A DNA stretch of 64,000 nt from Candidatus Latescibacterota bacterium (GTDB lineage: Bacteria > Latescibacterota > UBA2968). Position 1 is the stretch's first letter. Every line of letters starts with the position of its first letter. Below are positions 1-64,000 of the stretch, one piece after another. The position numbers and the translations under genes were made by a program. The notes under the pieces are model-generated. The model was not told the origin of the DNA, searched no databases, and worked only from the letters and a program-made list of their open reading frames with translations. The DNA lies in NCBI GenBank assembly GCA_965116885.1, contig OZ220741.1:3616001-3680000 (forward strand), given 5' to 3'.

Positions 1-529
1 TGATCGCTACAGCAGTGTTATGTGTATGATGTATATGCACATTTTCAATAATATTATGGTGTGATCCCGATCCCAATAAATATAAACCGATACGAAAACC
101 ATGCGTGTTCCAATACCCCTTGTCCAGAGACACTTTCTTCCCGGTTATTTCTATGCGGGAAATGTTCCAGAACGAGCCACTTAGTTTGATTGCTACCAAA
201 TCCTCTTCCTTTTTTTGACCAACTGTGGAAATTACAGCATATCGACCCTGGCCCGTGCTGTCTTTTGATGTAAGGGTGATTCTATTTTTAGCGGACCCAT
301 TTGCATGTAGCTTAAAACTCTTATCGATTTCATACACTTTGCCGCCCTGAAGCACAATCGTATCACCAGGCTTGACGGTATCCAATGCATCGTAAACATC
401 CTTGCTTGTAGCGCATTGATAAATATCGCTGGCGTAAAGCACATTGATATTGGCAATCAACAGGGAAAAGGAAATAATCAAAGGAGGCAAGAGTCGTTTC
501 GGGGCTAAACTGTTAATGACGTTTTTCAT
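1..529 (-). CDS. Secreted right-handed parallel beta-helix protein (pectate-lyase-like), 5' part; runs off the window edge
   Basis: Manually translated and absent from the ORF track: MKNVINSLAPKRLLPPLIISFSLLIANINVLYA (signal-like), then ALDTVKPGDTIVLQGG...HNIIENVHIHHT. The ATG overlaps the upstream TGA (ATGA). Confidence 0.7.
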   Translation of the reverse strand, partial: MKNVINSLAPKRLLPPLIISFSLLIANINVLYASDIYQCATSKDVYDALDTVKPGDTIVLQGGKVYEIDKSFKLHANGSAKNRITLTSKDSTGQGRYAVISTVGQKKEEDLVAIKLSGSFWNISRIEITGKKVSLDKGYWNTHGFRIGLYLLGSGSHHNIIENVHIHHTHNTAVAI

Positions 530-1626
530 ACATCCCTCACCATATCGTTCTCAGCCGACAGCCGTGCGACCTCCCCGCGCAGTCGGGCATTCTCTGTTAC
601 GATCTTGCCAGCGCGAACGTCTGCCTCCCTGAACTTTGCCATGAAAACTGCTCCGTTTGGCGTGCGATTGTAATCGTAAATGATGTAGATTGTTCCATCG
701 TCTGCCTGCACGCCATCGGGATAGGTGACCTTATCCCGTTCATCCAGCATGAGTCCGCCCTGCCACGTCTGGCCTTCATCGTCGGATACAAACGCCACCA
801 GTTTCTCGCGTCTCGTTTTTTCGGTCATGGATCCATGTTTGACCAATAACAATGCGCCAGGTTTCAAACGACGCACAAAAAATCGGGTGGTAGGATGTGG
901 TATTTTAAGACGTTCAACGGGCGTCCAGGTCTTTCCAAGATCGTGAGAAACTGTCTGGCCGATGCCACGGACTCGCACCAGCATCCAGAGTGAGCCATCC
1001 TTTCGCTCAACAATCATCGGTTCATCAGGCCCCCGCAATTCCGCGTTGACAATATTGGCAGTACCACGAAGCTCGAAGGTCTTGCCCTGATCGCGCGAGG
1101 CATAGACCTTGATGCTGTTGTCAGTCTTCCATACAGACGAGGTAAAGAGCCAATCGCCATTCGATAGTACCGTTGGTTTGTTCAACATGATGCCATTACC
1201 CAATCGACGCGGTTTCGACCATGTTGGGTTCTCAGCATCTGGATTGCTGGTGACAATAGTCCATATGCCGTAACGGCCATCTTGTTGACCAAAACTCTGT
1301 CCCCAGAAAACCCACAGCCGATCCTGGGGATCGGTCCAGATGGAAGCGGACATAGCCCGAACGTCCCTGCAGGGCAGTACCATGATTTTTGGATCTGACC
1401 AGGTGTGCCCATCGTCATCACTACGAATCAAGACCTGGTAGTTTCGAGGGCTTTCGACATCCCGCCCGTAAACTACCCACAACCGTCCCTTTGCGGTGCG
1501 TTCGATGCCTGGCACGCCCTGTCGCGTGGTCGGCGGCACATGCTGTTTCCACGGATTGACAATGACCGTCGCCGGTTCGAGTGCAATATCGGCATCACGC
1601 TGTTTCTCTATTTCTGAATCTGTCAT
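526..1626 (-). CDS. Sialidase/BNR (Asp-box) repeat protein
   Basis: Asp-boxes SDDDGHTW, SRDQGKTF, SHDLGKTW, SDDEGQTW; C-terminal YPD motif; no signal peptide, possibly 5'-truncated. Confidence 0.85.
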   Translation of the reverse strand: MTDSEIEKQRDADIALEPATVIVNPWKQHVPPTTRQGVPGIERTAKGRLWVVYGRDVESPRNYQVLIRSDDDGHTWSDPKIMVLPCRDVRAMSASIWTDPQDRLWVFWGQSFGQQDGRYGIWTIVTSNPDAENPTWSKPRRLGNGIMLNKPTVLSNGDWLFTSSVWKTDNSIKVYASRDQGKTFELRGTANIVNAELRGPDEPMIVERKDGSLWMLVRVRGIGQTVSHDLGKTWTPVERLKIPHPTTRFFVRRLKPGALLLVKHGSMTEKTRREKLVAFVSDDEGQTWQGGLMLDERDKVTYPDGVQADDGTIYIIYDYNRTPNGAVFMAKFREADVRAGKIVTENARLRGEVARLSAENDMVRDV

Positions 1627-1639
1627 GTTGTTTTCCTCA

Positions 1640-1892
1640 ATCTGGACACCTGAGATACAAACTCACGGTAAAGTCCTTCAATGTCCTCAACGCCTACCCA
1701 AACCATACCATGTGCCTCGCCGACTGGATTTGCACTGAGATATATCGTCCAATCATCTCAACTCACGGATGCAAACGAACCGTCGTGCGTCCAATCCACC
1801 CTGAAACCCAAAGCGCTCTGATAATATTCCAGGCTGCTGTCAAGGTCTGAGCAACTGAGAATCGGGATTATGACCTCTACCATCTTTTGCAT
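1640..1892 (-). pseudogene. VOC/glyoxalase-bleomycin resistance family pseudogene
   Basis: MQKMVEVIIPILSCSDLDSSLEYYQSALGFRVDW...SVS*DDWTIYL...VWVGVEDIEGLYREF; in-frame TGA at 1758-1760 and C-terminus missing. The lower coordinate is approximate. Confidence 0.75.
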
Positions 1893-1979
1893 GAGAACCT
1901 TTTCTTTTAAATTTTTTTACAAGATTCCTGTCCCAGCTAGCGGGTAAGGCACAAAAATCCTTCTTCACTCAGTGTTCTG

Positions 1980-2579
1980 TCAACTCAAGATCCCTCTGGA
2001 GACCAGATGGGATTCGAGTGTCTCTACAGTTGTATAGTGATGGGTTTTCAGCCCAACGGAAATGGCAGTTTCAATATTTGGCAGCCTGTCGTCGATGAAC
2101 AGGGATTCCTCTGCAGCAACATGCATGGTTCGCAGCACATATGTGAACGCCCGTGGATCGCTCTTGGTGAATCCAGTCTCATAGGAATAAAACTGCCGCT
2201 TAAAGACCTGCAAAAAAGGGTGATTTTGTCTGACGAAATCACCCCATTCTCTTCCATGATCTGAAAGGATGACTACATCCATCTTCTCTGCCAGCGATGT
2301 AACGAGTGCGATTGCGCGATTGTCGGATTGAAGAAGGTTTCGCCTTATCGTTTCTCTCAGCCCTTCTACAGTGATCGGCCAGCATTTCTCAGAGATTATC
2401 TCGCTGAGATACTCGTCCTCTGTTATACGCCCTACGAACAAAGTTGTGAGCAGTTTTCCACCAAAGCATGACAAGATTTCATCTTGTGGGATTCCCAGTA
2501 TTGGCTGAAGTTCTACTTCTATTCCGTACAGGCCAGAAACAAGTACCTCAGAGAGATCGGAAATGATGAGCCTTATCAT
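1980..2579 (-). CDS. HAD-family phosphatase
   Basis: Motif I-like DLSEVL, SD, KSDP and FIDD motifs. Confidence 0.85.
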   Translation of the reverse strand: MIRLIISDLSEVLVSGLYGIEVELQPILGIPQDEILSCFGGKLLTTLFVGRITEDEYLSEIISEKCWPITVEGLRETIRRNLLQSDNRAIALVTSLAEKMDVVILSDHGREWGDFVRQNHPFLQVFKRQFYSYETGFTKSDPRAFTYVLRTMHVAAEESLFIDDRLPNIETAISVGLKTHHYTTVETLESHLVSRGILS

Positions 2580-2716
2580 CGTCTATGATTCTTTCGTCAA
2601 ATAAGTCTTGTGGTTTCAAAGCCGAATGGCAGGTAATGTCTTCGACATGCCCGAATTGGGATGGTTGGGCGTCTTTCAATTAATACGGCTGCTATTGCCG
2701 ACGCAGGTGTGACAAT

Positions 2717-2789
2717 TTTACCACTCATCCAGATTGCGATCAAAAAAACTCATAATAGCCCTGGAATCCGGTCTATCCATATAAGCCAT
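2717..2789. repeat. Repeat A (3' end of Ham1-like gene); copy at 10352-10424
   Basis: 71/73 identical by manual alignment. Confidence 0.95.
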
Positions 2790-3314
2790 GTCTGAAAAAT
2801 AACATCTACTATCGAGATCACACATTATCGAATTGAGAGGCGCACCGGGAATAGTTTTTTGGCTCTGATTTGAAGTAAATAGCACTTCCATTTGCCAACT
2901 GTGAAGAAGGGGTGTAGCCTCACTGTGAACCAGAGCAATGCAATTGTGCCAGGTGCCAACAGTTGAGCCACCAACAGAACATATTTTTTTTACATAATGG
3001 TCAATAATCTGCTGGTCTGTGACCTCTTGCTCTCGGGAACAAATTCGCCGGACAAAAACGTTGGGCTGCTCCTTTTTTGACAATCCATTGATCACCAGCC
3101 CAGAATCGATCGCAAAAGATGGGAGGCCCGATGTTTGATAATAAGCTATTGCCTTTTTGATCGCATTCTTTTCAGGGGTATCGCCGTCTTCAGTGACATC
3201 TAATTTTAGTCCCAATTGGATAGGGTCTATAATTTCAATTGAAAACGGCGATAAAATATGTCTAACATGGCGAATTTTTTCTTTATTAGCCGTTCCAAAT
3301 AGAATCTTCTTCAT
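2718..3314 (-). CDS. Ham1/ITPase-like non-canonical purine NTP pyrophosphatase
   Basis: ILFGTANKEK, EDGDTPEKNAIKKA, AIDSGL. Confidence 0.8.
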   Translation of the reverse strand: MKKILFGTANKEKIRHVRHILSPFSIEIIDPIQLGLKLDVTEDGDTPEKNAIKKAIAYYQTSGLPSFAIDSGLVINGLSKKEQPNVFVRRICSREQEVTDQQIIDHYVKKICSVGGSTVGTWHNCIALVHSEATPLLHSWQMEVLFTSNQSQKTIPGAPLNSIMCDLDSRCYFSDMAYMDRPDSRAIMSFFDRNLDEW

Positions 3315-3462
3315 TGAAAAATAAACCTCTGTTCTGTATAGAGTTAAAACAGTATTTTTTTCTGAACGGATTCAAGATTTTCCTGTCCATTCAATCTGGT
3401 AAGGAGGTGGTTGCGTACCGTCGATATCTGTAAATCCATATTCACGAGATAGGTTTCCAATA

Positions 3463-3491
3463 TTGAGAACCTGCCCCGTTCGTGATATAAT
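3463..3491 (+). promoter_or_regulatory. Near-consensus sigma70 promoter, plus strand
   Basis: TTGAGA-17 nt-TATAAT with extended -10 (TGa). Confidence 0.55.
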
Positions 3492-3520
3492 ATTCGGGTC
3501 GCAAGCAAGGACGACGACAG

Positions 3521-4303
3521 CTATTTGCTTTCTCCGTTCTTTATCGCCTTCAGAATGAACTGAGCGGGCAAGCCATCTGATGAGTCATCACGAGCACTCG
3601 AGTATTCCAAAAGATACACGATGCGCAGCCCGGATTGGGCTACGGCTGTAACGATGCTCCCTAGCATATGAGACCACTCAATTGTAGTGAGCCGTTCACC
3701 TTCTGGATTCCACTCATTCGGCTCTTCTTGTATCTCCGTGAATGGACCCTCGACGAAGTAAGTCTCCCGATATGAACACCCCTCTGCTTTTTCTTTCGCA
3801 AACCCTGTGAGAGGATGACAGCCGTGAAGAATGAAGATACCGCCTGATTTCAGGGTCAAGTAGACACTTTCAAACCATCTGTCAAGATCGCCAATCCAGG
3901 CGGTAACCCAGGAAGAGAAGACTATGTCGAAGCCGCCCTCGAGTAGATTCTCTGGCAGTTTGAGAATATCGGCGAGAACCAATCGGCAACTGACACCCAA
4001 TTCATCTGCGAACTTCTTAGCGGTTTCTAACTGGACTGGCGAGTTATCTACTCCAACAACCTGAGCCCCTTTGTGCGCCCAGGCCAGTAATTCGGAGCCT
4101 TCTCCACACCCCAGATCAAGTAGTTTCCTTCCGGTAAGTTCACCTGCCAACTCAAAGAAGATCGGTTCAAGACGATAGTTGCCATCCCGAATTCCTTTGA
4201 CAGGATCCTGGCGAATTTTTACTAGACCCGCATCCCTTTGTCTTCGAAATGAATCCCAGGCATTTCGATTATGTTCCGCAGCCTGATCAGTCATATTGGT
4301 CAT
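3521..4303 (-). CDS. Class I SAM-dependent methyltransferase
   Basis: LLDLGCGEG, GVDNS, FDIVFS. Confidence 0.9.
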   Translation of the reverse strand: MTNMTDQAAEHNRNAWDSFRRQRDAGLVKIRQDPVKGIRDGNYRLEPIFFELAGELTGRKLLDLGCGEGSELLAWAHKGAQVVGVDNSPVQLETAKKFADELGVSCRLVLADILKLPENLLEGGFDIVFSSWVTAWIGDLDRWFESVYLTLKSGGIFILHGCHPLTGFAKEKAEGCSYRETYFVEGPFTEIQEEPNEWNPEGERLTTIEWSHMLGSIVTAVAQSGLRIVYLLEYSSARDDSSDGLPAQFILKAIKNGESK

Positions 4304-4410
4304 GAATTGCCTCTATTTACGTTATTCTTCCACTCTCGTGCCCGAAGTGCATCCGTATTCGTTAAATAGAAAAGCCTTCAAACATAATTCTATCGACAAG
4401 CAGACAGCGT

Positions 4411-5433
4411 ATGCAAACATCTGAACAGACGAAGACCAATCTGAGGCGTTACGATACCCTCACCCGAATAGGCCAGGCTCGGCGTCTGCGAGAACTCGCG
4501 AAGTCCGCACTGCGTCAATTCGACATTCGCGTCCATCGCCTCGAACTCATCAAGCACCTGGTCAACACGACATTCAGACTCCGTTCAGATGAAGGAGAAT
4601 TTCTGGTTCGCATTCACCGAGAAAAAAACCACACCGTTCGCCTGGTCGAATCAGAACTGGCGTGGCTCCTGGCGCTATCCAAAGAAGCCGATGTTACAGT
4701 CCAGACACCCTATATCGCCCCAGACAGCAGAGTCGTTATTTTGGCGGAAGCCACCGGTGTGCCCCAAGCTTACCCCGTCACCGTGCTTTCATGGATCAAA
4801 GGAAGGATCGTGCCTCAGGCGCGTCGGACAACCGGGCATTACGAGAGCCTCGGTCGCCTTGTTGCCACACTACACAAACACGCGATGCAGTGGGATCCAC
4901 CTGACGATTTCGAACGCCCCGTCTATGATGCTATTCATCAACTGGGAAAGTTTTCAGTTCGACCCTTGCCTGAGTTAGGGCCTCGATACCTGCCCGCGCA
5001 CGTCTTGAGAGACATGGAAGCCGTCTATGAACGACGTCGAGAAGCCGAAAGGGTGTTGGGTACTGGTTGCGAGCATTTTGGCCTTATTCACTTTGACCTC
5101 AGCTTCAGCAACATCCTGTTCTCTGGCAGGGAAGCACTACCAATTGATTTCGATGCGTGTGGCTTCGGTTTTTATGCCTACGATCTCGGTGTTGCTCTGA
5201 CAGGTCCTTTTGCCTACGAGAACTTTATGGCCCGATGTGAGGCTGTCTTCCGAGGCTATCGCCAGGTCCTGCCTCTCAGGCGCGAATGGATTGAGTACCT
5301 CCCGACCTTCATGGCCTCTCGCACGGCTTCCTATATCTTACATGTCGCGGCCGATCCGAAGGCTGTAGAGTCACAGTGGCGCTCCCTTCTGCGTCCACTT
5401 CTTAAGGCCTCTCTTGATCAGTTTCCCTCCTGA
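4411..5433 (+). CDS. APH/homoserine kinase II-like phosphotransferase
   Basis: LIHFDLSFSNIL and IDFDACG motifs; the only plus-strand gene of the array. Confidence 0.85.
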   Translation: MQTSEQTKTNLRRYDTLTRIGQARRLRELAKSALRQFDIRVHRLELIKHLVNTTFRLRSDEGEFLVRIHREKNHTVRLVESELAWLLALSKEADVTVQTPYIAPDSRVVILAEATGVPQAYPVTVLSWIKGRIVPQARRTTGHYESLGRLVATLHKHAMQWDPPDDFERPVYDAIHQLGKFSVRPLPELGPRYLPAHVLRDMEAVYERRREAERVLGTGCEHFGLIHFDLSFSNILFSGREALPIDFDACGFGFYAYDLGVALTGPFAYENFMARCEAVFRGYRQVLPLRREWIEYLPTFMASRTASYILHVAADPKAVESQWRSLLRPLLKASLDQFPS

Positions 5434-5491
5434 TGTCCCCTTACATCATTAAGTATCTCCGTTCGTTGGAGAGCGTGGATTTATTTCTACC

Positions 5492-7558
5492 CTAAAATCG
5501 ACCAAAATCTGGGAAACTGGCTTCAAAGAGATACGCGAGCTTTGTAAATACGGCGCGCCCACCTGGCAGTCTGTCAACAAACACAAAGTAGAAGTGGCTT
5601 TCTGGGGTGAACTCGTAGTCGAAGATTGCGTTGAAATTGTAGCTGATCTCATCTTGCAACCGTTCATCTACGCGTTCAAAAAAAATGCGCCAACCGGTCT
5701 TTTGGGTCAATTGATAGTTACTGCGGAGCCGGAAAATTAGCGTATTTCGATGTGTACGCCAAAAGAAATTATCCAGGTCGAGATCAGCGGTCAACTTGCC
5801 AAATAGGTTGACACCCGCAGAGAAGCTGGTAAATCGGTTGAATTCATCTCGACGGGTTCCGAAACGATTTGAAACCTCCAGGTGCCACCACGGTGCCTGA
5901 TAATCAATCACTGAGCCGATAAACCTGGTATCGAAAAGTTGACCGACTTCGCGAAGGGCGCCAAACCCACCATAGGTGAAGAAATCAAATCGACCAATAT
6001 CAATATCAAAACGGAACTCACTCCGCCGTTCCCGCAGCAATTTTTGTGCATTGGTTTGGTAAAAATGGCGCATATCAGCACCCAATGACTGCACGAGATT
6101 CGCCTCTGGAAACTCGTGTCTGTACCTCACGCGAGCACGCCCCCGACGGAATGCCTCATCTTCAAGCCCCATCTCATTTGGACGAAAGCCATCCTGGATC
6201 TCTTCAAGCGCGATTTCGGTCAGCCAACCTTCATGAAGCCATTCCAACTCCGTGTGATACGCCCGATGCGTTTCGCCATCGATGAAATCGACAGCATACT
6301 GCGACGTTACAGTCCAGTCTCGATGAAGTCCAAATCGACCATTGAGTGATAGGAGTGCCACATCTCGATCTGCCTGGTGTTTATGGATTCCCATTGCGCC
6401 GATGACAGTGCGCTCGCCGATGTCGTAATTAACCCGCCCAGCCAAAAGATTTGCCTGCTTTTTTTTGTCTGCATCATACCGATCGATCATTTTGCCGTAA
6501 GTGTTGATGACCGCGAAATTAGAACCGCCAATTTTACCTGCTGTTTTTACACCAAAATCGATTTCTTGAACGCGGCGGGTATAGAATAAATTGAGCGGCA
6601 GCCTGAACAGTTCAGCACCTTCCCGGAAGAATGGACGGCGTTCTGGGAGAGACAACTCCCGATCACTTGATATGTTAATTTGCGTCGGGTCACTTTCCAA
6701 TTGTGAAAAATCGGGATTGAAAGTCACATTCGAGGTGAGGTGCGTCGAAATCGGGAGAATGAGGTCTAAACCACCATCGTGGTCATTGGAACGATTTTCT
6801 ATTGCACGATAGGTCCCGTAGGGGAGAATACCGATCTTCTGCTCTGTTTTGATCTTTTCGAAATTCAATCCGGTCAAATCGCCAAACTCCGATACGCGCC
6901 CGAAAAAATCGGTGCGTGCCCACGAATAGGATTGACCATTTATCGGATGTGTCCGCCAAAAGTTGATTCCCCACGTCGTATTGTGCCGATTAAAACGGAG
7001 CACGCGAAACGGGATCGCAAATTCTGCGGTCCAGTGATTTCGGTGTTTTTTTATTTTCGATTTCCATTTTGCATCCCAACTCAGGTCGAAGACACTCTCA
7101 TTACTGACCCGCTCGTCCATCTGTGTGCCGAGTGTATTGATTCCAAAAACGTAGCAGTTGCGACGGTCGCGATAGGTATCAATCATCACTTCGATACAGT
7201 CATTCTGCCAGATCGCGGAATCCCGGCGTATTTTCGTTTCACGCAAACTCTTCATGTCCGGCTCATCGCAATATACGCCGATATAGAGCATGTGCTCGTC
7301 GTACAAAATCCTGACTTCCGTGTTCAATTGCGCTGGATGGATGCTTCCCTCCTTTGCACGAAAGAAATTGGTTGCAATTTGGGCGCGTTGCCAGACACTG
7401 TCTGTAAGCTCGCCATCAATAATGGGGGGATTATCCGTCCATGTGGCACTGATGGTGCGCGTCGAGCTTTGCGTTTCAGCGAAAAGCGGTAGCGTCAGCA
7501 GCACAATTAGCACCCAAATTATCGCGCATGACCACCGCACCTGTTTGGCTTTCTCCAC
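5492..7558 (-). CDS. CBM9-like sugar-binding/DUF5916 family secreted protein
   Basis: Signal peptide; PIIDGELTDSVW, WTAEFAIPF, NPDFSQLESD, ERRPFFREG. Confidence 0.8.
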   Translation of the reverse strand: MEKAKQVRWSCAIIWVLIVLLTLPLFAETQSSTRTISATWTDNPPIIDGELTDSVWQRAQIATNFFRAKEGSIHPAQLNTEVRILYDEHMLYIGVYCDEPDMKSLRETKIRRDSAIWQNDCIEVMIDTYRDRRNCYVFGINTLGTQMDERVSNESVFDLSWDAKWKSKIKKHRNHWTAEFAIPFRVLRFNRHNTTWGINFWRTHPINGQSYSWARTDFFGRVSEFGDLTGLNFEKIKTEQKIGILPYGTYRAIENRSNDHDGGLDLILPISTHLTSNVTFNPDFSQLESDPTQINISSDRELSLPERRPFFREGAELFRLPLNLFYTRRVQEIDFGVKTAGKIGGSNFAVINTYGKMIDRYDADKKKQANLLAGRVNYDIGERTVIGAMGIHKHQADRDVALLSLNGRFGLHRDWTVTSQYAVDFIDGETHRAYHTELEWLHEGWLTEIALEEIQDGFRPNEMGLEDEAFRRGRARVRYRHEFPEANLVQSLGADMRHFYQTNAQKLLRERRSEFRFDIDIGRFDFFTYGGFGALREVGQLFDTRFIGSVIDYQAPWWHLEVSNRFGTRRDEFNRFTSFSAGVNLFGKLTADLDLDNFFWRTHRNTLIFRLRSNYQLTQKTGWRIFFERVDERLQDEISYNFNAIFDYEFTPESHFYFVFVDRLPGGRAVFTKLAYLFEASFPDFGRF

Positions 7559-7607
7559 CGTTTTTGCCTCCTGATCTGGACATTACAAGTCATAAGGGTG
7601 AGGAAGA

Positions 7608-7719
7608 CAAGGTTCATGTGGTTTAGACAAATGGAATGGGGTTTAGGTTTTCCGACCGAGCTATTGAGGGAAGTTAGCAATTGAGGACATTGCTTTTGTG
7701 CGCGATTTAGCGGGGTGGG
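7608..7719. repeat. Repeat B (trpD 3' end plus downstream flank); copy at 11269-11380
   Basis: 112 nt with 6 substitutions and 2 single-nt indels by manual alignment. Confidence 0.95.
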
Positions 7720-8726
7720 ATTCTGGACAGTCGTTTATATTCAAGAAATTTCTCTTGAACCAACCCTTTTGCGAAGAGATCCTTGCTCAGATCAAAGCCT
7801 TCCTCAATCGAATCTGTTCGTCCAAAACAGTAGAAAGCTGCACCGGCATTCAAACAGACCATGTCCAGAATTGGTTCGGGGGTCTGGTGCTGTAAAAGAG
7901 ATAGGAAGATTTCTGCATTCTCATCACTATCACCACCCGGAATCTCACTGTAATCCCGTTTCGCTATCCCAAAATCTGAAGGCGAAATCTGGTATTCCCT
8001 GGTCACACCTTCGGCCACTTCAAAGATATGCGTGTGCCCAGAAATGGAGGTCTCATCAATCCCTGGCTCTCCGACAACAATCAAGAAGCGTTTACGCCCA
8101 AGATGGCGGAGTACTTCTACGAGTTGTCTGCCCATATCGACATCAATTGTTCCGAGTATCTGATATTGAGGATTGGCAGGATTGCATAATGGAGCGCTGA
8201 GATTGAAAATCGTCCTTCTATCAACCATTTGTCTGGCGGGCACAACTTTTTTCATTACTGGATGGTATGTGCGGGCAAATAGAAAACACACATTTGTCCT
8301 CTTGAAAATGTCTTCCAAACGGTTATCTCTGAAATCAAACTCGCAGTCGAGTTTCTCCAGCAAATCAAAGCTGCCATTCGGTCGCTTTGAGCCTTTATTG
8401 CCGTGTTTCACAACCGGAACGCCGCCAGCAGATAAAACGAACGCGGCGGTTGTCGATACGTTGAATCGATTTAAACCGCTTCCACCTGTTCCACACGAAT
8501 CAATGACGTCGGAAGGGAGAGGTACAGGTCTTGCTTTGGCCAATAAAGCTCTCGCAAATCCGAGAATTTCATCAGCAGTCTCGCCCTTCTCAGAAAACGC
8601 TATGAGCAGTTCTGCAATCTGTTCGTTTGGTAGGTTACTTTCCAGGATTGCACTCAAGCATTGTTCAGCTTCATCGGCCTGGAGAGATTCACCCTCTCTG
8701 AGTTTATCAATGCATTTCGAGATCAT
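7707..8726 (-). CDS. trpD: Anthranilate phosphoribosyltransferase
   Basis: DSCGTGGSG, NVSTTAA, KHGN, RTIFN, GIDE motifs. Confidence 0.93.
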   Translation of the reverse strand: MISKCIDKLREGESLQADEAEQCLSAILESNLPNEQIAELLIAFSEKGETADEILGFARALLAKARPVPLPSDVIDSCGTGGSGLNRFNVSTTAAFVLSAGGVPVVKHGNKGSKRPNGSFDLLEKLDCEFDFRDNRLEDIFKRTNVCFLFARTYHPVMKKVVPARQMVDRRTIFNLSAPLCNPANPQYQILGTIDVDMGRQLVEVLRHLGRKRFLIVVGEPGIDETSISGHTHIFEVAEGVTREYQISPSDFGIAKRDYSEIPGGDSDENAEIFLSLLQHQTPEPILDMVCLNAGAAFYCFGRTDSIEEGFDLSKDLFAKGLVQEKFLEYKRLSRIPPR

Positions 8727-8757
8727 AGGTGGTGCTTCCTATTTACAAAAGAGCAAG
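8659..8757. repeat. Repeat C (trpD 5' end plus upstream); copy at 12328-12424
   Basis: About 99 nt with 5 substitutions and a 2-nt deletion by manual alignment. Confidence 0.95.
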
Positions 8758-8765
8758 AGGTAAAA

Positions 8766-8801
8766 GAGCGCAAGCGACGCAGCGGCAGCTGGTTGTTAGA
8801 C
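8766..8801 (-). other. attC-like half site (R'' side)
   Basis: Minus strand reads GTCTAAC-AACCAGCTGCCGCTGCGTCGCTTGCGCTC just after the stop of 8814..9443; the partner half is missing. Confidence 0.5.
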
Positions 8802-8813
8802 GACGATGAGCCT

Positions 8814-9443
8814 CTAACGATGAGAGGTATCAGGCAGAAATTCTGGACCTGGCCTCATGCTGCCTGCTGTCGGTTGATAGAACTGATCGGCTTCCAACTT
8901 GTACCATCCGAGTGGGTTGTCATCCACGTCCGCCACCTGGATCCAAAGCTCAAGTTGTGGTCGCCGAATTTCTTTCAGCGGCACTGCCTGCTCAGATAAC
9001 AAATCGGCGGACACAACAACCCCATCTATTCTCAGGAATGTCCCACCCTCTGCACGATACTGGAGATATTCGATTGTATCTCCCTTTGAAAAACTAAAGG
9101 TATCGTACCCGCTACGACCTCGGTAGTAATCCGTTCTCGACAAATAGAACACTCTTCCGTACGAGGTATAGTGGATTGCGCCATCTTCCCGAGCAAGAAA
9201 GAGACCGGGCATAATGGTTCTAAAGCGGACATCGCTATACCTGATCATCTCACCGCGGGCGGGGCTAATCGTATCCGCAACACTGGCTTGCGCCGTGGGT
9301 GCAGTTCGCAGGACTATCTCATCTCCAGAAGCCTGAATCCTGTGGGGACCTTCACCCGGAAAGATACTGCATTCAAATGCTAAACCTGGCCCCAATAGTG
9401 CAGTGACAGCGAAAATTCCAAAGAAAAAAACGGTCCTCTTCAT
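8814..9443 (-). CDS. Hypothetical exported protein
   Basis: Signal peptide MKRTVFFFGIFAVTALLGPGLA; start chosen downstream of the ORF-track start. Confidence 0.65.
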   Translation of the reverse strand: MKRTVFFFGIFAVTALLGPGLAFECSIFPGEGPHRIQASGDEIVLRTAPTAQASVADTISPARGEMIRYSDVRFRTIMPGLFLAREDGAIHYTSYGRVFYLSRTDYYRGRSGYDTFSFSKGDTIEYLQYRAEGGTFLRIDGVVVSADLLSEQAVPLKEIRRPQLELWIQVADVDDNPLGWYKLEADQFYQPTAGSMRPGPEFLPDTSHR

Positions 9444-9555
9444 ACGGCTCTCCTTCATAATTTCCGTGCGCCTATCAGGAGCAAGATAAACGCTAAAGAA
9501 AATCCCCGTCAGATAACCTATTGAACGGGGATCTATATCAAAAAATATAGTAAAC

Positions 9556-9765
9556 TCAGGCAACTCGCTCCCTTTGTTCACTTGGATGAAGCGAAAGATA
9601 CTCTCTCACCTCAAGATTCATCCGATCTATTTCAGCCAGATAGCCTCCTGCTGATAACCAATATTTTTGTGGATTGGTTTCGACCTGTCGAAGCTTTTCT
9701 ACTTGTTGCTGAAAATACTGGATGCGTTCCTTGGTCGCCTCAAGCTCCTGATCGTTCTGAATCAT
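9556..9765 (-). CDS. Small hypothetical coiled-coil protein (possible orphan antitoxin-like)
   Basis: 69 aa MIQNDQELEATKERI...; GAGGTG RBS upstream. Confidence 0.6.
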   Translation of the reverse strand: MIQNDQELEATKERIQYFQQQVEKLRQVETNPQKYWLSAGGYLAEIDRMNLEVREYLSLHPSEQRERVA

Positions 9766-9916
9766 CGCTGATCACCTCTCGTAACAATATAGCTTCCGAT
9801 ACTGGTCATTTCCAGCGAAATTTTCTCTATGTCCAAGAACAGCAAAAAAAGAATGAGATCCTAACGGCTATCCTTCGGTACCAGTACTTGTCAGAGTCCG
9901 ATCTTCTGCTTCATAA

Positions 9917-10330
9917 TTAAAGCCGTTGCTGTTGCTTGAGTTGGGGGGCAATGTACTTCCGCAATATAGGATTCAGCGGATATTTTCCTGATTCGAGATC
10001 CTCCATAGATGCCCAGACGATCTCAAGTACCTCGTCGCCGTCTGGAACAGGTTCTCCCTCAAAATCTGTTATGTAAGCTCGAATTCTAATTATGTACCTC
10101 TCATAGGTTCTCGGTGGGGAAGTTATACGTTCATATTCGCCGAAGAATTCAGGATCTGTGGGGGTTATGTTGAGTTCTTCCATCAGTTCTCTACGTAAGG
10201 CATCCAAATCCGACTCACCATCCTCGACTTTTCCGCCAGGTAAGAGGTAGTCGTCAATGCCATCACACTTGACGAGTAAGAGTCTCTCTTGCGTGATCAG
10301 AATCCCTGAGATACGATTGATAGTATTCAT
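9917..10330 (-). CDS. NUDIX hydrolase
   Basis: Nudix box GGKVEDGESDLDALRRELMEELN; start MNTIN. Confidence 0.9.
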   Translation of the reverse strand: MNTINRISGILITQERLLLVKCDGIDDYLLPGGKVEDGESDLDALRRELMEELNITPTDPEFFGEYERITSPPRTYERYIIRIRAYITDFEGEPVPDGDEVLEIVWASMEDLESGKYPLNPILRKYIAPQLKQQQRL

Positions 10331-10351
10331 TATTTCCCTCACAAAAGCCAG

Positions 10352-10424
10352 TTTACCCCTCATCCAGATTGCGATCAAAAAAACTCATAATAGCCCTGGA
10401 ATCCGGCCTATCCATATAAGCCAT
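10352..10424. repeat. Repeat A copy (remnant of Ham1-like gene 3' end)
   Basis: 71/73 identical to 2717-2789. Confidence 0.95.
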
Positions 10425-10436
10425 TTCAATGCATTC

Positions 10437-11225
10437 TCAGTCGGCAAAGTCATGGATTCTTTGATATACGCTCAATTTGGCCTGATCTAATTCCTGCCCA
10501 TATTCCTGGAAAAACAAAGGAATCCACTCAATCCCAAGATTTCTGCGAATGGTGTAGTGAACTGCGACAAAATCGAGATACCGATCTCCGATTCCCGCAT
10601 AGCCCAAATCAATGTAGCCACTTAAACGGCCATGGTGGATCATAACGTTGGGTAGGCAATAATCCCCATGGGTGAATACCAGGTCCTCTGGTGGCAGGTC
10701 GGCCCGTATGCTGTCCAGCTCATCTCGGAGAACATTCCTCGTTTCACCATCTGGTATCTGACCGTCCAGTACGCCTGAGTCCATCAAGTCTGTCGCCCAC
10801 GCAAAATAGCGTTCCATGCGCCAATCCAGAGGGCACGAATCGACCGCTATTGCGTGAATTTCGCGAAGACCACGAGCGAACAGGCGTACAAGACGCGGAA
10901 TATCATTTTTGGCATTCTGGTGGATGCCAGATACACCAGCGATTTGGGTCATGAGCAGATACTGAGTATTATCTTCTTCGTGGAAGCAGACCACGCGAGG
11001 AACGTTCAATTTTCCCTAGAGCCAGGACATTGCCGTTTTCTCGGCCAGAAGATCGGATTCTTGTGGTGCCGCATGCGTATCTCGTGCTTTGAGGAACAAA
11101 CTCTGTTTGCGTGGGTGAGTGTACCGGAACACGTCGGCACACGATGCTGTCCGGAGATTTTCCCCATCTGACTTAAAACCCTCAAGATGGGCTTGAACAG
11201 CAGTTGGAAGATTTTCGACTTTCAA
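10437..11225 (-). pseudogene. APH(3')-family aminoglycoside phosphotransferase with in-frame amber stop
   Basis: Two ORFs in the same frame joined as ...MSWL*GKLNVP (TAG at 11016-11018); FTHGDYCLPNV, IDLG and DRYLD motifs intact. Confidence 0.85.
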
Positions 11226-11253
11226 TGCGCAACTCCCGACTAAGCTATTCTCA

Positions 11254-11270
11254 AAATAGAATCTTCTTCA
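11254..11270. repeat. Remnant of Ham1-like gene 5' end
   Basis: AAATAGAATCTTCTTCA, 17/17 identical to 3297-3313. Confidence 0.8.
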
Positions 11271-11380
11271 AGGTTCATGTGGTTTAGACAAATGGAATGG
11301 GGTTTAGGTTTTCTGACCGAGCTATTGAGCAAAGTTAGCAATTCAGAATATTGCTTTTTGTGCGCGATTTAGCGGGTGGG
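11269..11380. repeat. Repeat B copy
   Basis: Aligns to 7608-7719. Confidence 0.95.
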
Positions 11381-11439
11381 CATTTTTTTAGGCCCTGGGG
11401 TGGTGGTTGGGGCTTACAGGACACAAGCCTGAGGATTTT

Positions 11440-12303
11440 TTATTCAAGAATTTTCAGAGATTTTAATAGAGTTTTAGATGTTACTGAATAGCCCTGATGG
11501 GCTTCAATAGTGAGAATTGTAACTCGCGTTTTCCACAGTCCATCCAAAGTTTCAGCCGCTTCATATGTTGTCGTACAGTCGGTTACAACTATAGGCATGT
11601 AACCCAGGCAACTCATATTTCTTATGCCATGGGGCTTATTCATCAAACATTCATCGGTCTCAAAGCCCATGTAGAACAGGACCTTGATACGTTTTTCGGC
11701 AAGTAGCCGATGAAACTGGTCTCCTGAATAAACCAGTAAATCGCCATCCTGGGGTTCAACGGGTTCAGGTATTGATATTTGGTAATAGAGTTTCCCATGA
11801 ATATTCGCCCAATCTTTTATTCGCCAAATCAATTCGCGATGCTGATTTTTCCAACTGTCCACCCACTCTTGAGGAGGCCATTGATTGTTTCGTTCTTCTT
11901 TTAAATTTTCAGAAGAAGCAGAATTCGCAGATAGGCTCTGGCGTTCTTCATCGGTTGTTGACTGATTCCATTGAGGGTAGTTTTTCAGAAAATCTGCTTG
12001 ATTACAGTGAAAAATCTGGAAATCCATATCGCGAAGCGTATTTACTAATGGTCCGACTTTGGTCTCAATAATTCGGCGTTTTCGTTCTGCATGGGAGCGA
12101 CCTCGTTCAAAACTGCGATCACCAAGTTCTTCGTCAAAGGGGCCATCATCCCAGCCAAAATTCCAAAAATCAACCAAAGCAATCCCCACTTCTTTGACGT
12201 CAAAGGTAAATGGAATACTACGCCGACAGAATGTTTTCTCAGTGAAGGGCAATCCATCTTGGGGGCTGCGTGGAGTATATTCAAGATCAATCGTGAAATT
12301 CAT
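11440..12303 (-). CDS. Isochorismatase-like cysteine hydrolase
   Basis: ALVDFWN, YMGFETDECL, VVTDCTT. Confidence 0.7.
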   Translation of the reverse strand: MNFTIDLEYTPRSPQDGLPFTEKTFCRRSIPFTFDVKEVGIALVDFWNFGWDDGPFDEELGDRSFERGRSHAERKRRIIETKVGPLVNTLRDMDFQIFHCNQADFLKNYPQWNQSTTDEERQSLSANSASSENLKEERNNQWPPQEWVDSWKNQHRELIWRIKDWANIHGKLYYQISIPEPVEPQDGDLLVYSGDQFHRLLAEKRIKVLFYMGFETDECLMNKPHGIRNMSCLGYMPIVVTDCTTTYEAAETLDGLWKTRVTILTIEAHQGYSVTSKTLLKSLKILE

Positions 12304-12327
12304 GGTATATCCTTATAGGATTTTCTT

Positions 12328-12424
12328 CATTGTTCAGCCTCATCGGCCTGGAGAGATTCACCCTCTCTGAGTTTATCAATGTATTTCGAGAGCATAGGTT
12401 GCTTCCTACTTACAAAAGAGTAAG
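12328..12424 (-). pseudogene. trpD 5' remnant (repeat C copy)
   Basis: Encodes MLSKYIDKLREGESLQADEAEQ versus MISKCIDKLREGESLQADEAEQ in intact trpD. Confidence 0.9.
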
Positions 12425-12497
12425 TGGATGAGAGACTCTTGCCAATGAACGTGGATTTCTTATTGTGTGTTGCCTCCACTTCACCAACAGAACGCGG

Positions 12498-12944
12498 CTA
12501 AGGTCTCGGCCAAGCCAAGTCAACTGCGAATGCCCCCAGCGGAGTGAGGGGCAAGGACCGGGCTTGACTCTTGGTACACCACTCGCAACGATCAGTCGAG
12601 CCGTTTTGCTCGAATCTGAGATTGAGCGAATCAACAGTCACATTATAGACGATGCCGACATGGTGTACCGAGTCGTCTGTACGCTCCACACTTTTGGTGT
12701 ACGTATGTGAATACACCTCAGCGGCTCTAAAGGTCTCAACGTCCACGATGCCTGTCTCCTCTTCCAACTCGCGAAGCACCGTAGCATCCGGATGCTCCCC
12801 CCACTCAATACCACCACCTGGAATCGTCCATTTCCCTTCGTCCGGTCCGCTCGCCATGCGAACCAAGAGAAGGCGACCTGACGGATCACGGCAGAGCCCA
12901 TAGGCACCCAGGTACACGCGCGGAGTATCGGAGGCTGAAGACAT
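12498..12944 (-). CDS. NUDIX hydrolase
   Basis: GGGIEWGEHPDATVLRELEEETG. Confidence 0.9.
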   Translation of the reverse strand: MSSASDTPRVYLGAYGLCRDPSGRLLLVRMASGPDEGKWTIPGGGIEWGEHPDATVLRELEEETGIVDVETFRAAEVYSHTYTKSVERTDDSVHHVGIVYNVTVDSLNLRFEQNGSTDRCEWCTKSQARSLPLTPLGAFAVDLAWPRP

Positions 12945-12997
12945 TCTGCTTACCTTTCTTGATCAGTTTAGCCACTTTCAGCTTGTTTTTCCATGTC

Positions 12998-13032
12998 GCC
13001 TAACCTCGGGTTTAACGAACCGTTAAGGTAAT
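12998..13032 (-). other. attI-like/recombination-site-like motif, copy 2
   Basis: Ends in GTTAGGC on the minus strand; 13001-13032 is 27/32 identical to 39134-39165. Confidence 0.45.
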
Positions 13033-13045
13033 CTCAGCAGGTCGT

Positions 13046-14038
13046 TTACGTCGCTAAGATATTGTCGATTGTCTGCAGTTCGTCTTCGGTGAAATTCAGG
13101 TTGTCGAGGACACCGAGGCTGTCCTCGATTTGTTCGGGGCGGCTGGCTCCGCAAAGCGCGGTCGTGACCGCCTCTTGACGAAGGACCCAGGCGATGGCCA
13201 TCTGGGCGAGGGTCTGGCCTCGGGCGCAGGCGTGGGCGTTGAGCTTGCTGATTTTGCCGAGGAATTCTTTGTTGAGGCGATTTTTGAGCGGGTGACCCGG
13301 GCGAGCGGCGCGGGAGTCTGCAGGGATGCCGTCCAGGTATTTATCCGTGAGCATGCCGCCGTTGAGGATGGAGAAGGCGATGCAGCCGATGCCTTCCTCC
13401 AGCAGTGTGTCGAAGAGGCCATTGTTTTCGGGTTGTCGGGTAAGCAGATTGTATTTGGGCTGATGGATCAGGCAGGGCGTACCTAAGTCGCGCAGGATAT
13501 GCGCCGCCTCTCTGGTTTTGTCGGGCGGATAATTGGAGATGCCAACATAGAGGGCGCGGCCTGATCGGACGGCGAAATCGAGAGCACCCATGGTTTCTGC
13601 AAGCGGCGTGTCGGGATCGGGGCGATGGTGGTAGAAGATATCGACATAATCTACCCCCAGGCGTTTGAGGCTTTGATCGAGGCTGGCAACGAGGTATTTC
13701 CGCGAGCCAAAATTGCCATAGGGTCCGGGCCACATATCAAATCCGGCCTTGGTGGAGATGATCAGTTCGTCCCGGTAGGGCGTCAGGTCGAGCTGGAGGA
13801 TGCGGCCGAGGGTCTCTTCGGCAGAGCCATAGGGCGGTCCATAGTTGTTGGCCAGATCCAGGTGTGTGATGCCGTGGTCGAAGGCGGTGCGCACAATAGC
13901 ACGCCCGGTTTCAAACACATCGATGCCGCCAAAATTATGCCACAGGCCGAGAGAGAGTAGGGGGAGTTGAATACCGCTGTTGCCGCACCGTCTATATGTC
14001 ATGCTGTCGTAACGCGATTGGGACGGGAAGTCGGACAT
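13046..14038 (-). CDS. mgrA: Aldo-keto reductase, L-glyceraldehyde 3-phosphate reductase (YghZ/MgrA type)
   Basis: SLGLWHNFG, DLANNYGPPYGSAEE, ISTKAG, GSRKYL. Confidence 0.88.
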   Translation of the reverse strand: MSDFPSQSRYDSMTYRRCGNSGIQLPLLSLGLWHNFGGIDVFETGRAIVRTAFDHGITHLDLANNYGPPYGSAEETLGRILQLDLTPYRDELIISTKAGFDMWPGPYGNFGSRKYLVASLDQSLKRLGVDYVDIFYHHRPDPDTPLAETMGALDFAVRSGRALYVGISNYPPDKTREAAHILRDLGTPCLIHQPKYNLLTRQPENNGLFDTLLEEGIGCIAFSILNGGMLTDKYLDGIPADSRAARPGHPLKNRLNKEFLGKISKLNAHACARGQTLAQMAIAWVLRQEAVTTALCGASRPEQIEDSLGVLDNLNFTEDELQTIDNILAT

Positions 14039-14067
14039 GAAGGCTCCTTAGTTATAGAATCGTTTGT

Positions 14068-14820
14068 TCACTCCTCATCGAGTATCTTGAAATGTCTGTA
14101 AAAGTGCTGAATGCCGCATTCAGGCCGCATAACCTCGTAGGTAAAGCAACGTTCGCATTCTTCAGGTGAGTCGGCTATGGCGATTGCAGTTTGGAACCGG
14201 GTAATCGCCTCAATATCCGGGCGGAACCCGCCGCGCAGAAATTGACCCCACAGTGCCCAGAACTCAAGCTCATATCCAACAGGCTTGGCCGAAGCGAGGT
14301 ACTCCGGTGGAAACAGACGGCGATAGGCATCGATGTTGTAGAGCCACGAGCCTCCACGCACAGTCTCTGCCTCCGTATGCTTCTCCCTTACGTCTCGAAG
14401 AAGACAGGTTAGTTCACGACGTCTGACACCGACACGTTCAAGGCTCAGAGCACCCTTCCCAGAAGTGTCGGCGTTGCGAAAGTGAAGACGGACCCTGGGT
14501 TCATTCCGGAAGGGATAGCTGTACCAGAAGCACCCAAAGCCGTCCAGGACATTGATTGGCGGTTCGTCTTTCTCGCGTTCGAGATAGTGGTCATAGGCCC
14601 AGCGATCCGGCGCACTCGCATTTCGTAGCCCTCTCAAAAAGCTCTGCCAGGCCTCACTTTCTTGCGCGGTCTCCTTCGTGACTCGAATGTTCAAAAGTGT
14701 CCGAAGCATTGTGCAGTCAATCAGGGTGTCTTCCAGGGGGCTGTGAGACAATTCGGACATACGTCTGGCAAAGGCCAGCTGGACCGAGATGAATTCATAT
14801 GGTAGGTCGAGTTTGGGCAT
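14068..14820 (-). CDS. Hypothetical protein
   Basis: 250-aa ORF with RLHF, GGSWLYN and WGQF motifs; directly follows an attC-like site. Confidence 0.75.
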   Translation of the reverse strand: MPKLDLPYEFISVQLAFARRMSELSHSPLEDTLIDCTMLRTLLNIRVTKETAQESEAWQSFLRGLRNASAPDRWAYDHYLEREKDEPPINVLDGFGCFWYSYPFRNEPRVRLHFRNADTSGKGALSLERVGVRRRELTCLLRDVREKHTEAETVRGGSWLYNIDAYRRLFPPEYLASAKPVGYELEFWALWGQFLRGGFRPDIEAITRFQTAIAIADSPEECERCFTYEVMRPECGIQHFYRHFKILDEE

Positions 14821-14850
14821 TCACTATGTACCTGAAAATATCGGGATAGC

Positions 14851-14906
14851 ACTTAACGTGTTAGTGCCCCCGAACCGCACAGCAGTTGGGGGGCACTGTG
14901 TTAGCA
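14851..14906 (-). other. attC-like site
   Basis: ACTTAAC...GTTAGCA ends; internal inverted repeat AGTGCCCCCGAAC/GTTGGGGGGCACT; downstream of higA. Confidence 0.6.
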
Positions 14907-14929
14907 GACGTTGTCCTTCAAGGAACGAG

Positions 14930-15238
14930 TTACCCATCTCTATCCAGGTGCGGTCGCACCTCTCGCTCCAGGCGGTCCGATAGCTCGTCCTCTGCTACAT
15001 CCAGGGCATAGTCCATCTGAATGCCCATCCAGAATTTGGGTGACATGTTGAAGTAGCGAGCGAGTCTCAGGGCCGTATCAGCAGTAATGCCTCGTTTTCC
15101 CAACACAATCTCGTTTATACGTCGGGGCGCCACCCCGATGGAAAGCGCGAGGTGATTTTGACTCAGGTTCATCGGCTTGAGGAACTCTTCCAGCAACACT
15201 TCCCCGGGATGAATAGGAGCCAATTTCTGAGCACACAT
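14930..15238 (-). CDS. higA: HigA antitoxin
   Basis: [37 protein letters not shown]. Confidence 0.95.
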
Positions 15239-15250
15239 AGGTCTATCTCC

Positions 15251-15532
15251 TTAGTGATAATCTACAATCTCAACGTTATAGGCATCCCCATTTTGCCAGG
15301 TAAAACAGATTCGCCATTGGTCGTTGATTCGAATGCTGTACTGGCCGATCCGATTGCCACGAAGTTTCTCGAGGCGATTAGCTGGTGGCATCCGAAGATC
15401 AGCCAGTGTCGTTGAACGATTGATCATGCGAAGCTTGCGAAGGGCGGTCTGTTGAATATCGCTGGGTAGCTTTCTGGATCGGATGCGTTGGAATATCCGT
15501 CGGGTTTCTCGATCTTTGAAGGATCGTATCAT
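15251..15532 (-). CDS. higB: HigB toxin (RelE superfamily)
   Basis: MIRSFKD...PPANRLEKL.G...YSIRINDQWRICF...EIVDYH. Confidence 0.95.
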   Translation of the reverse strand: MIRSFKDRETRRIFQRIRSRKLPSDIQQTALRKLRMINRSTTLADLRMPPANRLEKLRGNRIGQYSIRINDQWRICFTWQNGDAYNVEIVDYH

Positions 15533-15540
15533 ACATACAC

Positions 15541-15577
15541 AATATATAACGTTATGCATTAAACGACAAGCGTTATA
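15541..15577 (-). promoter_or_regulatory. higBA promoter with palindromic operator
   Basis: TTGTCG-17 nt-TATATT on the minus strand; TAACGTTA palindrome in the spacer and a TATAACG/CGTTATA inverted repeat. Confidence 0.7.
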
Positions 15578-15693
15578 CTGGATGGAAATGCAACCTATGG
15601 CGAAATTTGCTATAGAGCGGTTCTTGCGCGCTTTCAGTTTTTGCCGCTTGCGGTTAACCTCCTCGAAATTTGCGATGGTATTGGGACCTGTCC

Positions 15694-16584
15694 TCACCGC
15701 ACCTGCCCCATAGGCCATTCCGAGGTCGGCCTACCTTCCCAGGTTGATCGCCGAAAGAATCGCCCGCCTGGGGGACGACTAAACCAGCTACTAATTGCGA
15801 TTCCCCAAAAGTGCTCAAAGGATCTGTCTTTTAGATTCGCGTCACAGTATGCGTAGTGCGACAAGACCTCGTCGAGAAATGACTCTCCGTATATCCAGAA
15901 CCCATAGAAATCCTTAGCGGGATCCGTGATTTCGATGTCCCCCCAGTCTATGATCCCAGTAAGTCTTCCGGTCAAGGGGTCATGATAGATGTGTTTGTAC
16001 CAGAGGTCGTTATGAGCCAGCACAGGTTCGTATGAATGATCGATGCTTTCACTTCTTTCGATCCATGCTTCGAAAACATCGCGGACCTCACATTGAAGCT
16101 CGTCTGTCCGTTCAGCGAATAACTCCTTCCACATCCTGCGACGCCTAACCGATGCGTCACCTTCTTCTACGCCGAGGCTTCGTGCCTTCGCGACCGGGTA
16201 GCTGTGGAGTTCGCAGATGAAAATACCCAGCCTCTGAGCGGCCTCGCTGCGGTTCGCCTTGGAAAGTCTCCAAAACCGCCACGGCGAAAGTCGAGTCCCC
16301 GAAATTGTGTGGTATCCCGCAAAATCTGACGCCTTCGGCACGAATGCATAGTCGGGAATGGGAATGGCCTTCAGCCTGCTTCTAAGGGCATCCAGGACGA
16401 TCCGCTCCCTCGTCAGATTCGTATCCTCATCATTCTCGAACCGGAAAGCGATGCCATTGTCCAACAGAATCATTACATGATCGGGATCGGCAATAGTCTG
16501 AACTCTTCGGTAATTTGTCCACATGAGATCTGGAAAGGCATCTCTGATTCTCTCCAGGTAGTAGCTGGAAGCCAATGGGGGCAT
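15694..16584 (-). CDS. APH-family phosphotransferase (APH(2'')-like)
   Basis: AHNDLWYKHI, GIIDWGD, DPAKDF; start uncertain (frame open to 16686). Confidence 0.8.
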   Translation of the reverse strand: MPPLASSYYLERIRDAFPDLMWTNYRRVQTIADPDHVMILLDNGIAFRFENDEDTNLTRERIVLDALRSRLKAIPIPDYAFVPKASDFAGYHTISGTRLSPWRFWRLSKANRSEAAQRLGIFICELHSYPVAKARSLGVEEGDASVRRRRMWKELFAERTDELQCEVRDVFEAWIERSESIDHSYEPVLAHNDLWYKHIYHDPLTGRLTGIIDWGDIEITDPAKDFYGFWIYGESFLDEVLSHYAYCDANLKDRSFEHFWGIAISSWFSRPPGGRFFRRSTWEGRPTSEWPMGQVR

Positions 16585-16745
16585 AGGGACCTGCCAAAGA
16601 GGATTAACTGCCGCGATTTCCTCTAACTGTTGGGGTTGCTGACGGGCTTGCAGCCTATCAGACAATTCATCAATAAAAAAAGACAATCACAGCCATTTAG
16701 GAGTTGGTATGTAGAGGAAGCCTCAGATTTCCTTTAGTGCTTGCA

Positions 16746-17381
16746 TTACTTTGGTAATCGGTTCTTCGTTTTTGCGTTTGACGTAATTTGATTGATTTGT
16801 TCTTGGATATCGATTTCTGGCGTATAGTGAATACTATGTATGCCAACTTGCTCAGCACCTTGCACATTGTTAATTCTGTCATCCACAAAAATGGCTTCTT
16901 CAGCAGTCACTTCCAAACGGGATAGCATACGCTGAAAAATCTTTGGGTCAGGTTTACGCAAACCTTCTTCAGCTGAGAACATTATCGCGTCAAAAAGGTC
17001 ATCGTGAATCTCTTCCTGTACAATTTTGCGTGTCGTGATCCAAGCATCACTGAGTACGCCGAGTTTATATTTACCTTTTAATGAGGTAATATAGTCTAAC
17101 AGATCATAATTCCAGATGGGTTCGCCCCAGAAATCCTCACCTAATTTCTGTGCTTCATCATTTGATATATTCAGTTCACCTCCAATAACTTTCCATAACT
17201 TTTCTGGATGTTCTTCTCCCACGAAAAGTTTCGGCGTTAGAGGGTGATAGAATACCATTTGGGCCAGTTCAGCTATTGACATACCAATTTGAGGAATTTG
17301 AGTGTCGTCCACTGTTAGGTTTTCTTCTATCAGTACTCCACCCATATCCCAGATGATGGCTTTGATCACTTCACTACTCAT
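16746..17381 (-). CDS. HAD-family phosphatase
   Basis: WDMGGVL, RKPDP, FVDD. Confidence 0.88.
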   Translation of the reverse strand: MSSEVIKAIIWDMGGVLIEENLTVDDTQIPQIGMSIAELAQMVFYHPLTPKLFVGEEHPEKLWKVIGGELNISNDEAQKLGEDFWGEPIWNYDLLDYITSLKGKYKLGVLSDAWITTRKIVQEEIHDDLFDAIMFSAEEGLRKPDPKIFQRMLSRLEVTAEEAIFVDDRINNVQGAEQVGIHSIHYTPEIDIQEQINQITSNAKTKNRLPK

Positions 17382-17820
17382 TGAGTAGCGCCAGATGAAA
17401 GCCATGCCAGTCGTCGAGATCGTTGAGGTCGGTACCGAGCCACTCTTTGTCAGACTGGGGCAACCCAAGGATCTCAAGCATTTCGCTTCGGCCAGGCTCT
17501 GGCTTGGGGAACGAGAGGATGCGCTCGTTGAATTGGTCAATCGCCTCCGGCGTCAGGCTTTCCGGTTTCGCATTTTCCTTTACCCAGGCCTCGAATGCCA
17601 GGTAGCTCGGTTGCGACGCGCTTACGAAAGCGACAGCGGCGGTCGAATCAATTCCCAGAGCGTCGAGCAGCAGGCCATCAAACCCGCCTTCGCCCGCTCT
17701 GTATTCATCTGCCAACTTGTCCTTTGCCGACAGACGCATTTTCAACCATAGCCTCGGAAGGTGAACCAATCCCAACGGGCCTTTTGTCCGGGTGCTGATG
17801 AGAGGAACATGTGTCTCCAT
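17374..17820 (-). CDS. DUF5069-like protein
   Basis: VPLIS...GPLGLVHLPRLWLK...DLDDW. Confidence 0.7.
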   Translation of the reverse strand: METHVPLISTRTKGPLGLVHLPRLWLKMRLSAKDKLADEYRAGEGGFDGLLLDALGIDSTAAVAFVSASQPSYLAFEAWVKENAKPESLTPEAIDQFNERILSFPKPEPGRSEMLEILGLPQSDKEWLGTDLNDLDDWHGFHLALLNE

Positions 17821-17913
17821 TGCGAGTCTCCTTATTAGTGATTATTGTGCATGGTTTGCGGGGGTGGAATGATTGGGTAATCCAACGCTACTTTCGTGTT
17901 TCGATTGGACCTT

Positions 17914-18408
17914 TTACACAAAATCAGAGGAAAGGGATCCCAAAAATCCAACTCGCTTTTCAGGATCCCGGTACTGAATCAGTTCGTAGTGCCCAATCAT
18001 AAATCCTTGTGCTTCCCAGAATTTCAAGGCTTCTGGATTGTCCCGTCGGACATTTAAATCGATCCTATCAATTCCCAGGCTATCGGTAATTTCTATGGTT
18101 GATTTCACCAGGAACGTCCCAATGCCCCTCCTGCGCTTGGCAGGAACAACGTAGAAGTCGTTTATCTCTGCCCTGGTGCCAGAGATGGAGAATGAAATAA
18201 ATCCCACTGGGGATCCTTCGCTTAGCCCCCAAAATACCCTTGGTTCAGTGCTGGACAGGGGAAAACGATCTGCGAAATACGAATCCCGACTATCAGATGT
18301 ACATACCGTATCGGCATGTGGCATGATCTCCAGCCAGTAAGCTTCGACGAATGGACGAAATCGGTTCTGGTCGGCTGGAATTACCCGTTTGAAATTGATG
18401 CGTTCCAT
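17914..18408 (-). CDS. GNAT N-acetyltransferase
   Basis: FYVVPAKRRRGIG, NPEALKFW. Confidence 0.88.
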   Translation of the reverse strand: MERINFKRVIPADQNRFRPFVEAYWLEIMPHADTVCTSDSRDSYFADRFPLSSTEPRVFWGLSEGSPVGFISFSISGTRAEINDFYVVPAKRRRGIGTFLVKSTIEITDSLGIDRIDLNVRRDNPEALKFWEAQGFMIGHYELIQYRDPEKRVGFLGSLSSDFV

Positions 18409-18467
18409 AATAAATCAGACTCGTCTATGCCCTGCTGTTAGATGAAGTGCGATCTATCGCTTCCTTA

Positions 18468-19781
18468 TCAGGCATTAAAATAACTGAGTCGATCGCCTTC
18501 TGCTTCCCAGAGTTCTTCAAACATTTTTCGGATGTCGGGTAAAGATACGACGGATGCCGTAAGTGGGTCCAATGCACAAGCATGGAATGCCGCTTCTTTA
18601 TCTTTTTCCATTGCAGCTTTGACGGAGAGTTCTTGTACGGCGATGTTGGTCATGTTTAATGCGGCGCACTGAGGCGGGAGTTCACCAACGTAACAGGGAT
18701 GAATGCCTTCTCTATCGACCATGCAGGGTACTTCAACACAGCATTCGTCGGGAAGATTGGTGATAGATCCGTTGTTCATGACGTTGCCGTTGAAGACAAA
18801 TGGGACACCTGTGATTTTTGCTTCTATGATTGAAGAAGCGTATTCGTGGGATGCTTGTAGTTTTGGGACTTCGGCTTCGGTATCGTCATCTGTGATGCCT
18901 GTGTCTTTCATCCAGGACCGTTTGCGGCTTTCGGGCAATTCCATGAAGACGGGATCGCGTTCTGGCAGGTTGTAGATGTCCCGCAATTCCCGAGTGCGCT
19001 GGAAGTAGGGGAGGTATTCTGAATTGTGTCGGGTGCTTTCAGTGACAAAATAGCCAAATTGCTTCATTAACTCGACCCGCACCAGGTCGTCTTTGAAACT
19101 GGGATGGGTGTCAACGGCTTTGAAGATGCGAGGGTAGAGGTCTTCGCCGTCTTTGTTGAATTTTAGAATCCAGGCCTGGTGGTTAATCCCCGCAACGAGG
19201 TAACTCACATCTTCGTAGGGAACGTCAATGCCATTTGCCAGTTTTTTTGTCGTGCCCTGTACGCTGTGGCAGAGGCCGACGTTTTGGATGGATGAACCGA
19301 TAGAATGCATCCAGGTGAGCATGGCCATGGGGTTGGTATAATTTAACATGAGTGCATCGGGGCAGTGTTTTTCCATGCTTTTGCAAAATGATAGGTGCTC
19401 GTGTGCGGTGCGAAGATAACGGAACACACCTCCTACGCCTACTGTGTCGGCGACAGTTTGGTTAATGCCGTACTTCTTGGGGATGTTGATTTCAGATGCG
19501 TAAGGTTCGCCCCAGTAGGCTGCGCCTCCAATGGATACGGCAGTGACGACAAAATCTGCGCCGGGCAATAATTCTTCGCGATCCGTGCTGGCGATGCATT
19601 TGCCAGGGAGTCCATGGCCGTCAATGGCGCGGTTCACGTAATCGTGTACCTGAGTCAATCGCTCTTCGTTGATATCGCAGAGTGCGATTGTGGAATCGTT
19701 TAATAATTCACGAGATAAAATATCGATGGACAGTCGGCTTCCGAATCCACTGCCAGCACCAATGATTACAATTTTTGTCAT
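18468..19781 (-). CDS. melA: Glycoside hydrolase family 4 (alpha-galactosidase type)
   Basis: IIGAGS, NYTNPM, GLCHSV, GINHQAW, VEVPC. Confidence 0.85.
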   Translation of the reverse strand: MTKIVIIGAGSGFGSRLSIDILSRELLNDSTIALCDINEERLTQVHDYVNRAIDGHGLPGKCIASTDREELLPGADFVVTAVSIGGAAYWGEPYASEINIPKKYGINQTVADTVGVGGVFRYLRTAHEHLSFCKSMEKHCPDALMLNYTNPMAMLTWMHSIGSSIQNVGLCHSVQGTTKKLANGIDVPYEDVSYLVAGINHQAWILKFNKDGEDLYPRIFKAVDTHPSFKDDLVRVELMKQFGYFVTESTRHNSEYLPYFQRTRELRDIYNLPERDPVFMELPESRKRSWMKDTGITDDDTEAEVPKLQASHEYASSIIEAKITGVPFVFNGNVMNNGSITNLPDECCVEVPCMVDREGIHPCYVGELPPQCAALNMTNIAVQELSVKAAMEKDKEAAFHACALDPLTASVVSLPDIRKMFEELWEAEGDRLSYFNA

Positions 19782-19826
19782 TAAAACCTCCAGTATTAAA
19801 GGGTAATGAAATCAGCGAGTGAGGAA

Positions 19827-20687
19827 TCAGGAAAACACCGGCGCCTGGAACACATCCTCGAATTCACCGCGGTCCTTCGCCCGCTGATACTCCCACTCGT
19901 AGGGCGATTCCCTGAGCCTGTTGGGCCCGTTCCTCACATCGTGCCCGATGTTGCTTTGCCTGGGGTAATGGCTGTAGATCATGAGCCTCCGCGGACGACC
20001 GGAAATATTCGGCCTGGAGTTGTGGATCAGCACCGAATGGAAGAGCATGATGGAGCCGGGCGGCGCCAACAGGTCGATTCCCCCATCGAAATCGATCAAA
20101 TCCGGTATCACTTCCCACCCTCTTTTGTTGGGCGGTCGGTGATGTTTTAGGTGCTGTTTGTGACTCCCTGGCCAGACGTGAAGCGGTCCGGACGATTCGT
20201 CGTATGGATCCATGGTCACGGCCGAAGAGATGATCGCTTGTGGGTAATCCTGCGCCAGATAATACGCCCAATCGTTGTGAACCGGAAACCGGTCTTCGCG
20301 ATCGACCAATGGGATGCCCTCGATCGCTTCGGGCAGCGGCTCTTTGTAGTTCAGCTTCTCCTCCATGAGAATCGGCTCGTCCCCCATGAGCTGACGCATG
20401 GGTCCGATGAGTCGTTCGTCGGCAGACACTCCGGCCAGGAATAGCGACAGGTCGTTAATGGGCTGGATCTTGCGCACCATCGGCCCGGTAGATGTCTGCA
20501 GAATATCGAGCCGCCCGCTTTTTCGCCCGTTGGCCAGAGAAGAGTTGATGATGAGCTCGAGTATCCGGTCCGCTTCATGTTGCATGCGAGCGACTTCCTC
20601 GGCGTTGAATGCCTGTGGGAGCACCAGGTAACCGTTCTCGCGGAAGTGCGCCAGGTCTTCGCCTGTGAGTTCTGTTTTCACTGCCAT
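19827..20687 (-). CDS. Phytanoyl-CoA dioxygenase family protein
   Basis: HND iron motif, PGSHK, HNS..N.S..PRR; GGAGG RBS. Confidence 0.88.
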   Translation of the reverse strand: MAVKTELTGEDLAHFRENGYLVLPQAFNAEEVARMQHEADRILELIINSSLANGRKSGRLDILQTSTGPMVRKIQPINDLSLFLAGVSADERLIGPMRQLMGDEPILMEEKLNYKEPLPEAIEGIPLVDREDRFPVHNDWAYYLAQDYPQAIISSAVTMDPYDESSGPLHVWPGSHKQHLKHHRPPNKRGWEVIPDLIDFDGGIDLLAPPGSIMLFHSVLIHNSRPNISGRPRRLMIYSHYPRQSNIGHDVRNGPNRLRESPYEWEYQRAKDRGEFEDVFQAPVFS

Positions 20688-20754
20688 TCCCTCCTTTTTG
20701 GGTCTGCTTCTATGGGAGATAACTTCATTTGAGTTGCACAACTCAAAGCATCTT

Positions 20755-22179
20755 CTATCTCTGCAAACATGACGGATCTACTTCTACAGAATTTGCTGTG
20801 TGTTTGTCCAGTTGATCAGACAATTGGTGGACAACATCTGCATATTCTGGATCTCGTGCTACATTTGTGAATTCTTCTGGATCAGCGTACATATCTGCGA
20901 GGAAGATGTCTTCATCTTCAGGTTTTGGTTTTTCGCCATTGAGCAACACATTTTTATCAAGGCGATACTGACTCGTGCGTATGCAGCTTCGCCGTGGCCA
21001 ACCGCGATTGCCATACCAGTCGCCACGGCCACCATTGGGTGCCATCTTGCTGAATGGCTGGCCATATCCGATTGTAGAGTAGATACAGTCGGGCGGTGGA
21101 TCGGTGAAAAGATCGCGGCCTTTGAATTGTGAAGGTGTCTCGATGTCGGTAAAAGAAAAGAGTGTTCGTGCAATGTCCAGACTGTCGCAGATGTCATCCC
21201 GCACTTGCTCTGCAGGTATGGTGCCTGGCCAGGAGATTAGAAGTGGCACGCGATGCACTGTGGGCGTGTAAGTCAGTTTTTCGAAGGCGCCGGTCTCGCC
21301 AAGTGGATTGCCGTGGTCCGCACCAAATACGATGAGCGTTTGTTCCTGTCGCCCCGTTTTCTCAAGAAAATCTAAGACCCGTCCGACTTGAGCGTCGATC
21401 CAGGCGACCTGTGCGTAGTAGTGAAGGCGTCCTGCACGGAGTTTTTCGGGATCCATTCTGGCCACACCAAAAACTTCGGCAACGCGTTTTTCAAATGCGG
21501 AGAGGGTGTCAGGCAGCGGATCGGGCAGGCCGGGATCTTGATCGTCGAGCAGCTTTACATATTGTGCTGGCGGTAATACCGGTGTGTGGGGCTGAAGAAG
21601 GGAAACGCGCACGAGATAAGGGGAGGTTGCCGTTTGGAGCCAGTGTAGGGCATTTTCAACGACTGAGTCGGGAGGATAGGGTTCGCCGTCTGGGAAAACA
21701 CCGCCGTGCATGCCGCCGTAGGGCGAGCGGATCATCTGCACAGCGTCTTCGCCAAGATGTTCCCAGATTTTCATTTCTCCACCCGTTCCGTCGTGGTATT
21801 GGAAGATTTCATGCTCTGGATTGGCACCTGGACGTATTTCGGGGGCAACGTGAATCTTTCCAAAATTGGCCGTTGAATAGCCGTTCTGTGAAAATACGTT
21901 AGGGAAAGTTTGCAGGATGCGGGGCAACCGGAAATTTGACCATGCACCTTCGTTGTTGTACACGCCTGTGTCTTCGGGATAGAGACCCGTTAGCGTGCAA
22001 TATCTGGAGGCAACGCAAACAGGCGCATTGCAAAAGTTATTTGTGAATCGCACACCGCTGCTCGCCAAACGGTCGAGATTTGGCGTGCGCAACTGCAATC
22101 TGGGATGCCCATAACAGGCCAGCGCATCGGTGCGCAGTTCGTCACAGTAAATCCAGATAATATCCGGTTTTTCAGGCAT
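20755..22179 (-). CDS. Sulfatase
   Basis: CDELR, formylglycine motif CVASR, GKIH, DHG. Confidence 0.9.
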   Translation of the reverse strand: MPEKPDIIWIYCDELRTDALACYGHPRLQLRTPNLDRLASSGVRFTNNFCNAPVCVASRYCTLTGLYPEDTGVYNNEGAWSNFRLPRILQTFPNVFSQNGYSTANFGKIHVAPEIRPGANPEHEIFQYHDGTGGEMKIWEHLGEDAVQMIRSPYGGMHGGVFPDGEPYPPDSVVENALHWLQTATSPYLVRVSLLQPHTPVLPPAQYVKLLDDQDPGLPDPLPDTLSAFEKRVAEVFGVARMDPEKLRAGRLHYYAQVAWIDAQVGRVLDFLEKTGRQEQTLIVFGADHGNPLGETGAFEKLTYTPTVHRVPLLISWPGTIPAEQVRDDICDSLDIARTLFSFTDIETPSQFKGRDLFTDPPPDCIYSTIGYGQPFSKMAPNGGRGDWYGNRGWPRRSCIRTSQYRLDKNVLLNGEKPKPEDEDIFLADMYADPEEFTNVARDPEYADVVHQLSDQLDKHTANSVEVDPSCLQR

Positions 22180-22199
22180 AAAAAGTTCGGCCTTTGTTT

Positions 22200-23477
22200 T
22201 TAGATGTCTTTTTTGGGGACAACTGCGCCGTGTAGCACGAGTAGATCGTGTAAATCAGAAAGCGGAACGTCACCGGGGGTTGTTTCCAAACGCACAGATA
22301 CTGCTGCTGCAGCACCCGCTGCCTGTCCCATAGCCATTGAAGATGCCTGTACTCGCAAAGCAGAATTTGCAAGCCGGTCACTGCTCACACTGCGTCCAGC
22401 GACGAGTAAATTATGACTGTTTTTAGGGATTAGTGCGCGTAGTGGAACTGTTGCAACTGTGCCTTCAGACAGAGGTTGGGGCTTTACACCGTCTTTGTCA
22501 TGGAGGTCAATTGGATAAAAAGAGTACGATACAGCGTCCTCAAAATGTCGGCCACTGGTATAATCATCGTGGGTTATCTGCACCTCTCCAACAATGCGAT
22601 AGGTTTCGCGCACCGCGGTTTCTGCCTGCGCTTTTAAAACGCGGGCATTTTCGCATCCAGGCAGTGAACGTACAAACCGCAAAATCCGCAACAGAGATTG
22701 TCGCCCTGCAATGTTGGTTTTGGTATGCCTGTCAGAGGTCGATGCATCAGCGCCAAATACATGCTGGGCATTTTCTCCGCCTTTTCCAAGGTAGCCGATG
22801 AACCGTGCGCGCGGATTGCTTACATCGCCGTGTTGTAATCGGCCATCTTTCACGGCTGCGATAAACTGTCTTTGTATGACATCTTCGTCCAGCGTATCAA
22901 CATCATAACCACCCAGTTTAAAAATCAATGTGCCCGGTTGTGTTTCTTCTTCGCGCAAACGAGGAAAACCGATCTGGCCCACAATATTTGCTCCGCCCGT
23001 GCAGTCAATTAACTGTTTGGTCAGGATGGTGCGCCGCAGGTTTTTTCCGACGGTCTCGATTTTCCAACCTCTGTCTGTTTCTACAACTTGCGTCGGTATT
23101 TCATAAAAGTGCAATTGCACACCTGCTTGAGTACAGGCTTCTTCTGCAAGTGCCGCATATACAGGGCCGTTGATGCGTATCTGGTGCATCCAATGGCGCT
23201 CAGGAGAGAAGACTGAAAAATCCGGCAGTTGGCCACTGTCAAGTGCTACGGCTTTTACAACCAGTTCCCATCCAATGCCCGCGACAATCTGCTTTCCCCA
23301 GGCATGAAAAAGCCCGGGGAAGGAAACGCCACCTGTTGTGGTGACACCACCGAGTTGACTGCCAGATTCAACCAGAGCCGTGCGAAGTCCCGCGCGTCCC
23401 CCTTGTATGGCAGCAATCGTGCCCGCTGTGCCTCCGCCAATTACGAGTACATCTACATCTTCTTTTATATGCTCCAT
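22200..23477 (-). CDS. FAD-dependent oxidoreductase
   Basis: GGGTAG, IDCTG, RETYRI, LRVQ. Confidence 0.88.
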   Translation of the reverse strand: MEHIKEDVDVLVIGGGTAGTIAAIQGGRAGLRTALVESGSQLGGVTTTGGVSFPGLFHAWGKQIVAGIGWELVVKAVALDSGQLPDFSVFSPERHWMHQIRINGPVYAALAEEACTQAGVQLHFYEIPTQVVETDRGWKIETVGKNLRRTILTKQLIDCTGGANIVGQIGFPRLREEETQPGTLIFKLGGYDVDTLDEDVIQRQFIAAVKDGRLQHGDVSNPRARFIGYLGKGGENAQHVFGADASTSDRHTKTNIAGRQSLLRILRFVRSLPGCENARVLKAQAETAVRETYRIVGEVQITHDDYTSGRHFEDAVSYSFYPIDLHDKDGVKPQPLSEGTVATVPLRALIPKNSHNLLVAGRSVSSDRLANSALRVQASSMAMGQAAGAAAAVSVRLETTPGDVPLSDLHDLLVLHGAVVPKKDI

Positions 23478-23582
23478 ATTTTTTGCTTTCTTTGCTTCAT
23501 TCCTTTTCGAGTAAAAAACGAACCTTTAGTTCGGAAAATATGTGGGATGCTTGATGGATTGGCAATCTCTTTATGTTATCGC

Positions 23583-25178
23583 CTATGCAATGTCTTCTGG
23601 GGTAATGAATACGCCTACGATGTGGCTTTTGTTAGGTTCGTCGCCATAATTGGTGTAATCGACCAGGATGATGCGGCCATCGGGTAAGGTGAGCCAGGAT
23701 GAGTATCCGTGATCAGGACGGGGTTCTTGATCAGGATGGTTGGCATGGATTTGAACGAAGCGGTCGCGCTGATATTGATCGGGGTATTCACCGGAGGAGG
23801 CAGACCAGTTCCACGACCAGTCATCGAAGGTTCGATTTTGCGATGAAAAGCTGACGGATGTCCAGGTGCTACTGCCTGTGTCACTCCATTGGCCAAACAT
23901 GGTGCGCATATCGGGGCGGGATGAGGTATGGTCTGAGATGTGTGTTTCTCCGCGGAAGACGTTTCGGTAAATCATATCTTCACCATCAACCTGTATGCGC
24001 AAGAGGCCGCCCTTGTGGCGATAAGCGACTTTTCGTGGTTGTGAGAAGTCGATTTTTTTATGCAAATCGGTGCGTTCGAGCCTACCGAGGGAAATGAAGT
24101 CAGAGCCGATGTAGAGGATATCGCCAATGCTGCCACAAGACATAAAGGCAATGGGTTCTCCTGGTGGGCCTTCGACTTGCACTTCAGCTTCGAAGTTGAC
24201 GGTACTGAAGCGATCCTGTGGCGGGAGGAGGCTGTAACGGCATTCGTGCTCGGGTTTGTGATGGATGGTGAGACCATTTTTATTGCGTGTTGCACTGTAT
24301 TTTCTGCGGGGACCACCGATAGCATATGTTCCCGCTTCTTTTTTGAGGTCGCCAATCCAGGCATAACAGCCAAGACCGCCGTTGACGTGGCGACCTGTGA
24401 CCATGCAGCGGCCATCTTCGAGTTGTCTGACATACGGACGATGGAGGGCAAAAGGACACATCTGAGGGGCACTCCAGGTGCGCCCATTGTCCTGAGAGAA
24501 AGCTACAAAACTGGGCACACCTCCGGAGCGGTTTTCGCGCATGACACAGGCGATTTCTTTGCCGCCGTCGAGGATGACAATTGCGCCTTCGCAAAATCGG
24601 TTATAACCATCGTGGGCAACAGTGACCTCATTGCCCCAGGTTTTGCCACCGTCAGATGAAAAGGTTGCGATTTCAGCAAATTCTTGAGCTTCGCGAAACA
24701 TGATATGGCTACCGACGGCAAGACGTCCGTCGGGCAGTTCCATGATGCGATCGGGTTCAAAGCCTCTGATGTTGGGTTTGTAAGGCCCGTCCCAGGTTTT
24801 GCCCTCATCTGTGCTCCACCAGAGCCAGTTGCCGGAGGGCTGGTCTTCGTGAAAATGGCTGAAGTCGTCGTGGTCGCAGATGACAACAATGCGATCATCA
24901 CTTAAGAGGCTGATGCGCGGTGTTACGAGACGCTCATCGCCTTTGCTGCGATCAGCAGTTGCGACTTCGCTCAGTTTGTCCCAGGTTTGACCATCGTTTT
25001 CGCTGTAGAGGATGGTGAGGATTTGGGTGGTTTCACCCCAGTGGGCTTCGGTATCGGAATAAACGAGCAGAAGGCGACCGGATTTGAGGCGAATGATGTC
25101 GGGGTTTTTGGTAAAGCGGCCGGGACTGCGCCAGGCGTCAAAGACTTTGTCGTTGATAGAGCGTGGATGGATATACAT
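23583..25178 (-). CDS. Sialidase/BNR repeat protein
   Basis: Asp-boxes SENDGQTW, STDEGKTW, SSDGGKTW, SQDNGRTW; DHGY. Confidence 0.82.
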   Translation of the reverse strand: MYIHPRSINDKVFDAWRSPGRFTKNPDIIRLKSGRLLLVYSDTEAHWGETTQILTILYSENDGQTWDKLSEVATADRSKGDERLVTPRISLLSDDRIVVICDHDDFSHFHEDQPSGNWLWWSTDEGKTWDGPYKPNIRGFEPDRIMELPDGRLAVGSHIMFREAQEFAEIATFSSDGGKTWGNEVTVAHDGYNRFCEGAIVILDGGKEIACVMRENRSGGVPSFVAFSQDNGRTWSAPQMCPFALHRPYVRQLEDGRCMVTGRHVNGGLGCYAWIGDLKKEAGTYAIGGPRRKYSATRNKNGLTIHHKPEHECRYSLLPPQDRFSTVNFEAEVQVEGPPGEPIAFMSCGSIGDILYIGSDFISLGRLERTDLHKKIDFSQPRKVAYRHKGGLLRIQVDGEDMIYRNVFRGETHISDHTSSRPDMRTMFGQWSDTGSSTWTSVSFSSQNRTFDDWSWNWSASSGEYPDQYQRDRFVQIHANHPDQEPRPDHGYSSWLTLPDGRIILVDYTNYGDEPNKSHIVGVFITPEDIA

Positions 25179-25259
25179 CGAATTCCTTTCTAAAATCTGC
25201 CGATACGTGTTGATCCTGGGATGACGAGGTTGTAGTGAGTACCTTCCATAAGAGTTCCA

Positions 25260-26246
25260 TTACGGCTTCCAGGCGAATCGACCATATCGAGGCGTTTTTG
25301 GAGGCACGATCGGTAACTCCTCCCACCCGGACCTGGTTTCAACCAGGATTTTCAGGCCACCCTTTTTAGGATCTGGAAAAGCCCGAGTCACAAATCCATC
25401 GGGAGACCATGTGGGATCATCACCACGCCCTGCTTTTCGCTTATTATTCCCATCACTATCGACAACCCATACATTCCAGGTTTCACCGATCAGCTTGTCT
25501 CTTTCGCGATCTTGTCTCCCTGTGAATTTGCTCATATGGATCATCTCCACACCTTCCCAATGGGCGATCCACTTGCCATCCGGTGACCAGGCAGGGACTT
25601 TTTGTTCGATGGGTAGCTTGAGGGTCCCGTCATGTTCAGCAGACGTTGGTGAAATTGGTTTGGCATCACTGCCATCGAGATTGCTCAACCAAACCCTATA
25701 GTTGCCGCTTCGATTTGAAACAAAGGCCACCTTTGTTCCGTTCGGCGAGACAACGGCCATCGAATTGCTGAACTTAATTTGCTGAGGATCGCTGAACAAT
25801 CGCCTTGATGCCCTGGTCTCCGTGTTCATGATGTGCAACTGGCTGTTTTCAGCAGGGTGTTTTCCTGGTTTGAATATCATCCATACGATGTGTTTAGAAT
25901 CAGGAAACCAGGAAGGTATCAAATTTCTCCCCGAGTCTGTGAGTACTTTCTGGTTTCTGCCATCAAAGTTGGAGATCCAAAGAGCCATTCCTTTTCCGCT
26001 CTGTTGCACGAATACAATTTTACTGCCGTCAGGAGACACGGCAGGCATCATGCATTCATGATTGGAATTTGTAATTTTGCGCCTGGATGAACCGTCCTCC
26101 TTGATGTGATAGAGTTGTAGTATGTTATTTTCATCAGGGCAACTGACAATAATCTCACGCATTTGAGGCTCTCCAGCAAACAAACCATCTGATACGCAAG
26201 CAATCGCAAAAATAGCCAGGATCAATATTAAGAATGATTTCATCAT
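25260..26246 (-). CDS. TolB-like PD40-repeat protein
   Basis: Signal peptide; repeated SPDG/WSPDG motifs. Confidence 0.85.
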   Translation of the reverse strand: MMKSFLILILAIFAIACVSDGLFAGEPQMREIIVSCPDENNILQLYHIKEDGSSRRKITNSNHECMMPAVSPDGSKIVFVQQSGKGMALWISNFDGRNQKVLTDSGRNLIPSWFPDSKHIVWMIFKPGKHPAENSQLHIMNTETRASRRLFSDPQQIKFSNSMAVVSPNGTKVAFVSNRSGNYRVWLSNLDGSDAKPISPTSAEHDGTLKLPIEQKVPAWSPDGKWIAHWEGVEMIHMSKFTGRQDRERDKLIGETWNVWVVDSDGNNKRKAGRGDDPTWSPDGFVTRAFPDPKKGGLKILVETRSGWEELPIVPPKTPRYGRFAWKP

Positions 26247-26334
26247 ACGTGAAAGGATCGACCTACAGGTTGAAAATCAGAGATTTCTCCACGTTCTAAC
26301 TTCGATCTAATCTCCTCGAAACGTCTGATAATCT

Positions 26335-26715
26335 CTAACAAATGCCTCTAGCACCCTCACCAAGTATCGCCGCCATCATGCCTTCCAGCACATACGGCAT
26401 CCCAAAACTGAACCGCACATCATCCGCGTCATTCGCAAACGCATACACAAACGACTGTCCATCCACCGCATCATTACCCAACCAGCGCCACGTCACCCCA
26501 CCGTCTTCACTCCTCCCAGGACCACGCGTGCCAATCACATTGCTGCCGGTAAAGTGAAACCGCACGGTTCGGCCTGCTGCGCCACGCACCCGAAAATACC
26601 AGTAGAACCAGTCGCGGTCCGTATCGCGCAGATCCTGCCGAACAAACACATCATCACCATCAATTCGCTCAGCGATGATATTCCCACCCGGAAAATCACA
26701 ATCTATCATAATCAT
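26335..26715 (-). pseudogene. M14 zinc carboxypeptidase N-terminal domain fragment
   Basis: DFPGGN...WFYWYFRV...FSFGMPY; similarity then stops and the catalytic domain is absent. Confidence 0.7.
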
Positions 26716-26778
26716 TGAACACGCTTCTTTATGATGTCGATTTGCATTTACTCCTCCACTATCCATTGGAGCGGTAAT

Positions 26779-27294
26779 CTAGATAGACAATGGGCGACGG
26801 AGCCGGATTTGGCGTCCGTTGTCTCGAACACCGCCATCACGTTTCCACCCCATCGCCTCGTAGAAGGCGATCCCGCGTTCATAACCCTTAACAGTCCAAA
26901 CTATCGCTTCATTATAACCGTCGGCAACGAGATGACGAAACGCGAGCGAGGCCAACGCCTTGCCGATGCCGATGCGCCAATACGAGGGGTCAATGGCGAT
27001 GGTATCGAGTTCCCCTAATGTGGCGTCAACGGGATCGCGGCTGGGACCGATGCCGACAAAACCGACAACCTTACCCGTATGCTCTGCGACCCACCACCGG
27101 TGCGGGGCAGACTTGGCAAGATCGCCGCGCCAACGCTCAACAAGTTCTGATGTGACGATGCGATTGGACTGCTCGATGAGTTCACCGAATCCTGCATTCC
27201 ACGAATCGATATATATACGTGTGACGACTTCGGCGTCCACCGCAGCGGCCGATCGGATCGTTGGCCAAGGTTTTCGTGGATGTGCGTGTTCCAA
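26779..27294 (-). CDS. GNAT N-acetyltransferase
   Basis: IAIDPSYWRIGIG, FYEAMGW; TTG start. Confidence 0.85.
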   Translation of the reverse strand: MEHAHPRKPWPTIRSAAAVDAEVVTRIYIDSWNAGFGELIEQSNRIVTSELVERWRGDLAKSAPHRWWVAEHTGKVVGFVGIGPSRDPVDATLGELDTIAIDPSYWRIGIGKALASLAFRHLVADGYNEAIVWTVKGYERGIAFYEAMGWKRDGGVRDNGRQIRLRRPLSI

Positions 27295-27312
27295 CTCGCC
27301 TATTCCTATGTC

Positions 27313-27355
27313 ACATAACGTTTCATTACTCCCGAACCACGAAGCGGTTGGGGGA
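27313..27355 (-). other. attC-like half site (R' side)
   Basis: ACATAACGTTTCATTACTCCCGAACCACGAAGCGGTTGGG is co-linear with the 14851 and 35633 sites. Confidence 0.55.
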
Positions 27356-27714
27356 CGGCGAGCATCGGATTGGCTGATTCTCGCCTTTCAATCTATGCCT
27401 TCGATTGCAGAGATCCATAATTTCCGGCTGATCAGGCAGCGGGCCTGTTTCGTCTCTATATCTGGGATAGCGTGGTTCCATTGGCAACCGTCTTGTTGTG
27501 TGCTGTGCCAGCCTGGGGTGGGGAGCGGACGAACAACACTTGCAGAAATCCCGCCAGATAGGTCGTCTAGCGGGAACCGAAAAAATTTGCCGCGTCTATG
27601 ATCGCCACAGCCTCAGAAGAGATTTTTCAGGTTGGTCGATTTGGTGAAAAAGTGGCACCTACATCAAATTACAATCGGGGCGGGAATAGAGCAGGCGACA
27701 TCAGCATGTTTTTT

Positions 27715-30201
27715 TTATTCATTCCGCAAGGCATCTACAGGATTTGATCGAGCTGCCTTCATTGTCTGGAAACTCACTGTGATCATGGCAATAAGGAAAG
27801 CCAAGATACCACTTAACATAAAGAACTCAAATCCAAGATCTACCCGATACGCATAATTCTGAAGCCACTGCCACAGGGCATAGTAGCCAATCGGCCAGGC
27901 CAAGAGATTTGCAAGTGCGACCAACTTTGCAAAATCACTGGATAGCGACATAACAATATTGGATACAGACGCTCCCAATACCTTGCGAATGCCGATTTCT
28001 TTTGTACGGTATTGCGCACTCAATGTGGCCAACCCAAGTAACCCCAAGCAGGCAATCAAAATACCAAGGGTTGAAAAGAAACCAAAAATATAGCTCAGTT
28101 TTCTTTCATTTTTATAGATTCGATCCAAATTCTCATCAAGAAAAGAAAATGTGAATGGACGATTGGGTATATACCTTTCCCAGACTTTTTGTACAAATGC
28201 CAGTGTTTGAGATAAATCTTCAGATTTGACCTCTAGGTATAGTAGCCTTGCCTCATGAAATTCTGCAACCAATACGAGTCGTCCGATTTTTTCGTCAAGA
28301 GGTTTGTAATGAAAATCTTTGACAACACCGACGACTGTGCCGGAGCGTAGTCCATCTGGGTAGAACGTGCCTCCAACCTTCCAAGCAAATCGTTTCCCTA
28401 TTGGATTTGTCCAACCCAATTGCTCAACCGCTGTTTCATTCAAGATAAACTGCTCGTCTAATTTTTCCCTCAGTCTTTGCGGGTTTGTTGTTTCGGCATA
28501 TGATCGCGTGAAATTCCGGCCTGATACGCATTTAATGCCATAGAAATCTAGAAAATCCTCATCCACGATTATCACATCCATACTGTACGTGGATTTTCCT
28601 TCGGGATGGAATGTCTCTACTGTTGCTCCTTCTCCAACAGGGCCACGGGTGGTTGTTGCTCTGAGAATATTGGGATGCGTCGTGAATGCCTGCTTGATGG
28701 CGTTGTATTGGCTCTTGAAAAGCGTGGGATTGATCATCTGGTTGCTATTCGCTGCCTCAAAAATTGGAACTTCAATAATCTGCTCGCGGTCGAATCCCAA
28801 ATTTTTATTTCGAAGAAATTTCTGTTGACTGTAAACACCCCAAGTGACAACCATCAATAAAATGGCAAGAGCAAATTGTCCTACAACCAAACTCTTGCGA
28901 AGCCGAGTAGAGACGTTTGTAGCGGATTTACCTCTCAACATTGAAACAGGGCGAAATGTCGATAAGACAAATGCCGGATAACTCCCTGCCAGAATACCGA
29001 CGATGAATATAAGACCGAAAAGGCTGAGCAATAACTGGGTTGTGTTGACATTGAGTGTAATAGCGCAATCAAAAAACGAATTGAAAGTTGGCAATGCCAA
29101 TTCTACCAACACCAAAGCCAAGATAAGCGCCATACAAGCAAAAAATATAGATTCGCCCAAAAATTGTGTGATGAGCTGCAATCGGTTTGCACCGACAACC
29201 TTACGAAGCCCGACCTCTCGCCTCCGCCCAATTGCACGAGCAGTTGTTAGGTTTATAAAATTCACACAGGCAATTACTAAAATAAAAATAGCAAGCAAAG
29301 AAAACAAATACACATTTTGAATGTCACCATGAGGTTTACTGGTCTCTGGAGTACCACGATTCTCAATTTTGATGCCATAATCATGATTGGAGTATAGATG
29401 GATGCGGTTTAGGGGCTGCAAATGATATTGAATGTTATTTGCAACTGCTTCGCCCATGTATTTCGGAATCAGATCTGAAAGTTTGCCTTCAAGTTGATTC
29501 GCATCATAACCTTCTTTAAGCAAAATATAGCTTTCTACAGGACGCCCCCCTCTCGGTTTCCAAGCCATCCATTTTTCTTCCCATCGCCCATTTTTAGTCG
29601 CCGATAAAATATCGAACCGAATGGCCGTCTGCTCAGGCATATTTTTTAAGACGCCTGTAACGTGATGCGCATAATCTTTGTCGTCTTCCTCGATCAGAAT
29701 GGTTTTGCCAATCGGATTTTCAGTGCCAAACAGTTTGTGTGCAAGTCTTTGAGTGATTAAAACGGAACCTGGTTCTGAGAGAACCGTTTCGGGATCGCCT
29801 TGAATCAGTGGAAAGTCAAAAACCTGTAGAACATTCTCGTCTGTAAGGCAAAAGGCTTGTTTGTATATTCTCTTATTGTCAGCAATTATTGTTCTTTGCC
29901 AGCGATGGATACGCAAAGCCTCAGAAATTTCAGGATATACATCCTGATTCAAGACTTCTACGAGACCTCCTAATGTGCGCTCACTAAAAGCTGCTTGGTC
30001 AACTGTTTTAGTCTCTCGAATCACCCTGTAAATTTGATCTCGATTCCTTTGGTGCTGATCAAAACCTAATTCATAGTCGATATAGAGGCCTATCAGGATA
30101 CAACAAGCCAAACCAATGGCTAATCCGATAATGTTCAGAGCTGAGTAGAAACGATGGTTTATCAGGTTTCTCAGCATTATTTTGAGATAATTTTTCAGCA
30201 T
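27715..30201 (-). CDS. ABC transporter permease (MacB/FtsX duplicated type)
   Basis: MLKNYLK, IACVNFINL, EVGLRKVVGA, EIGIRKVLGA, NPVDALRNE. Alternative start at 30252; no ATPase gene nearby. Confidence 0.92.
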   Translation of the reverse strand: MLKNYLKIMLRNLINHRFYSALNIIGLAIGLACCILIGLYIDYELGFDQHQRNRDQIYRVIRETKTVDQAAFSERTLGGLVEVLNQDVYPEISEALRIHRWQRTIIADNKRIYKQAFCLTDENVLQVFDFPLIQGDPETVLSEPGSVLITQRLAHKLFGTENPIGKTILIEEDDKDYAHHVTGVLKNMPEQTAIRFDILSATKNGRWEEKWMAWKPRGGRPVESYILLKEGYDANQLEGKLSDLIPKYMGEAVANNIQYHLQPLNRIHLYSNHDYGIKIENRGTPETSKPHGDIQNVYLFSLLAIFILVIACVNFINLTTARAIGRRREVGLRKVVGANRLQLITQFLGESIFFACMALILALVLVELALPTFNSFFDCAITLNVNTTQLLLSLFGLIFIVGILAGSYPAFVLSTFRPVSMLRGKSATNVSTRLRKSLVVGQFALAILLMVVTWGVYSQQKFLRNKNLGFDREQIIEVPIFEAANSNQMINPTLFKSQYNAIKQAFTTHPNILRATTTRGPVGEGATVETFHPEGKSTYSMDVIIVDEDFLDFYGIKCVSGRNFTRSYAETTNPQRLREKLDEQFILNETAVEQLGWTNPIGKRFAWKVGGTFYPDGLRSGTVVGVVKDFHYKPLDEKIGRLVLVAEFHEARLLYLEVKSEDLSQTLAFVQKVWERYIPNRPFTFSFLDENLDRIYKNERKLSYIFGFFSTLGILIACLGLLGLATLSAQYRTKEIGIRKVLGASVSNIVMSLSSDFAKLVALANLLAWPIGYYALWQWLQNYAYRVDLGFEFFMLSGILAFLIAMITVSFQTMKAARSNPVDALRNE

Positions 30202-30294
30202 GTGTCTGCCCCCAAAGAAGTGATTTCGGTTATTGGCAATTTCAGTTCTCATGAAATCAACTCCTTCAAATTTGAAGACCAGACGGGCAGTTTC

Positions 30295-30427
30295 CGCTAA
30301 CGGTGGGTGTGCCCGACGTGTCTGCATATGAGAAAAAATATCAAGTCTTTTCACAATCAGCCCACCATTCAGAAGCAGCTATGTTGGGGAGTAGGGTACG
30401 GAAGGGTTCGGGCACACATTGTTACAC
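30295..30427 (-). other. attC-like site (133 bp)
   Basis: CGCTAAC...GTTACAC ends; perfect 10-bp inner inverted repeat GTGTGCCCGA (30307-30316)/TCGGGCACAC (30408-30417). Confidence 0.6.
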
Positions 30428-30496
30428 GTCTGGCGGCCCCATCGCGCCTATCACGGGCAGACATGCAGTGCGCACCATCAGGCTTCTGATTCTACA

Positions 30497-30730
30497 TTAC
30501 CGGCCTGAATCTGGTTTCAGGTCTGCGTTCCCGTAAATCGTGGGAGCGCCCAGATTTCGTATCGCGTCAAGACTCTCGACCGGGCGGGGTCCGTTCAGCA
30601 CCAAGTCGCCAGCGACCACCAGACGATCATAGGGTTGGCTTTGCAGATCCTCAATAACAGCGTTGAGTGCAGAGACGTTGCCGTGAATATCTGCAATTAT
30701 CGCAACTGAATATGACAGGGAATCATTCAT
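30497..30730 (-). pseudogene. Metallophosphoesterase N-terminal fragment
   Basis: ADIHGN, GDLV, GNAD, then an early stop; later His motifs are missing. Confidence 0.8.
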
Positions 30731-30779
30731 TATCAGGCCAATGGATGCCTTCACCTCGACCACGGCGTGTTGGTTTTCT

Positions 30780-31775
30780 CTATAGAAGTGATCTGATCTC
30801 ATCCACCGATAGCGGTAGTCTCCGAATCTGCCCTTCGAAGTCAAAGCGTGAGCGCACGGCGTCTCTCACCGTTCCTGGTTTCTCAATATAGTGCGATAGC
30901 TGATCAGCATAGTAGGCCGCCCAGACGACGCCAAATGTTTCCCGGTCTCCGACTGAGAGTGGTCGCTCAGAAAGATAGCCTCGTAGGAAATCCAGCATCT
31001 CTTTCTCCAATAGAGATCGTCCCCCAGTCAGATCATTCATTAGCCATCTGTGTTGGACCATTACAAGATCTACAGTAGCTGGCGCAAAAGAGTTGCAGAG
31101 ATCGGTGAAACCGACTTTCTCTCCATCCGTGTGGACGTTGGGACCCCAGACATCTCCATGCGTTGTCATCCACTGCACTGATGTTCGTATTAGGTACTCG
31201 TAGGTGGTTTGCAACTCGGTCTGAAGGGTCTTGATGGCGTTGCGAAGATCGCCAGGAAGAGAACGGGAAAGCGCTCGCCGAAGTCTGGCCTCTACAAAGC
31301 CAGTGAGATCTTTCTTTCGCATCCTGGATTTTTCGAACTTCTCCGATGCCAGATGAATCTTAGCAAGTCCACGTCCCACCGCACCCAATCGGTGGAGATG
31401 ACGAGAGTTGCAAGGTTCCCCACCGAGATCAGTTTCCACGGAGAGCACAACAGCATCTCCGATCATGATACACAAATCTCCGGAGAGAGTGGGGACAATC
31501 TGGGGGACAGGGGCATCATTTGTTGATAGATGATTGAGGAACTCGACAACTTCCTCCGGACAGAACTGACCCCGTGCCCAGTTCAATCGTGCGAAGAACG
31601 TCGCTCCATTCTTCTCAAATGAGAAAAGGCGCTCCGTGCCTGGTACCGGTATGAGAGAACCATCGAACTGCCAGGCTGACCGAAGGGCCTCCTGAATTTT
31701 TTCCTTTGGTGGAATCTGATCCACTAACTGCTCCTCCGATACATGGTTCTCAACAGCGCTTTCGAAGACCAACAT
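30780..31775 (-). CDS. Phosphotransferase (APH/kinase fold)
   Basis: LAKIH, THGDVWGPNV. Confidence 0.75.
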   Translation of the reverse strand: MLVFESAVENHVSEEQLVDQIPPKEKIQEALRSAWQFDGSLIPVPGTERLFSFEKNGATFFARLNWARGQFCPEEVVEFLNHLSTNDAPVPQIVPTLSGDLCIMIGDAVVLSVETDLGGEPCNSRHLHRLGAVGRGLAKIHLASEKFEKSRMRKKDLTGFVEARLRRALSRSLPGDLRNAIKTLQTELQTTYEYLIRTSVQWMTTHGDVWGPNVHTDGEKVGFTDLCNSFAPATVDLVMVQHRWLMNDLTGGRSLLEKEMLDFLRGYLSERPLSVGDRETFGVVWAAYYADQLSHYIEKPGTVRDAVRSRFDFEGQIRRLPLSVDEIRSLL

Positions 31776-31778
31776 GAC

Positions 31779-31823
31779 GTATAACTACGTTTATTGAGTG
31801 ACCCTCGTTTCCAATGGTTATGA
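31779..31823 (-). other. Short attC-like spacer
   Basis: GTATAAC...GTTATGA; the upstream stop TAA lies inside the R''-like box. At 45 bp it is shorter than a canonical attC. Confidence 0.4.
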
Positions 31824-32798
31824 CCCGCTACCAAACACTGCATTCTGCCCGCCAATCGACATAATTCCGATCTCTATCTCCGTTCGATGAGCATAGAACC
31901 AATCCAGGAGTTCCAAACTGGCAGTTTCTCCTTTTATCTCCTCAAGTTCTGGGAGGCAGCGCGCAAGCATTACATACAGCAGATGGTCTTTCTCCAACGG
32001 ACGAAGCGGATTAACCGCGTTGTAGGACGCCAGAAACTCGCTGAAGTGAGCCAGCCACCAGCGACGGTGCTCATCCGTCTTATCCTTTGAAGGCAGGCCA
32101 TTGCGACCTCGGTACTTGATCAGCGAAATCAGAGCTGTCGTGATGTCGTCAATCCGCTGTCCAATACTGATGTGATCGCAGTCGATGAACCCGCGAAATT
32201 CACCCTTGACCATCCGGACATTTCCGCGATGCACGTCCTGGAATACTGGCTCCATAGGCAACGAAAACGCGATCAGTCGCAGGTGGCTTTCAACTTCACT
32301 CAGCGTGTCCTCTACTCTTCGTCTTGCCTCATCAGAGAGTTTGGGTAGCGCCTCCGGAACATAGTCTTTGAAAAGTGGGTCATAGGCGTTGTCCTCCCAC
32401 GTCTCGATGGGTCCCTCAAAGTCGGCCAAGATGGCGTGCAAGCGACCGTAGGCTGCTCCTATAGTTCGATAGAGCGGGCCTGAATCTGGGCCATAGAAGT
32501 CAGGTTCGTCGTCTGGTAGGAAGGGCATCAAAATATAGATAGACGAGTCGATTCTGCTATAAGACAAGCCAGATCTGGTCTCGATCAGATAGGCTATGGG
32601 AAGACCCGAGTCATGAACATGACGTGTGACTCGGAACTGAGTCTCAGTACGCACCAGCACATCGGGCGCGCCGACGTTCTTCAGAACGAAGCGCTCGCCT
32701 GTGGTCGCCTCGACGTGATACACTTCTGGGACTGCGTCTGCTCTGATGCACTGGACGGAGATATCCCAGGTTTCCAGAGCCCGTTCAGCTTCTTTCAT
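31818..32798 (-). CDS. Phosphotransferase (APH/kinase fold)
   Basis: GRLHA, QDVHRGNV, FIDCD. Confidence 0.8.
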   Translation of the reverse strand: MKEAERALETWDISVQCIRADAVPEVYHVEATTGERFVLKNVGAPDVLVRTETQFRVTRHVHDSGLPIAYLIETRSGLSYSRIDSSIYILMPFLPDDEPDFYGPDSGPLYRTIGAAYGRLHAILADFEGPIETWEDNAYDPLFKDYVPEALPKLSDEARRRVEDTLSEVESHLRLIAFSLPMEPVFQDVHRGNVRMVKGEFRGFIDCDHISIGQRIDDITTALISLIKYRGRNGLPSKDKTDEHRRWWLAHFSEFLASYNAVNPLRPLEKDHLLYVMLARCLPELEEIKGETASLELLDWFYAHRTEIEIGIMSIGGQNAVFGSGS

Positions 32799-32837
32799 AT
32801 GACCACCGATAGGCAGATGTTCCGGCAGGTCAATCCG

Positions 32838-32862
32838 CGCAGGGGTTGGGCGAAGGCCGAAC
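32838..32862 (-). other. Internal fragment of attC-like family
   Basis: GCAGGGGTTGGGCGAAG matches 35661-35677. Confidence 0.5.
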
Positions 32863-32896
32863 CGCTCTTGAGTCGATCACGTCTCTTGTCGAGCGG

Positions 32897-32956
32897 TTCT
32901 TCTCGTACCTTCCTCTTCAAGCGCTTCCGTTCTGTCTTTTTTGCTTTCTTCCGATT
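32897..32956. repeat. Remnant of the 3' region of gene 34855..35565
   Basis: 57/60 identical to 34888-34947. Confidence 0.93.
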
Positions 32957-32989
32957 TCGAGAGCGACCACCGCCTTCGGGCTCTTCCCT

Positions 32990-34612
32990 CTACCGGGTGT
33001 CGGGCAACTCGAGGATCTGCGCTGCCTTCAACAACTCGGGACGTAACTCATCGTACGGCAGATCCTGCGTGTCGCAATCGGCATCCAGACACAGCCTTGC
33101 TGCCAGCCCAGCAGACTCTCCCAGGACCATGAAGACCGGCTCCATGCGCGCGCTACCGTAGGATATGTGAGAGGCCGAGAAACATACGGGGATGAACAGA
33201 TTTGCTGTCTCCCCCCTCTTTGGTACGATACTCCGGTAGCTTACGGGATAAGGGTCGGTCGGGGGGATCTGCACATCCCCTTCGTTGAGGACATGTGCCA
33301 CGCCCCCTTCGACACGTACGAATCGGGAGCAATTATGCGAGTCCATGGTGTAGCTACCCATCCCGATCGAGTCCTCTGCGACTGACTTCTGGTAGCAGTC
33401 GTGCTCAGTGATGACGTAGTCGCCGATCATCCGGCGACACTCGCGGATATACAATTGATGCGGCCAGTGCTCAGTATCGGTGAACTCGTCACTGGATAGA
33501 CCCCAGCGGCTGTAGGCGTCACGCACGCGCCGGGGAATCGCCGGTTCATTGGCCAGATGCCAGTAGAGACCGCGCTGATAATTGACGTGCGCCTGGAATA
33601 TGGCCTCTCGCTCCTCATAGCTGGCGGCGGGCCATTCCCACGATCTCCCGATGAAGTCACTGCTGATGGGGCCGTGGTTGTTGGTATCGGTTTTACAGTA
33701 GCCGCCGGGTGTTTTGTTCGGGAAGATGTCGAACTTCCCGGGTACTCCGCTGTCGCGTATGTGGGCAACCGGGTCGGCGCTGTGATTCGGATTCTGGCTG
33801 TCTCCGCCCACAGTGTTGAACCAGCGCGTCGCAAGGACATACTGGGCCGGGTCAAACGCGTCCGGCTTAGTCCAGTCGATCTTGTGCACAGGATCATCGG
33901 TCATGCATACGCGGAAGCAATAGGCTTGCACACGGTGATCGCCCTCGCCCTGTCGTGCCGCCAGATCGGTCTCCTCGATCTGAGGCAGCAGCCCGCTGTC
34001 CGGGTCACCCGGTTCCACGTAGGGATCTACGGTAAGACCGAACTGATGTTTTTCCCGCACCTGGATGCCGTTGAGCGTCTCACCGTAGATCTCATTTGCC
34101 TCACGCCCCACATGGAAGGAGACGCCGGCCTTCGCCATCAGGTCCCCCTCGTAGGAGCAGTCCATAAAGATCCTGGCGCGGACCCGGAGTCCACCAAGGA
34201 GCGTGATGGAAACGATACGTTGATCAATAGATTCGACGGCGTCCAGATACTGACCGTACCGGACATCGATACCGTTTTCCGAAATCCACGCATCGAAAAC
34301 AGCGTCGGCGACGTGGGGTTCGAACTGCCACTCTTCATTCTGTCCGTAGTGCCGTCCGACCTGGTTGTAGAAGGATCGGCTCAGTCCACCGATAACGTAC
34401 TTGCGGCCGAAGTCCGTCCACCCGAGTCCGCCGGTTGTCATGCCACCGATGTGTTGGCCCGGCTGGAGGATGACGACACGTAGCCCGGCCCGTGCGACTG
34501 TGACGGCTGCAGCGACACCCCCTGACGAGCCGCCGTAGATGCAGACATCCGTTTCGATGATCTCAGTTGTAGGTTCAATCCAGTCGCGATGGAAGTATTT
34601 GAGATTCGACAT
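32990..34612 (-). CDS. FAD-dependent oxidoreductase
   Basis: YGGSSGG, DCSYEGD, YIRECRR, ARMEPVFM. Confidence 0.88.
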   Translation of the reverse strand: MSNLKYFHRDWIEPTTEIIETDVCIYGGSSGGVAAAVTVARAGLRVVILQPGQHIGGMTTGGLGWTDFGRKYVIGGLSRSFYNQVGRHYGQNEEWQFEPHVADAVFDAWISENGIDVRYGQYLDAVESIDQRIVSITLLGGLRVRARIFMDCSYEGDLMAKAGVSFHVGREANEIYGETLNGIQVREKHQFGLTVDPYVEPGDPDSGLLPQIEETDLAARQGEGDHRVQAYCFRVCMTDDPVHKIDWTKPDAFDPAQYVLATRWFNTVGGDSQNPNHSADPVAHIRDSGVPGKFDIFPNKTPGGYCKTDTNNHGPISSDFIGRSWEWPAASYEEREAIFQAHVNYQRGLYWHLANEPAIPRRVRDAYSRWGLSSDEFTDTEHWPHQLYIRECRRMIGDYVITEHDCYQKSVAEDSIGMGSYTMDSHNCSRFVRVEGGVAHVLNEGDVQIPPTDPYPVSYRSIVPKRGETANLFIPVCFSASHISYGSARMEPVFMVLGESAGLAARLCLDADCDTQDLPYDELRPELLKAAQILELPDTR

Positions 34613-34854
34613 CGGTTGTGAACTCCGTATTTGTTGATAAATGTAGTGGTCGCAGTTTGTTGTGTTATGGACCATCACTGGTTCGAGGAGCCGACAGACC
34701 CTTCGAAAACTCAGACGACGTCTCTACCATTGAGAACCCGTAGTTTGCATAGAAAGCCTGGGCTCTGTGATTTTTCTCGTTAGTCGTCTGCTCCTAACAT
34801 GTCATTTTCGACGATCTTCAATCAGTATCTCTCCCGGATCTTTTCGGATTCATT

Positions 34855-35565
34855 TTATTCGCTTGAGGCACGCCTCCTGGTGAGCATTTCTTCTCGCACC
34901 TTCCTCTTCAAGCGCTCCCGTTCTGTCTTTTCTGCTTTCTTCCGATTGCGTTCCGTGGCCGCTGAAGCATATTGCTCTCTACTTGTCCTCACCTTATCCA
35001 GCCATTCTTGTCGTGTGGACAGGATTTCTGGGCTACTCTTGGAACCATAGCTGAGATTGTTCAGGAAGTCGATTATCTCGTTAGGCTTCCCGCCGATGAG
35101 ATCGAGTGCCCCCGGTCTCGACAGTCCACCTTCGAGTTCCCAGTGATACCTGTGAATCAGAGTATCGATCAGGATCATTTTTTCTTGAACTGATCGCGCA
35201 ACCCTATACTTTTGCACGTATTCTTTAAGGAACGCAGTCATGCCGGATGCAATAAGGTGTTTGCCTCGAAACGACTTCTGGTATTCGGCCCACGTCAATT
35301 CCCAGTTACACGATTCACAGCGAAGCAAGAACTCCTTATCGAAGTTGTGTTCAAGCCCGCGTTGGCAGTGGGGACATCTCGCGAGCCCGTTGTTCGCATC
35401 CCTTGCCTGGAAAATACTCTCGATTCTCACAAGCAGGCCAATCCCCACTTCGTTGATTAGCTCTTCATCCCGGATTCCTTGAGCATCCTTAGCATAGAGC
35501 TCCGCGATTTTCTGTCGAGGGATTCTACCCGCCCAAATTGGCCTGTCGTATCTGACTTTAGTCAT
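34855..35565 (-). CDS. Hypothetical protein with CxxC-CxxC zinc ribbon
   Basis: CPHC...CESC; basic coiled C-terminus. Confidence 0.75.
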   Translation of the reverse strand: MTKVRYDRPIWAGRIPRQKIAELYAKDAQGIRDEELINEVGIGLLVRIESIFQARDANNGLARCPHCQRGLEHNFDKEFLLRCESCNWELTWAEYQKSFRGKHLIASGMTAFLKEYVQKYRVARSVQEKMILIDTLIHRYHWELEGGLSRPGALDLIGGKPNEIIDFLNNLSYGSKSSPEILSTRQEWLDKVRTSREQYASAATERNRKKAEKTERERLKRKVREEMLTRRRASSE

Positions 35566-35632
35566 TGGCTTTTTCTCCAGTTTTGCAGTTCTGATCATTG
35601 GCGTGATCCCGATAAGATGTATTTCTCATTAC

Positions 35633-35713
35633 ATATAACGTTTTACGGCTTGCGAACCGAGCAGGGGTTGGGCGAAGACCGAATGGCCGAAGCCGTGTGT
35701 GGACGTGTTAAGC
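35633..35713 (-). other. attC-like site (81 bp), best example
   Basis: R'' GCTTAAC contains the TAA stop of the upstream methyltransferase; R' GTTATAT; inner inverted repeat ACGGCTT/AAGCCGT. Confidence 0.72.
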
Positions 35714-36454
35714 ACCCTGTGGGGGACCGGATAGAGGTTTTCCCAACTTCATGAGTAATAACATCGGCCAACCGAGATCAAAATCCTCCGGAAACTCAGT
35801 CCAGTACTCCTTCGCCCTCGGCGACTTCTCAAGCAGGCATTCGTCAGCAAGATGCTCCTCAATGCGATCAATCTGAAGTTGGGCCTTCAAGGCCGCATTG
35901 ACATAGTCCGCGATCTGGTGGTGATAGCCCTCAACGTTAACCTTTTGGCCTGTCTTCATATCAGTGAAGCGAGCCTGTAGGCGACGGAGACGCATCGCTG
36001 GGTGGAGTTCTGAGATGAGAATGAAACCTCCTGGCCGACAGATCCTCGCCATTTCTCCGATTACTGGATCCAAGTCAGAAATGTGCTCCAGGACGAGGCA
36101 GCATAGGACGCGATCAAAGGTGTCATTGTTGAATGGGAGGCACGCTGTCAGATCATGGGTAACGAATCGCACATCGTGGTCTTTCGTCTTCTCAATAGCT
36201 TGCGCCATCATTTCTGGAGCGAAGTCAATTGCGGTCACTCTGGCACCTGCTTCTGACAGATAGAGGGTATGACGTCCCGTACCGCAGCCGATATCAGCGA
36301 CGCTGAGTTCTTGGACATCCCCCAACAGGGATCGCAATAGCGGCTCTTCCAAAATGATCAAGAAATTGTCCTGCGTATCGTACGTTTCAGACCAACGAGC
36401 GTAGCCTTGCCGAACAGGTACGGTTTCAAGATCGGCCCCAGACCCATTACTCAT
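35708..36454 (-). CDS. Class I SAM-dependent methyltransferase
   Basis: ADIGCGTGR, FDRVLC, LEHI. Confidence 0.9.
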   Translation of the reverse strand: MSNGSGADLETVPVRQGYARWSETYDTQDNFLIILEEPLLRSLLGDVQELSVADIGCGTGRHTLYLSEAGARVTAIDFAPEMMAQAIEKTKDHDVRFVTHDLTACLPFNNDTFDRVLCCLVLEHISDLDPVIGEMARICRPGGFILISELHPAMRLRRLQARFTDMKTGQKVNVEGYHHQIADYVNAALKAQLQIDRIEEHLADECLLEKSPRAKEYWTEFPEDFDLGWPMLLLMKLGKPLSGPPQGA

Positions 36455-36495
36455 GTTGTATGTCTCCAGGATAATGCCGGTGGTTCTGCCCAAAG

Positions 36496-37095
36496 TTAAT
36501 TCTCAAATAAGATAGCCCCAACAGCATCGAGTCGATATTGGTTGCCATCGTATGCAATCGTCGTAACAGAGCATTCACGCATGACTTCACCACTGTATGG
36601 GTCATTGCAGAATTTCGGACTGATGCGACTCAGTTCTTCAGACGAAAAAACGTTGAGAAGGAAGTCTGCTAAGACACCACCATGGGTCACCCCGATCACA
36701 GTATCTTTGGATGACTGACGATAGCAATCGGAAACAAATGCCTCAATACGTCTGCCAGCCGCAATGCTTGAATCGCCAACACTGGGCCGGTAATCTCGTT
36801 CTGTGTTACAACGCTCCCACTGAGCCATGAATTCATCGAAAGATTGGCCTTTGATGTCACCCCAATTCATTCGTTCACGTAGCCGTGAATCTTCAGTAAC
36901 GTCAAGTTTCAAAATGGTGGCGATGATCTCTGCTGTTTCTCTTGTTCGTGCCAGTGGACTACTGAAGATTCGCGCGATGCCGTTTGATGCTAACTTCCTG
37001 GCGAGTAGTCTTGCCTCTTCTCGTCCCTTTGATGTCAATGAAGGGTCGCCGATCTTGCGATCTCTCTTACCGTGGCGAATAAAGTAAAAACGCAT
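36496..37095 (-). CDS. Histidine phosphatase family protein
   Basis: RHG, SSPLARTRET, THGG. Confidence 0.9.
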   Translation of the reverse strand: MRFYFIRHGKRDRKIGDPSLTSKGREEARLLARKLASNGIARIFSSPLARTRETAEIIATILKLDVTEDSRLRERMNWGDIKGQSFDEFMAQWERCNTERDYRPSVGDSSIAAGRRIEAFVSDCYRQSSKDTVIGVTHGGVLADFLLNVFSSEELSRISPKFCNDPYSGEVMRECSVTTIAYDGNQYRLDAVGAILFEN

Positions 37096-37121
37096 TAAAT
37101 CTACCTGTCTTTCGATTTTTC

Positions 37122-38057
37122 TTATGCACAATCTGCCGGAGTGGGGTTGGGGAACTCTTGCGGCGCTTGCGCAAAAGACGCGATAGATGACGTGTACGCA
37201 TGGCCTCCTGCCAGTCTTCGCTTCTCGAGACTACTACGAAGCTCATCATACTCCCAATTCCCACTCTCGGCCTCCTCACGCCACTTCATGTTGTATGTCT
37301 CTCGCTTGCAAACGTCCAGGTGCTTCGGAGCTAGCGTGAGCCACGTCTTCCCTGAAGTAACACTTCCGAAGCCGTTAAAGCATGGGGAGTGCATGTAGAG
37401 CAAGTTCTTTGCCATGTACGTCAGATAGTCTTCTGAGCTGTACTTGGCTCCATTGTAACTCAGTTCGTTGTTGCAGAAGATAGTTTTGTGTCGGCAAAGT
37501 CGGTCCCTGGTCTCCCATGGGCTTAGGATCAGTTCTTCAGAGTCACATAGAAACGCATTGTACGAGGGGTCAACCATCACCCACTTCGAGCGAGAAGTAC
37601 ACCAAACCACCGTAACTACATGATTGTCATAGTCATATGGATTCAGAGGATTCAGAGACACTATTCGGCTCTGCAATCCCAGAGATAGGCAGGCCTCTGT
37701 TAGCACGATAGACAGCATGTAGCAGTTGATGCCATAGTCCTCACCTTTGCCGAACGAATAGCTCAGAAGTCCCGAAGCGTTCATAGGCAGCGCTTTGCAG
37801 ACCTCGGGCAGCGCTTTACTTATGTCACCTCTGTGGCATATGCCTTCAGACATCCACTGCATTAAGTTCAGGATTTTAGACCAGTCGTCTCCACCTCCTG
37901 CAACCTGATCAAGTCTATATGCCTCGCGCAGACGCTCGAGTTCAGGATGGGAGAGTTCATATTGGAAGCCAGGTGCCAACTCGTCTGGTAAGGAATCAAA
38001 CTCGTCAAACAAGCGTAAGAGCCCGCAGTTTAGTCTAAACTGATAATTCATCGTCAC
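37122..38057 (-). CDS. Transglutaminase-like domain protein
   Basis: Putative triad INC...NHV...VDPS. Confidence 0.75.
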   Translation of the reverse strand: MTMNYQFRLNCGLLRLFDEFDSLPDELAPGFQYELSHPELERLREAYRLDQVAGGGDDWSKILNLMQWMSEGICHRGDISKALPEVCKALPMNASGLLSYSFGKGEDYGINCYMLSIVLTEACLSLGLQSRIVSLNPLNPYDYDNHVVTVVWCTSRSKWVMVDPSYNAFLCDSEELILSPWETRDRLCRHKTIFCNNELSYNGAKYSSEDYLTYMAKNLLYMHSPCFNGFGSVTSGKTWLTLAPKHLDVCKRETYNMKWREEAESGNWEYDELRSSLEKRRLAGGHAYTSSIASFAQAPQEFPNPTPADCA

Positions 38058-38174
38058 TACCTCAAGATATGTTGATTCTCTTTTCCCATTTCATATATCG
38101 TTCCCGCCGTGCACGAACCCGCTGCAGATATAATATAGAGGAAAACCCTCCCATTCATTGGAGATTGTTAATTT

Positions 38175-38232
38175 GCAGCGGGTTGGGCGAAGGCCCTTAT
38201 GGCCTGAGCCGTGCATGGTCATGTTACACGGC
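38175..38232 (-). other. attC-like site of the TIR cassette (R' side lost)
   Basis: Homologous to 35661-35713; R'' GTGTAAC. Confidence 0.62.
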
Positions 38233-38252
38233 GTGCCACACACTATGAGAGC

Positions 38253-39104
38253 TCAGGTTTCGGCTTCCTCGCGGATAACAGAAATGCTATCACCCATCTG
38301 AATAACATACTTGGGCTCTCCTTTCACTACGGCGACAACAGCCACCTCCCAGGGCATAGTTTTCTCACCCAATCTCATTCTTCTACGCTCTATTCTTCCG
38401 AAAACGGACCAGCCACTCTCTTCCAATTCCCTTATTTGGTCGTTCATTCTCGCGTTCGCTTCGACCCGTCCCCCTGGACCGATGTCATCCCATATGTCCC
38501 CCCAGTCTTGCAGTTCGTCTAGGAATTCGGCAATGAGCGGGACTTCCCCTGAGTCAGGATCGTCATTAAGGAACAGAGTAGCATCACAGAATCCAATTAT
38601 CCCACCAAGTTCTGATCCCATTCTAATTCTCGGCAATGGCTCCTCACTTTCTGCTCGATTTCTCAAATTCTCCACAATGTCAGGGCGAACGACCCCCAAC
38701 ACAGTCGCCACAACTACGCGAAGGCCGTGCTCCCACTTCACGGCGATTTTGTCCGCCAACGGAGGCGAAACAGCTCGAACATCCTTCTCATCGATACCAT
38801 ACCAGACAGGTAATATTACGTTCTGGCCGTCAATTTCCCGTTGGGCTAGTCCGTTCAGCTCTCGTTCCGGATAGTGTTTCCCGAAAAAGCATCTTGACAG
38901 TATGACTACTCCGAATCTGCAGCTTGCAAGACCTTCATCTACCTTAAGACGTAAGCTATCACCAAGTTTCAGTTCGGTTTGATCAAACCATACCGAGACA
39001 CCCAACTTACAAAGAAGCGTCGCCAATGGCCGAGCTACTGCCTCACGATCTTCAGAGGCATATGAAATAAACACATCCCACTGCTTGGGAGTTTGGCTGT
39101 TCAT
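38253..39104 (-). CDS. TIR-domain protein (TIR_2) with uncharacterised C-terminal domain
   Basis: DVFISYASED, VWFD, LGDSL, ERELNG, ILPVW. Confidence 0.9.
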   Translation of the reverse strand: MNSQTPKQWDVFISYASEDREAVARPLATLLCKLGVSVWFDQTELKLGDSLRLKVDEGLASCRFGVVILSRCFFGKHYPERELNGLAQREIDGQNVILPVWYGIDEKDVRAVSPPLADKIAVKWEHGLRVVVATVLGVVRPDIVENLRNRAESEEPLPRIRMGSELGGIIGFCDATLFLNDDPDSGEVPLIAEFLDELQDWGDIWDDIGPGGRVEANARMNDQIRELEESGWSVFGRIERRRMRLGEKTMPWEVAVVAVVKGEPKYVIQMGDSISVIREEAET

Positions 39105-39127
39105 GAGTCACTCAATACAGTTGACAT

Positions 39128-39165
39128 GCCGTGTAACTACGGGATTAACGAACAGTTATGGTAAT
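39128..39165 (-). other. attI-like motif at the head of the array
   Basis: Ends GTTACAC on the minus strand before the TIR gene; no attC hairpin partner; duplicated at 13001-13032. Confidence 0.5.
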
Positions 39166-39176
39166 ACATACCAAAT

Positions 39177-39473
39177 CTATACTTTCTTGCGTGCTTCTAA
39201 CCATCGCTTTAGCGAACGTTGGCTCTCTCCTGAAGGTCGGCCAGCCCATACATTTTCGACACTAATATCCTCATCCAAATCAGGCCAATGGATGCCTTCG
39301 CCTCGACCGATGAGTCGCCAATTACAGCGCTCTTGATGGGTGCCATGCAATAGACGAGGATACCATTCTAAAGGGACGCTTATGCTTCGTCCATCAACTA
39401 AGTCTATCATTAGGGACTCATCATTGATAGAGATACATTCCGTAAGTGCAGGTTTGCAGTTGATATATACCAT
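39177..39473 (-). CDS. DUF2442 family protein
   Basis: DGRSISVPLEWYPRL, GIHWPDLDEDISV. Confidence 0.85.
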   Translation of the reverse strand: MVYINCKPALTECISINDESLMIDLVDGRSISVPLEWYPRLLHGTHQERCNWRLIGRGEGIHWPDLDEDISVENVWAGRPSGESQRSLKRWLEARKKV

Positions 39474-39493
39474 TGTTTTACAGTGATATAGAA

Positions 39494-39530
39494 ACTAAAA
39501 GCCCACGGTCAAAGGACGTGAGCTTTTAGT
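39494..39530. terminator. Intrinsic terminator-like hairpin at the core/array boundary
   Basis: ACTAAAAGCCCACG/CGTGAGCTTTTAGT inverted repeat with A/T tracts. Confidence 0.7.
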
Positions 39531-39562
39531 GTGATTCCTACCTTTCGCAACTGGTTTATAGA

Positions 39563-40312
39563 TCAAATTTCAGTTTTTTCCTTCAGGGAGAGAAGTTGAT
39601 CGCGTAGTTCTGCGGCGCGTTCGAAGTCTTCGAGGCCCACGGCTTCGCGGATTTGATCGCGCAGGTCCTGGGACAGGGATTTGGGGCGGTCGCGGCGAAT
39701 CTCGTCTGCCCATTCCTGGAGGAAGGCGATTTCTTCACTTTCGTCAATGAGGTCGTGACGGTCAAATTCTCTGAAGAAGGCTCGGAGTTCGTCAATGCCG
39801 TCGTCAATTTTTGACAGTGCCATATCATAGGCTTCGCGTTCGAGATACATCAGGACTTCGGCCCTTACGCGGTGTCCAATGACAAAGGGGCGATAGTGCT
39901 CAAACGCCATACGGTCTTCCTCGTCTTCTGCGTATTCTTTGACAAAGTCGAAAAGTTCGAGGTTGCGTTCGGCGTCTTTTTTGGCGTTGAGATATTCGCC
40001 TATTTCGAGAAAGCTAATGCGGCGATGATAATATTGGAGGGCTTCCATCTGGAGTTCCATACAGCTTTCAGAATTGAGCGCAAAGTTTTCTGGACCGCGT
40101 TTTTGCGCCAGCGCTTTGTAATAGTGCAAGAGCGATTCATACCCTTCGGGCTGTTGACCGTCGGGGCGACCGGTGACATCCATTTGTAAGATGCCCATTT
40201 CGATGCGGAGTTGAACTTTGGCGCGACCATCATTTCCTCTGATTTTGCGAACACACAATTGCCCGGGTTCACAGGGCCAGTCATCCAGAAGAGGCTGAAT
40301 ATCTTTACTCAT
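39563..40312 (-). CDS. UvrB/UvrC-motif-containing protein
   Basis: QLRIEMGILQM..GRPDG; C-terminal EDFERAAELRDQL. Confidence 0.85.
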   Translation of the reverse strand: MSKDIQPLLDDWPCEPGQLCVRKIRGNDGRAKVQLRIEMGILQMDVTGRPDGQQPEGYESLLHYYKALAQKRGPENFALNSESCMELQMEALQYYHRRISFLEIGEYLNAKKDAERNLELFDFVKEYAEDEEDRMAFEHYRPFVIGHRVRAEVLMYLEREAYDMALSKIDDGIDELRAFFREFDRHDLIDESEEIAFLQEWADEIRRDRPKSLSQDLRDQIREAVGLEDFERAAELRDQLLSLKEKTEI

Positions 40313-40426
40313 CGGTGCGTATCCTCCATTGATAGATTTACTGAGGAAAATAAGCTCGAATGCAGTTTACGGTAATCACTATATGTTGTCAAGAAATTAG
40401 CGGGAAGAGAGGGTGCTCTTCACGCC

Positions 40427-41479
40427 TCATCGTACTTCAGGTATTGACACACTCAGTTCATTTGCTGTTTCGACGGTGTTGTCCCAGGTTTCGTCTTCGA
40501 TAAAGACACCTTCTGCTTCACGTTTGGCGCGCGTGTCGTGTTCGATTTCGCCTGGGAGATAGATTTTATCGACGCCGGGCTGGGTGCGAGAGGACTTGAT
40601 CCAGTCGCAGAGACGGCCAATTTCGTTGAGATAATCGGAGAGGTCGATAAAGCTGTCGATTTTGATGGCGATGGCGATATAGCCACTGCCGCCTCGCGTG
40701 GGTTGTTCCGAACTGCATCCCGCCCATGAGAGGCCGCCCGCGATGGCGTCGATCATCATGCCCAGGCCATATCCCTTGTGGCCCTGAGGCCCGCCCAGAG
40801 GCAGCATTGCCACAGCGTCACCGTTACCTTTGAAGCGATTGGGGTCATTCACGGGATTGCCGTCTGCATCTATGAGCCAGCCTTCGGGTGTTTGCTGCCC
40901 GCGCGCGCGATATACATCGACTTTGCCACCGGCAGACATACTGGTGGTTATGTCGAGCATGAGGGGAGGTCCGTTGGGTGTGGGAGCGCTGAAGGCGATG
41001 GGATTGGGGGGGAGGCGTCGGCTCGTGCCGCCAAAGGGAGCGGTGAAGCGCCCGCCGCCATTGAGCATGAGCAAGCCAATGCAGTTGCGTTCAGCCGCTT
41101 TGGGCGGATAATCGCCCAGGCGACCGATGTGACTGGATCGGTGGACAGCTACGGCGCCGATGGTGTGTTCAAGGGCGCGGTCGGTGGCCATTTGCATGGC
41201 TTTGTGGGCGACGACAATACCGATGGTGCGCTCGGCATCAACGACGGCTGAGACCGGGGTTTCTCGAATAATTTTGAGTTCGCGCACGGGTTTGATGTTG
41301 CCGCTTGTGATGGCGCGAATATAGCCCGGCGTGCGAATAACACCGTGCGAATCGTGCCCGTAGAGGTTGGCATCCACGAGGTGATCGGCTACGATGTGAG
41401 CCTGATCTTCTGGAAATCCCGCAGCGCTGTAGAGTTCGCGTTGCAGGGTTCGAAGATGGGTTGCGTCAATAATGGGCAT
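40427..41479 (-). CDS. Ldh_2 (type 2 malate/L-lactate dehydrogenase) family oxidoreductase
   Basis: GHDSHG, SHIGRLG, NPIAF, HKGYGL, LPGE. Confidence 0.9.
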   Translation of the reverse strand: MPIIDATHLRTLQRELYSAAGFPEDQAHIVADHLVDANLYGHDSHGVIRTPGYIRAITSGNIKPVRELKIIRETPVSAVVDAERTIGIVVAHKAMQMATDRALEHTIGAVAVHRSSHIGRLGDYPPKAAERNCIGLLMLNGGGRFTAPFGGTSRRLPPNPIAFSAPTPNGPPLMLDITTSMSAGGKVDVYRARGQQTPEGWLIDADGNPVNDPNRFKGNGDAVAMLPLGGPQGHKGYGLGMMIDAIAGGLSWAGCSSEQPTRGGSGYIAIAIKIDSFIDLSDYLNEIGRLCDWIKSSRTQPGVDKIYLPGEIEHDTRAKREAEGVFIEDETWDNTVETANELSVSIPEVR

Positions 41480-41526
41480 ATAGTTATGTCCTTTCGAAAA
41501 GGATGAGCGCGTGTGCCGGAATCCGT

Positions 41527-42678
41527 CTATTGGATCGCCTGGCGAACCCAATCGAGCGCGGAGAGCGGCATGATGCCGTAGTTGTAAAAGGCGAATTTGG
41601 TCACGCCCTGTTCTCGGGCCGCTTGTAGATTGGCACAGAGGGTTTTTGCATCGGGGGAGGCTGGGGGATAGGCTTGGAGTCCGACGACGAGTTGGTCTGG
41701 ACTCTGGATAATGGGTAAAAGTTCTGAAACGCGAGTTCTGGTGTGTTGGGGATCGGCAGTATAAGAAAGAATTTCTACACTGTCAGCAATTTGTGCAATG
41801 GCTTTGGGGTTCGATCCCGTGATTGTTGAATCGCCCATCAAGATATAGGAGAGCGGGACATCAACGGACGCTTTGAGTTCGCGCACGAGGGATGTGACAA
41901 TTTCTTCGCGCATGGCGTCAAATGCTTCGAGGTCTGGTATTGTGCTTTTGAGTTCTGTGATCGTTTCTCGAACGGGTTGGCCGGTTTCAAAGGCCGTGCG
42001 GATTTTTGCGGTGACAGTGCTTTGTAGTTTTGCGATATCGATGTTGGCTTCCATTGCTCGATTTTTGCAGCTATCGCAGAAACAAAGTGAAAAGAGGTAG
42101 CGTCCGCCAGCACCCAGGTCAATCCCGTGTTTGGCGTGGTAGTGCAGATGACCCCAACCGGAGTAGGCGAGGGATTCGCATTCGAGGAGGGAGATGCCGT
42201 AGTTGAGCACCAGATCGCGAGAGAGTGCGATGGCAAAGGCGCGCACGTCTGGATTGGCAGGGCAGAGGGCAGATGTGCTGATGTCACCTGTGCAGCGGAC
42301 TTCGGCACATTGGGGATGGGATTGCGCCTGGTAGGAATTGTGAAAAAAGACGGTCCATGAATTGAGATTTATACCAGCGGATGATGCGGCTTTTGATGCT
42401 TCGCCCCACCAGTTTTCATTTTGCATCAAAGGGCTAACATGTGGTTTGATCGCGCCGTAAAGCGATTCCTGTGGTTCGAAATAAATCGCTGATTGTGAGA
42501 CCTCGAGTGTGTTATTGGCGGGTAGATGGGGGCGCAGCATGTCAAAGGTGTGATAAGCCGATGCCAGGTTGATGGCATCGAGTTTAACTTCTTCGCGGAG
42601 TTTGTGGAGAACGGCGTCATAACCTTCGTCGCGTAAATCCCAGGGATAAGTCCACATGGTGGCGTTGAGCGCAGGCAT
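41527..42678 (-). CDS. Hypothetical protein, glycoside-hydrolase-like TIM barrel
   Basis: YPWDL, ASAYH, LCPANP, CFC, FYNYG. Confidence 0.7.
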   Translation of the reverse strand: MPALNATMWTYPWDLRDEGYDAVLHKLREEVKLDAINLASAYHTFDMLRPHLPANNTLEVSQSAIYFEPQESLYGAIKPHVSPLMQNENWWGEASKAASSAGINLNSWTVFFHNSYQAQSHPQCAEVRCTGDISTSALCPANPDVRAFAIALSRDLVLNYGISLLECESLAYSGWGHLHYHAKHGIDLGAGGRYLFSLCFCDSCKNRAMEANIDIAKLQSTVTAKIRTAFETGQPVRETITELKSTIPDLEAFDAMREEIVTSLVRELKASVDVPLSYILMGDSTITGSNPKAIAQIADSVEILSYTADPQHTRTRVSELLPIIQSPDQLVVGLQAYPPASPDAKTLCANLQAAREQGVTKFAFYNYGIMPLSALDWVRQAIQ

Positions 42679-42762
42679 TGGGATGCTCCTTTCTTTGTAT
42701 GAAACATGGTATTTTCATTTTGGATAATTTCAAAGCGATTTTTGGAACGGGTTGAAAGAGGA

Positions 42763-42791
42763 TTGACTTTTTTCCCAAAATATGGTATAAC
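42763..42791 (+). promoter_or_regulatory. sigma70 promoter
   Basis: TTGACT-17 nt-TATAAC with extended -10. Confidence 0.7.
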
Positions 42792-42824
42792 CTGTTTTGT
42801 ATTTAATACAGTTTGGAGGAATGG

Positions 42825-43838
42825 ATGACAAAACTCGGATTGGGTGTGATTGGATGCGGCAATATGGGCGCGAGTCTGGCCAATGGTGCGCGGGACCTGG
42901 ACTGCGCTGAGGTGGTTTGTGTCAGCGATGTGGATAGTGAAAAAGGCCGGGCACTATCTGAGAAAATGGACTGCGATTACGAGGCGGATTACCACACCAT
43001 GCTGGCGCGTGAGGATGTGCAGGCCGTCATGATTGCCACGCCGCCGTTTTTGCATATTGATCCCACAATAGCAGCAGCCCGAGTGGGCGTGCATGTGTTT
43101 TGCGAGAAGCCCATGTCGCCTACGCTGGCGGGGTGTGATGCGATGATCGCCGCGTGTGAGCAAGGTGGGGTTAAGTTGGGTATTGGGCTGGTGTGTCGCT
43201 TTCACCCGGTGCATCGCAAGGTGCGCGATTTGGCTCGCGGGGGCGATTTAGGGATGCCTTTGTGTTTGATGGTGCATCGTCTTGGCGGTGGATGGGGCGG
43301 CGTATGGTCTGCAACATGGCGGGAGTCAAGAGCCAAAAGTGGCGGTACGCTGATGGAAGTGAATGCGCATGAGATCGATTTTATGCGTTTTGTGATGGGC
43401 GATGCGGAATCGGTTTCTGCGGTGGGTGGGCAGTTCGTGCAGATGGAGACGGATTTTCCAGATGTGGCACTCGTGTCCATCCGATTCAAAAACGGTGGGG
43501 TAGGGGTATTGCATTCCAGTCAGGCAAGTGCTATTGGCGGTTATGGCGGTCGGTTGGATTGCGCCAAAGGCTCGGTGGTCTTCCCCTCGTTTTGGGGTGG
43601 TGAAGGTGGCTTGCGCTACAAGCGATACGACGGTGGTGAAACGGCGATTCCCGCGTCGGACTTATCGCAAAATGAGAGTCCGGTAAGCCAGGAGATTCGC
43701 GCGTTTTGCGAAGCGGTGCTCAATGGGGAGGAGCCACCGGTGTCTGGTGCAGATGGTCGGGCAGCCGTGGAGATTGCGTTGGCAGCTTATCGGTCCATTG
43801 AAACGGGTGAAGCGATTGCGCTCCCATTTGAGGAATGA
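42825..43838 (+). CDS. Gfo/Idh/MocA oxidoreductase
   Basis: IGCGNMG, CEKPM, HEID; GGAGG RBS. Confidence 0.92.
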   Translation: MTKLGLGVIGCGNMGASLANGARDLDCAEVVCVSDVDSEKGRALSEKMDCDYEADYHTMLAREDVQAVMIATPPFLHIDPTIAAARVGVHVFCEKPMSPTLAGCDAMIAACEQGGVKLGIGLVCRFHPVHRKVRDLARGGDLGMPLCLMVHRLGGGWGGVWSATWRESRAKSGGTLMEVNAHEIDFMRFVMGDAESVSAVGGQFVQMETDFPDVALVSIRFKNGGVGVLHSSQASAIGGYGGRLDCAKGSVVFPSFWGGEGGLRYKRYDGGETAIPASDLSQNESPVSQEIRAFCEAVLNGEEPPVSGADGRAAVEIALAAYRSIETGEAIALPFEE

Positions 43839-43844
43839 GACATT

Positions 43845-45083
43845 ATGGCGCGAAAATTTGAGATTCCAGAATTTTACAAAAGTCCGATTATTTCACTGGT
43901 TAAAAGAGCGCGACAACTATCGGATCCCAAAAAGCGCGATTTGCAGCCCTCGGTACTGGATTTTGGGCCTGTGCGATTTTTTTTAGCACGGCATTTTGGA
44001 TTTTGCTTTGGCGTGGAGAATGCCATTGAAGTTGCGTATAAGACCCTGGAAACACATTCGGACCGGCGTGTGTTTTTCCTGAGTGAGATGATCCACAACC
44101 CCAATGTGAACGCGGATTTGCAGGATCGCGGCGTGCAGTTTATGTTTACGCCGTCTGGGGAACAGCTCATTCCGTGGGACGCGCTCGTTCCCGAAGATAT
44201 CGTGGTGGTGCCAGCTTTTGGTACAACTGTGGGAACGCAAGAGGAATTGGCCCGGCGGGGAATTGATCCCTATCAGTACAATACCACATGTCCATTTGTC
44301 GAAAAGGTGTGGAAGCGCAGTGCCCAATTGGGCGATGGAGATTATACTGTCATTATTCACGGGAAGACCATACACGAAGAAACGCGGGCGACTTTTTCAC
44401 ACGCGGTTCAAAATGCAGAGGTCGTAGCTGTACTGAATTTGAAAGAGGCGCATATTCTATCAAATATTATTCGGGGCAAACGCGATCTCGGTGCTTTTGA
44501 GCGGTATTTTAGACACAAGTGCTCACAGGGATTTGACCCCAGCATCCATTTGTCGCGTATCGGTGTGGTGAATCAGACGACGATGCTGGCTACTGAAACG
44601 CATAAAATCGCCGGAATTATTCGGCAGGCACTCATAGACCGGTATGGCGCGGAGAATATCGAAGATCATTTTGCGGATACGTCAGATACGCTTTGTTATG
44701 CGACCAACGAAAATCAGAATGCGACATACACGCTTATCGAGCAAGGTGCAGACCTCGCTCTGGTTGTGGGGGGGTACAATTCTTCGAATACGTCGCATAT
44801 TGTGGAATTGTGCGAGGAAGCCATGCCGACGTTTTTTGTGAAGGATGCCGAGGAGTTGATTTCAGAACGCGAAATTCGGCACTATTGTCTCAAGACGCAC
44901 GGGGTGGAGATTGCCGAGAATTGGTTGCCCGATAAAAGCCCTGTGGATATCGCATTGACATGTGGTGCCTCGTGTCCCGACGCCGTGGTGGATGGTGTAC
45001 TGTTGCGCGTGTTGTCTTTTTTTCCCGAAGCACGGAATGTAAATGATGCGCTGGCGTCGTACAGGGCGATGGAGCCTGTGTAA
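43845..45083 (+). CDS. ispH: 4-hydroxy-3-methylbut-2-enyl diphosphate reductase
   Basis: GFCFGV, IHNP, TTCPFV, NQTT, TLCYAT, SSNT. Confidence 0.95.
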   Translation: MARKFEIPEFYKSPIISLVKRARQLSDPKKRDLQPSVLDFGPVRFFLARHFGFCFGVENAIEVAYKTLETHSDRRVFFLSEMIHNPNVNADLQDRGVQFMFTPSGEQLIPWDALVPEDIVVVPAFGTTVGTQEELARRGIDPYQYNTTCPFVEKVWKRSAQLGDGDYTVIIHGKTIHEETRATFSHAVQNAEVVAVLNLKEAHILSNIIRGKRDLGAFERYFRHKCSQGFDPSIHLSRIGVVNQTTMLATETHKIAGIIRQALIDRYGAENIEDHFADTSDTLCYATNENQNATYTLIEQGADLALVVGGYNSSNTSHIVELCEEAMPTFFVKDAEELISEREIRHYCLKTHGVEIAENWLPDKSPVDIALTCGASCPDAVVDGVLLRVLSFFPEARNVNDALASYRAMEPV

Positions 45084-45090
45084 TACGGAG

Positions 45091-45507
45091 TTACTCTCCT
45101 CCTAATACTTCGAGTAGCCTGCGAACTTTTTCCAGTGACTCCTTTGTTCGCAAGCGCAGTAGTGCAAAAAGCGCGGCTTTTCCGTCTTCAGAAGACAGTA
45201 AAATATTCAGTTCTCTGAGTTGTTCTGTTGTGAGTGTGTTAATCCGGTCGCTTACAATACTGCTCAACTCGAGATCGCGCTCTTGCGGATAAACGATCGT
45301 TGTTTTGGGATTTGCACCCAAAAGGACATCCGGCGAGACGCCCAAAGCAGTAGCAATAGCGACCAGGGTATCGGTTCGAGGCACTTTTGTCTCTGCTTCA
45401 ATGCGAGATACTGTCGCCTGGTCAATATTGGCCGCATTGGCGAGGTCGAGTTGGGACCAGTTTTTTGCGTGCCGTAATTCCCTTATTTTTCGCCCAGTTA
45501 CAATCAT
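45091..45507 (-). CDS. XRE-family HTH transcriptional regulator
   Basis: IRELRHAKNWSQLDLA...QATVSRIE; start uncertain (frame open to 45555). Confidence 0.85.
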   Translation of the reverse strand: MIVTGRKIRELRHAKNWSQLDLANAANIDQATVSRIEAETKVPRTDTLVAIATALGVSPDVLLGANPKTTIVYPQERDLELSSIVSDRINTLTTEQLRELNILLSSEDGKAALFALLRLRTKESLEKVRRLLEVLGGE

Positions 45508-45619
45508 AAATGAAAAATAAGGTAATTTTATGGGTTTATTTATGTTCATGGGCATATATTGCGATTAAAAATATGTATTTATACATATTACACGTTTGTA
45601 TTTTTGGATTGGATTCGCT

Positions 45620-46420
45620 ATGAGAAAAATGTATTGGACAGACCTGGGAACTTCTAAGATTCAGTGTGCAAATACAGACGGTTCAGATGTCAAAGATCTC
45701 GTTGCTACTGGATTGCGTATTCCAAATAGCATCGCCGTGGATGAGGACGAGGGGAAGATGTACTGGACGGACGCTGGAACTTCTAAAATTCAGCGTGCAA
45801 ATCTGGATGGTTCAGATGTCGAGGACCTGATTACTACCGATGTGTATCTTCCAGGTGGAATGACGGTGCATGAAAAGAAAAGAAAAATATATTGGACAGA
45901 GGCGGCCTGGGGAGAGACCGTGGAGTGCAAAGTGCACAGAGCGAACCTGAATGGCTCTCATATCGAAACCCTCGTTTTCACCAAATTGAGTATTCCCAAC
46001 GGTATCGTCCTGGATCTGGACATGGGTAAGATATACTGGACAGACTTAACTAAAATCCAGCGTGCGAACCTGGATGGTTCTCATGTTGAAACTCTCCTTT
46101 TTCCCGAATTATTGCCATTGGGGATTGCCTTAGACGTGGGTGAAGGGAAGATGTACTGGACGAACTATAAGGGTGCTGGCGTGTCTAAAATTCAACGAGC
46201 GAACCTGGATGGCTCCGATGTTGAAGATCTCGTTACCACGGGATTAGACCGCCCATCGGGGATTGCTCTGGATGTGGTGGAAGGGAAGATGTACTGGGGA
46301 GACTATGACAACTATCGCAGGGCTAAAATTCAATGTGCGAATTTAGATGGTTCAGATGTTGAAGATCTCGTTACTATGGGATTGGAGCGCCCATCGGGGA
46401 TTACTTTGTGTTGCTTCTAA
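45620..46420 (+). CDS. LDL-receptor class B (YWTD) six-repeat beta-propeller protein
   Basis: Six K[MI]YW[TG][DEN]...ANLDGS-type repeats. Confidence 0.88.
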   Translation: MRKMYWTDLGTSKIQCANTDGSDVKDLVATGLRIPNSIAVDEDEGKMYWTDAGTSKIQRANLDGSDVEDLITTDVYLPGGMTVHEKKRKIYWTEAAWGETVECKVHRANLNGSHIETLVFTKLSIPNGIVLDLDMGKIYWTDLTKIQRANLDGSHVETLLFPELLPLGIALDVGEGKMYWTNYKGAGVSKIQRANLDGSDVEDLVTTGLDRPSGIALDVVEGKMYWGDYDNYRRAKIQCANLDGSDVEDLVTMGLERPSGITLCCF

Positions 46421-46440
46421 TATCTCTACTTTTTCATGGG

Positions 46441-46469
46441 TTGACTTTCACCTTTGCATGGGCTATATT
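46441..46469 (+). promoter_or_regulatory. sigma70 promoter
   Basis: TTGACT-17 nt-TATATT. Confidence 0.7.
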
Positions 46470-46497
46470 GGAACCACACAAGAAAGGAGGTGGTCGA

Positions 46498-46533
46498 ATG
46501 AGTGAAATGACCAGTGGAGGTGGCTGTCGTTAG
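46498..46533 (+). CDS. Putative 11-aa leader peptide MSEMTSGGGCR
   Basis: Strong RBS AAGGAGGT; follows a promoter; its 3' end overlaps predicted stems. Confidence 0.5.
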   Translation: MSEMTSGGGCR

Positions 46534-46671
46534 GTGCGCCTCTGCCAGGAGCGGGTGTAGCATCTCGAATGGTAGCGCACCTGGCAATCCAAGACAGCCA
46601 TCGAACGGCTTGTTATCTGCCACATTGGCGATTTTTTAACAGTCGCGAGGCAGAAACTTCCGTCAGACGAT

Positions 46672-46724
46672 GCGCCGCACGGAGATGGGTCGGTTTTCCG
46701 ACACCCGACGTGCGGTGCTTTTTT
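46672..46724 (+). terminator. Intrinsic terminator
   Basis: GCGCCGCACG/CGTGCGGTGC stem plus inner stem, followed by T6. Confidence 0.75.
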
Positions 46725-46840
46725 GTGGGTTTCTAACTTGACAAAATTGGATTATACTGTACCTTCAAAGGCTCAAAGATTCCAAAATTAGGAGAGGAGG
46801 TGAGCGAGTTGCGCCGTAACCATGCGGCGCGATTGAGACG

Positions 46841-47272
46841 ATGATGACACCGAGTGCCAAAAAAGGTGATGTTGAACACACCTGGTATGTCGCCGATGCA
46901 GAAGGCAAGATACTGGGGCGATTTGCCAGTGGCGTTGCCCGAATTTTGCGCGGCAAACACAAGCCTTTTTATACCCCCCATGTTGATACGGGGGATCATG
47001 TGGTTATTGTAAATGCCGAAAAAATTCAGGTGAAGGGCAATAACAAAGCCCAACAGAAGGTTTATACGAGCTATAGTGGGTATCCCAGCGGGCTTAAGAA
47101 GCAAACGCTGGAAGACGCGCTGGAAAAGCGCCCCGCATTTGTACTCGAGCACGCGATTCGGGGCATGTTGCCCCACAACAAGTTGGGGCGGCAGATGATC
47201 AAAAAGGTCCGTATTTACGCCGGACCAGAGCACCCACACCAGGCTCAGTCTCCTGAGCCTATTGATTTATAG
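46841..47272 (+). CDS. rplM: 50S ribosomal protein L13
   Basis: WYVADA, LRGKHKP.YTPHVDTGD, HPHQAQ. Confidence 0.98.
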   Translation: MMTPSAKKGDVEHTWYVADAEGKILGRFASGVARILRGKHKPFYTPHVDTGDHVVIVNAEKIQVKGNNKAQQKVYTSYSGYPSGLKKQTLEDALEKRPAFVLEHAIRGMLPHNKLGRQMIKKVRIYAGPEHPHQAQSPEPIDL

Positions 47273-47285
47273 AGGAGGTGATTAT

Positions 47286-47681
47286 TTGGCAGTTGAACCA
47301 CTGAGTTCTGCTACGGGGCGTCGTAAAACATCAACGGCGCATGTGAAACTTTTCCCCGGGACGGGATCGATTACTATCAATGGGCTTTCCGCGCTTGATT
47401 ATCTCAAACGGGAGACATTGGTGATGATTATCGAACAGCCCTTAGATATGACCGAGACCCGGGGGACTTATGATATTGTTGCCAAAGCAAAGGGGGGCGG
47501 TTTGACCGGCCAGGCCGGCGCCGTGCGATTGGGTATTGCGCGCAGTTTGCAAAGCGTGAATACGAGCAATCACAAACCCCTGCGTCAGGCGGGCTTGCTC
47601 ACGCGCGATCCGCGCAAAGTGGAACGAAAAAAACCCGGGCAACCCGGCGCGCGCAAAAAATTCCAGTTTTCCAAGCGTTAG
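47286..47681 (+). CDS. rpsI: 30S ribosomal protein S9
   Basis: TGRRK, GGGLTGQ, QFSKR; TTG start after GGAGGTG. Confidence 0.97.
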   Translation: MAVEPLSSATGRRKTSTAHVKLFPGTGSITINGLSALDYLKRETLVMIIEQPLDMTETRGTYDIVAKAKGGGLTGQAGAVRLGIARSLQSVNTSNHKPLRQAGLLTRDPRKVERKKPGQPGARKKFQFSKR

Positions 47682-47702
47682 ACCAGAGTATTTTCTCTGG
47701 AT

Positions 47703-47776
47703 ATCACATGTATCCTGATTGCTTCACGGGTGCCAGATGGCAATGCGGCAATATGAGGGATGCAGAGGACAAACCC
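47703..47776 (+). promoter_or_regulatory. rpsB leader (t44/S2 autoregulatory-like RNA)
   Basis: CAC, TGTATCCT/GGGATGCA stem, GGGTG and GAGGxxAAACCC directly upstream of rpsB. Confidence 0.6.
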
Positions 47777-47793
47777 AAAGTGCAGGAGGTGAC

Positions 47794-48552
47794 ATGGCTG
47801 TTGTTTCAATGAGGCAACTGCTCGAATCTGGGGTTCACTTCGGGCATCAAACCCGGCGGTGGAATCCAAAGATGCAGAAGTACATTTTTACAGAACGCAA
47901 TGGTATTTATATTGTCGATTTGCAAAAGACGCAGGCGCAAATCGAAGCGGCATATCAAGCTGTGCGCAAGGCTGCTGAAACGGGCCAGCCGATTCTTTTT
48001 GTCGGCACCAAAAAACAGGCCAAAGACATCATTGTAAATGCTGCGGAACGCTGCGATATGTTTTATGTCAACAACCGCTGGTTGGGGGGCATGCTGACGA
48101 ATTTTCAAACGATTCGGCAGAGCATTCGCCGCCTGGACACGTTGGATAAAATGGCTGGCGATGGCACATATGAGCAGTTGACCAAAAAGGAAGTATTGCG
48201 CTTGGAACGCGAGCGCGATAAGTTGCAAAAATCCCTGGGTGGGATCCGCAGTATGGGACGTTTGCCAGCACTCGTATTTGTCGTGGATACTAAAAAGGAA
48301 AAAATCGCAGTTGCCGAGGCGCGTCGCCTGGAAATACCTCTTGTGGCAATTGTCGATACCAACTGCGATCCGGATGAAGTTGACCATCCAATTCCCGGCA
48401 ACGATGATGCGATGCGGTCAATTGCACTGATTACAGATTTGATGGCCGAGGCAGTGGTCGAAGGTACAACGGTTCGACAGGATGACGAAGAAGATGGCCC
48501 TGCCCCAGATGCGGGCCCTGAGATTACAGAAATCGATCCCAGCAATAATTGA
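47794..48552 (+). CDS. rpsB: 30S ribosomal protein S2
   Basis: [29 protein letters not shown]. Confidence 0.98.
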
Positions 48553-48568
48553 TGAGACGGAGACTGAA

Positions 48569-49168
48569 ATGGCTATTTCTGCAAAAATGGTTCAGGAGTT
48601 ACGTGCCAGAACCAATGTGGGCATGATGGATTGTAAACGGGCGCTCGAAGAAGCCGATGGCGTTATGGATAAGGCTGTTGAGTTATTGCGCAAACGGGGT
48701 ATTGCCAAAGCTGAGAGCAGAGCGGGTCGTCAGGCTAAAGAAGGGGCGATTGCGTCTTATATCCATGCGGGAAGCCAGTTGGGGGTTTTGCTCGAGATCA
48801 ATAGCGAGACCGACTTTGTAGCGCGTACCGATGAGTTCCAGACGTTTTCAAAAGATGTGGCTATGCACATCGCCGCCGCTGCGCCTCTTGTTGTGAATCG
48901 CGAGGATGTAAATGCCGAAATGCTGGAAAGAGAAAAGAATATTTATCGCGATCAGGCACTCAGCGAAGGCAAACCAGAGCACATCGTGGATCGGATTGTG
49001 GAAGGCCGCATGGAAAAATATTATCAAGAAGTGGTCTTAATGGAACAGGCTTTTGTCAAAGATCCAGACAAAACTATTCAAGATCTACACTCAGATTTGG
49101 TGGCCCAGTGCGGAGAAAATATCACCATCCGCCGATTCGCCCGTTTTGTCCTGGGTGAAGAGAGTTAA
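48569..49168 (+). CDS. tsf: Elongation factor Ts (short form)
   Basis: GMMDCKRAL, ETDFVA; 199 aa. Confidence 0.97.
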   Translation: MAISAKMVQELRARTNVGMMDCKRALEEADGVMDKAVELLRKRGIAKAESRAGRQAKEGAIASYIHAGSQLGVLLEINSETDFVARTDEFQTFSKDVAMHIAAAAPLVVNREDVNAEMLEREKNIYRDQALSEGKPEHIVDRIVEGRMEKYYQEVVLMEQAFVKDPDKTIQDLHSDLVAQCGENITIRRFARFVLGEES

Positions 49169-49197
49169 GCATCTATATTGCCCAGAGGAGGTGCGCC

Positions 49198-49755
49198 GTG
49201 ATTGATGAGATTATGGCTGAAGCGCGAGAGGCCATGCAAAAGTCTGTTACAGCCCTGCAAAATGAGATGGGGGCAGTACGCACCGGGCGTGCCAATGCAC
49301 ATTTGCTGGATCAAATTCGGGTCGAGTATTACGGTGCACAGGTGCCGATTAATCAGGTCGCCACGGTGGGTGTGCCAGAACCGCGTTTGATCGCGATTCA
49401 ACCCTGGGATAAGTCGGCGATTCCGCTGATTGAAAAGGCAATTTTGGAGTCGAATTTGGGATTGACGCCGGCCAACGACGGTACGATTATTCGGTTGCCC
49501 ATTCCGCAATTGACGGAAGACCGCAGGCGAGAGTTGGTGCGGGTAGTGAAGCAATATGCCGAAGAAAGCCGCATTTCGATTCGCAATACTCGTCGCGATG
49601 CCAATGAACTCATTCGCGATGCACAAAAAGAAGGTGAGATTCCCGAAGACGATGCCAGGCGCACAACAGAACGCGTGCAGGATTTGACCGACGAGTTTGT
49701 CGCAAAAATTGATGACGTATTAGCAGAAAAAGAAGAAGAAATTATGGAAATTTGA
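49198..49755 (+). CDS. frr: Ribosome recycling factor
   Basis: RTGRAN, LTEDRR, IRNTRRD. Confidence 0.97.
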   Translation: MIDEIMAEAREAMQKSVTALQNEMGAVRTGRANAHLLDQIRVEYYGAQVPINQVATVGVPEPRLIAIQPWDKSAIPLIEKAILESNLGLTPANDGTIIRLPIPQLTEDRRRELVRVVKQYAEESRISIRNTRRDANELIRDAQKEGEIPEDDARRTTERVQDLTDEFVAKIDDVLAEKEEEIMEI

Positions 49756-49779
49756 TGCGGAGCAAGATCTGCTGAATTG

Positions 49780-49811
49780 AAAAGGCCATTTCCATTGGGA
49801 GGTGGCCTTTT
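49780..49811. terminator. Bidirectional intrinsic terminator
   Basis: AAAAGGCCATTTCC/GGAGGTGGCCTTTT between convergent genes. Confidence 0.8.
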
Positions 49812-49847
49812 GATTTTTGAGTCTGAGCGGGATGTTGCCTGATCCCT

Positions 49848-50357
49848 TTAGTATTTGATCGCATAGATCTCGACAAATTCGCCGTAGTGCCAGATGTAAT
49901 ACGCCGTGCGATAGTGCGATTTGGATCTGCCAGTTCGGGCGGCGCGTTCAATGGCTTCGGGAGGATTGACGATCAGGAGTTTGCTGTCGAGACGAAAACG
50001 AAAGCCCAGATGCGTGACAAATGGTGCGAAGATCACACTGCCTGTTCGCGCGTCGATAACGGCGAATTGCTGGCATTCTTCACCGCAAAACCACCGCACG
50101 ATGGTTTGATCGCCTGCAAAATTGGGACCGATTTTGGTGCCCTGGATCAAGCGATCTTTGAATCGAATCGCGCGCGGATGGCTCACGAGATTGACAGGAC
50201 GCGGTTTGTCTTTGTAAATTTGGTATTCGGGAATCGCAAACTGTTCAAATTCGGGTTTTTCAGTCACACGGTCAGGTGCTTCGGGTAACTCGAATTCGGG
50301 CATACAGGCAAATAATATCAAAAAGAGAACGGGATAGATCGACTTGTATTTTGGCAT
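49848..50357 (-). CDS. Hypothetical lipoprotein
   Basis: Lipobox LFAC; PNFAG...CG..C motif. Confidence 0.75.
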   Translation of the reverse strand: MPKYKSIYPVLFLILFACMPEFELPEAPDRVTEKPEFEQFAIPEYQIYKDKPRPVNLVSHPRAIRFKDRLIQGTKIGPNFAGDQTIVRWFCGEECQQFAVIDARTGSVIFAPFVTHLGFRFRLDSKLLIVNPPEAIERAARTGRSKSHYRTAYYIWHYGEFVEIYAIKY

Positions 50358-50469
50358 GCGTCATTTCTCGGCGATAATGGATGTCGTTGATACCATTAAC
50401 TACGCACCAAATGGCTTTTTCGTCAATATTTACCCAATTGAAAACAGATTCAATTTTGTGAGGATATCC

Positions 50470-51429
50470 ATGAGAGACAAACTAAATGCGGTTGTTCAGC
50501 CGCACAATTTTTCGGGTGTGGTTCTCGTCGTGCGATCGAGAGAGCGATTATTGGCGCAAGGATATGGGATGGCTGATTTGGAAAACAACGTGCCACATGC
50601 CCTGCATACCAAATTTCGCATTGGCTCCATAACCAAGACATTTACTGCAATGGCGGTGATGATATTGGCCGAGCAGGGCAAACTCCAAATAGACGATTTG
50701 CTCTCTGAGTATTTACCGGACATTCCCGATCACTGGACCGGGATCACATTACACCATCTGCTGAGCAATACGGCGGGGATTATGCATGTGTGGGAACTGC
50801 CCGGTTTTTCCGATACCATGTCGCTGAAAGCAACCCCTGCTGAGACAATTCAAAAAGTCGCGGATCGGCCCCTCGTGGCACCGCCGGGTACAAAATACCA
50901 TTATAGCGGAACGGGATTTTTTGTATTGTCGCAAGTGATCGAAAAAGTGTCGGGTCAATCATATCAGAATTTTTTGAAAGCGCACATATTTGACCTTATA
51001 GAGATGGTCGATACGGGATGCGATCATCCCGATCCAATTTTGCCACATCGCGCACGCGGGTATGCCCCTGCAGAGAATGGCGTGATCAATTCGCCGATGA
51101 TCTATATGCCGATTCTGACTGGTGGGGGAAATTTGTATTCCACAGCAGAAGATCTGGCGAAGTGGGATGCCGCGCTCAGCGATGGCAGGCTGATTTCACA
51201 GGCATCTTACGAGCAGATGTTTACGCCGGTGTTGAACAATTACGCCTATGGTTGGCGCGTGGAGGACAATGGAAGACGGTCTGTTATGCACGGCGGTGGC
51301 GTATCGGGATTCAGCACGGTTTTGTTGCGATTTTTAGATGACGAGGTCTGTATTATTGTATTGAGCAATGTGCATCCCGCTCCTGTAAAATCCATTGCGC
51401 AACAACTCGCGGCGGTTGTGTTTGCCTGA
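50470..51429 (+). CDS. Serine hydrolase, beta-lactamase class C-like
   Basis: SITK (SxxK), YS, HGGG. Confidence 0.9.
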   Translation: MRDKLNAVVQPHNFSGVVLVVRSRERLLAQGYGMADLENNVPHALHTKFRIGSITKTFTAMAVMILAEQGKLQIDDLLSEYLPDIPDHWTGITLHHLLSNTAGIMHVWELPGFSDTMSLKATPAETIQKVADRPLVAPPGTKYHYSGTGFFVLSQVIEKVSGQSYQNFLKAHIFDLIEMVDTGCDHPDPILPHRARGYAPAENGVINSPMIYMPILTGGGNLYSTAEDLAKWDAALSDGRLISQASYEQMFTPVLNNYAYGWRVEDNGRRSVMHGGGVSGFSTVLLRFLDDEVCIIVLSNVHPAPVKSIAQQLAAVVFA

Positions 51430-51522
51430 GCAACACCGCTGAGTATTGCGCGTTGCTTGACTCCCCACTATCCATTGGGTACATTTGCATATCATTCACG
51501 TCATGATATAGAGGAGCTTGTT

Positions 51523-52602
51523 ATGAGCAGCACATTTGGTCGCGCATTTCGCATCACCACATGGGGGGAGTCACACGGTGGTGGCGTTGGTGTTGTTCTG
51601 GATGGATGCCCGCCCGGCCTGGAGATCAGCGAAGGAGATATCCAGGTTGAACTCGACCGCCGCAAACCTGGCCAGAGCAAAATTACCACACAGCGCAAAG
51701 AAGAAGACCAGATAGAAATCCATTCGGGTCTTTTTGAGGGCAAAACCCTGGGTACGCCCATATCGATGATGGTGTGGAATCAGGATGCGCGTTCCAAAGA
51801 TTACGAAGAAATACGCACCAAATATCGCCCTTCGCACGCCGACTACACATACCAGCAAAAATACGGTATTCGCAACTGGAAAGGGGGGGGCAGAGCCAGC
51901 GCGCGCGAGACAATCGGCCGCGTTGCAGCGGGTGCGGTCGCGCGCAAATTGCTCAAACGCGATTGCAATATTGACATTATCGCTTATGTGCGTCAGGTTC
52001 ACACCCTTGTTGCCAATGTCGATCCCGTCACGGTTACCCGCGAGCAGGTCGAGTCGAATATCGCCCGCGTACCCGATTCCGAGATTGCCGAGCAAATCAT
52101 TCGGCGCATCGATGCTGCCCGCAAAGATGGCGACTCTCTCGGTGGCGTGGTCGAAGCCGTTGCCCATCGCGTTCCTCCCGGCTGGGGCGAACCCATCTTT
52201 GACAAACTCGAAGCCGACCTCGCAAAATCTATGCTTTCACTGCCCGCCTGCAAAGGCTTTGAATCTGGCTCTGGTTTTGGCGGTATTGCGATGACTGGCT
52301 CTGCACACAACGATCCTTTTTACAACGATGGCAGCGGGATTCACACGCGCACAAATCATTCCGGCGGTATTCAGGGCGGTATCTCCAACGGCGAACCCGT
52401 TGTCATTCGCGCAGCTTTCAAGCCCACTGCTACGATTTTGGCCGAGCAAGAAACCGTCGATATCCACGGCAAATCCACCACGCTCAAAGGGCGCGGTAGG
52501 CACGACCCCTGCGTCTTACCTCGCGCAGTCCCCATTGTCGAAGCGATGATGGCACTCGTACTGGCGGACCACTATTTGCGCCAGCGCGGACAAAGAGGGT
52601 GA
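51523..52602 (+). CDS. aroC: Chorismate synthase
   Basis: [27 protein letters not shown]. Confidence 0.97.
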
Positions 52603-52605
52603 AAA

Positions 52606-54252
52606 ATGATCGATTCCCAAATTTTCACCTGTATTAAAAATGCCAACACCCACACCTATCGCTTTCCGTGGCGGAATTTTACGCATCTTTTAAAAGATCG
52701 CGCAGAGCATCAACCAGATAAACCCGCGTTGATCTTTTGCGATTGCGATACGGATGCTCGCACGGTTATTACCTATTCTGAAGTTGAACGCCTCACCGCT
52801 GCGCTTGCGGGTCTGATGCACCGCGAATACGGCATAAGATGTGGCGATCGCGTCGGTCTTGCCTTGCCCAATTGTGCAGAAATTCCCCTGCTTACCCTTG
52901 CCCTCTTTCGCCTCGGCGCAACTTCTGTTCCCCTTGACCTTGCCAAAGATGTTGCCGAGCGCAAGCGCTACAAACTGCAGAATGCCGGGGCCAGGTTGCT
53001 CGTTGTTTTGCCCGAACATGCGAAAATTCAACGCCGCGCATTACCCGATATCCAGATTGTGACAACAGAGCAGTTGCTCGCCGCCGATGGATATGACGCA
53101 GTGGATATTGAGCCTGAGTGGTCTGGCGATCCAGAGGGCGAACAATACACCGGCATTGTGCTGTACACATCGGGTACAACAGGCCATCCCAAAGGCGCGT
53201 GTATTACCCGACAGAGCCTTACATCCAATGCCGATGGCATTATTCAGTGGCTCGGATTTGATGCACGCGAACGCCTCAACCTCGTTTTACCACTTCATCA
53301 TATCAATTCCACCACGTTTTCGATCACCAGCCTCATGGTGGGGGGGAGCCTTGTGCTCAATTCGCGCTACAGTGTTTCGGCGTTCTGGCGTATCATATCG
53401 CGGGAGCGGGCGACATCTGCGAGTATTGTACCGACGATTATGGCTGATCTGATCGCCCGCGCCGATGACTTTGAGCGCGAGGGCTATGACATATCTTCAC
53501 TAAAAAAAATTATGATCGGCTCGGCACCTGTTCAGCCCAATATTGCCTGCCAGTTTGTCGATCGCTTTGGCGTTCGTCTCGTTCAAGGGTATGGCTCAAC
53601 CGAAGTTAGTTTGCGCGTTACCGGCGTACCACCCGATTTGCGCGATGAACAGTATCGCGATGTGCTGGAACAAAATGCCATTGGTGTTGAGCTTGCGAAT
53701 AATAACATAAGAATTGATGGTGGGCGAAACGAAGGCGATATCGGCGAAATCCTCGTGCGCGGTCCCGTGGTTGCCAATGGCTACCTCAATCAGCCCAAAG
53801 ATACTGCCGAAGTTTTTTGCAATGGCTGGTTCCGCAGTGGCGACATGGGATATTTCCGCGACCTGTATAACCATCGTTTCTATTTTATTCACGGTCGAAC
53901 AAAAGAAATCATTATCAAAGGCGGTGTCAATATATCACCCATCGCCGTTGAAAATGCCCTGCTCGACGCCTGTCCAGAACTCGACGCTGTTTATGTGATT
54001 GGTCTTCGTCATGACCGATGGGGGGAAGACGTTTGTGCAGCGGCTATTTTTAAATCTGGGACCGACCAGTCCGAGGCAGCCCAGGATATTCTCAGACGCG
54101 GACAAAGCGGCCAAGTCCCAGGCTTGAGTACTTACGAAGCCCCTTCTCGCATTATCCCAATTACACCTGAAGATCGCCCGTTGACCTCTACGGGTAAAGT
54201 TCAGCGCAGCACCCTGCAAGAGATTATCCAAAACCAGATTGACAATGCGTGA
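52606..54252 (+). CDS. Class I adenylate-forming enzyme (acyl-CoA ligase)
   Basis: YTSGTTGHPKG, GYGSTE, SGDMG, TGK. Confidence 0.9.
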   Translation: MIDSQIFTCIKNANTHTYRFPWRNFTHLLKDRAEHQPDKPALIFCDCDTDARTVITYSEVERLTAALAGLMHREYGIRCGDRVGLALPNCAEIPLLTLALFRLGATSVPLDLAKDVAERKRYKLQNAGARLLVVLPEHAKIQRRALPDIQIVTTEQLLAADGYDAVDIEPEWSGDPEGEQYTGIVLYTSGTTGHPKGACITRQSLTSNADGIIQWLGFDARERLNLVLPLHHINSTTFSITSLMVGGSLVLNSRYSVSAFWRIISRERATSASIVPTIMADLIARADDFEREGYDISSLKKIMIGSAPVQPNIACQFVDRFGVRLVQGYGSTEVSLRVTGVPPDLRDEQYRDVLEQNAIGVELANNNIRIDGGRNEGDIGEILVRGPVVANGYLNQPKDTAEVFCNGWFRSGDMGYFRDLYNHRFYFIHGRTKEIIIKGGVNISPIAVENALLDACPELDAVYVIGLRHDRWGEDVCAAAIFKSGTDQSEAAQDILRRGQSGQVPGLSTYEAPSRIIPITPEDRPLTSTGKVQRSTLQEIIQNQIDNA

Positions 54253-54329
54253 ACTCCTGTCTGCGATTGACACAATTTGTCCGGTGTATTATATAGGGAC
54301 TGGCTACTGACTACTTTCTGGTGATTGTC

Positions 54330-54650
54330 ATGTTGCGTATTTTTCTCCTCCTATTTCGTCTCTTGCGCGTACGCGGTGTCTTGTCAATCATCTCTCGACT
54401 CCCAAAATACTTGCGCCTTACCTGGCGACTTTTATGGGATTCTCGCATACCTTTATTGCCCAAAGTGTTTGTAATTTTAACCGTTTTATACGGGCTTTCT
54501 CCTTTTGATATTATCCCAGAGGCAATTCTTCCCCATATCGGACTGGGAGATGACATCGTGTTTGTTATCCTGTCTATTCGCAATTTGATCGCGGCCAGTC
54601 CGCAGAATATCGTCCAGGAGCACGCCCGCAAGATTGCAGAGAAGTCGTGA
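54330..54650 (+). CDS. DUF1232 (YkvA-like) membrane protein
   Basis: YGLSPFDIIPE...GLGDD. Confidence 0.8.
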   Translation: MLRIFLLLFRLLRVRGVLSIISRLPKYLRLTWRLLWDSRIPLLPKVFVILTVLYGLSPFDIIPEAILPHIGLGDDIVFVILSIRNLIAASPQNIVQEHARKIAEKS

Positions 54651-54653
54651 TTT

Positions 54654-55748
54654 ATGTCTCGCATGGATTTCAAAACACAGATCGCTGCCGATCTTCTTAC
54701 GTGGTATCGCAAGTATAAACGCGATTTGCCGTGGCGACAGACAGACGATCCCTATCGCATCCTGTTGTCTGAGTTTATGCTCCAGCAAACGCAGGTCGAT
54801 ACTGTTATTCCCTATTACCATCGTTTTCTCGACCGTTTTCCCACGGTTTACGACCTCGCCAATGCCTCACAGGATGATGTCCTCAAAGCCTGGGAGGGAT
54901 TGGGCTATTACGCTCGCGCCCGCAATTTGCACAAAGCCGCGCATTCTATTGCCACAGATTTTGGCGGTACAGTGCCCGATACCTACGACGAACTCAAATC
55001 CCTACCCGGATTTGGGCCTTATACCACAGCCGCAGTTTTGAGCATTGCTTATGATCGCGACCATGCCGTGCTCGATGGCAATGTTATTCGCGTTGTCACG
55101 CGTCTCTTTGATATTGGTGACGACGTCACGCAAACCCGCGTCAAAAATCAATTGTGGAACCTCGCCCAGACCCTGTTGCCAAAAGGTGAAGCAGGTACCT
55201 ATAATCAGGCGATTATGGAACTCGGTGCAATGGTCTGTACTGCCAAAAACCCGGTGTGCGATCAGTGTCCCGTGCAAAAATACTGTGCCGCGTACAAGAC
55301 CGGAAATCCGCAGCGTCTGCCCGTCAAAGCCAAAAAGAAACCACGCCCCCATCATACGCTGTGCGCGGGTATTGTGTGGCACAATGGCAAAGTGCTCATT
55401 ACCCAACGCCCGCAAAATGGCTTACTCGGCGGGCTTTGGGAATTTCCCGCAGGAACGCAACAGGACGGGGCGTCTTTGCAAGATACTTGCAGGCGTGGGA
55501 TAAGAGAAATCGCGGGTATTGATGTCGAAATTGACGATCGCTACCGCACCGTCAAGCACGCTTTTACGCACTTTAGTATCACCTTGCACACTTTCCAGTG
55601 CCATTATGTCAAGGGCAGGGCGCGTCCACTCCTGTGTGACAATCTCGCCTGGATTATGCGTGCCGATTTCAACGCTTATGCTTTTTCTCGCACCAGCCGC
55701 AAACTCATTGAGTATCTACAACAAGATGTCCAAACCGGCCTTTTTTGA
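54654..55748 (+). CDS. mutY: A/G-specific adenine glycosylase
   Basis: RDLPWR, MLQQTQV, GLGYYARA, HhH motif, FeS cysteines, LWEFP. Confidence 0.97.
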   Translation: MSRMDFKTQIAADLLTWYRKYKRDLPWRQTDDPYRILLSEFMLQQTQVDTVIPYYHRFLDRFPTVYDLANASQDDVLKAWEGLGYYARARNLHKAAHSIATDFGGTVPDTYDELKSLPGFGPYTTAAVLSIAYDRDHAVLDGNVIRVVTRLFDIGDDVTQTRVKNQLWNLAQTLLPKGEAGTYNQAIMELGAMVCTAKNPVCDQCPVQKYCAAYKTGNPQRLPVKAKKKPRPHHTLCAGIVWHNGKVLITQRPQNGLLGGLWEFPAGTQQDGASLQDTCRRGIREIAGIDVEIDDRYRTVKHAFTHFSITLHTFQCHYVKGRARPLLCDNLAWIMRADFNAYAFSRTSRKLIEYLQQDVQTGLF

Positions 55749-55775
55749 TTTGAACACAGTCTCTGGGAGGGTTTC

Positions 55776-56594
55776 ATGAAACTCGAAAACAAAATCGCGC
55801 TCATCACGGGTGCGGGATCGGGCATTGGCAAAGCCATTGCGCTCGAAATGGGCAATGCAGGCGCGCATATCGCCGTTAACGATCTCACGGCCGAAACAGC
55901 CGGAATTACCGCACGCCAGATTGAAGACCTCGGACGCGAGGCTCTTGTCATCCCCGCAGATGTGGCTGACTCGGAGCAGGTCGAGAATATGGTTCAGCAG
56001 ACGCTCAATCGCTTCGGGCGCATCGATATTCTGGTCAACAATGCCGGTGTGTACATTCCTCAGGATGGCGGCGTTACAGCTATTACAGATGAAGCGTGGC
56101 AGCGCATTCTGGATGTCAATCTCAATGGCCCTTTTTATTGTAGTCGCGCCGTTGTCAAAGACATGATAGCGCGCAAGCAGGGCGGTAAAATTATCAATAT
56201 TTCGTCTGTACAGGCCGAGGTCGCGCATTTTGACGCTTCTGCCTATCAGCCCTCTAAAGCCGCTGTGGTCATGCTCACGCGAACCCTTGCCGTGGAACTC
56301 GCGCCTTACAAAATCAATGTCAATGCCATTGGTCCGGGTGCTATTGCATCTGAAGGTATGGGAGCCTCATTAGGTCCTGAAGTTATCGAAGCCTACCGCA
56401 AACGCATCCCCTGGGGTGCTCGCGGATATACCCGTGATATTGGAACTGTCGCCGCCTTTCTGGCTTCGGAAGACGCGGGCTATATCACGGGCCAAATCAT
56501 CTACGTCGATGGTGGTTATTTGTCTGACAGCACACCGACGGAGCTAAAATCACAAGATCATCCCGTGCCACCCGACGATCCGGATCCGAAATAA
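55776..56594 (+). CDS. Short-chain dehydrogenase/reductase
   Basis: TGAGSGIG, NNAG, YQPSK. Confidence 0.93.
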   Translation: MKLENKIALITGAGSGIGKAIALEMGNAGAHIAVNDLTAETAGITARQIEDLGREALVIPADVADSEQVENMVQQTLNRFGRIDILVNNAGVYIPQDGGVTAITDEAWQRILDVNLNGPFYCSRAVVKDMIARKQGGKIINISSVQAEVAHFDASAYQPSKAAVVMLTRTLAVELAPYKINVNAIGPGAIASEGMGASLGPEVIEAYRKRIPWGARGYTRDIGTVAAFLASEDAGYITGQIIYVDGGYLSDSTPTELKSQDHPVPPDDPDPK

Positions 56595-56595
56595 T

Positions 56596-57342
56596 ATGAT
56601 TTCTCAAAATCTCACCAATAGAACGGCTATTATCACCGGTGCCGCACAGGGTATTGGAAAAGCGATTGCTATACGCCTGGCTGAGGCCGGTGCAACTGTG
56701 GCGATTGCCGATCTCAATCTGGACAGCGCGCGCGAAACGGCTCGAGAAATCGGGGCAGGTGCATTGGCCCTGTCGCTCGATGTTGCAAATGCCGGGCGTG
56801 TGCAAAATAGTGTTGACGAATGTCTCAGTATCTGGGGACGTATCGACATCCTCGTCAATAACGCGGGCATTGTGGGACGCGATGTGCCGGTCAAAGATCT
56901 CACAGAAGGGGACTGGGACCAGGTTCTCGATATCAATCTCAAAGGGACTTTTTTGTGTTCGCGCGCTGTAATAGCGCCTATGCTCAAACAAAAAAAAGGC
57001 GCCATTGTCTCGGTCGCCTCTATAGCAGGCAAAGAAGGCAATCCCAGTATGGCACCTTATTCTGTCTCTAAAGCGGGTATTATATGTTTTACCAAAGCCC
57101 TGGCCAAGGAGCATCTCGAGGACAATATTCGCGTCAACTGCGTCTCGCCAGCTCTGATCGAAACCCCACTTTTGGCAGATGTGGAGCCAGAGCAACTCGG
57201 TTACATGACGTCCAAAATTCCCCTCGGTCGCCTCGGCCAGCCGGAAGAAGTCGCCGCTGTTGTCCACTTTCTCGCATCCGACGATGCCTCTTTTGTGACC
57301 GGGCAGTGTTATGATGTCAGCGGTGGCAGGGCGACGTATTGA
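56596..57342 (+). CDS. Short-chain dehydrogenase/reductase (FabG-like)
   Basis: TGAAQGIG, NNAG, YSVSK. Confidence 0.93.
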   Translation: MISQNLTNRTAIITGAAQGIGKAIAIRLAEAGATVAIADLNLDSARETAREIGAGALALSLDVANAGRVQNSVDECLSIWGRIDILVNNAGIVGRDVPVKDLTEGDWDQVLDINLKGTFLCSRAVIAPMLKQKKGAIVSVASIAGKEGNPSMAPYSVSKAGIICFTKALAKEHLEDNIRVNCVSPALIETPLLADVEPEQLGYMTSKIPLGRLGQPEEVAAVVHFLASDDASFVTGQCYDVSGGRATY

Positions 57343-57348
57343 TAGGAT

Positions 57349-57513
57349 TTACCCGAGCGGTCGCGCGCTGAATACTTCTCTCAAATAGAGAACGACCCAT
57401 CCGATAGCTGTCACCGCTACCGCTATACCCACAGCAATCAGACATAGAAACCATCCCGGCGGTCGAGAATCTGGATCGTGATAGGGGTTTCGTCGGGGAT
57501 CGTCCCAGCGCAT
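57349..57513 (-). CDS. Small single-pass membrane protein (54 aa)
   Basis: MRWDDPRRNPYHDPDSRPPGWFLCLIAVGIAVAVTAIGWVVLYLREVFSARPLG; AGGA RBS; fills the gap. Confidence 0.6.
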   Translation of the reverse strand: MRWDDPRRNPYHDPDSRPPGWFLCLIAVGIAVAVTAIGWVVLYLREVFSARPLG

Positions 57514-57540
57514 GGTCGTGTCCTGAGTAGTATCAGCAAT

Positions 57541-57981
57541 TTATTGATTTAGATCTTCTGAAAATTCAGTGCCTTCTGGCACATCTGTATCGCTCTCAAA
57601 GCAGATACTAAATCCATCCGGGTCGTTCAATGAAACAACCCACATTCCGTTTCCGACAAAGGGATTCGATACCTCGATCCCCCGATTCTTGATTCTGCGA
57701 TAGATCGTCAGGGCATCTTCGCACATGAATACAATCGAGACGCCTTCGCCCACTTTTCCTTCGGGCACCCATGAATTGTGTCCCTCCTTTTGGTATTCCT
57801 GCAACATCAGCGCAGCGTCCCCGCATTGGAGCCAGCACCAGCGAAGTTTCCCATCCGGTTCCCATTTATGGATCATTTCAAATCCGAGAACATCGACATA
57901 GAAGCGGACAGACGCTTTGATGTTTGATACCGAAAAGAATGGGATCGCCTGTTTGACATTTGGTTTTGCTTCAACGGTCAT
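57541..57981 (-). CDS. VOC/glyoxalase family protein
   Basis: ASVRFYVDVLGF, DPDGF. Confidence 0.85.
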   Translation of the reverse strand: MTVEAKPNVKQAIPFFSVSNIKASVRFYVDVLGFEMIHKWEPDGKLRWCWLQCGDAALMLQEYQKEGHNSWVPEGKVGEGVSIVFMCEDALTIYRRIKNRGIEVSNPFVGNGMWVVSLNDPDGFSICFESDTDVPEGTEFSEDLNQ

Positions 57982-58011
57982 TATTTGCTCCTTATGTTTT
58001 TAGAAGTGTGG

Positions 58012-58161
58012 TTATTGAAAGATATAAAATTCCGCAATGACGGGATCAATGCCGCGAACATAGAGTAGTAAAATTATTGCGAGGATAATAAAGAGAGCGA
58101 CGCAGAGGAGCACAAACCCATTTTTTTGGTGCCATTTGGGGGGGATGTTGGGATCGTTCAT
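58012..58161 (-). CDS. Small single-pass membrane protein (49 aa)
   Basis: MNDPNIPPKWHQKNGFVLLCVALFIILAIILLLYVRGIDPVIAEFYIFQ; ATGA overlap with the rdgB stop. Confidence 0.65.
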   Translation of the reverse strand: MNDPNIPPKWHQKNGFVLLCVALFIILAIILLLYVRGIDPVIAEFYIFQ

Positions 58162-58763
58162 GGTATGGACGCGCTGAAAAGGTCGAGAATGAGGGGTAAG
58201 ATGGCACGTAGCGCCTGGCCCCGATGACTGATGCGATTTTTTTCGTCAGAAGATAGCTCGGCGGAAGTGGCGTTTTGGGTGGGAACGTAAAAGAGCGGAT
58301 CGTAGCCAAAGCCATTCGCGCCTCGGGGTGTTGTGAGGATGCGGCCCTTCCAGATAGCTTCGGAGGTCTGTACGCGGCCATCAGGTGAGGCGAGAGCCAT
58401 CGCGCAGCAGAAGTGCGCGGTGCGCTGTTTCGCGGGAATGTCGCGCATGTTTTCGATGAGTTTGGCATTATTTGCCTTATCCGTGGCATCTTCCCCAGCG
58501 TAACGTGCGGAATATATGCCGGGTGCGCCATTTAAGGCGTCAACCACAAGGCCAGAGTCATCGGCCAAAGCAGGCAAGCCCGTGTATTTTGCAATTTCAC
58601 GGGCTTTTTTTATGGCATTGGCTTCAAAGGTTTCGCCGTCTTCGATTACTTTGGGCGCGTTGGGAAATGCATCGAGCGAGATTACTTGAATCTCAGAGTC
58701 GAGCAGGTTCTGGATTTCCCGGCACTTGCCTTGATTGCGGGTGGCGAGTATGAGGGTAGGCAT
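58158..58763 (-). CDS. rdgB: XTP/dITP diphosphatase
   Basis: ATRNQGK, ADDSGL, GFGYDP, SHRG. Confidence 0.95.
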   Translation of the reverse strand: MPTLILATRNQGKCREIQNLLDSEIQVISLDAFPNAPKVIEDGETFEANAIKKAREIAKYTGLPALADDSGLVVDALNGAPGIYSARYAGEDATDKANNAKLIENMRDIPAKQRTAHFCCAMALASPDGRVQTSEAIWKGRILTTPRGANGFGYDPLFYVPTQNATSAELSSDEKNRISHRGQALRAILPLILDLFSASIP

Positions 58764-58830
58764 AGGTGTGATCCGCAGATGAACGCAGATAAAGAAGAGG
58801 GGCTGAGGACTGGCTACTGACAACTGGTTA

Positions 58831-59547
58831 CTATTGCGCCAAAACATCGCGCTGGAGTTGGGTGATTTCGGAGATGCCCTTTTGGGCGAGGGTGATGAGG
58901 TGTTGCATTTGATCGAATGTGAAGGGATTTCCTTCGGCTGTACCCTGTACCTCGACAAAGTTGCCCTGACCGGTCATGACGATATTCATATCCACTTCGG
59001 CGGTTGCATCCTCGGCATAACACAAATCGAGCAGGGGCGTGTTGCCAATGATGCCCACGCTGACGGCGGCGACGGAATCGCCAAGAGGATTTTTGGTAAT
59101 CCTGCCCTCATTTTTGAGCTTGTCAATCGCATCGACGACTGCAACATAAGCTCCCGAAATTGAAGCTGTGCGGGTGCCGCCGTCGGCTTGTAACACATCG
59201 CAGTCGATCCAGAGGGTGCGCGAGCCGAGTTTTTTGAGGTCGATCACGGCACGCAGTGCGCGGCCAATAAGGCGTTGAATTTCCTGGGTTCTGCCCTTAG
59301 TACCGCGCGTTTCGCGCTCGCTGCGCGTATGGGTTGAACGGGGCAACATGGCGTATTCTGCCGTGATCCAGCCCGTGTTTTTGCCCACGAGAAAATGGGG
59401 TACGCGGTTCTCAACACTGGCTGTGCATATAACGTGTGTATCACCCATTTTGATCAGTGCCGATCCTTCGGCGTGTTTCATAAATCCGCGTTCAATACTC
59501 ACGGGACGCAACTGATCTGGGCGGCGTCCATCTATGCGCTGGCTCAT
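58831..59547 (-). CDS. rph: Ribonuclease PH
   Basis: [24 protein letters not shown]. Confidence 0.97.
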
Positions 59548-59562
59548 AAGTACTCCTTGTTA

Positions 59563-60417
59563 TTACCGTGGATCGATCCATTTCTCTTCGGGATTGCCCA
59601 ATTCGCGGAAGTCTTGCCCGGTGACGTGGATGATATGACACATTTCGAGAAAACGAGAATAGATGCGACCCTGTGCGAGGTCTTTCAATTCATCGGCTTT
59701 TTGGTTTGTGGTCACAAAGGTCAGGCGTTGATTGGCATAGCGAGCGTCAATGAGGTTGTAGAGGATTTCCAATTCCCATTCGGTATTGCGCTGCACACCA
59801 AAATCGTCGATGACGAGATAGGGAACATTGCTCAGTATATCAATCATGGGCATGGCCTGCCCATGTGTATCACTGCTTTCGTCAAATGTGTGTCTGAGTT
59901 CCTGAAAGCTCTTTGAGAGGGAGATAAATTTGCCGGGTTTTACAAACCGAAAAATGAGTTCGTTGAGCAAAATATAAGCAAAGTAAGTTTTTCCTCGACC
60001 CGGCTCACCCCACAAATAGAAGCCTTTAATCGATGCTTTATTGCCGTAAATATTATCGACTAAGGTACTGAAATAGGACTTGAGGAGTGTCGCTCCCTGT
60101 ATGATCTGCCCATTGTCATGCTGCACCTTAAAGTCCTCTAAGAACTTAAAGCGAAAAGGTGCAGGTATGCCCGATTTTCGGATGTATTTGTCAATGTGGA
60201 TTATTTTTTTTCGAAAGGGATAACACGGGCACCAGGTGGGTTCGCCGCTCTTTGGCTCCAGGGTCATAAAAGGCGACTTGCCGCCGCATCGACAGTGTTC
60301 GAGGACTTTTGGAGAGAGTGTGATTTTTCCGTGAAGTCCCGCTTCGACATGGGGGTCGTAGTCGTAGCCGAGGTCATTGGGGGGGAGGTCAATGACTGTT
60401 GTGTGTACAGGTGTGAT
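59563..60417 (-). CDS. DnaC/IstB-like AAA+ ATPase (start uncertain: ATC at 60417 proposed, first ATG at 60267)
   Basis: Walker A GEPGRGKT, Walker B LVIDDFG, TTN, RIYSRF; the frame is open up to the smpB stop. Confidence 0.8.
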   Translation of the reverse strand: MTPVHTTVIDLPPNDLGYDYDPHVEAGLHGKITLSPKVLEHCRCGGKSPFMTLEPKSGEPTWCPCYPFRKKIIHIDKYIRKSGIPAPFRFKFLEDFKVQHDNGQIIQGATLLKSYFSTLVDNIYGNKASIKGFYLWGEPGRGKTYFAYILLNELIFRFVKPGKFISLSKSFQELRHTFDESSDTHGQAMPMIDILSNVPYLVIDDFGVQRNTEWELEILYNLIDARYANQRLTFVTTNQKADELKDLAQGRIYSRFLEMCHIIHVTGQDFRELGNPEEKWIDPR

Positions 60418-60420
60418 GAT

Positions 60421-60891
60421 TTACCTCCCACTTCGGATGCGTGTCTTTAGTGCTTGTTCGACTTCGCGTTGGGCATCTCGGCGGGCAATATCGCGCCGCT
60501 TGTCAAATTGTTTTTTGCCGCGTGCCACGCCGAGTTCGACTTTGGCTTTGCCGCGTTTGAAATAGAGTTTGAGGGGAATTAATGTGTGGCCTCTTTCATT
60601 GACATATCCTCTCAGGCGATTGATTTCATGGCGGTGGAGCAGCAATTTTCGTTTGCGCTCGGTGTCGTGGTTAAACTGGTTGCCCTGTGCATATTCGCTG
60701 ATATGCGTGTTGTGCAAATAAGCTTCTCCGCCCTCAATACGCGCGTAGCCATCTTTCAAATTGGCCCGGCCTTCGCGCAGGGCTTTGACTTCTGTGCCCC
60801 GCAATTGCAGGCCGGCCTCATAAGTGCTGAGGATGTGGTAATCGCGCCGTGCTTTTCGGTTTTGCGCGATGATTTTGATGCTTTCTGACAT
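60421..60891 (-). CDS. smpB: SsrA-binding protein
   Basis: [27 protein letters not shown]. Confidence 0.97.
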
Positions 60892-60902
60892 TAAATCTCC
60901 GC

Positions 60903-61733
60903 TCACATATCAGGCTGAAGGATATGCATGAGATCTTCGAGTTTTTTTGCGCGATTTGGATCGTCCAGGTTTAGATACGTATATCTGAGGTTGTTCATCA
61001 TGCGAAAGAGCGTGAAGCAGTTGCTGGCTTCAGAAAAAAGATCTTTTGGAATTTTTTTTCCAATGAGGTCGGCGCATTCATTTGCCGTGAGGATCTGTCC
61101 CCGATTATGCGGGTCAATATAAATATGTTGATCGGTTTGGGTGTATTTGACGATGTAGTGTTCGGGTAAAGCAACACCTGAGATGGGCAATTCCAGGCGT
61201 TTTGCGAGAATGAGATAGACCGCAGAGAGCGTGATCGGCCAGCCACGCTTTCGATCTATTACGCGGTTGAAATACGTATCGTCGGGATCATAGCGGGTAG
61301 ATGCGTGAAACCCTTGCTCGTCAAAGAGATAATGGTTGAGCGTGCGAATGATGCGAATGGGATGATCGTCGGGGGCAATCCTGGGCGCGAGTTCAAAGGC
61401 CATGTATCCCAGGCGCGTTTTGTAAGCACTTTCATCGAGGTCGGGATATCCGAATCGCGCCAGCGCAAAGACGCCTTCTTCGAGGGCAATATCGCCGTGT
61501 TGGTCGCGTGTGAGATCGCGAAACCGCATATCGAGAGATGGTTCTCTAAATCGCCTGAGTACGCGGCTGACTTCTCGATGTGCGCGTGAGTCTTCGGCGC
61601 AGGCACTGTGGATTTCGCGTGTGGCCTTCTCGCCCAAATCATACAGTTTTTGGCGCATGCGATCCGCAATGTCGGGAGAGGCGTCCGATAGAAGCGATAC
61701 AATGGCGCGGATTTGTGCGGAGTGGAGTGTCAT
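60903..61733 (-). CDS. SirB1/transglutaminase-like family protein
   Basis: [32 protein letters not shown]. Confidence 0.8.
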
Positions 61734-63607
61734 ACAGGTGCACCGCGTCTTTTTAGCATAATCATGAGCAGAGCAATATCCGCAGGCGAAATGCCGGGAA
61801 TACGAGATGCCTGCCCCAGTGATCGAGGTCTAATGCGGGTGAATTTTTCAATAGCTTCATTTCGCAAAGCTGCAATGTCAGCATAGTTAAAGTTTTCGGG
61901 AATATATTTTTTTTCCAAATTGTGAAAGCGTTGCACCTGTTCTTCTTGTCGGTCGAGATATCCTTCGTATTTGAGTTCAATTTCGACCGATTCACACACA
62001 TCCTCGGGCAGGGTTTCAGAAGCAGGTGACAATTGTGTGACAATGCTGTAAGACAATTCTGGACGCCGCAAAAGTTCGGCGAGCGTCACCGCGCGTTTCA
62101 ATGGAGAAGAATGCGACGCTTTAAGTGTTGTTTGAATATCGTCGGTTGGGGTGAGGCGCGTTGATCGCAGCCGTTCGATTTCTTCGTCGATTTGTCGTTT
62201 GCGTTTGCAAAAGCGGTTATACGCTTCGTCGGAAAGCAGGCCGATTTTTCGTCCGAGTTCACACAGACGCAAATCCGCGTTGTCCTGTCGCAAGAGCAGG
62301 CGATATTCGGCCAGCGAGGTAAACATGCGATAGGGTTCTTCTGTGCCTTTGGTTACGAGGTCGTCGATCAGTACGCCAATATAAGCCTGCGAGCGATCCA
62401 GGATTATGGGATCGTCGCCCCGGGCTGTTAAGGCGGCGTTGATGCCCGCCATAATTCCCTGTCCAGCAGCTTCCTCGTATCCGGTGGTGCCGTTGATTTG
62501 TCCCGCAAAAAACAAACCGGCGATGGGTTTGGTTTCCAGGGTGGGATGGATTTGCGTCGGGGGTACATAGTCGTATTCGACGGCATAGGCCGGGCGCATG
62601 ATCTCCGCCCGTTCAAGACCGGGGATGCTGCGTACAACTTCGACTTGCACATCTTCGGGCAGGCTCATCGATAGGCCGTTGAGATAGACTTCAAGGGTGT
62701 GATATCCTTCGGGTTCGAGAAAAATTTGATGCCCGTCCTTGTCGGGAAAGCGCACAATTTTGTCCTCTACCGAGGGGCAATACCGGGGTCCTACACCCTG
62801 GATACGCCCGCTGTACATCGCCGAGCGATCCAGATTGCTGCGAATAATATCGTGCGTTTTTTGCACGGTCATTGTGAGATGACAGCTGAGTTGTTCTTGC
62901 TCAATGCAGTCGGTGTGGTAGGAAAAGGGCCGGGGATCGGCATCGCCGGGTTGCTCTTCGCAGGTGCTAAAATCGATGCTGCGCGCATTGACGCGCGGCG
63001 GGGTGCCGGTTTTGAGCCGTCCGAGTTCAAATCCGAGTTGTGAGAGGCCATCGGATGCTTTGTCGGCGGCTTGCTCACCTGCACGCCCCGCACTGTAGGA
63101 AAAATCGCCCACATGAATGAGGCCCTTGAGGAAGGTGCCCGTGGTCAGGATTACGGTCCTGGCGGCAAAAACAGTTTTGGCTTTGGTGACCACGCCCTCA
63201 ATGCGTCTGTTTTTGACCACGAGGTCTTCGAGCAAGCCCTGTTTGACGTCAAGATGTGGCTGGTTTTCGATTACTTCTTTCATGCGAAACTGATATGCTT
63301 TTTTATCAGCCTGCGCCCGGGGAGCCTGTACGGCGGGTCCTCTGCGCCGATTGAGCATGCGAAATTGCAGACCTGCGGCATCAATATTGTGCGCCATTTC
63401 ACCGCCCAGAGCATCAATTTCGCGCACCATATGGCCCTTTGCAATGCCGCCAATGGCCGGGTTGCACGACATCTGTGCGATGGTGTCGAGGTTCATGGTC
63501 AGCAGTAGCGTTTCACATCCCATACGCGCAGACGCCAGAGCGGCTTCTGCTCCCGCATGTCCACCGCCAACAACGATGACGTCGTATTTTTTTTCATAGA
63601 TCGACAT
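61730..63607 (-). CDS. mnmG: tRNA uridine-5-carboxymethylaminomethyl modification enzyme
   Basis: GGGHAG, SCNPAIGG, GPRYCPS, GQINGTTGYEEAA; start MSIYEKK. Confidence 0.98.
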   Translation of the reverse strand: MSIYEKKYDVIVVGGGHAGAEAALASARMGCETLLLTMNLDTIAQMSCNPAIGGIAKGHMVREIDALGGEMAHNIDAAGLQFRMLNRRRGPAVQAPRAQADKKAYQFRMKEVIENQPHLDVKQGLLEDLVVKNRRIEGVVTKAKTVFAARTVILTTGTFLKGLIHVGDFSYSAGRAGEQAADKASDGLSQLGFELGRLKTGTPPRVNARSIDFSTCEEQPGDADPRPFSYHTDCIEQEQLSCHLTMTVQKTHDIIRSNLDRSAMYSGRIQGVGPRYCPSVEDKIVRFPDKDGHQIFLEPEGYHTLEVYLNGLSMSLPEDVQVEVVRSIPGLERAEIMRPAYAVEYDYVPPTQIHPTLETKPIAGLFFAGQINGTTGYEEAAGQGIMAGINAALTARGDDPIILDRSQAYIGVLIDDLVTKGTEEPYRMFTSLAEYRLLLRQDNADLRLCELGRKIGLLSDEAYNRFCKRKRQIDEEIERLRSTRLTPTDDIQTTLKASHSSPLKRAVTLAELLRRPELSYSIVTQLSPASETLPEDVCESVEIELKYEGYLDRQEEQVQRFHNLEKKYIPENFNYADIAALRNEAIEKFTRIRPRSLGQASRIPGISPADIALLMIMLKRRGAPV

Positions 63608-63615
63608 ATTTGTTT

Positions 63616-64000
63616 TTATCGCTGAGCGTGTACTGGTGTGCCAATTGCCAGAAGATGATCGTTTTGCGATTCGCTTTGTATCGTTTCGACTTCGAATCCC
63701 AGATCGGTAATCATCTGGTGTGTATCTTCTACATCCAGGCCGCCTGTGGTCAAATACCCTTCCATAAAGAGCGAGTTGGCTGGATAAAGCGCCAGAGGTT
63801 GGAGGGATCGGAGATTTTTTTCTCGACCACCCGCTACGCGAATTTCGGTTGATGGGTTGACAAATCGGAACAGACACAATGCGCGCAAACAATCGTGAGG
63901 GGTTAAGGAATTTTGATTCGACAGGGGCGTGCCCGCGATGGGGTGCAGGAAATTGACGGGAATGGAGTTGACGCCGAGGTCGCGCAAAGACACCGCCATA
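63616..64000 (-). CDS. bioB: Biotin synthase, 3' part
   Basis: SIPVNFL.PI.GTP, IRVAGGRE, ANSLF..GYLTT.G. Confidence 0.9.
   Translation of the reverse strand, partial: MAVSLRDLGVNSIPVNFLHPIAGTPLSNQNSLTPHDCLRALCLFRFVNPSTEIRVAGGREKNLRSLQPLALYPANSLFMEGYLTTGGLDVEDTHQMITDLGFEVETIQSESQNDHLLAIGTPVHAQR

Follow-up and report, generated by a model that had tools for sequence, protein, structure and literature searches.

Integrase-less clusters of attC sites are common and poorly understood, and attC-less genes lying inside an integron array are familiar from complex class 1 integrons with ISCR1. In the sections of Cury et al. (2016; PMC4889954) that treat such clusters, a CALIN is a cluster of attC sites without an integron integrase, recognised by two or more same-strand attC sites, spaced by less than 4 kb and lacking an integrase, and loss of intI is proposed as one of its origins. 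Some sedentary chromosomal integrons, in the part of Loot et al. (2017; PMC5371416) devoted to them, carry their attC bottom strands on the template of lagging-strand synthesis. The rAID-1 clusters of Bacteroidales, as outlined in the portion of Ross et al. (bioRxiv 10.1101/471110) used here, consist of a 5' XerD-like recombinase gene followed by co-directional cassettes.

The locus described here belongs to the 5.56-Mb genome of an uncultivated Latescibacterota bacterium (G000; other G numbers denote the genomes compared with it) and was analysed within a window of 64,000 nucleotides, the whole stretch of DNA under study. Its first 39,530 positions are probably an integrase-less, eroding chromosomal-integron remnant (CALIN), fixed behind a UVR-motif gene and heading an island of more than 100 kb that is itself co-oriented and hypervariable. 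Set against the CALIN rule of the sections cited, sites D, B, F, E and C of the window, as called with our own profile, our own covariance model and by hand, share one orientation at spacings of 2.4-2.9 kb, and no IntI was found close to them or elsewhere in the genome; the cassettes are unrelated to resistance genes. The window differs from the CALINs of that text in that most of its sites are eroded, their spacing reaches 12 kb, a co-oriented island of more than 100 kb surrounds the array, and some cassette ends bear a second site (S), which is short and unstructured. With sedentary chromosomal integrons as portrayed in the cited part of PMC5371416 it shares a fixed site across species, a homogeneous attC family and a toxin-antitoxin cassette, and differs from them by its lack of an integrase, its interleaved resident catabolic genes and its very large cassettes (MacB, ~3 kb). 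The layout of three compared genomes (G005, G009, G039) resembles that of rAID-1 (bioRxiv 10.1101/471110), whereas classical attC sites form the repeats in the present case, the recombinase has an IntI-like sequence and G000 has no recombinase. In contrast to complex class 1 integrons with ISCR1, no IS91/ISCR transposase was found in the window or in its genome, and the only fragment found in 21 genomes of the genus is off-array.

The array begins directly past a conserved gene

39,563-40,312, minus strand: UVR-motif gene (Pfam PF02151), the conserved anchor ahead of the array
39,474-39,562, minus strand: intergenic hairpin with a T-rich tail, terminator-like on reading of the sequence; zone of the synteny break
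39,177-39,473, minus strand: DUF2442 cassette (PF10387), first gene of the array
1-39,530, minus strand: whole array as initially delimited; module shuffling and co-orientation go on leftward beyond the window
4,411-5,433, plus strand: APH-type kinase (ORF list, Pfam), the sole plus-strand gene

The UVR-motif gene is present at 18 same-genus loci with 81-100% protein identity, and a comparison anchored on it found that the collinear core stops directly past it in 18 of 18 (core HSPs end at 39,134-39,561). The array thus occupies one fixed location across the genus, as sedentary chromosomal integrons do, and arrays were found in all eight congener genomes compared. The sequence-only reading had placed the start of the array just past a terminator beyond a core gene; the synteny break and a hairpin visible at ~39,500-39,530 agree with this placement, although the terminator scan made no call there. 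The first cassette is followed by S in G000 as well as in G020 and G006, and contigs of the public runs X15 and X5 connect 39,166 to 39,489, omitting the DUF2442 gene.

Among the ORFs of at least 80 aa in positions 1-39,530, 39 minus-strand ORFs and a single plus-strand ORF were taken as genes. A Pfam family was assigned to 35 of the 43 window ORFs scanned. The genes are functionally unrelated: two GNAT and two NUDIX proteins, six APH-type kinases of which one is a fragment, a HigB/HTH pair, a TIR protein, DUF2442, methyltransferases, HAD, trpD-like, GH4 and sulfatase genes, two FAD oxidoreductases and a MacB/FtsX permease. GC content per kb ranges from 0.417 to 0.592, the genome as a whole averaging 0.511. 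No recombinase or transposase emerged when the window ORFs were scanned with Pfam. The near-total co-orientation, the unrelated functions with shifts in base composition and the lack of a tyrosine recombinase or transposase ORF, all asserted from the letters of the window, are therefore borne out. Nor is the minus-strand run confined to these 39 kb: it extends at least 75 kb to the left of the window, into a sulfatase island.

attC sites of one family, mostly damaged

14,849-14,908, minus strand: attC A, 60 nt, structurally intact (R'' TGCTAAC, L boxes paired, R' GTTAAGT)
14,930-15,718, minus strand: HigB-like toxin and HTH antitoxin cassette (PF05015, PF01381), owner of attC A
27,311-27,377, minus strand: attC C, half site (3' half good with R' GTTATGT; R'' is AAT; no L'')
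27,703-30,261, minus strand: MacB/FtsX permease module (PF12704, PF02687), large cassette between attC E and attC C
30,295-30,427, minus strand: attC E, 133 nt (R'' GTGTAAC, L'' TGTGCCCGA, L' TCGGGCACA, R' GTTAGCG)
32,835-32,867, minus strand: attC remnant F, central hairpin only (nhmmer E 0.02)
35,631-35,715, minus strand: attC B (R'' GCTTAAC, R' GTTATAT; L box degenerate in the family register)
38,091-38,231, minus strand: attC D, with a long loop (R'' and L boxes intact; R' triplet GAT, not GTT)

The attC sites are genuine, co-oriented and of one family, with R'' boxes of the form (G/T)(C/T)(C/T)TAAC, R' boxes of the form GTTRRRY, and bottom strands that fold attC-like with bulged bases. 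In a set of 54 distinct sites drawn from 14 sources, pairing holds in 87.9% of cells, compared with 24-37% once the partner is slid, and double-sided changes number 160, compared with 23-38 in the slid controls. Covariation is seen in 9 of 11 L-box pairs and 81.6% of L-box cells pair, the observed score being matched by none of 500 shuffles; as expected of attC, the L''/L' pairing is conserved in structure rather than in sequence, around an unpaired spacer and bulged bases. The inverse core expected of attC (R'' RYYYAAC, R' GTTRRRY) is likewise present, TAAC/GTTA R-box pairs being retained in 98.1% of cells. Profile matches in nine arrays (34 of 34) are in array orientation and inside the first 46.4 kb. 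Across the order, the family was found in 34 of 53 genomes and canonical IntI in 2.

Within the window the sites are few and mostly damaged: A and E are intact, D, B and C altered, and F a remnant. The R'' and R' boxes are sound in A, B and E, with the changes listed above in D and C, and L''/L' pairing is found only in A, D and E; A and E alone look fully functional. A covariance model of our own, specific to the family, found four window sites (A, 55.2 bits with a fold of -14 kcal/mol; B, 81.2 bits, itself one of the seed sequences of the model; C, 51.9 bits, its nhmmer match limited to profile positions 35-84; D, 42.2 bits with CM R1, E 1e-7). The fifth, intact site came from structure: attC E was spotted by eye, its L boxes pair in the minimum-energy fold and a structural pattern scan recovers it, while neither nhmmer nor the covariance model picked it up. 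A profile search of the whole G000 genome hit the window array at five places and gave a single strong hit outside it; these site counts are lower bounds, since profile and covariance model are family-specific and missed attC E. Successive sites D, B, F, E and C are separated by gaps of 2.4, 2.8, 2.4 and 2.9 kb. Cassettes such as those of the HigB/HTH pair, MacB, TIR, the methyltransferase and APH are closed by attC sites of this one family, and the anatomy of these sites is classical. The earlier impression of sparse sites, several of them halves, was accurate. An attC or S follows 6 of 39 genes in G000 and 10 of 39 when any of nine arrays is counted, so that most junctions carry no direct sign of cassette origin.

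A second short site and the modules of the array

39,134-39,164, minus strand: site S1 (TTACCATAACTGTTCGTTAATCCCGTAGTTA); homology stops directly past GTTA
13,001-13,031, minus strand: site S2, behind an aldo-keto reductase gene, with 5 mismatches to the S consensus
38,253-39,104, minus strand: TIR-domain cassette (PF13676), candidate defence gene
30,732-30,761, minus strand: DUF2442 gene fragment, 30 nt, fused behind an APH cassette; deletion scar
18,462-23,581, minus strand: conserved block of FAD oxidoreductase, sulfatase, PhyH dioxygenase and GH4 genes (Pfam)

Thirteen sequences contain 20 copies of S in forward orientation and none in reverse, and the whole G000 genome holds just two. Homology at S always breaks after GTTA, and a new ATG follows 9-10 nt onward. 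In G009, G017 and G004, too, S lies behind the aldo-keto reductase gene. S is a joint or a loose end in three public runs, S1 at 39,134 being joined to 30,731 (X16) and to 31,781 (X1) and ending loose in X1 and X5. It folds weakly, and is a candidate functional analogue of attI, which in a complete integron lies with the Pc promoter next to intI and here has no intI to anchor it.

Gain, loss and reshuffling of gene-size modules are continuing, both between congeners and in contigs of public, mixed sponge metagenomes, which may represent other species rather than variants of the G000 population. Far from being syntenic and conserved among relatives, the region has its modules shuffled in 8 of 8 congener arrays, where they are present, absent or reordered, and modules are gained or lost with breakpoints at attC sites and at S. 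A boundary at 14,859 adjoins R' of attC A, whose counterpart also follows the HTH gene in G014, G004 and G020; methyltransferase-module homology ends within attC B, at 35,698, in four congeners; and in G017 the downstream module begins at 27,309, immediately past R' of attC C. A contig in X16 connects 32,871 to 35,667, omitting 2,795 bases between a point beside remnant F and attC B. Deletions have removed or halved most attC sites, fusing cassettes, as in the scar behind the APH gene, where the DUF2442 fragment is 97% identical to 39,279-39,308 and where G006 has an intact attC behind the counterpart of the APH gene. The TIR cassette, which matches PADLOC PDC-S66 (E 1e-48) and ThsB-like proteins (2e-26), was not found in the eight congener arrays compared.

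Large metabolic genes had been described as mixed into an array most of whose junctions lack attC. The genes at 18.5-23.6 kb never have an attC or S behind them in the arrays compared. The MacB permease is bracketed by attC sites and is 98.9-99.5% identical in G017, G015, G009 and G006, the core flank showing 91-95%. Of the eight congener arrays, 8, 7, 8 and 8 contain the 3' end of the FAD oxidoreductase, sulfatase, PhyH and GH4 gene, respectively; because they are common to seven or eight of the eight congeners, these genes are old residents and not recent arrivals.

Origin of the array and alternative explanations

A canonical IntI was found neither in the whole G000 genome, where the best TIGR02249 match scores 88.2 bits against a cut-off of 265, nor in any of 20 congeners at that cut-off; no complete integron, with an IntI bearing the additional domain, is thus seen in these genomes. 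No recognisable intI lies at the array head, the only candidate there being a recombinase devoid of the additional domain, in an rAID-1-like layout absent from G000 and present in congeners G005 and G009. Taken with the co-oriented attC sites, the deletions that remove them and the hypervariability at a fixed site, the absence of IntI supports the notion of a decayed integron array put forward by the sequence-only reading. Its further proposal, that the array still acquires genes by another route, is not upheld, the attC-less block being old, MacB being bracketed by attC sites and G000 lacking an IS91/ISCR-type transposase. Site-specific recombination, acting at attC sites and at the short S, would once have brought in the cassettes, the recombinase gene then being lost in the G000 lineage; change since that loss would have come mainly from deletion, duplication and homologous exchange with the arrays of co-resident congeners, and the sulfated-glycan genes at 18.5-23.6 kb would be resident genes of the island embedded in the array rather than captured cassettes. 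Against this reading stand the small share of genes followed by attC or S, the fully functional look of A and E alone, and module shuffling that runs far past the last attC.

A possible, if doubtful, alternative is that a non-canonical integron-like system is still at work, in which the IntI-like tyrosine recombinase lacking the additional domain, encoded co-directionally at the array head, joins S (in the role of attI, with crossover at GTTA) to folded attC sites, G000 having lost the gene and still exchanging cassettes with congeners that keep it. Its extension is equally doubtful: that a non-canonical integron class, made of attC cassettes, this recombinase and S as the place where new cassettes join at GTTA, operates in an order of Latescibacterota, and that the window would be an orphaned array of it, still trading cassettes with co-resident congeners. 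In G005 (376 aa) and G009 (276 aa, internally deleted) the recombinase gene sits immediately between the UVR gene and S; a gene-then-S layout followed by co-oriented attC sites recurs in G039 and in the 3.5-kb stretch covered of G025, which belongs to another family; and in G026 a single such gene is surrounded by at least 22 attC sites, with no canonical IntI and no IS91 transposase found. In four other genera, too, the gene adjoins arrays of the window's attC family, although these cases are not independent, since the carrier lineages amount to about five genera. The best solved relative of the protein is VchIntIA (2a3v, 146.7 bits), with 25 residues where IntI4 has 67, and in a tree it clusters with IntI against XerC/D (support 100/100). 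The order-wide excess of attC over canonical IntI and the exact homology break at S, with its joints and loose ends, also speak for such a system. Against it, the recombinase family is very large (at least 6,250 relatives at E<=1e-30, in many phyla), and in G036 a relative serves as accessory gene in an IS91-type element of 2.5 kb that has six copies. The additional domain was reportedly found by Messier and Roy in 2001 to be necessary for IntI activity. Moreover, S folds weakly, activity of the recombinase on S and attC is putative, and the gene is missing from G000 and from 18 of 20 congeners.

It is unlikely that the region is an ordinary flexible genomic island, in which homologous recombination, tandem duplication and deletion act among co-oriented paralogues and the attC sites are inert fossils. 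General island plasticity may nevertheless account for much of the variation, because shuffling and indels go on for at least 60 kb once the last attC is passed, in a stretch with at least 14 sulfatase genes as well as other paralogues, and some junctions in the sulfatase island fall inside genes. One reordering is a circular permutation of three modules explicable by duplication and loss, and the damage to most window attC sites is also consistent with fossils. Against this explanation, breakpoints in the attC part coincide with R' of attC A and of attC C and with GTTA of S, co-orientation is total (34 of 34 attC matches and 20 of 20 S copies), and the between-species similarity of several modules exceeds that of the core flank by 4-8 points. 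Delivery of the attC-less genes by a rolling-circle element of the IS91/ISCR type, on the model of complex class 1 integrons, recalls the G036 element (tyrosine recombinase plus Y2 transposase, PF04986 and PF14319), five of whose six copies lie directly upstream of co-oriented attC sites, and is highly improbable here, as no Y2 transposase (PF04986) was found in G000, in G039, G025, G026 or G029, or in the 21 genomes of the genus apart from one fragment far from its genome's array, and no element ends were recognised in the window.

Significance

With the integrase-less chromosomal-integron remnant as the preferred reading, the many closed genomes of one genus let CALIN decay and turnover be followed gene by gene. 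The order-wide pattern, namely attC sites in far more genomes than canonical IntI, S at cassette junctions and a recombinase without the additional domain at array heads, bears on how CALINs arise and remain mobile, and on whether the additional domain of IntI is truly indispensable for folded attC. The arrays of this sponge-associated lineage also carry candidate defence genes, among them the TIR protein and the HigBA pair.

Gene content and setting of the array

The window spans positions 3,616,001-3,680,000 of the closed 5.56-Mb chromosome under study. Its first 39,530 nt (the array) contain 39 ORFs taken as genes on the minus strand and a single one (4411-5433) on the plus strand, a bias to be read with the caveat that the minus-strand run extends approximately 75 kb beyond the left end of the window. 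The Pfam families recognized in the array are mutually unrelated and include GNAT, NUDIX, APH-type kinases, HigB with HTH, TIR, DUF2442, methyltransferases, HAD, histidine phosphatase, a trpD-like protein, CBM9, GH4, PhyH, sulfatase, two FAD oxidoreductases, BNR, PD40 and a MacB/FtsX permease of 879 aa. GC content per kb ranges from 0.417 to 0.592 (genome mean, 0.511), and no recombinase or transposase family was found by Pfam in any scanned ORF of the window. The strand bias, the unrelated families, the GC swings and this absence confirm the sequence-only reading of the region as co-oriented, functionally unrelated genes with abrupt shifts in composition and no tyrosine recombinase or transposase ORF in the window.

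Right of 42.7 kb the genes are housekeeping (ribosomal proteins S9 and S2, EF-Ts, RRF, chorismate synthase, SmpB, GidA). Neither Rfam matches nor tRNA genes were found in the window, and PADLOC matched only the TIR protein, the two NUDIX proteins and, weakly, an HTH protein. A 353-nt gap with a short stop-interrupted ORF (1,627-1,979) may represent a broken cassette gene. Outside the array, a gene at 45,596-46,420 (+) consists of five tandem 129-144-nt repeats encoding LDL-receptor class B (YWTD) repeats, a domain type found chiefly in animals.

Synteny break and module shuffling among congeners

Searching with the UVR-motif protein encoded in front of the array (39,563-40,312) returned 18 same-genus loci. 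The core flank was collinear with the window at 77-95% identity in all 18, and synteny stopped between 39,134 and 39,561 in each. The array had been proposed to begin behind a terminator past a core gene; the start behind the UVR-motif gene stands, whereas the hairpin at about 39.5 kb was not called by the terminator scan.

We compared the 100 kb downstream of this gene in eight closed congeners. In all eight, gene-size pieces of the window array were reordered, absent or duplicated across the entire 100 kb. Backbone order is largely preserved, the movers being small genes such as the APH genes, a methyltransferase/phosphatase pair and the trpD-like gene. The MacB module (30,261-27,703) is 98.9-99.5% identical in four genomes versus 91-95% for their core flank, and the GNAT and BNR modules, at 98.4-99.2% and 98.1-98.6% identity between species, likewise exceed the core flank. 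Because some modules are more similar than the flank, we infer that they may have been exchanged recently between species. Module boundaries adjoin the R' box of two attC sites, A (14,859) and C (27,309); within the sulfatase part, the boundaries showed no shared motif.

Gene ends and junctions carry four pairs of direct repeats, each 72-90 nt long and with 88-96% identity, which resemble remnants of duplicated cassette ends.

Direct repeat pairs (window coordinates)
Pair 1: 7,608-7,697 and 11,269-11,358
Pair 2: 8,659-8,730 and 12,328-12,399
Pair 3: 2,717-2,792 and 10,352-10,427
Pair 4: 32,878-32,959 and 34,869-34,950

The motif CCCACCCCGCTAAATCGCGCACAAAA was rejected as a general junction site, being present in only 0-2 copies per array; most copies lie in one conserved upstream segment, within the duplicated stretch of pair 1.

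The DNA left of the window (genome 3,540,700-3,616,000; loci L127-L130) carries a co-oriented cluster in which at least 14 sulfatase genes are accompanied by genes for PhyH dioxygenases, polysaccharide-lyase-like proteins, BNR proteins, an RND pump and an MFS transporter. The cluster opposes the direction of replication, and its modules, too, are reordered between congeners. Within it, a 1,274-aa ORF (genome ~3,589,232-3,593,056; L128:13232-17056, minus strand) spans two modules that are separate in six congeners, its junction showing a deletion of about 65 bp and TAG where other genomes have CAG.

A family of attC sites, intact and decayed

In cassette orientation, several junctions show an R'' box (GCCTAAC, GTCTAAC or GCTTAAC), a short spacer, an L'' arm and a variable part, followed by a conserved hairpin CCCAACCGCTTCGCGGTTCG, the L' arm, a spacer such as GAAAAC and the R' box GTTRRRY. 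The bottom strands adopt the classical attC fold, in which the '' arm carries bulged bases. A covariance model seeded with nine sites recovered 55 sites across 14 sources, and its alignment was scored for a structure made up of the R box, an L box of 11 pairs and the inner hairpin. Pairing occurred in 87.9% of alignment cells versus 24-37% with the partner slid, and double-sided changes in 160 cells versus 23-38 in the slid controls; nine of the 11 L-box pairs covaried, and none of 500 shuffles reached the observed score. Since the alignment was fitted to a model with the R box and inner hairpin alone, the L-box signal does not stem from the model itself. These are genuine attC sites. RNAalifold found only four pairs on the MAFFT and covariance-model alignments, and the L boxes were set by hand.

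A sequence profile run against the whole genome matched the window at five positions and gave one strong match outside it, with two more at E >0.2; the covariance model gave four matches in the window. Site E, spotted by eye and by structural scan, was missed by both, and site counts are therefore lower bounds.

attC sites and remnants in the window (all minus strand)
attC A: 14,849-14,908 (profile match 14,907-14,850), intact
attC B: 35,713-35,632 (profile match), L box degenerate
attC C: 27,361-27,312 (profile match), 3' half; R'' has AAT
attC D: 38,230-38,180 (profile match), GAT replacing the GTT triplet
attC E: 30,295-30,427, 133 nt with perfect 9-nt L arms, intact
attC F: 32,867-32,835 (profile match), central remnant

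A lone attC-like site of the same family lies at genome 3,717,537-3,717,594 (minus strand; nhmmer E 5e-6), about 37.5 kb past the right end of the window. A scan for L-box complementarity gave six matches on the array strand, where 2.8 were expected, and of these attC A and attC E alone were credible. A generic attC scanner combining R''/R' motif pairing with constrained folding was discarded: in strict form it returned one spurious match and overlooked attC A, which carries two mismatches in R'', and in looser form it was unspecific (646 matches genome-wide, mostly palindromes in coding sequence).

All six window sites are oriented with the direction of the genes, as are all 34 profile matches in nine arrays, every one of them inside the first 46.4 kb. 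An attC or a second conserved site, S (see below), lies within 300 nt downstream of six of the 39 genes in the window array, or of 10 of the 39 if a site in any of the nine arrays is accepted. Loss can be followed between genomes: behind the APH gene at 30,780-31,775, congener G006 has an intact attC where the window has 30 nt of a DUF2442 gene, and the methyltransferase cassette of four congeners keeps the R'' and spacer of attC B, then runs into unrelated DNA. The sequence-only reading of a decayed integron, in which most junctions lack an attC and several sites are halved, is supported by real, co-oriented sites, by their loss or damage and by the absence of a detected integrase. Its further proposal, that the array still acquires genes by another route, is not demonstrated. 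The FAD oxidoreductase, sulfatase, PhyH and GH4 genes at 18.5-23.6 kb are probably residents of a larger island rather than new captures, because they occur in 7-8 of the eight congeners and never have a site behind them. MacB, by contrast, is flanked by attC E and attC C.

A second conserved site

Site S is a 31-nt motif, TTACCGTAAC(A/T)GTTCGTTAATCCCGTAGTTA, mostly preceded by TAGATTTGGTATG. Among 13 sequences it occurs 20 times in forward and never in reverse orientation; the only two copies in the genome under study are these:

39,164-39,134 (minus strand), S1
13,031-13,001 (minus strand), S2

Sequence left of S is conserved and the right side diverges from the first base past GTTA, with an ATG 9-10 nt past the break in many copies. 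S ends at least five different genes (a recombinase at the head of the array in some congeners, DUF2442, an aldo-keto reductase and two others). Its folding is weak, and our guess is that it may be a collapsed attC that has retained both core sites.

Contigs from public sequencing runs show several joints, some of them at the last base of S1. Part of 30,000-39,600 is present in twenty runs, most labelled sponge metagenome, two of which hold 93-96% of the sampled words, and contigs from four were aligned to 20,001-40,000.

Contig joints and ends (window coordinates)
30,731 to 39,134: run X16, at the last base of S1
31,781 to 39,134: run X1, at the last base of S1
39,134: loose contig ends, runs X1 and X5
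39,166 to 39,489: runs X15 and X5, DUF2442 gene removed
32,871 to 35,667: run X16, beside remnant F into attC B

The alternative order placing 35,580 beside 30,261 occurs in all four runs. The joint-bearing contigs are short, come from mixed communities in which a sister-species origin is possible, and have shorter sides of just 20-47 letters; they agree with the genome comparison and are no independent proof of activity in the population under study.

Integrases and a recombinase at the head of the array

No canonical IntI (an integrase with the IntI additional domain, model TIGR02249) was found in the genome; the best score was 88 bits against a cut-off of 265, and the two top-scoring genes look like ordinary XerC/D-type recombinases. 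The cut-off was passed by none of 20 congeners and by 17 of 168 genomes of the phylum, within the order only by G023 and G080, while the attC family is present in 34 of the order's 53 genomes, with the highest counts in G029 (43), G036 (41) and G026 (33). The 59 kb around the canonical IntI of G080 held no family attC near the gene and one weak match 18.7 kb off; its flanks may hold another attC family invisible to our profile.

Two congeners carry a tyrosine recombinase gene directly behind the UVR-motif gene, co-directional with the cassettes and with S directly past its stop codon: G005 (376 aa) and G009 (276 aa). Compared with its G005 counterpart, the G009 gene (L015:1384-2214) has lost about 100 residues through an in-frame internal deletion between two YVY motifs. 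The protein scores slightly below the cut-offs of both TIGR02249 (214 bits) and NF040815 (215.7). Its best solved relative is VchIntIA (2a3v), to which it aligns in two stretches with 25 residues between them versus 67 in IntI4; when it is aligned with ten canonical Latescibacterota IntI proteins, this gap recurs, at about 41 residues. In a tree, these recombinases and IntI split from the XerC/D-type recombinases of the genome under study with 100/100 support.

It is possible, if doubtful, that this recombinase without the additional domain is causally linked to the attC/S arrays. The genomic associations in other Latescibacterota are suggestive of such a link: G039 repeats the layout of gene, S and co-oriented attC sites; a 3.5-kb region of G025 has the gene with S directly behind and one weak co-oriented attC match; in G026 an array of at least 22 attC sites encloses a single such gene, and the genome has neither a canonical IntI nor an IS91 transposase; and in G021, G029 and G032 such a gene or fragment lies, by coordinates alone, upstream of co-oriented attC sites. 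Against it, the recombinase family is very large and widespread, and in G036 a relative of this recombinase is one of two genes in a 2.5-kb IS91-type element, the other encoding a Y2 transposase. This element (L156:3836-6351 and five more loci) is present in six copies of 94-99.6% identity, five of them just upstream of co-oriented attC sites and one with an ankyrin-repeat gene behind. The additional domain is, moreover, considered necessary for IntI activity, as Messier and Roy are said to have concluded in 2001. Another paper, however, notes that XerCD, which lacks such a domain, handles the folded CTX phage site (PMC4792948).

Relation to known systems

Set against the CALIN concept of Cury et al. 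2016 (PMC4889954), which covers attC clusters without an integron integrase, their 4-kb spacing rule and the origins proposed for them, the array appears to fit. According to Loot et al. 2017 (PMC5371416), having attC bottom strands on the lagging-strand template favours folding and excision and is associated with small arrays; from GC skew alone, which puts the origin at about 1.27 Mb and the terminus at about 4.27 Mb, we infer that our array has the same orientation relative to replication. The recombinase-headed layout resembles rAID-1 of Bacteroidales as described by Ross et al. (bioRxiv 10.1101/471110). Judged by titles and abstract openings, the papers found on integrons in Latescibacter, and on attC sites with tyrosine recombinases lacking the additional domain, report no such system. 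The array gains interest through site S, through the surplus of attC arrays relative to IntI genes across the order and through the candidate recombinase.
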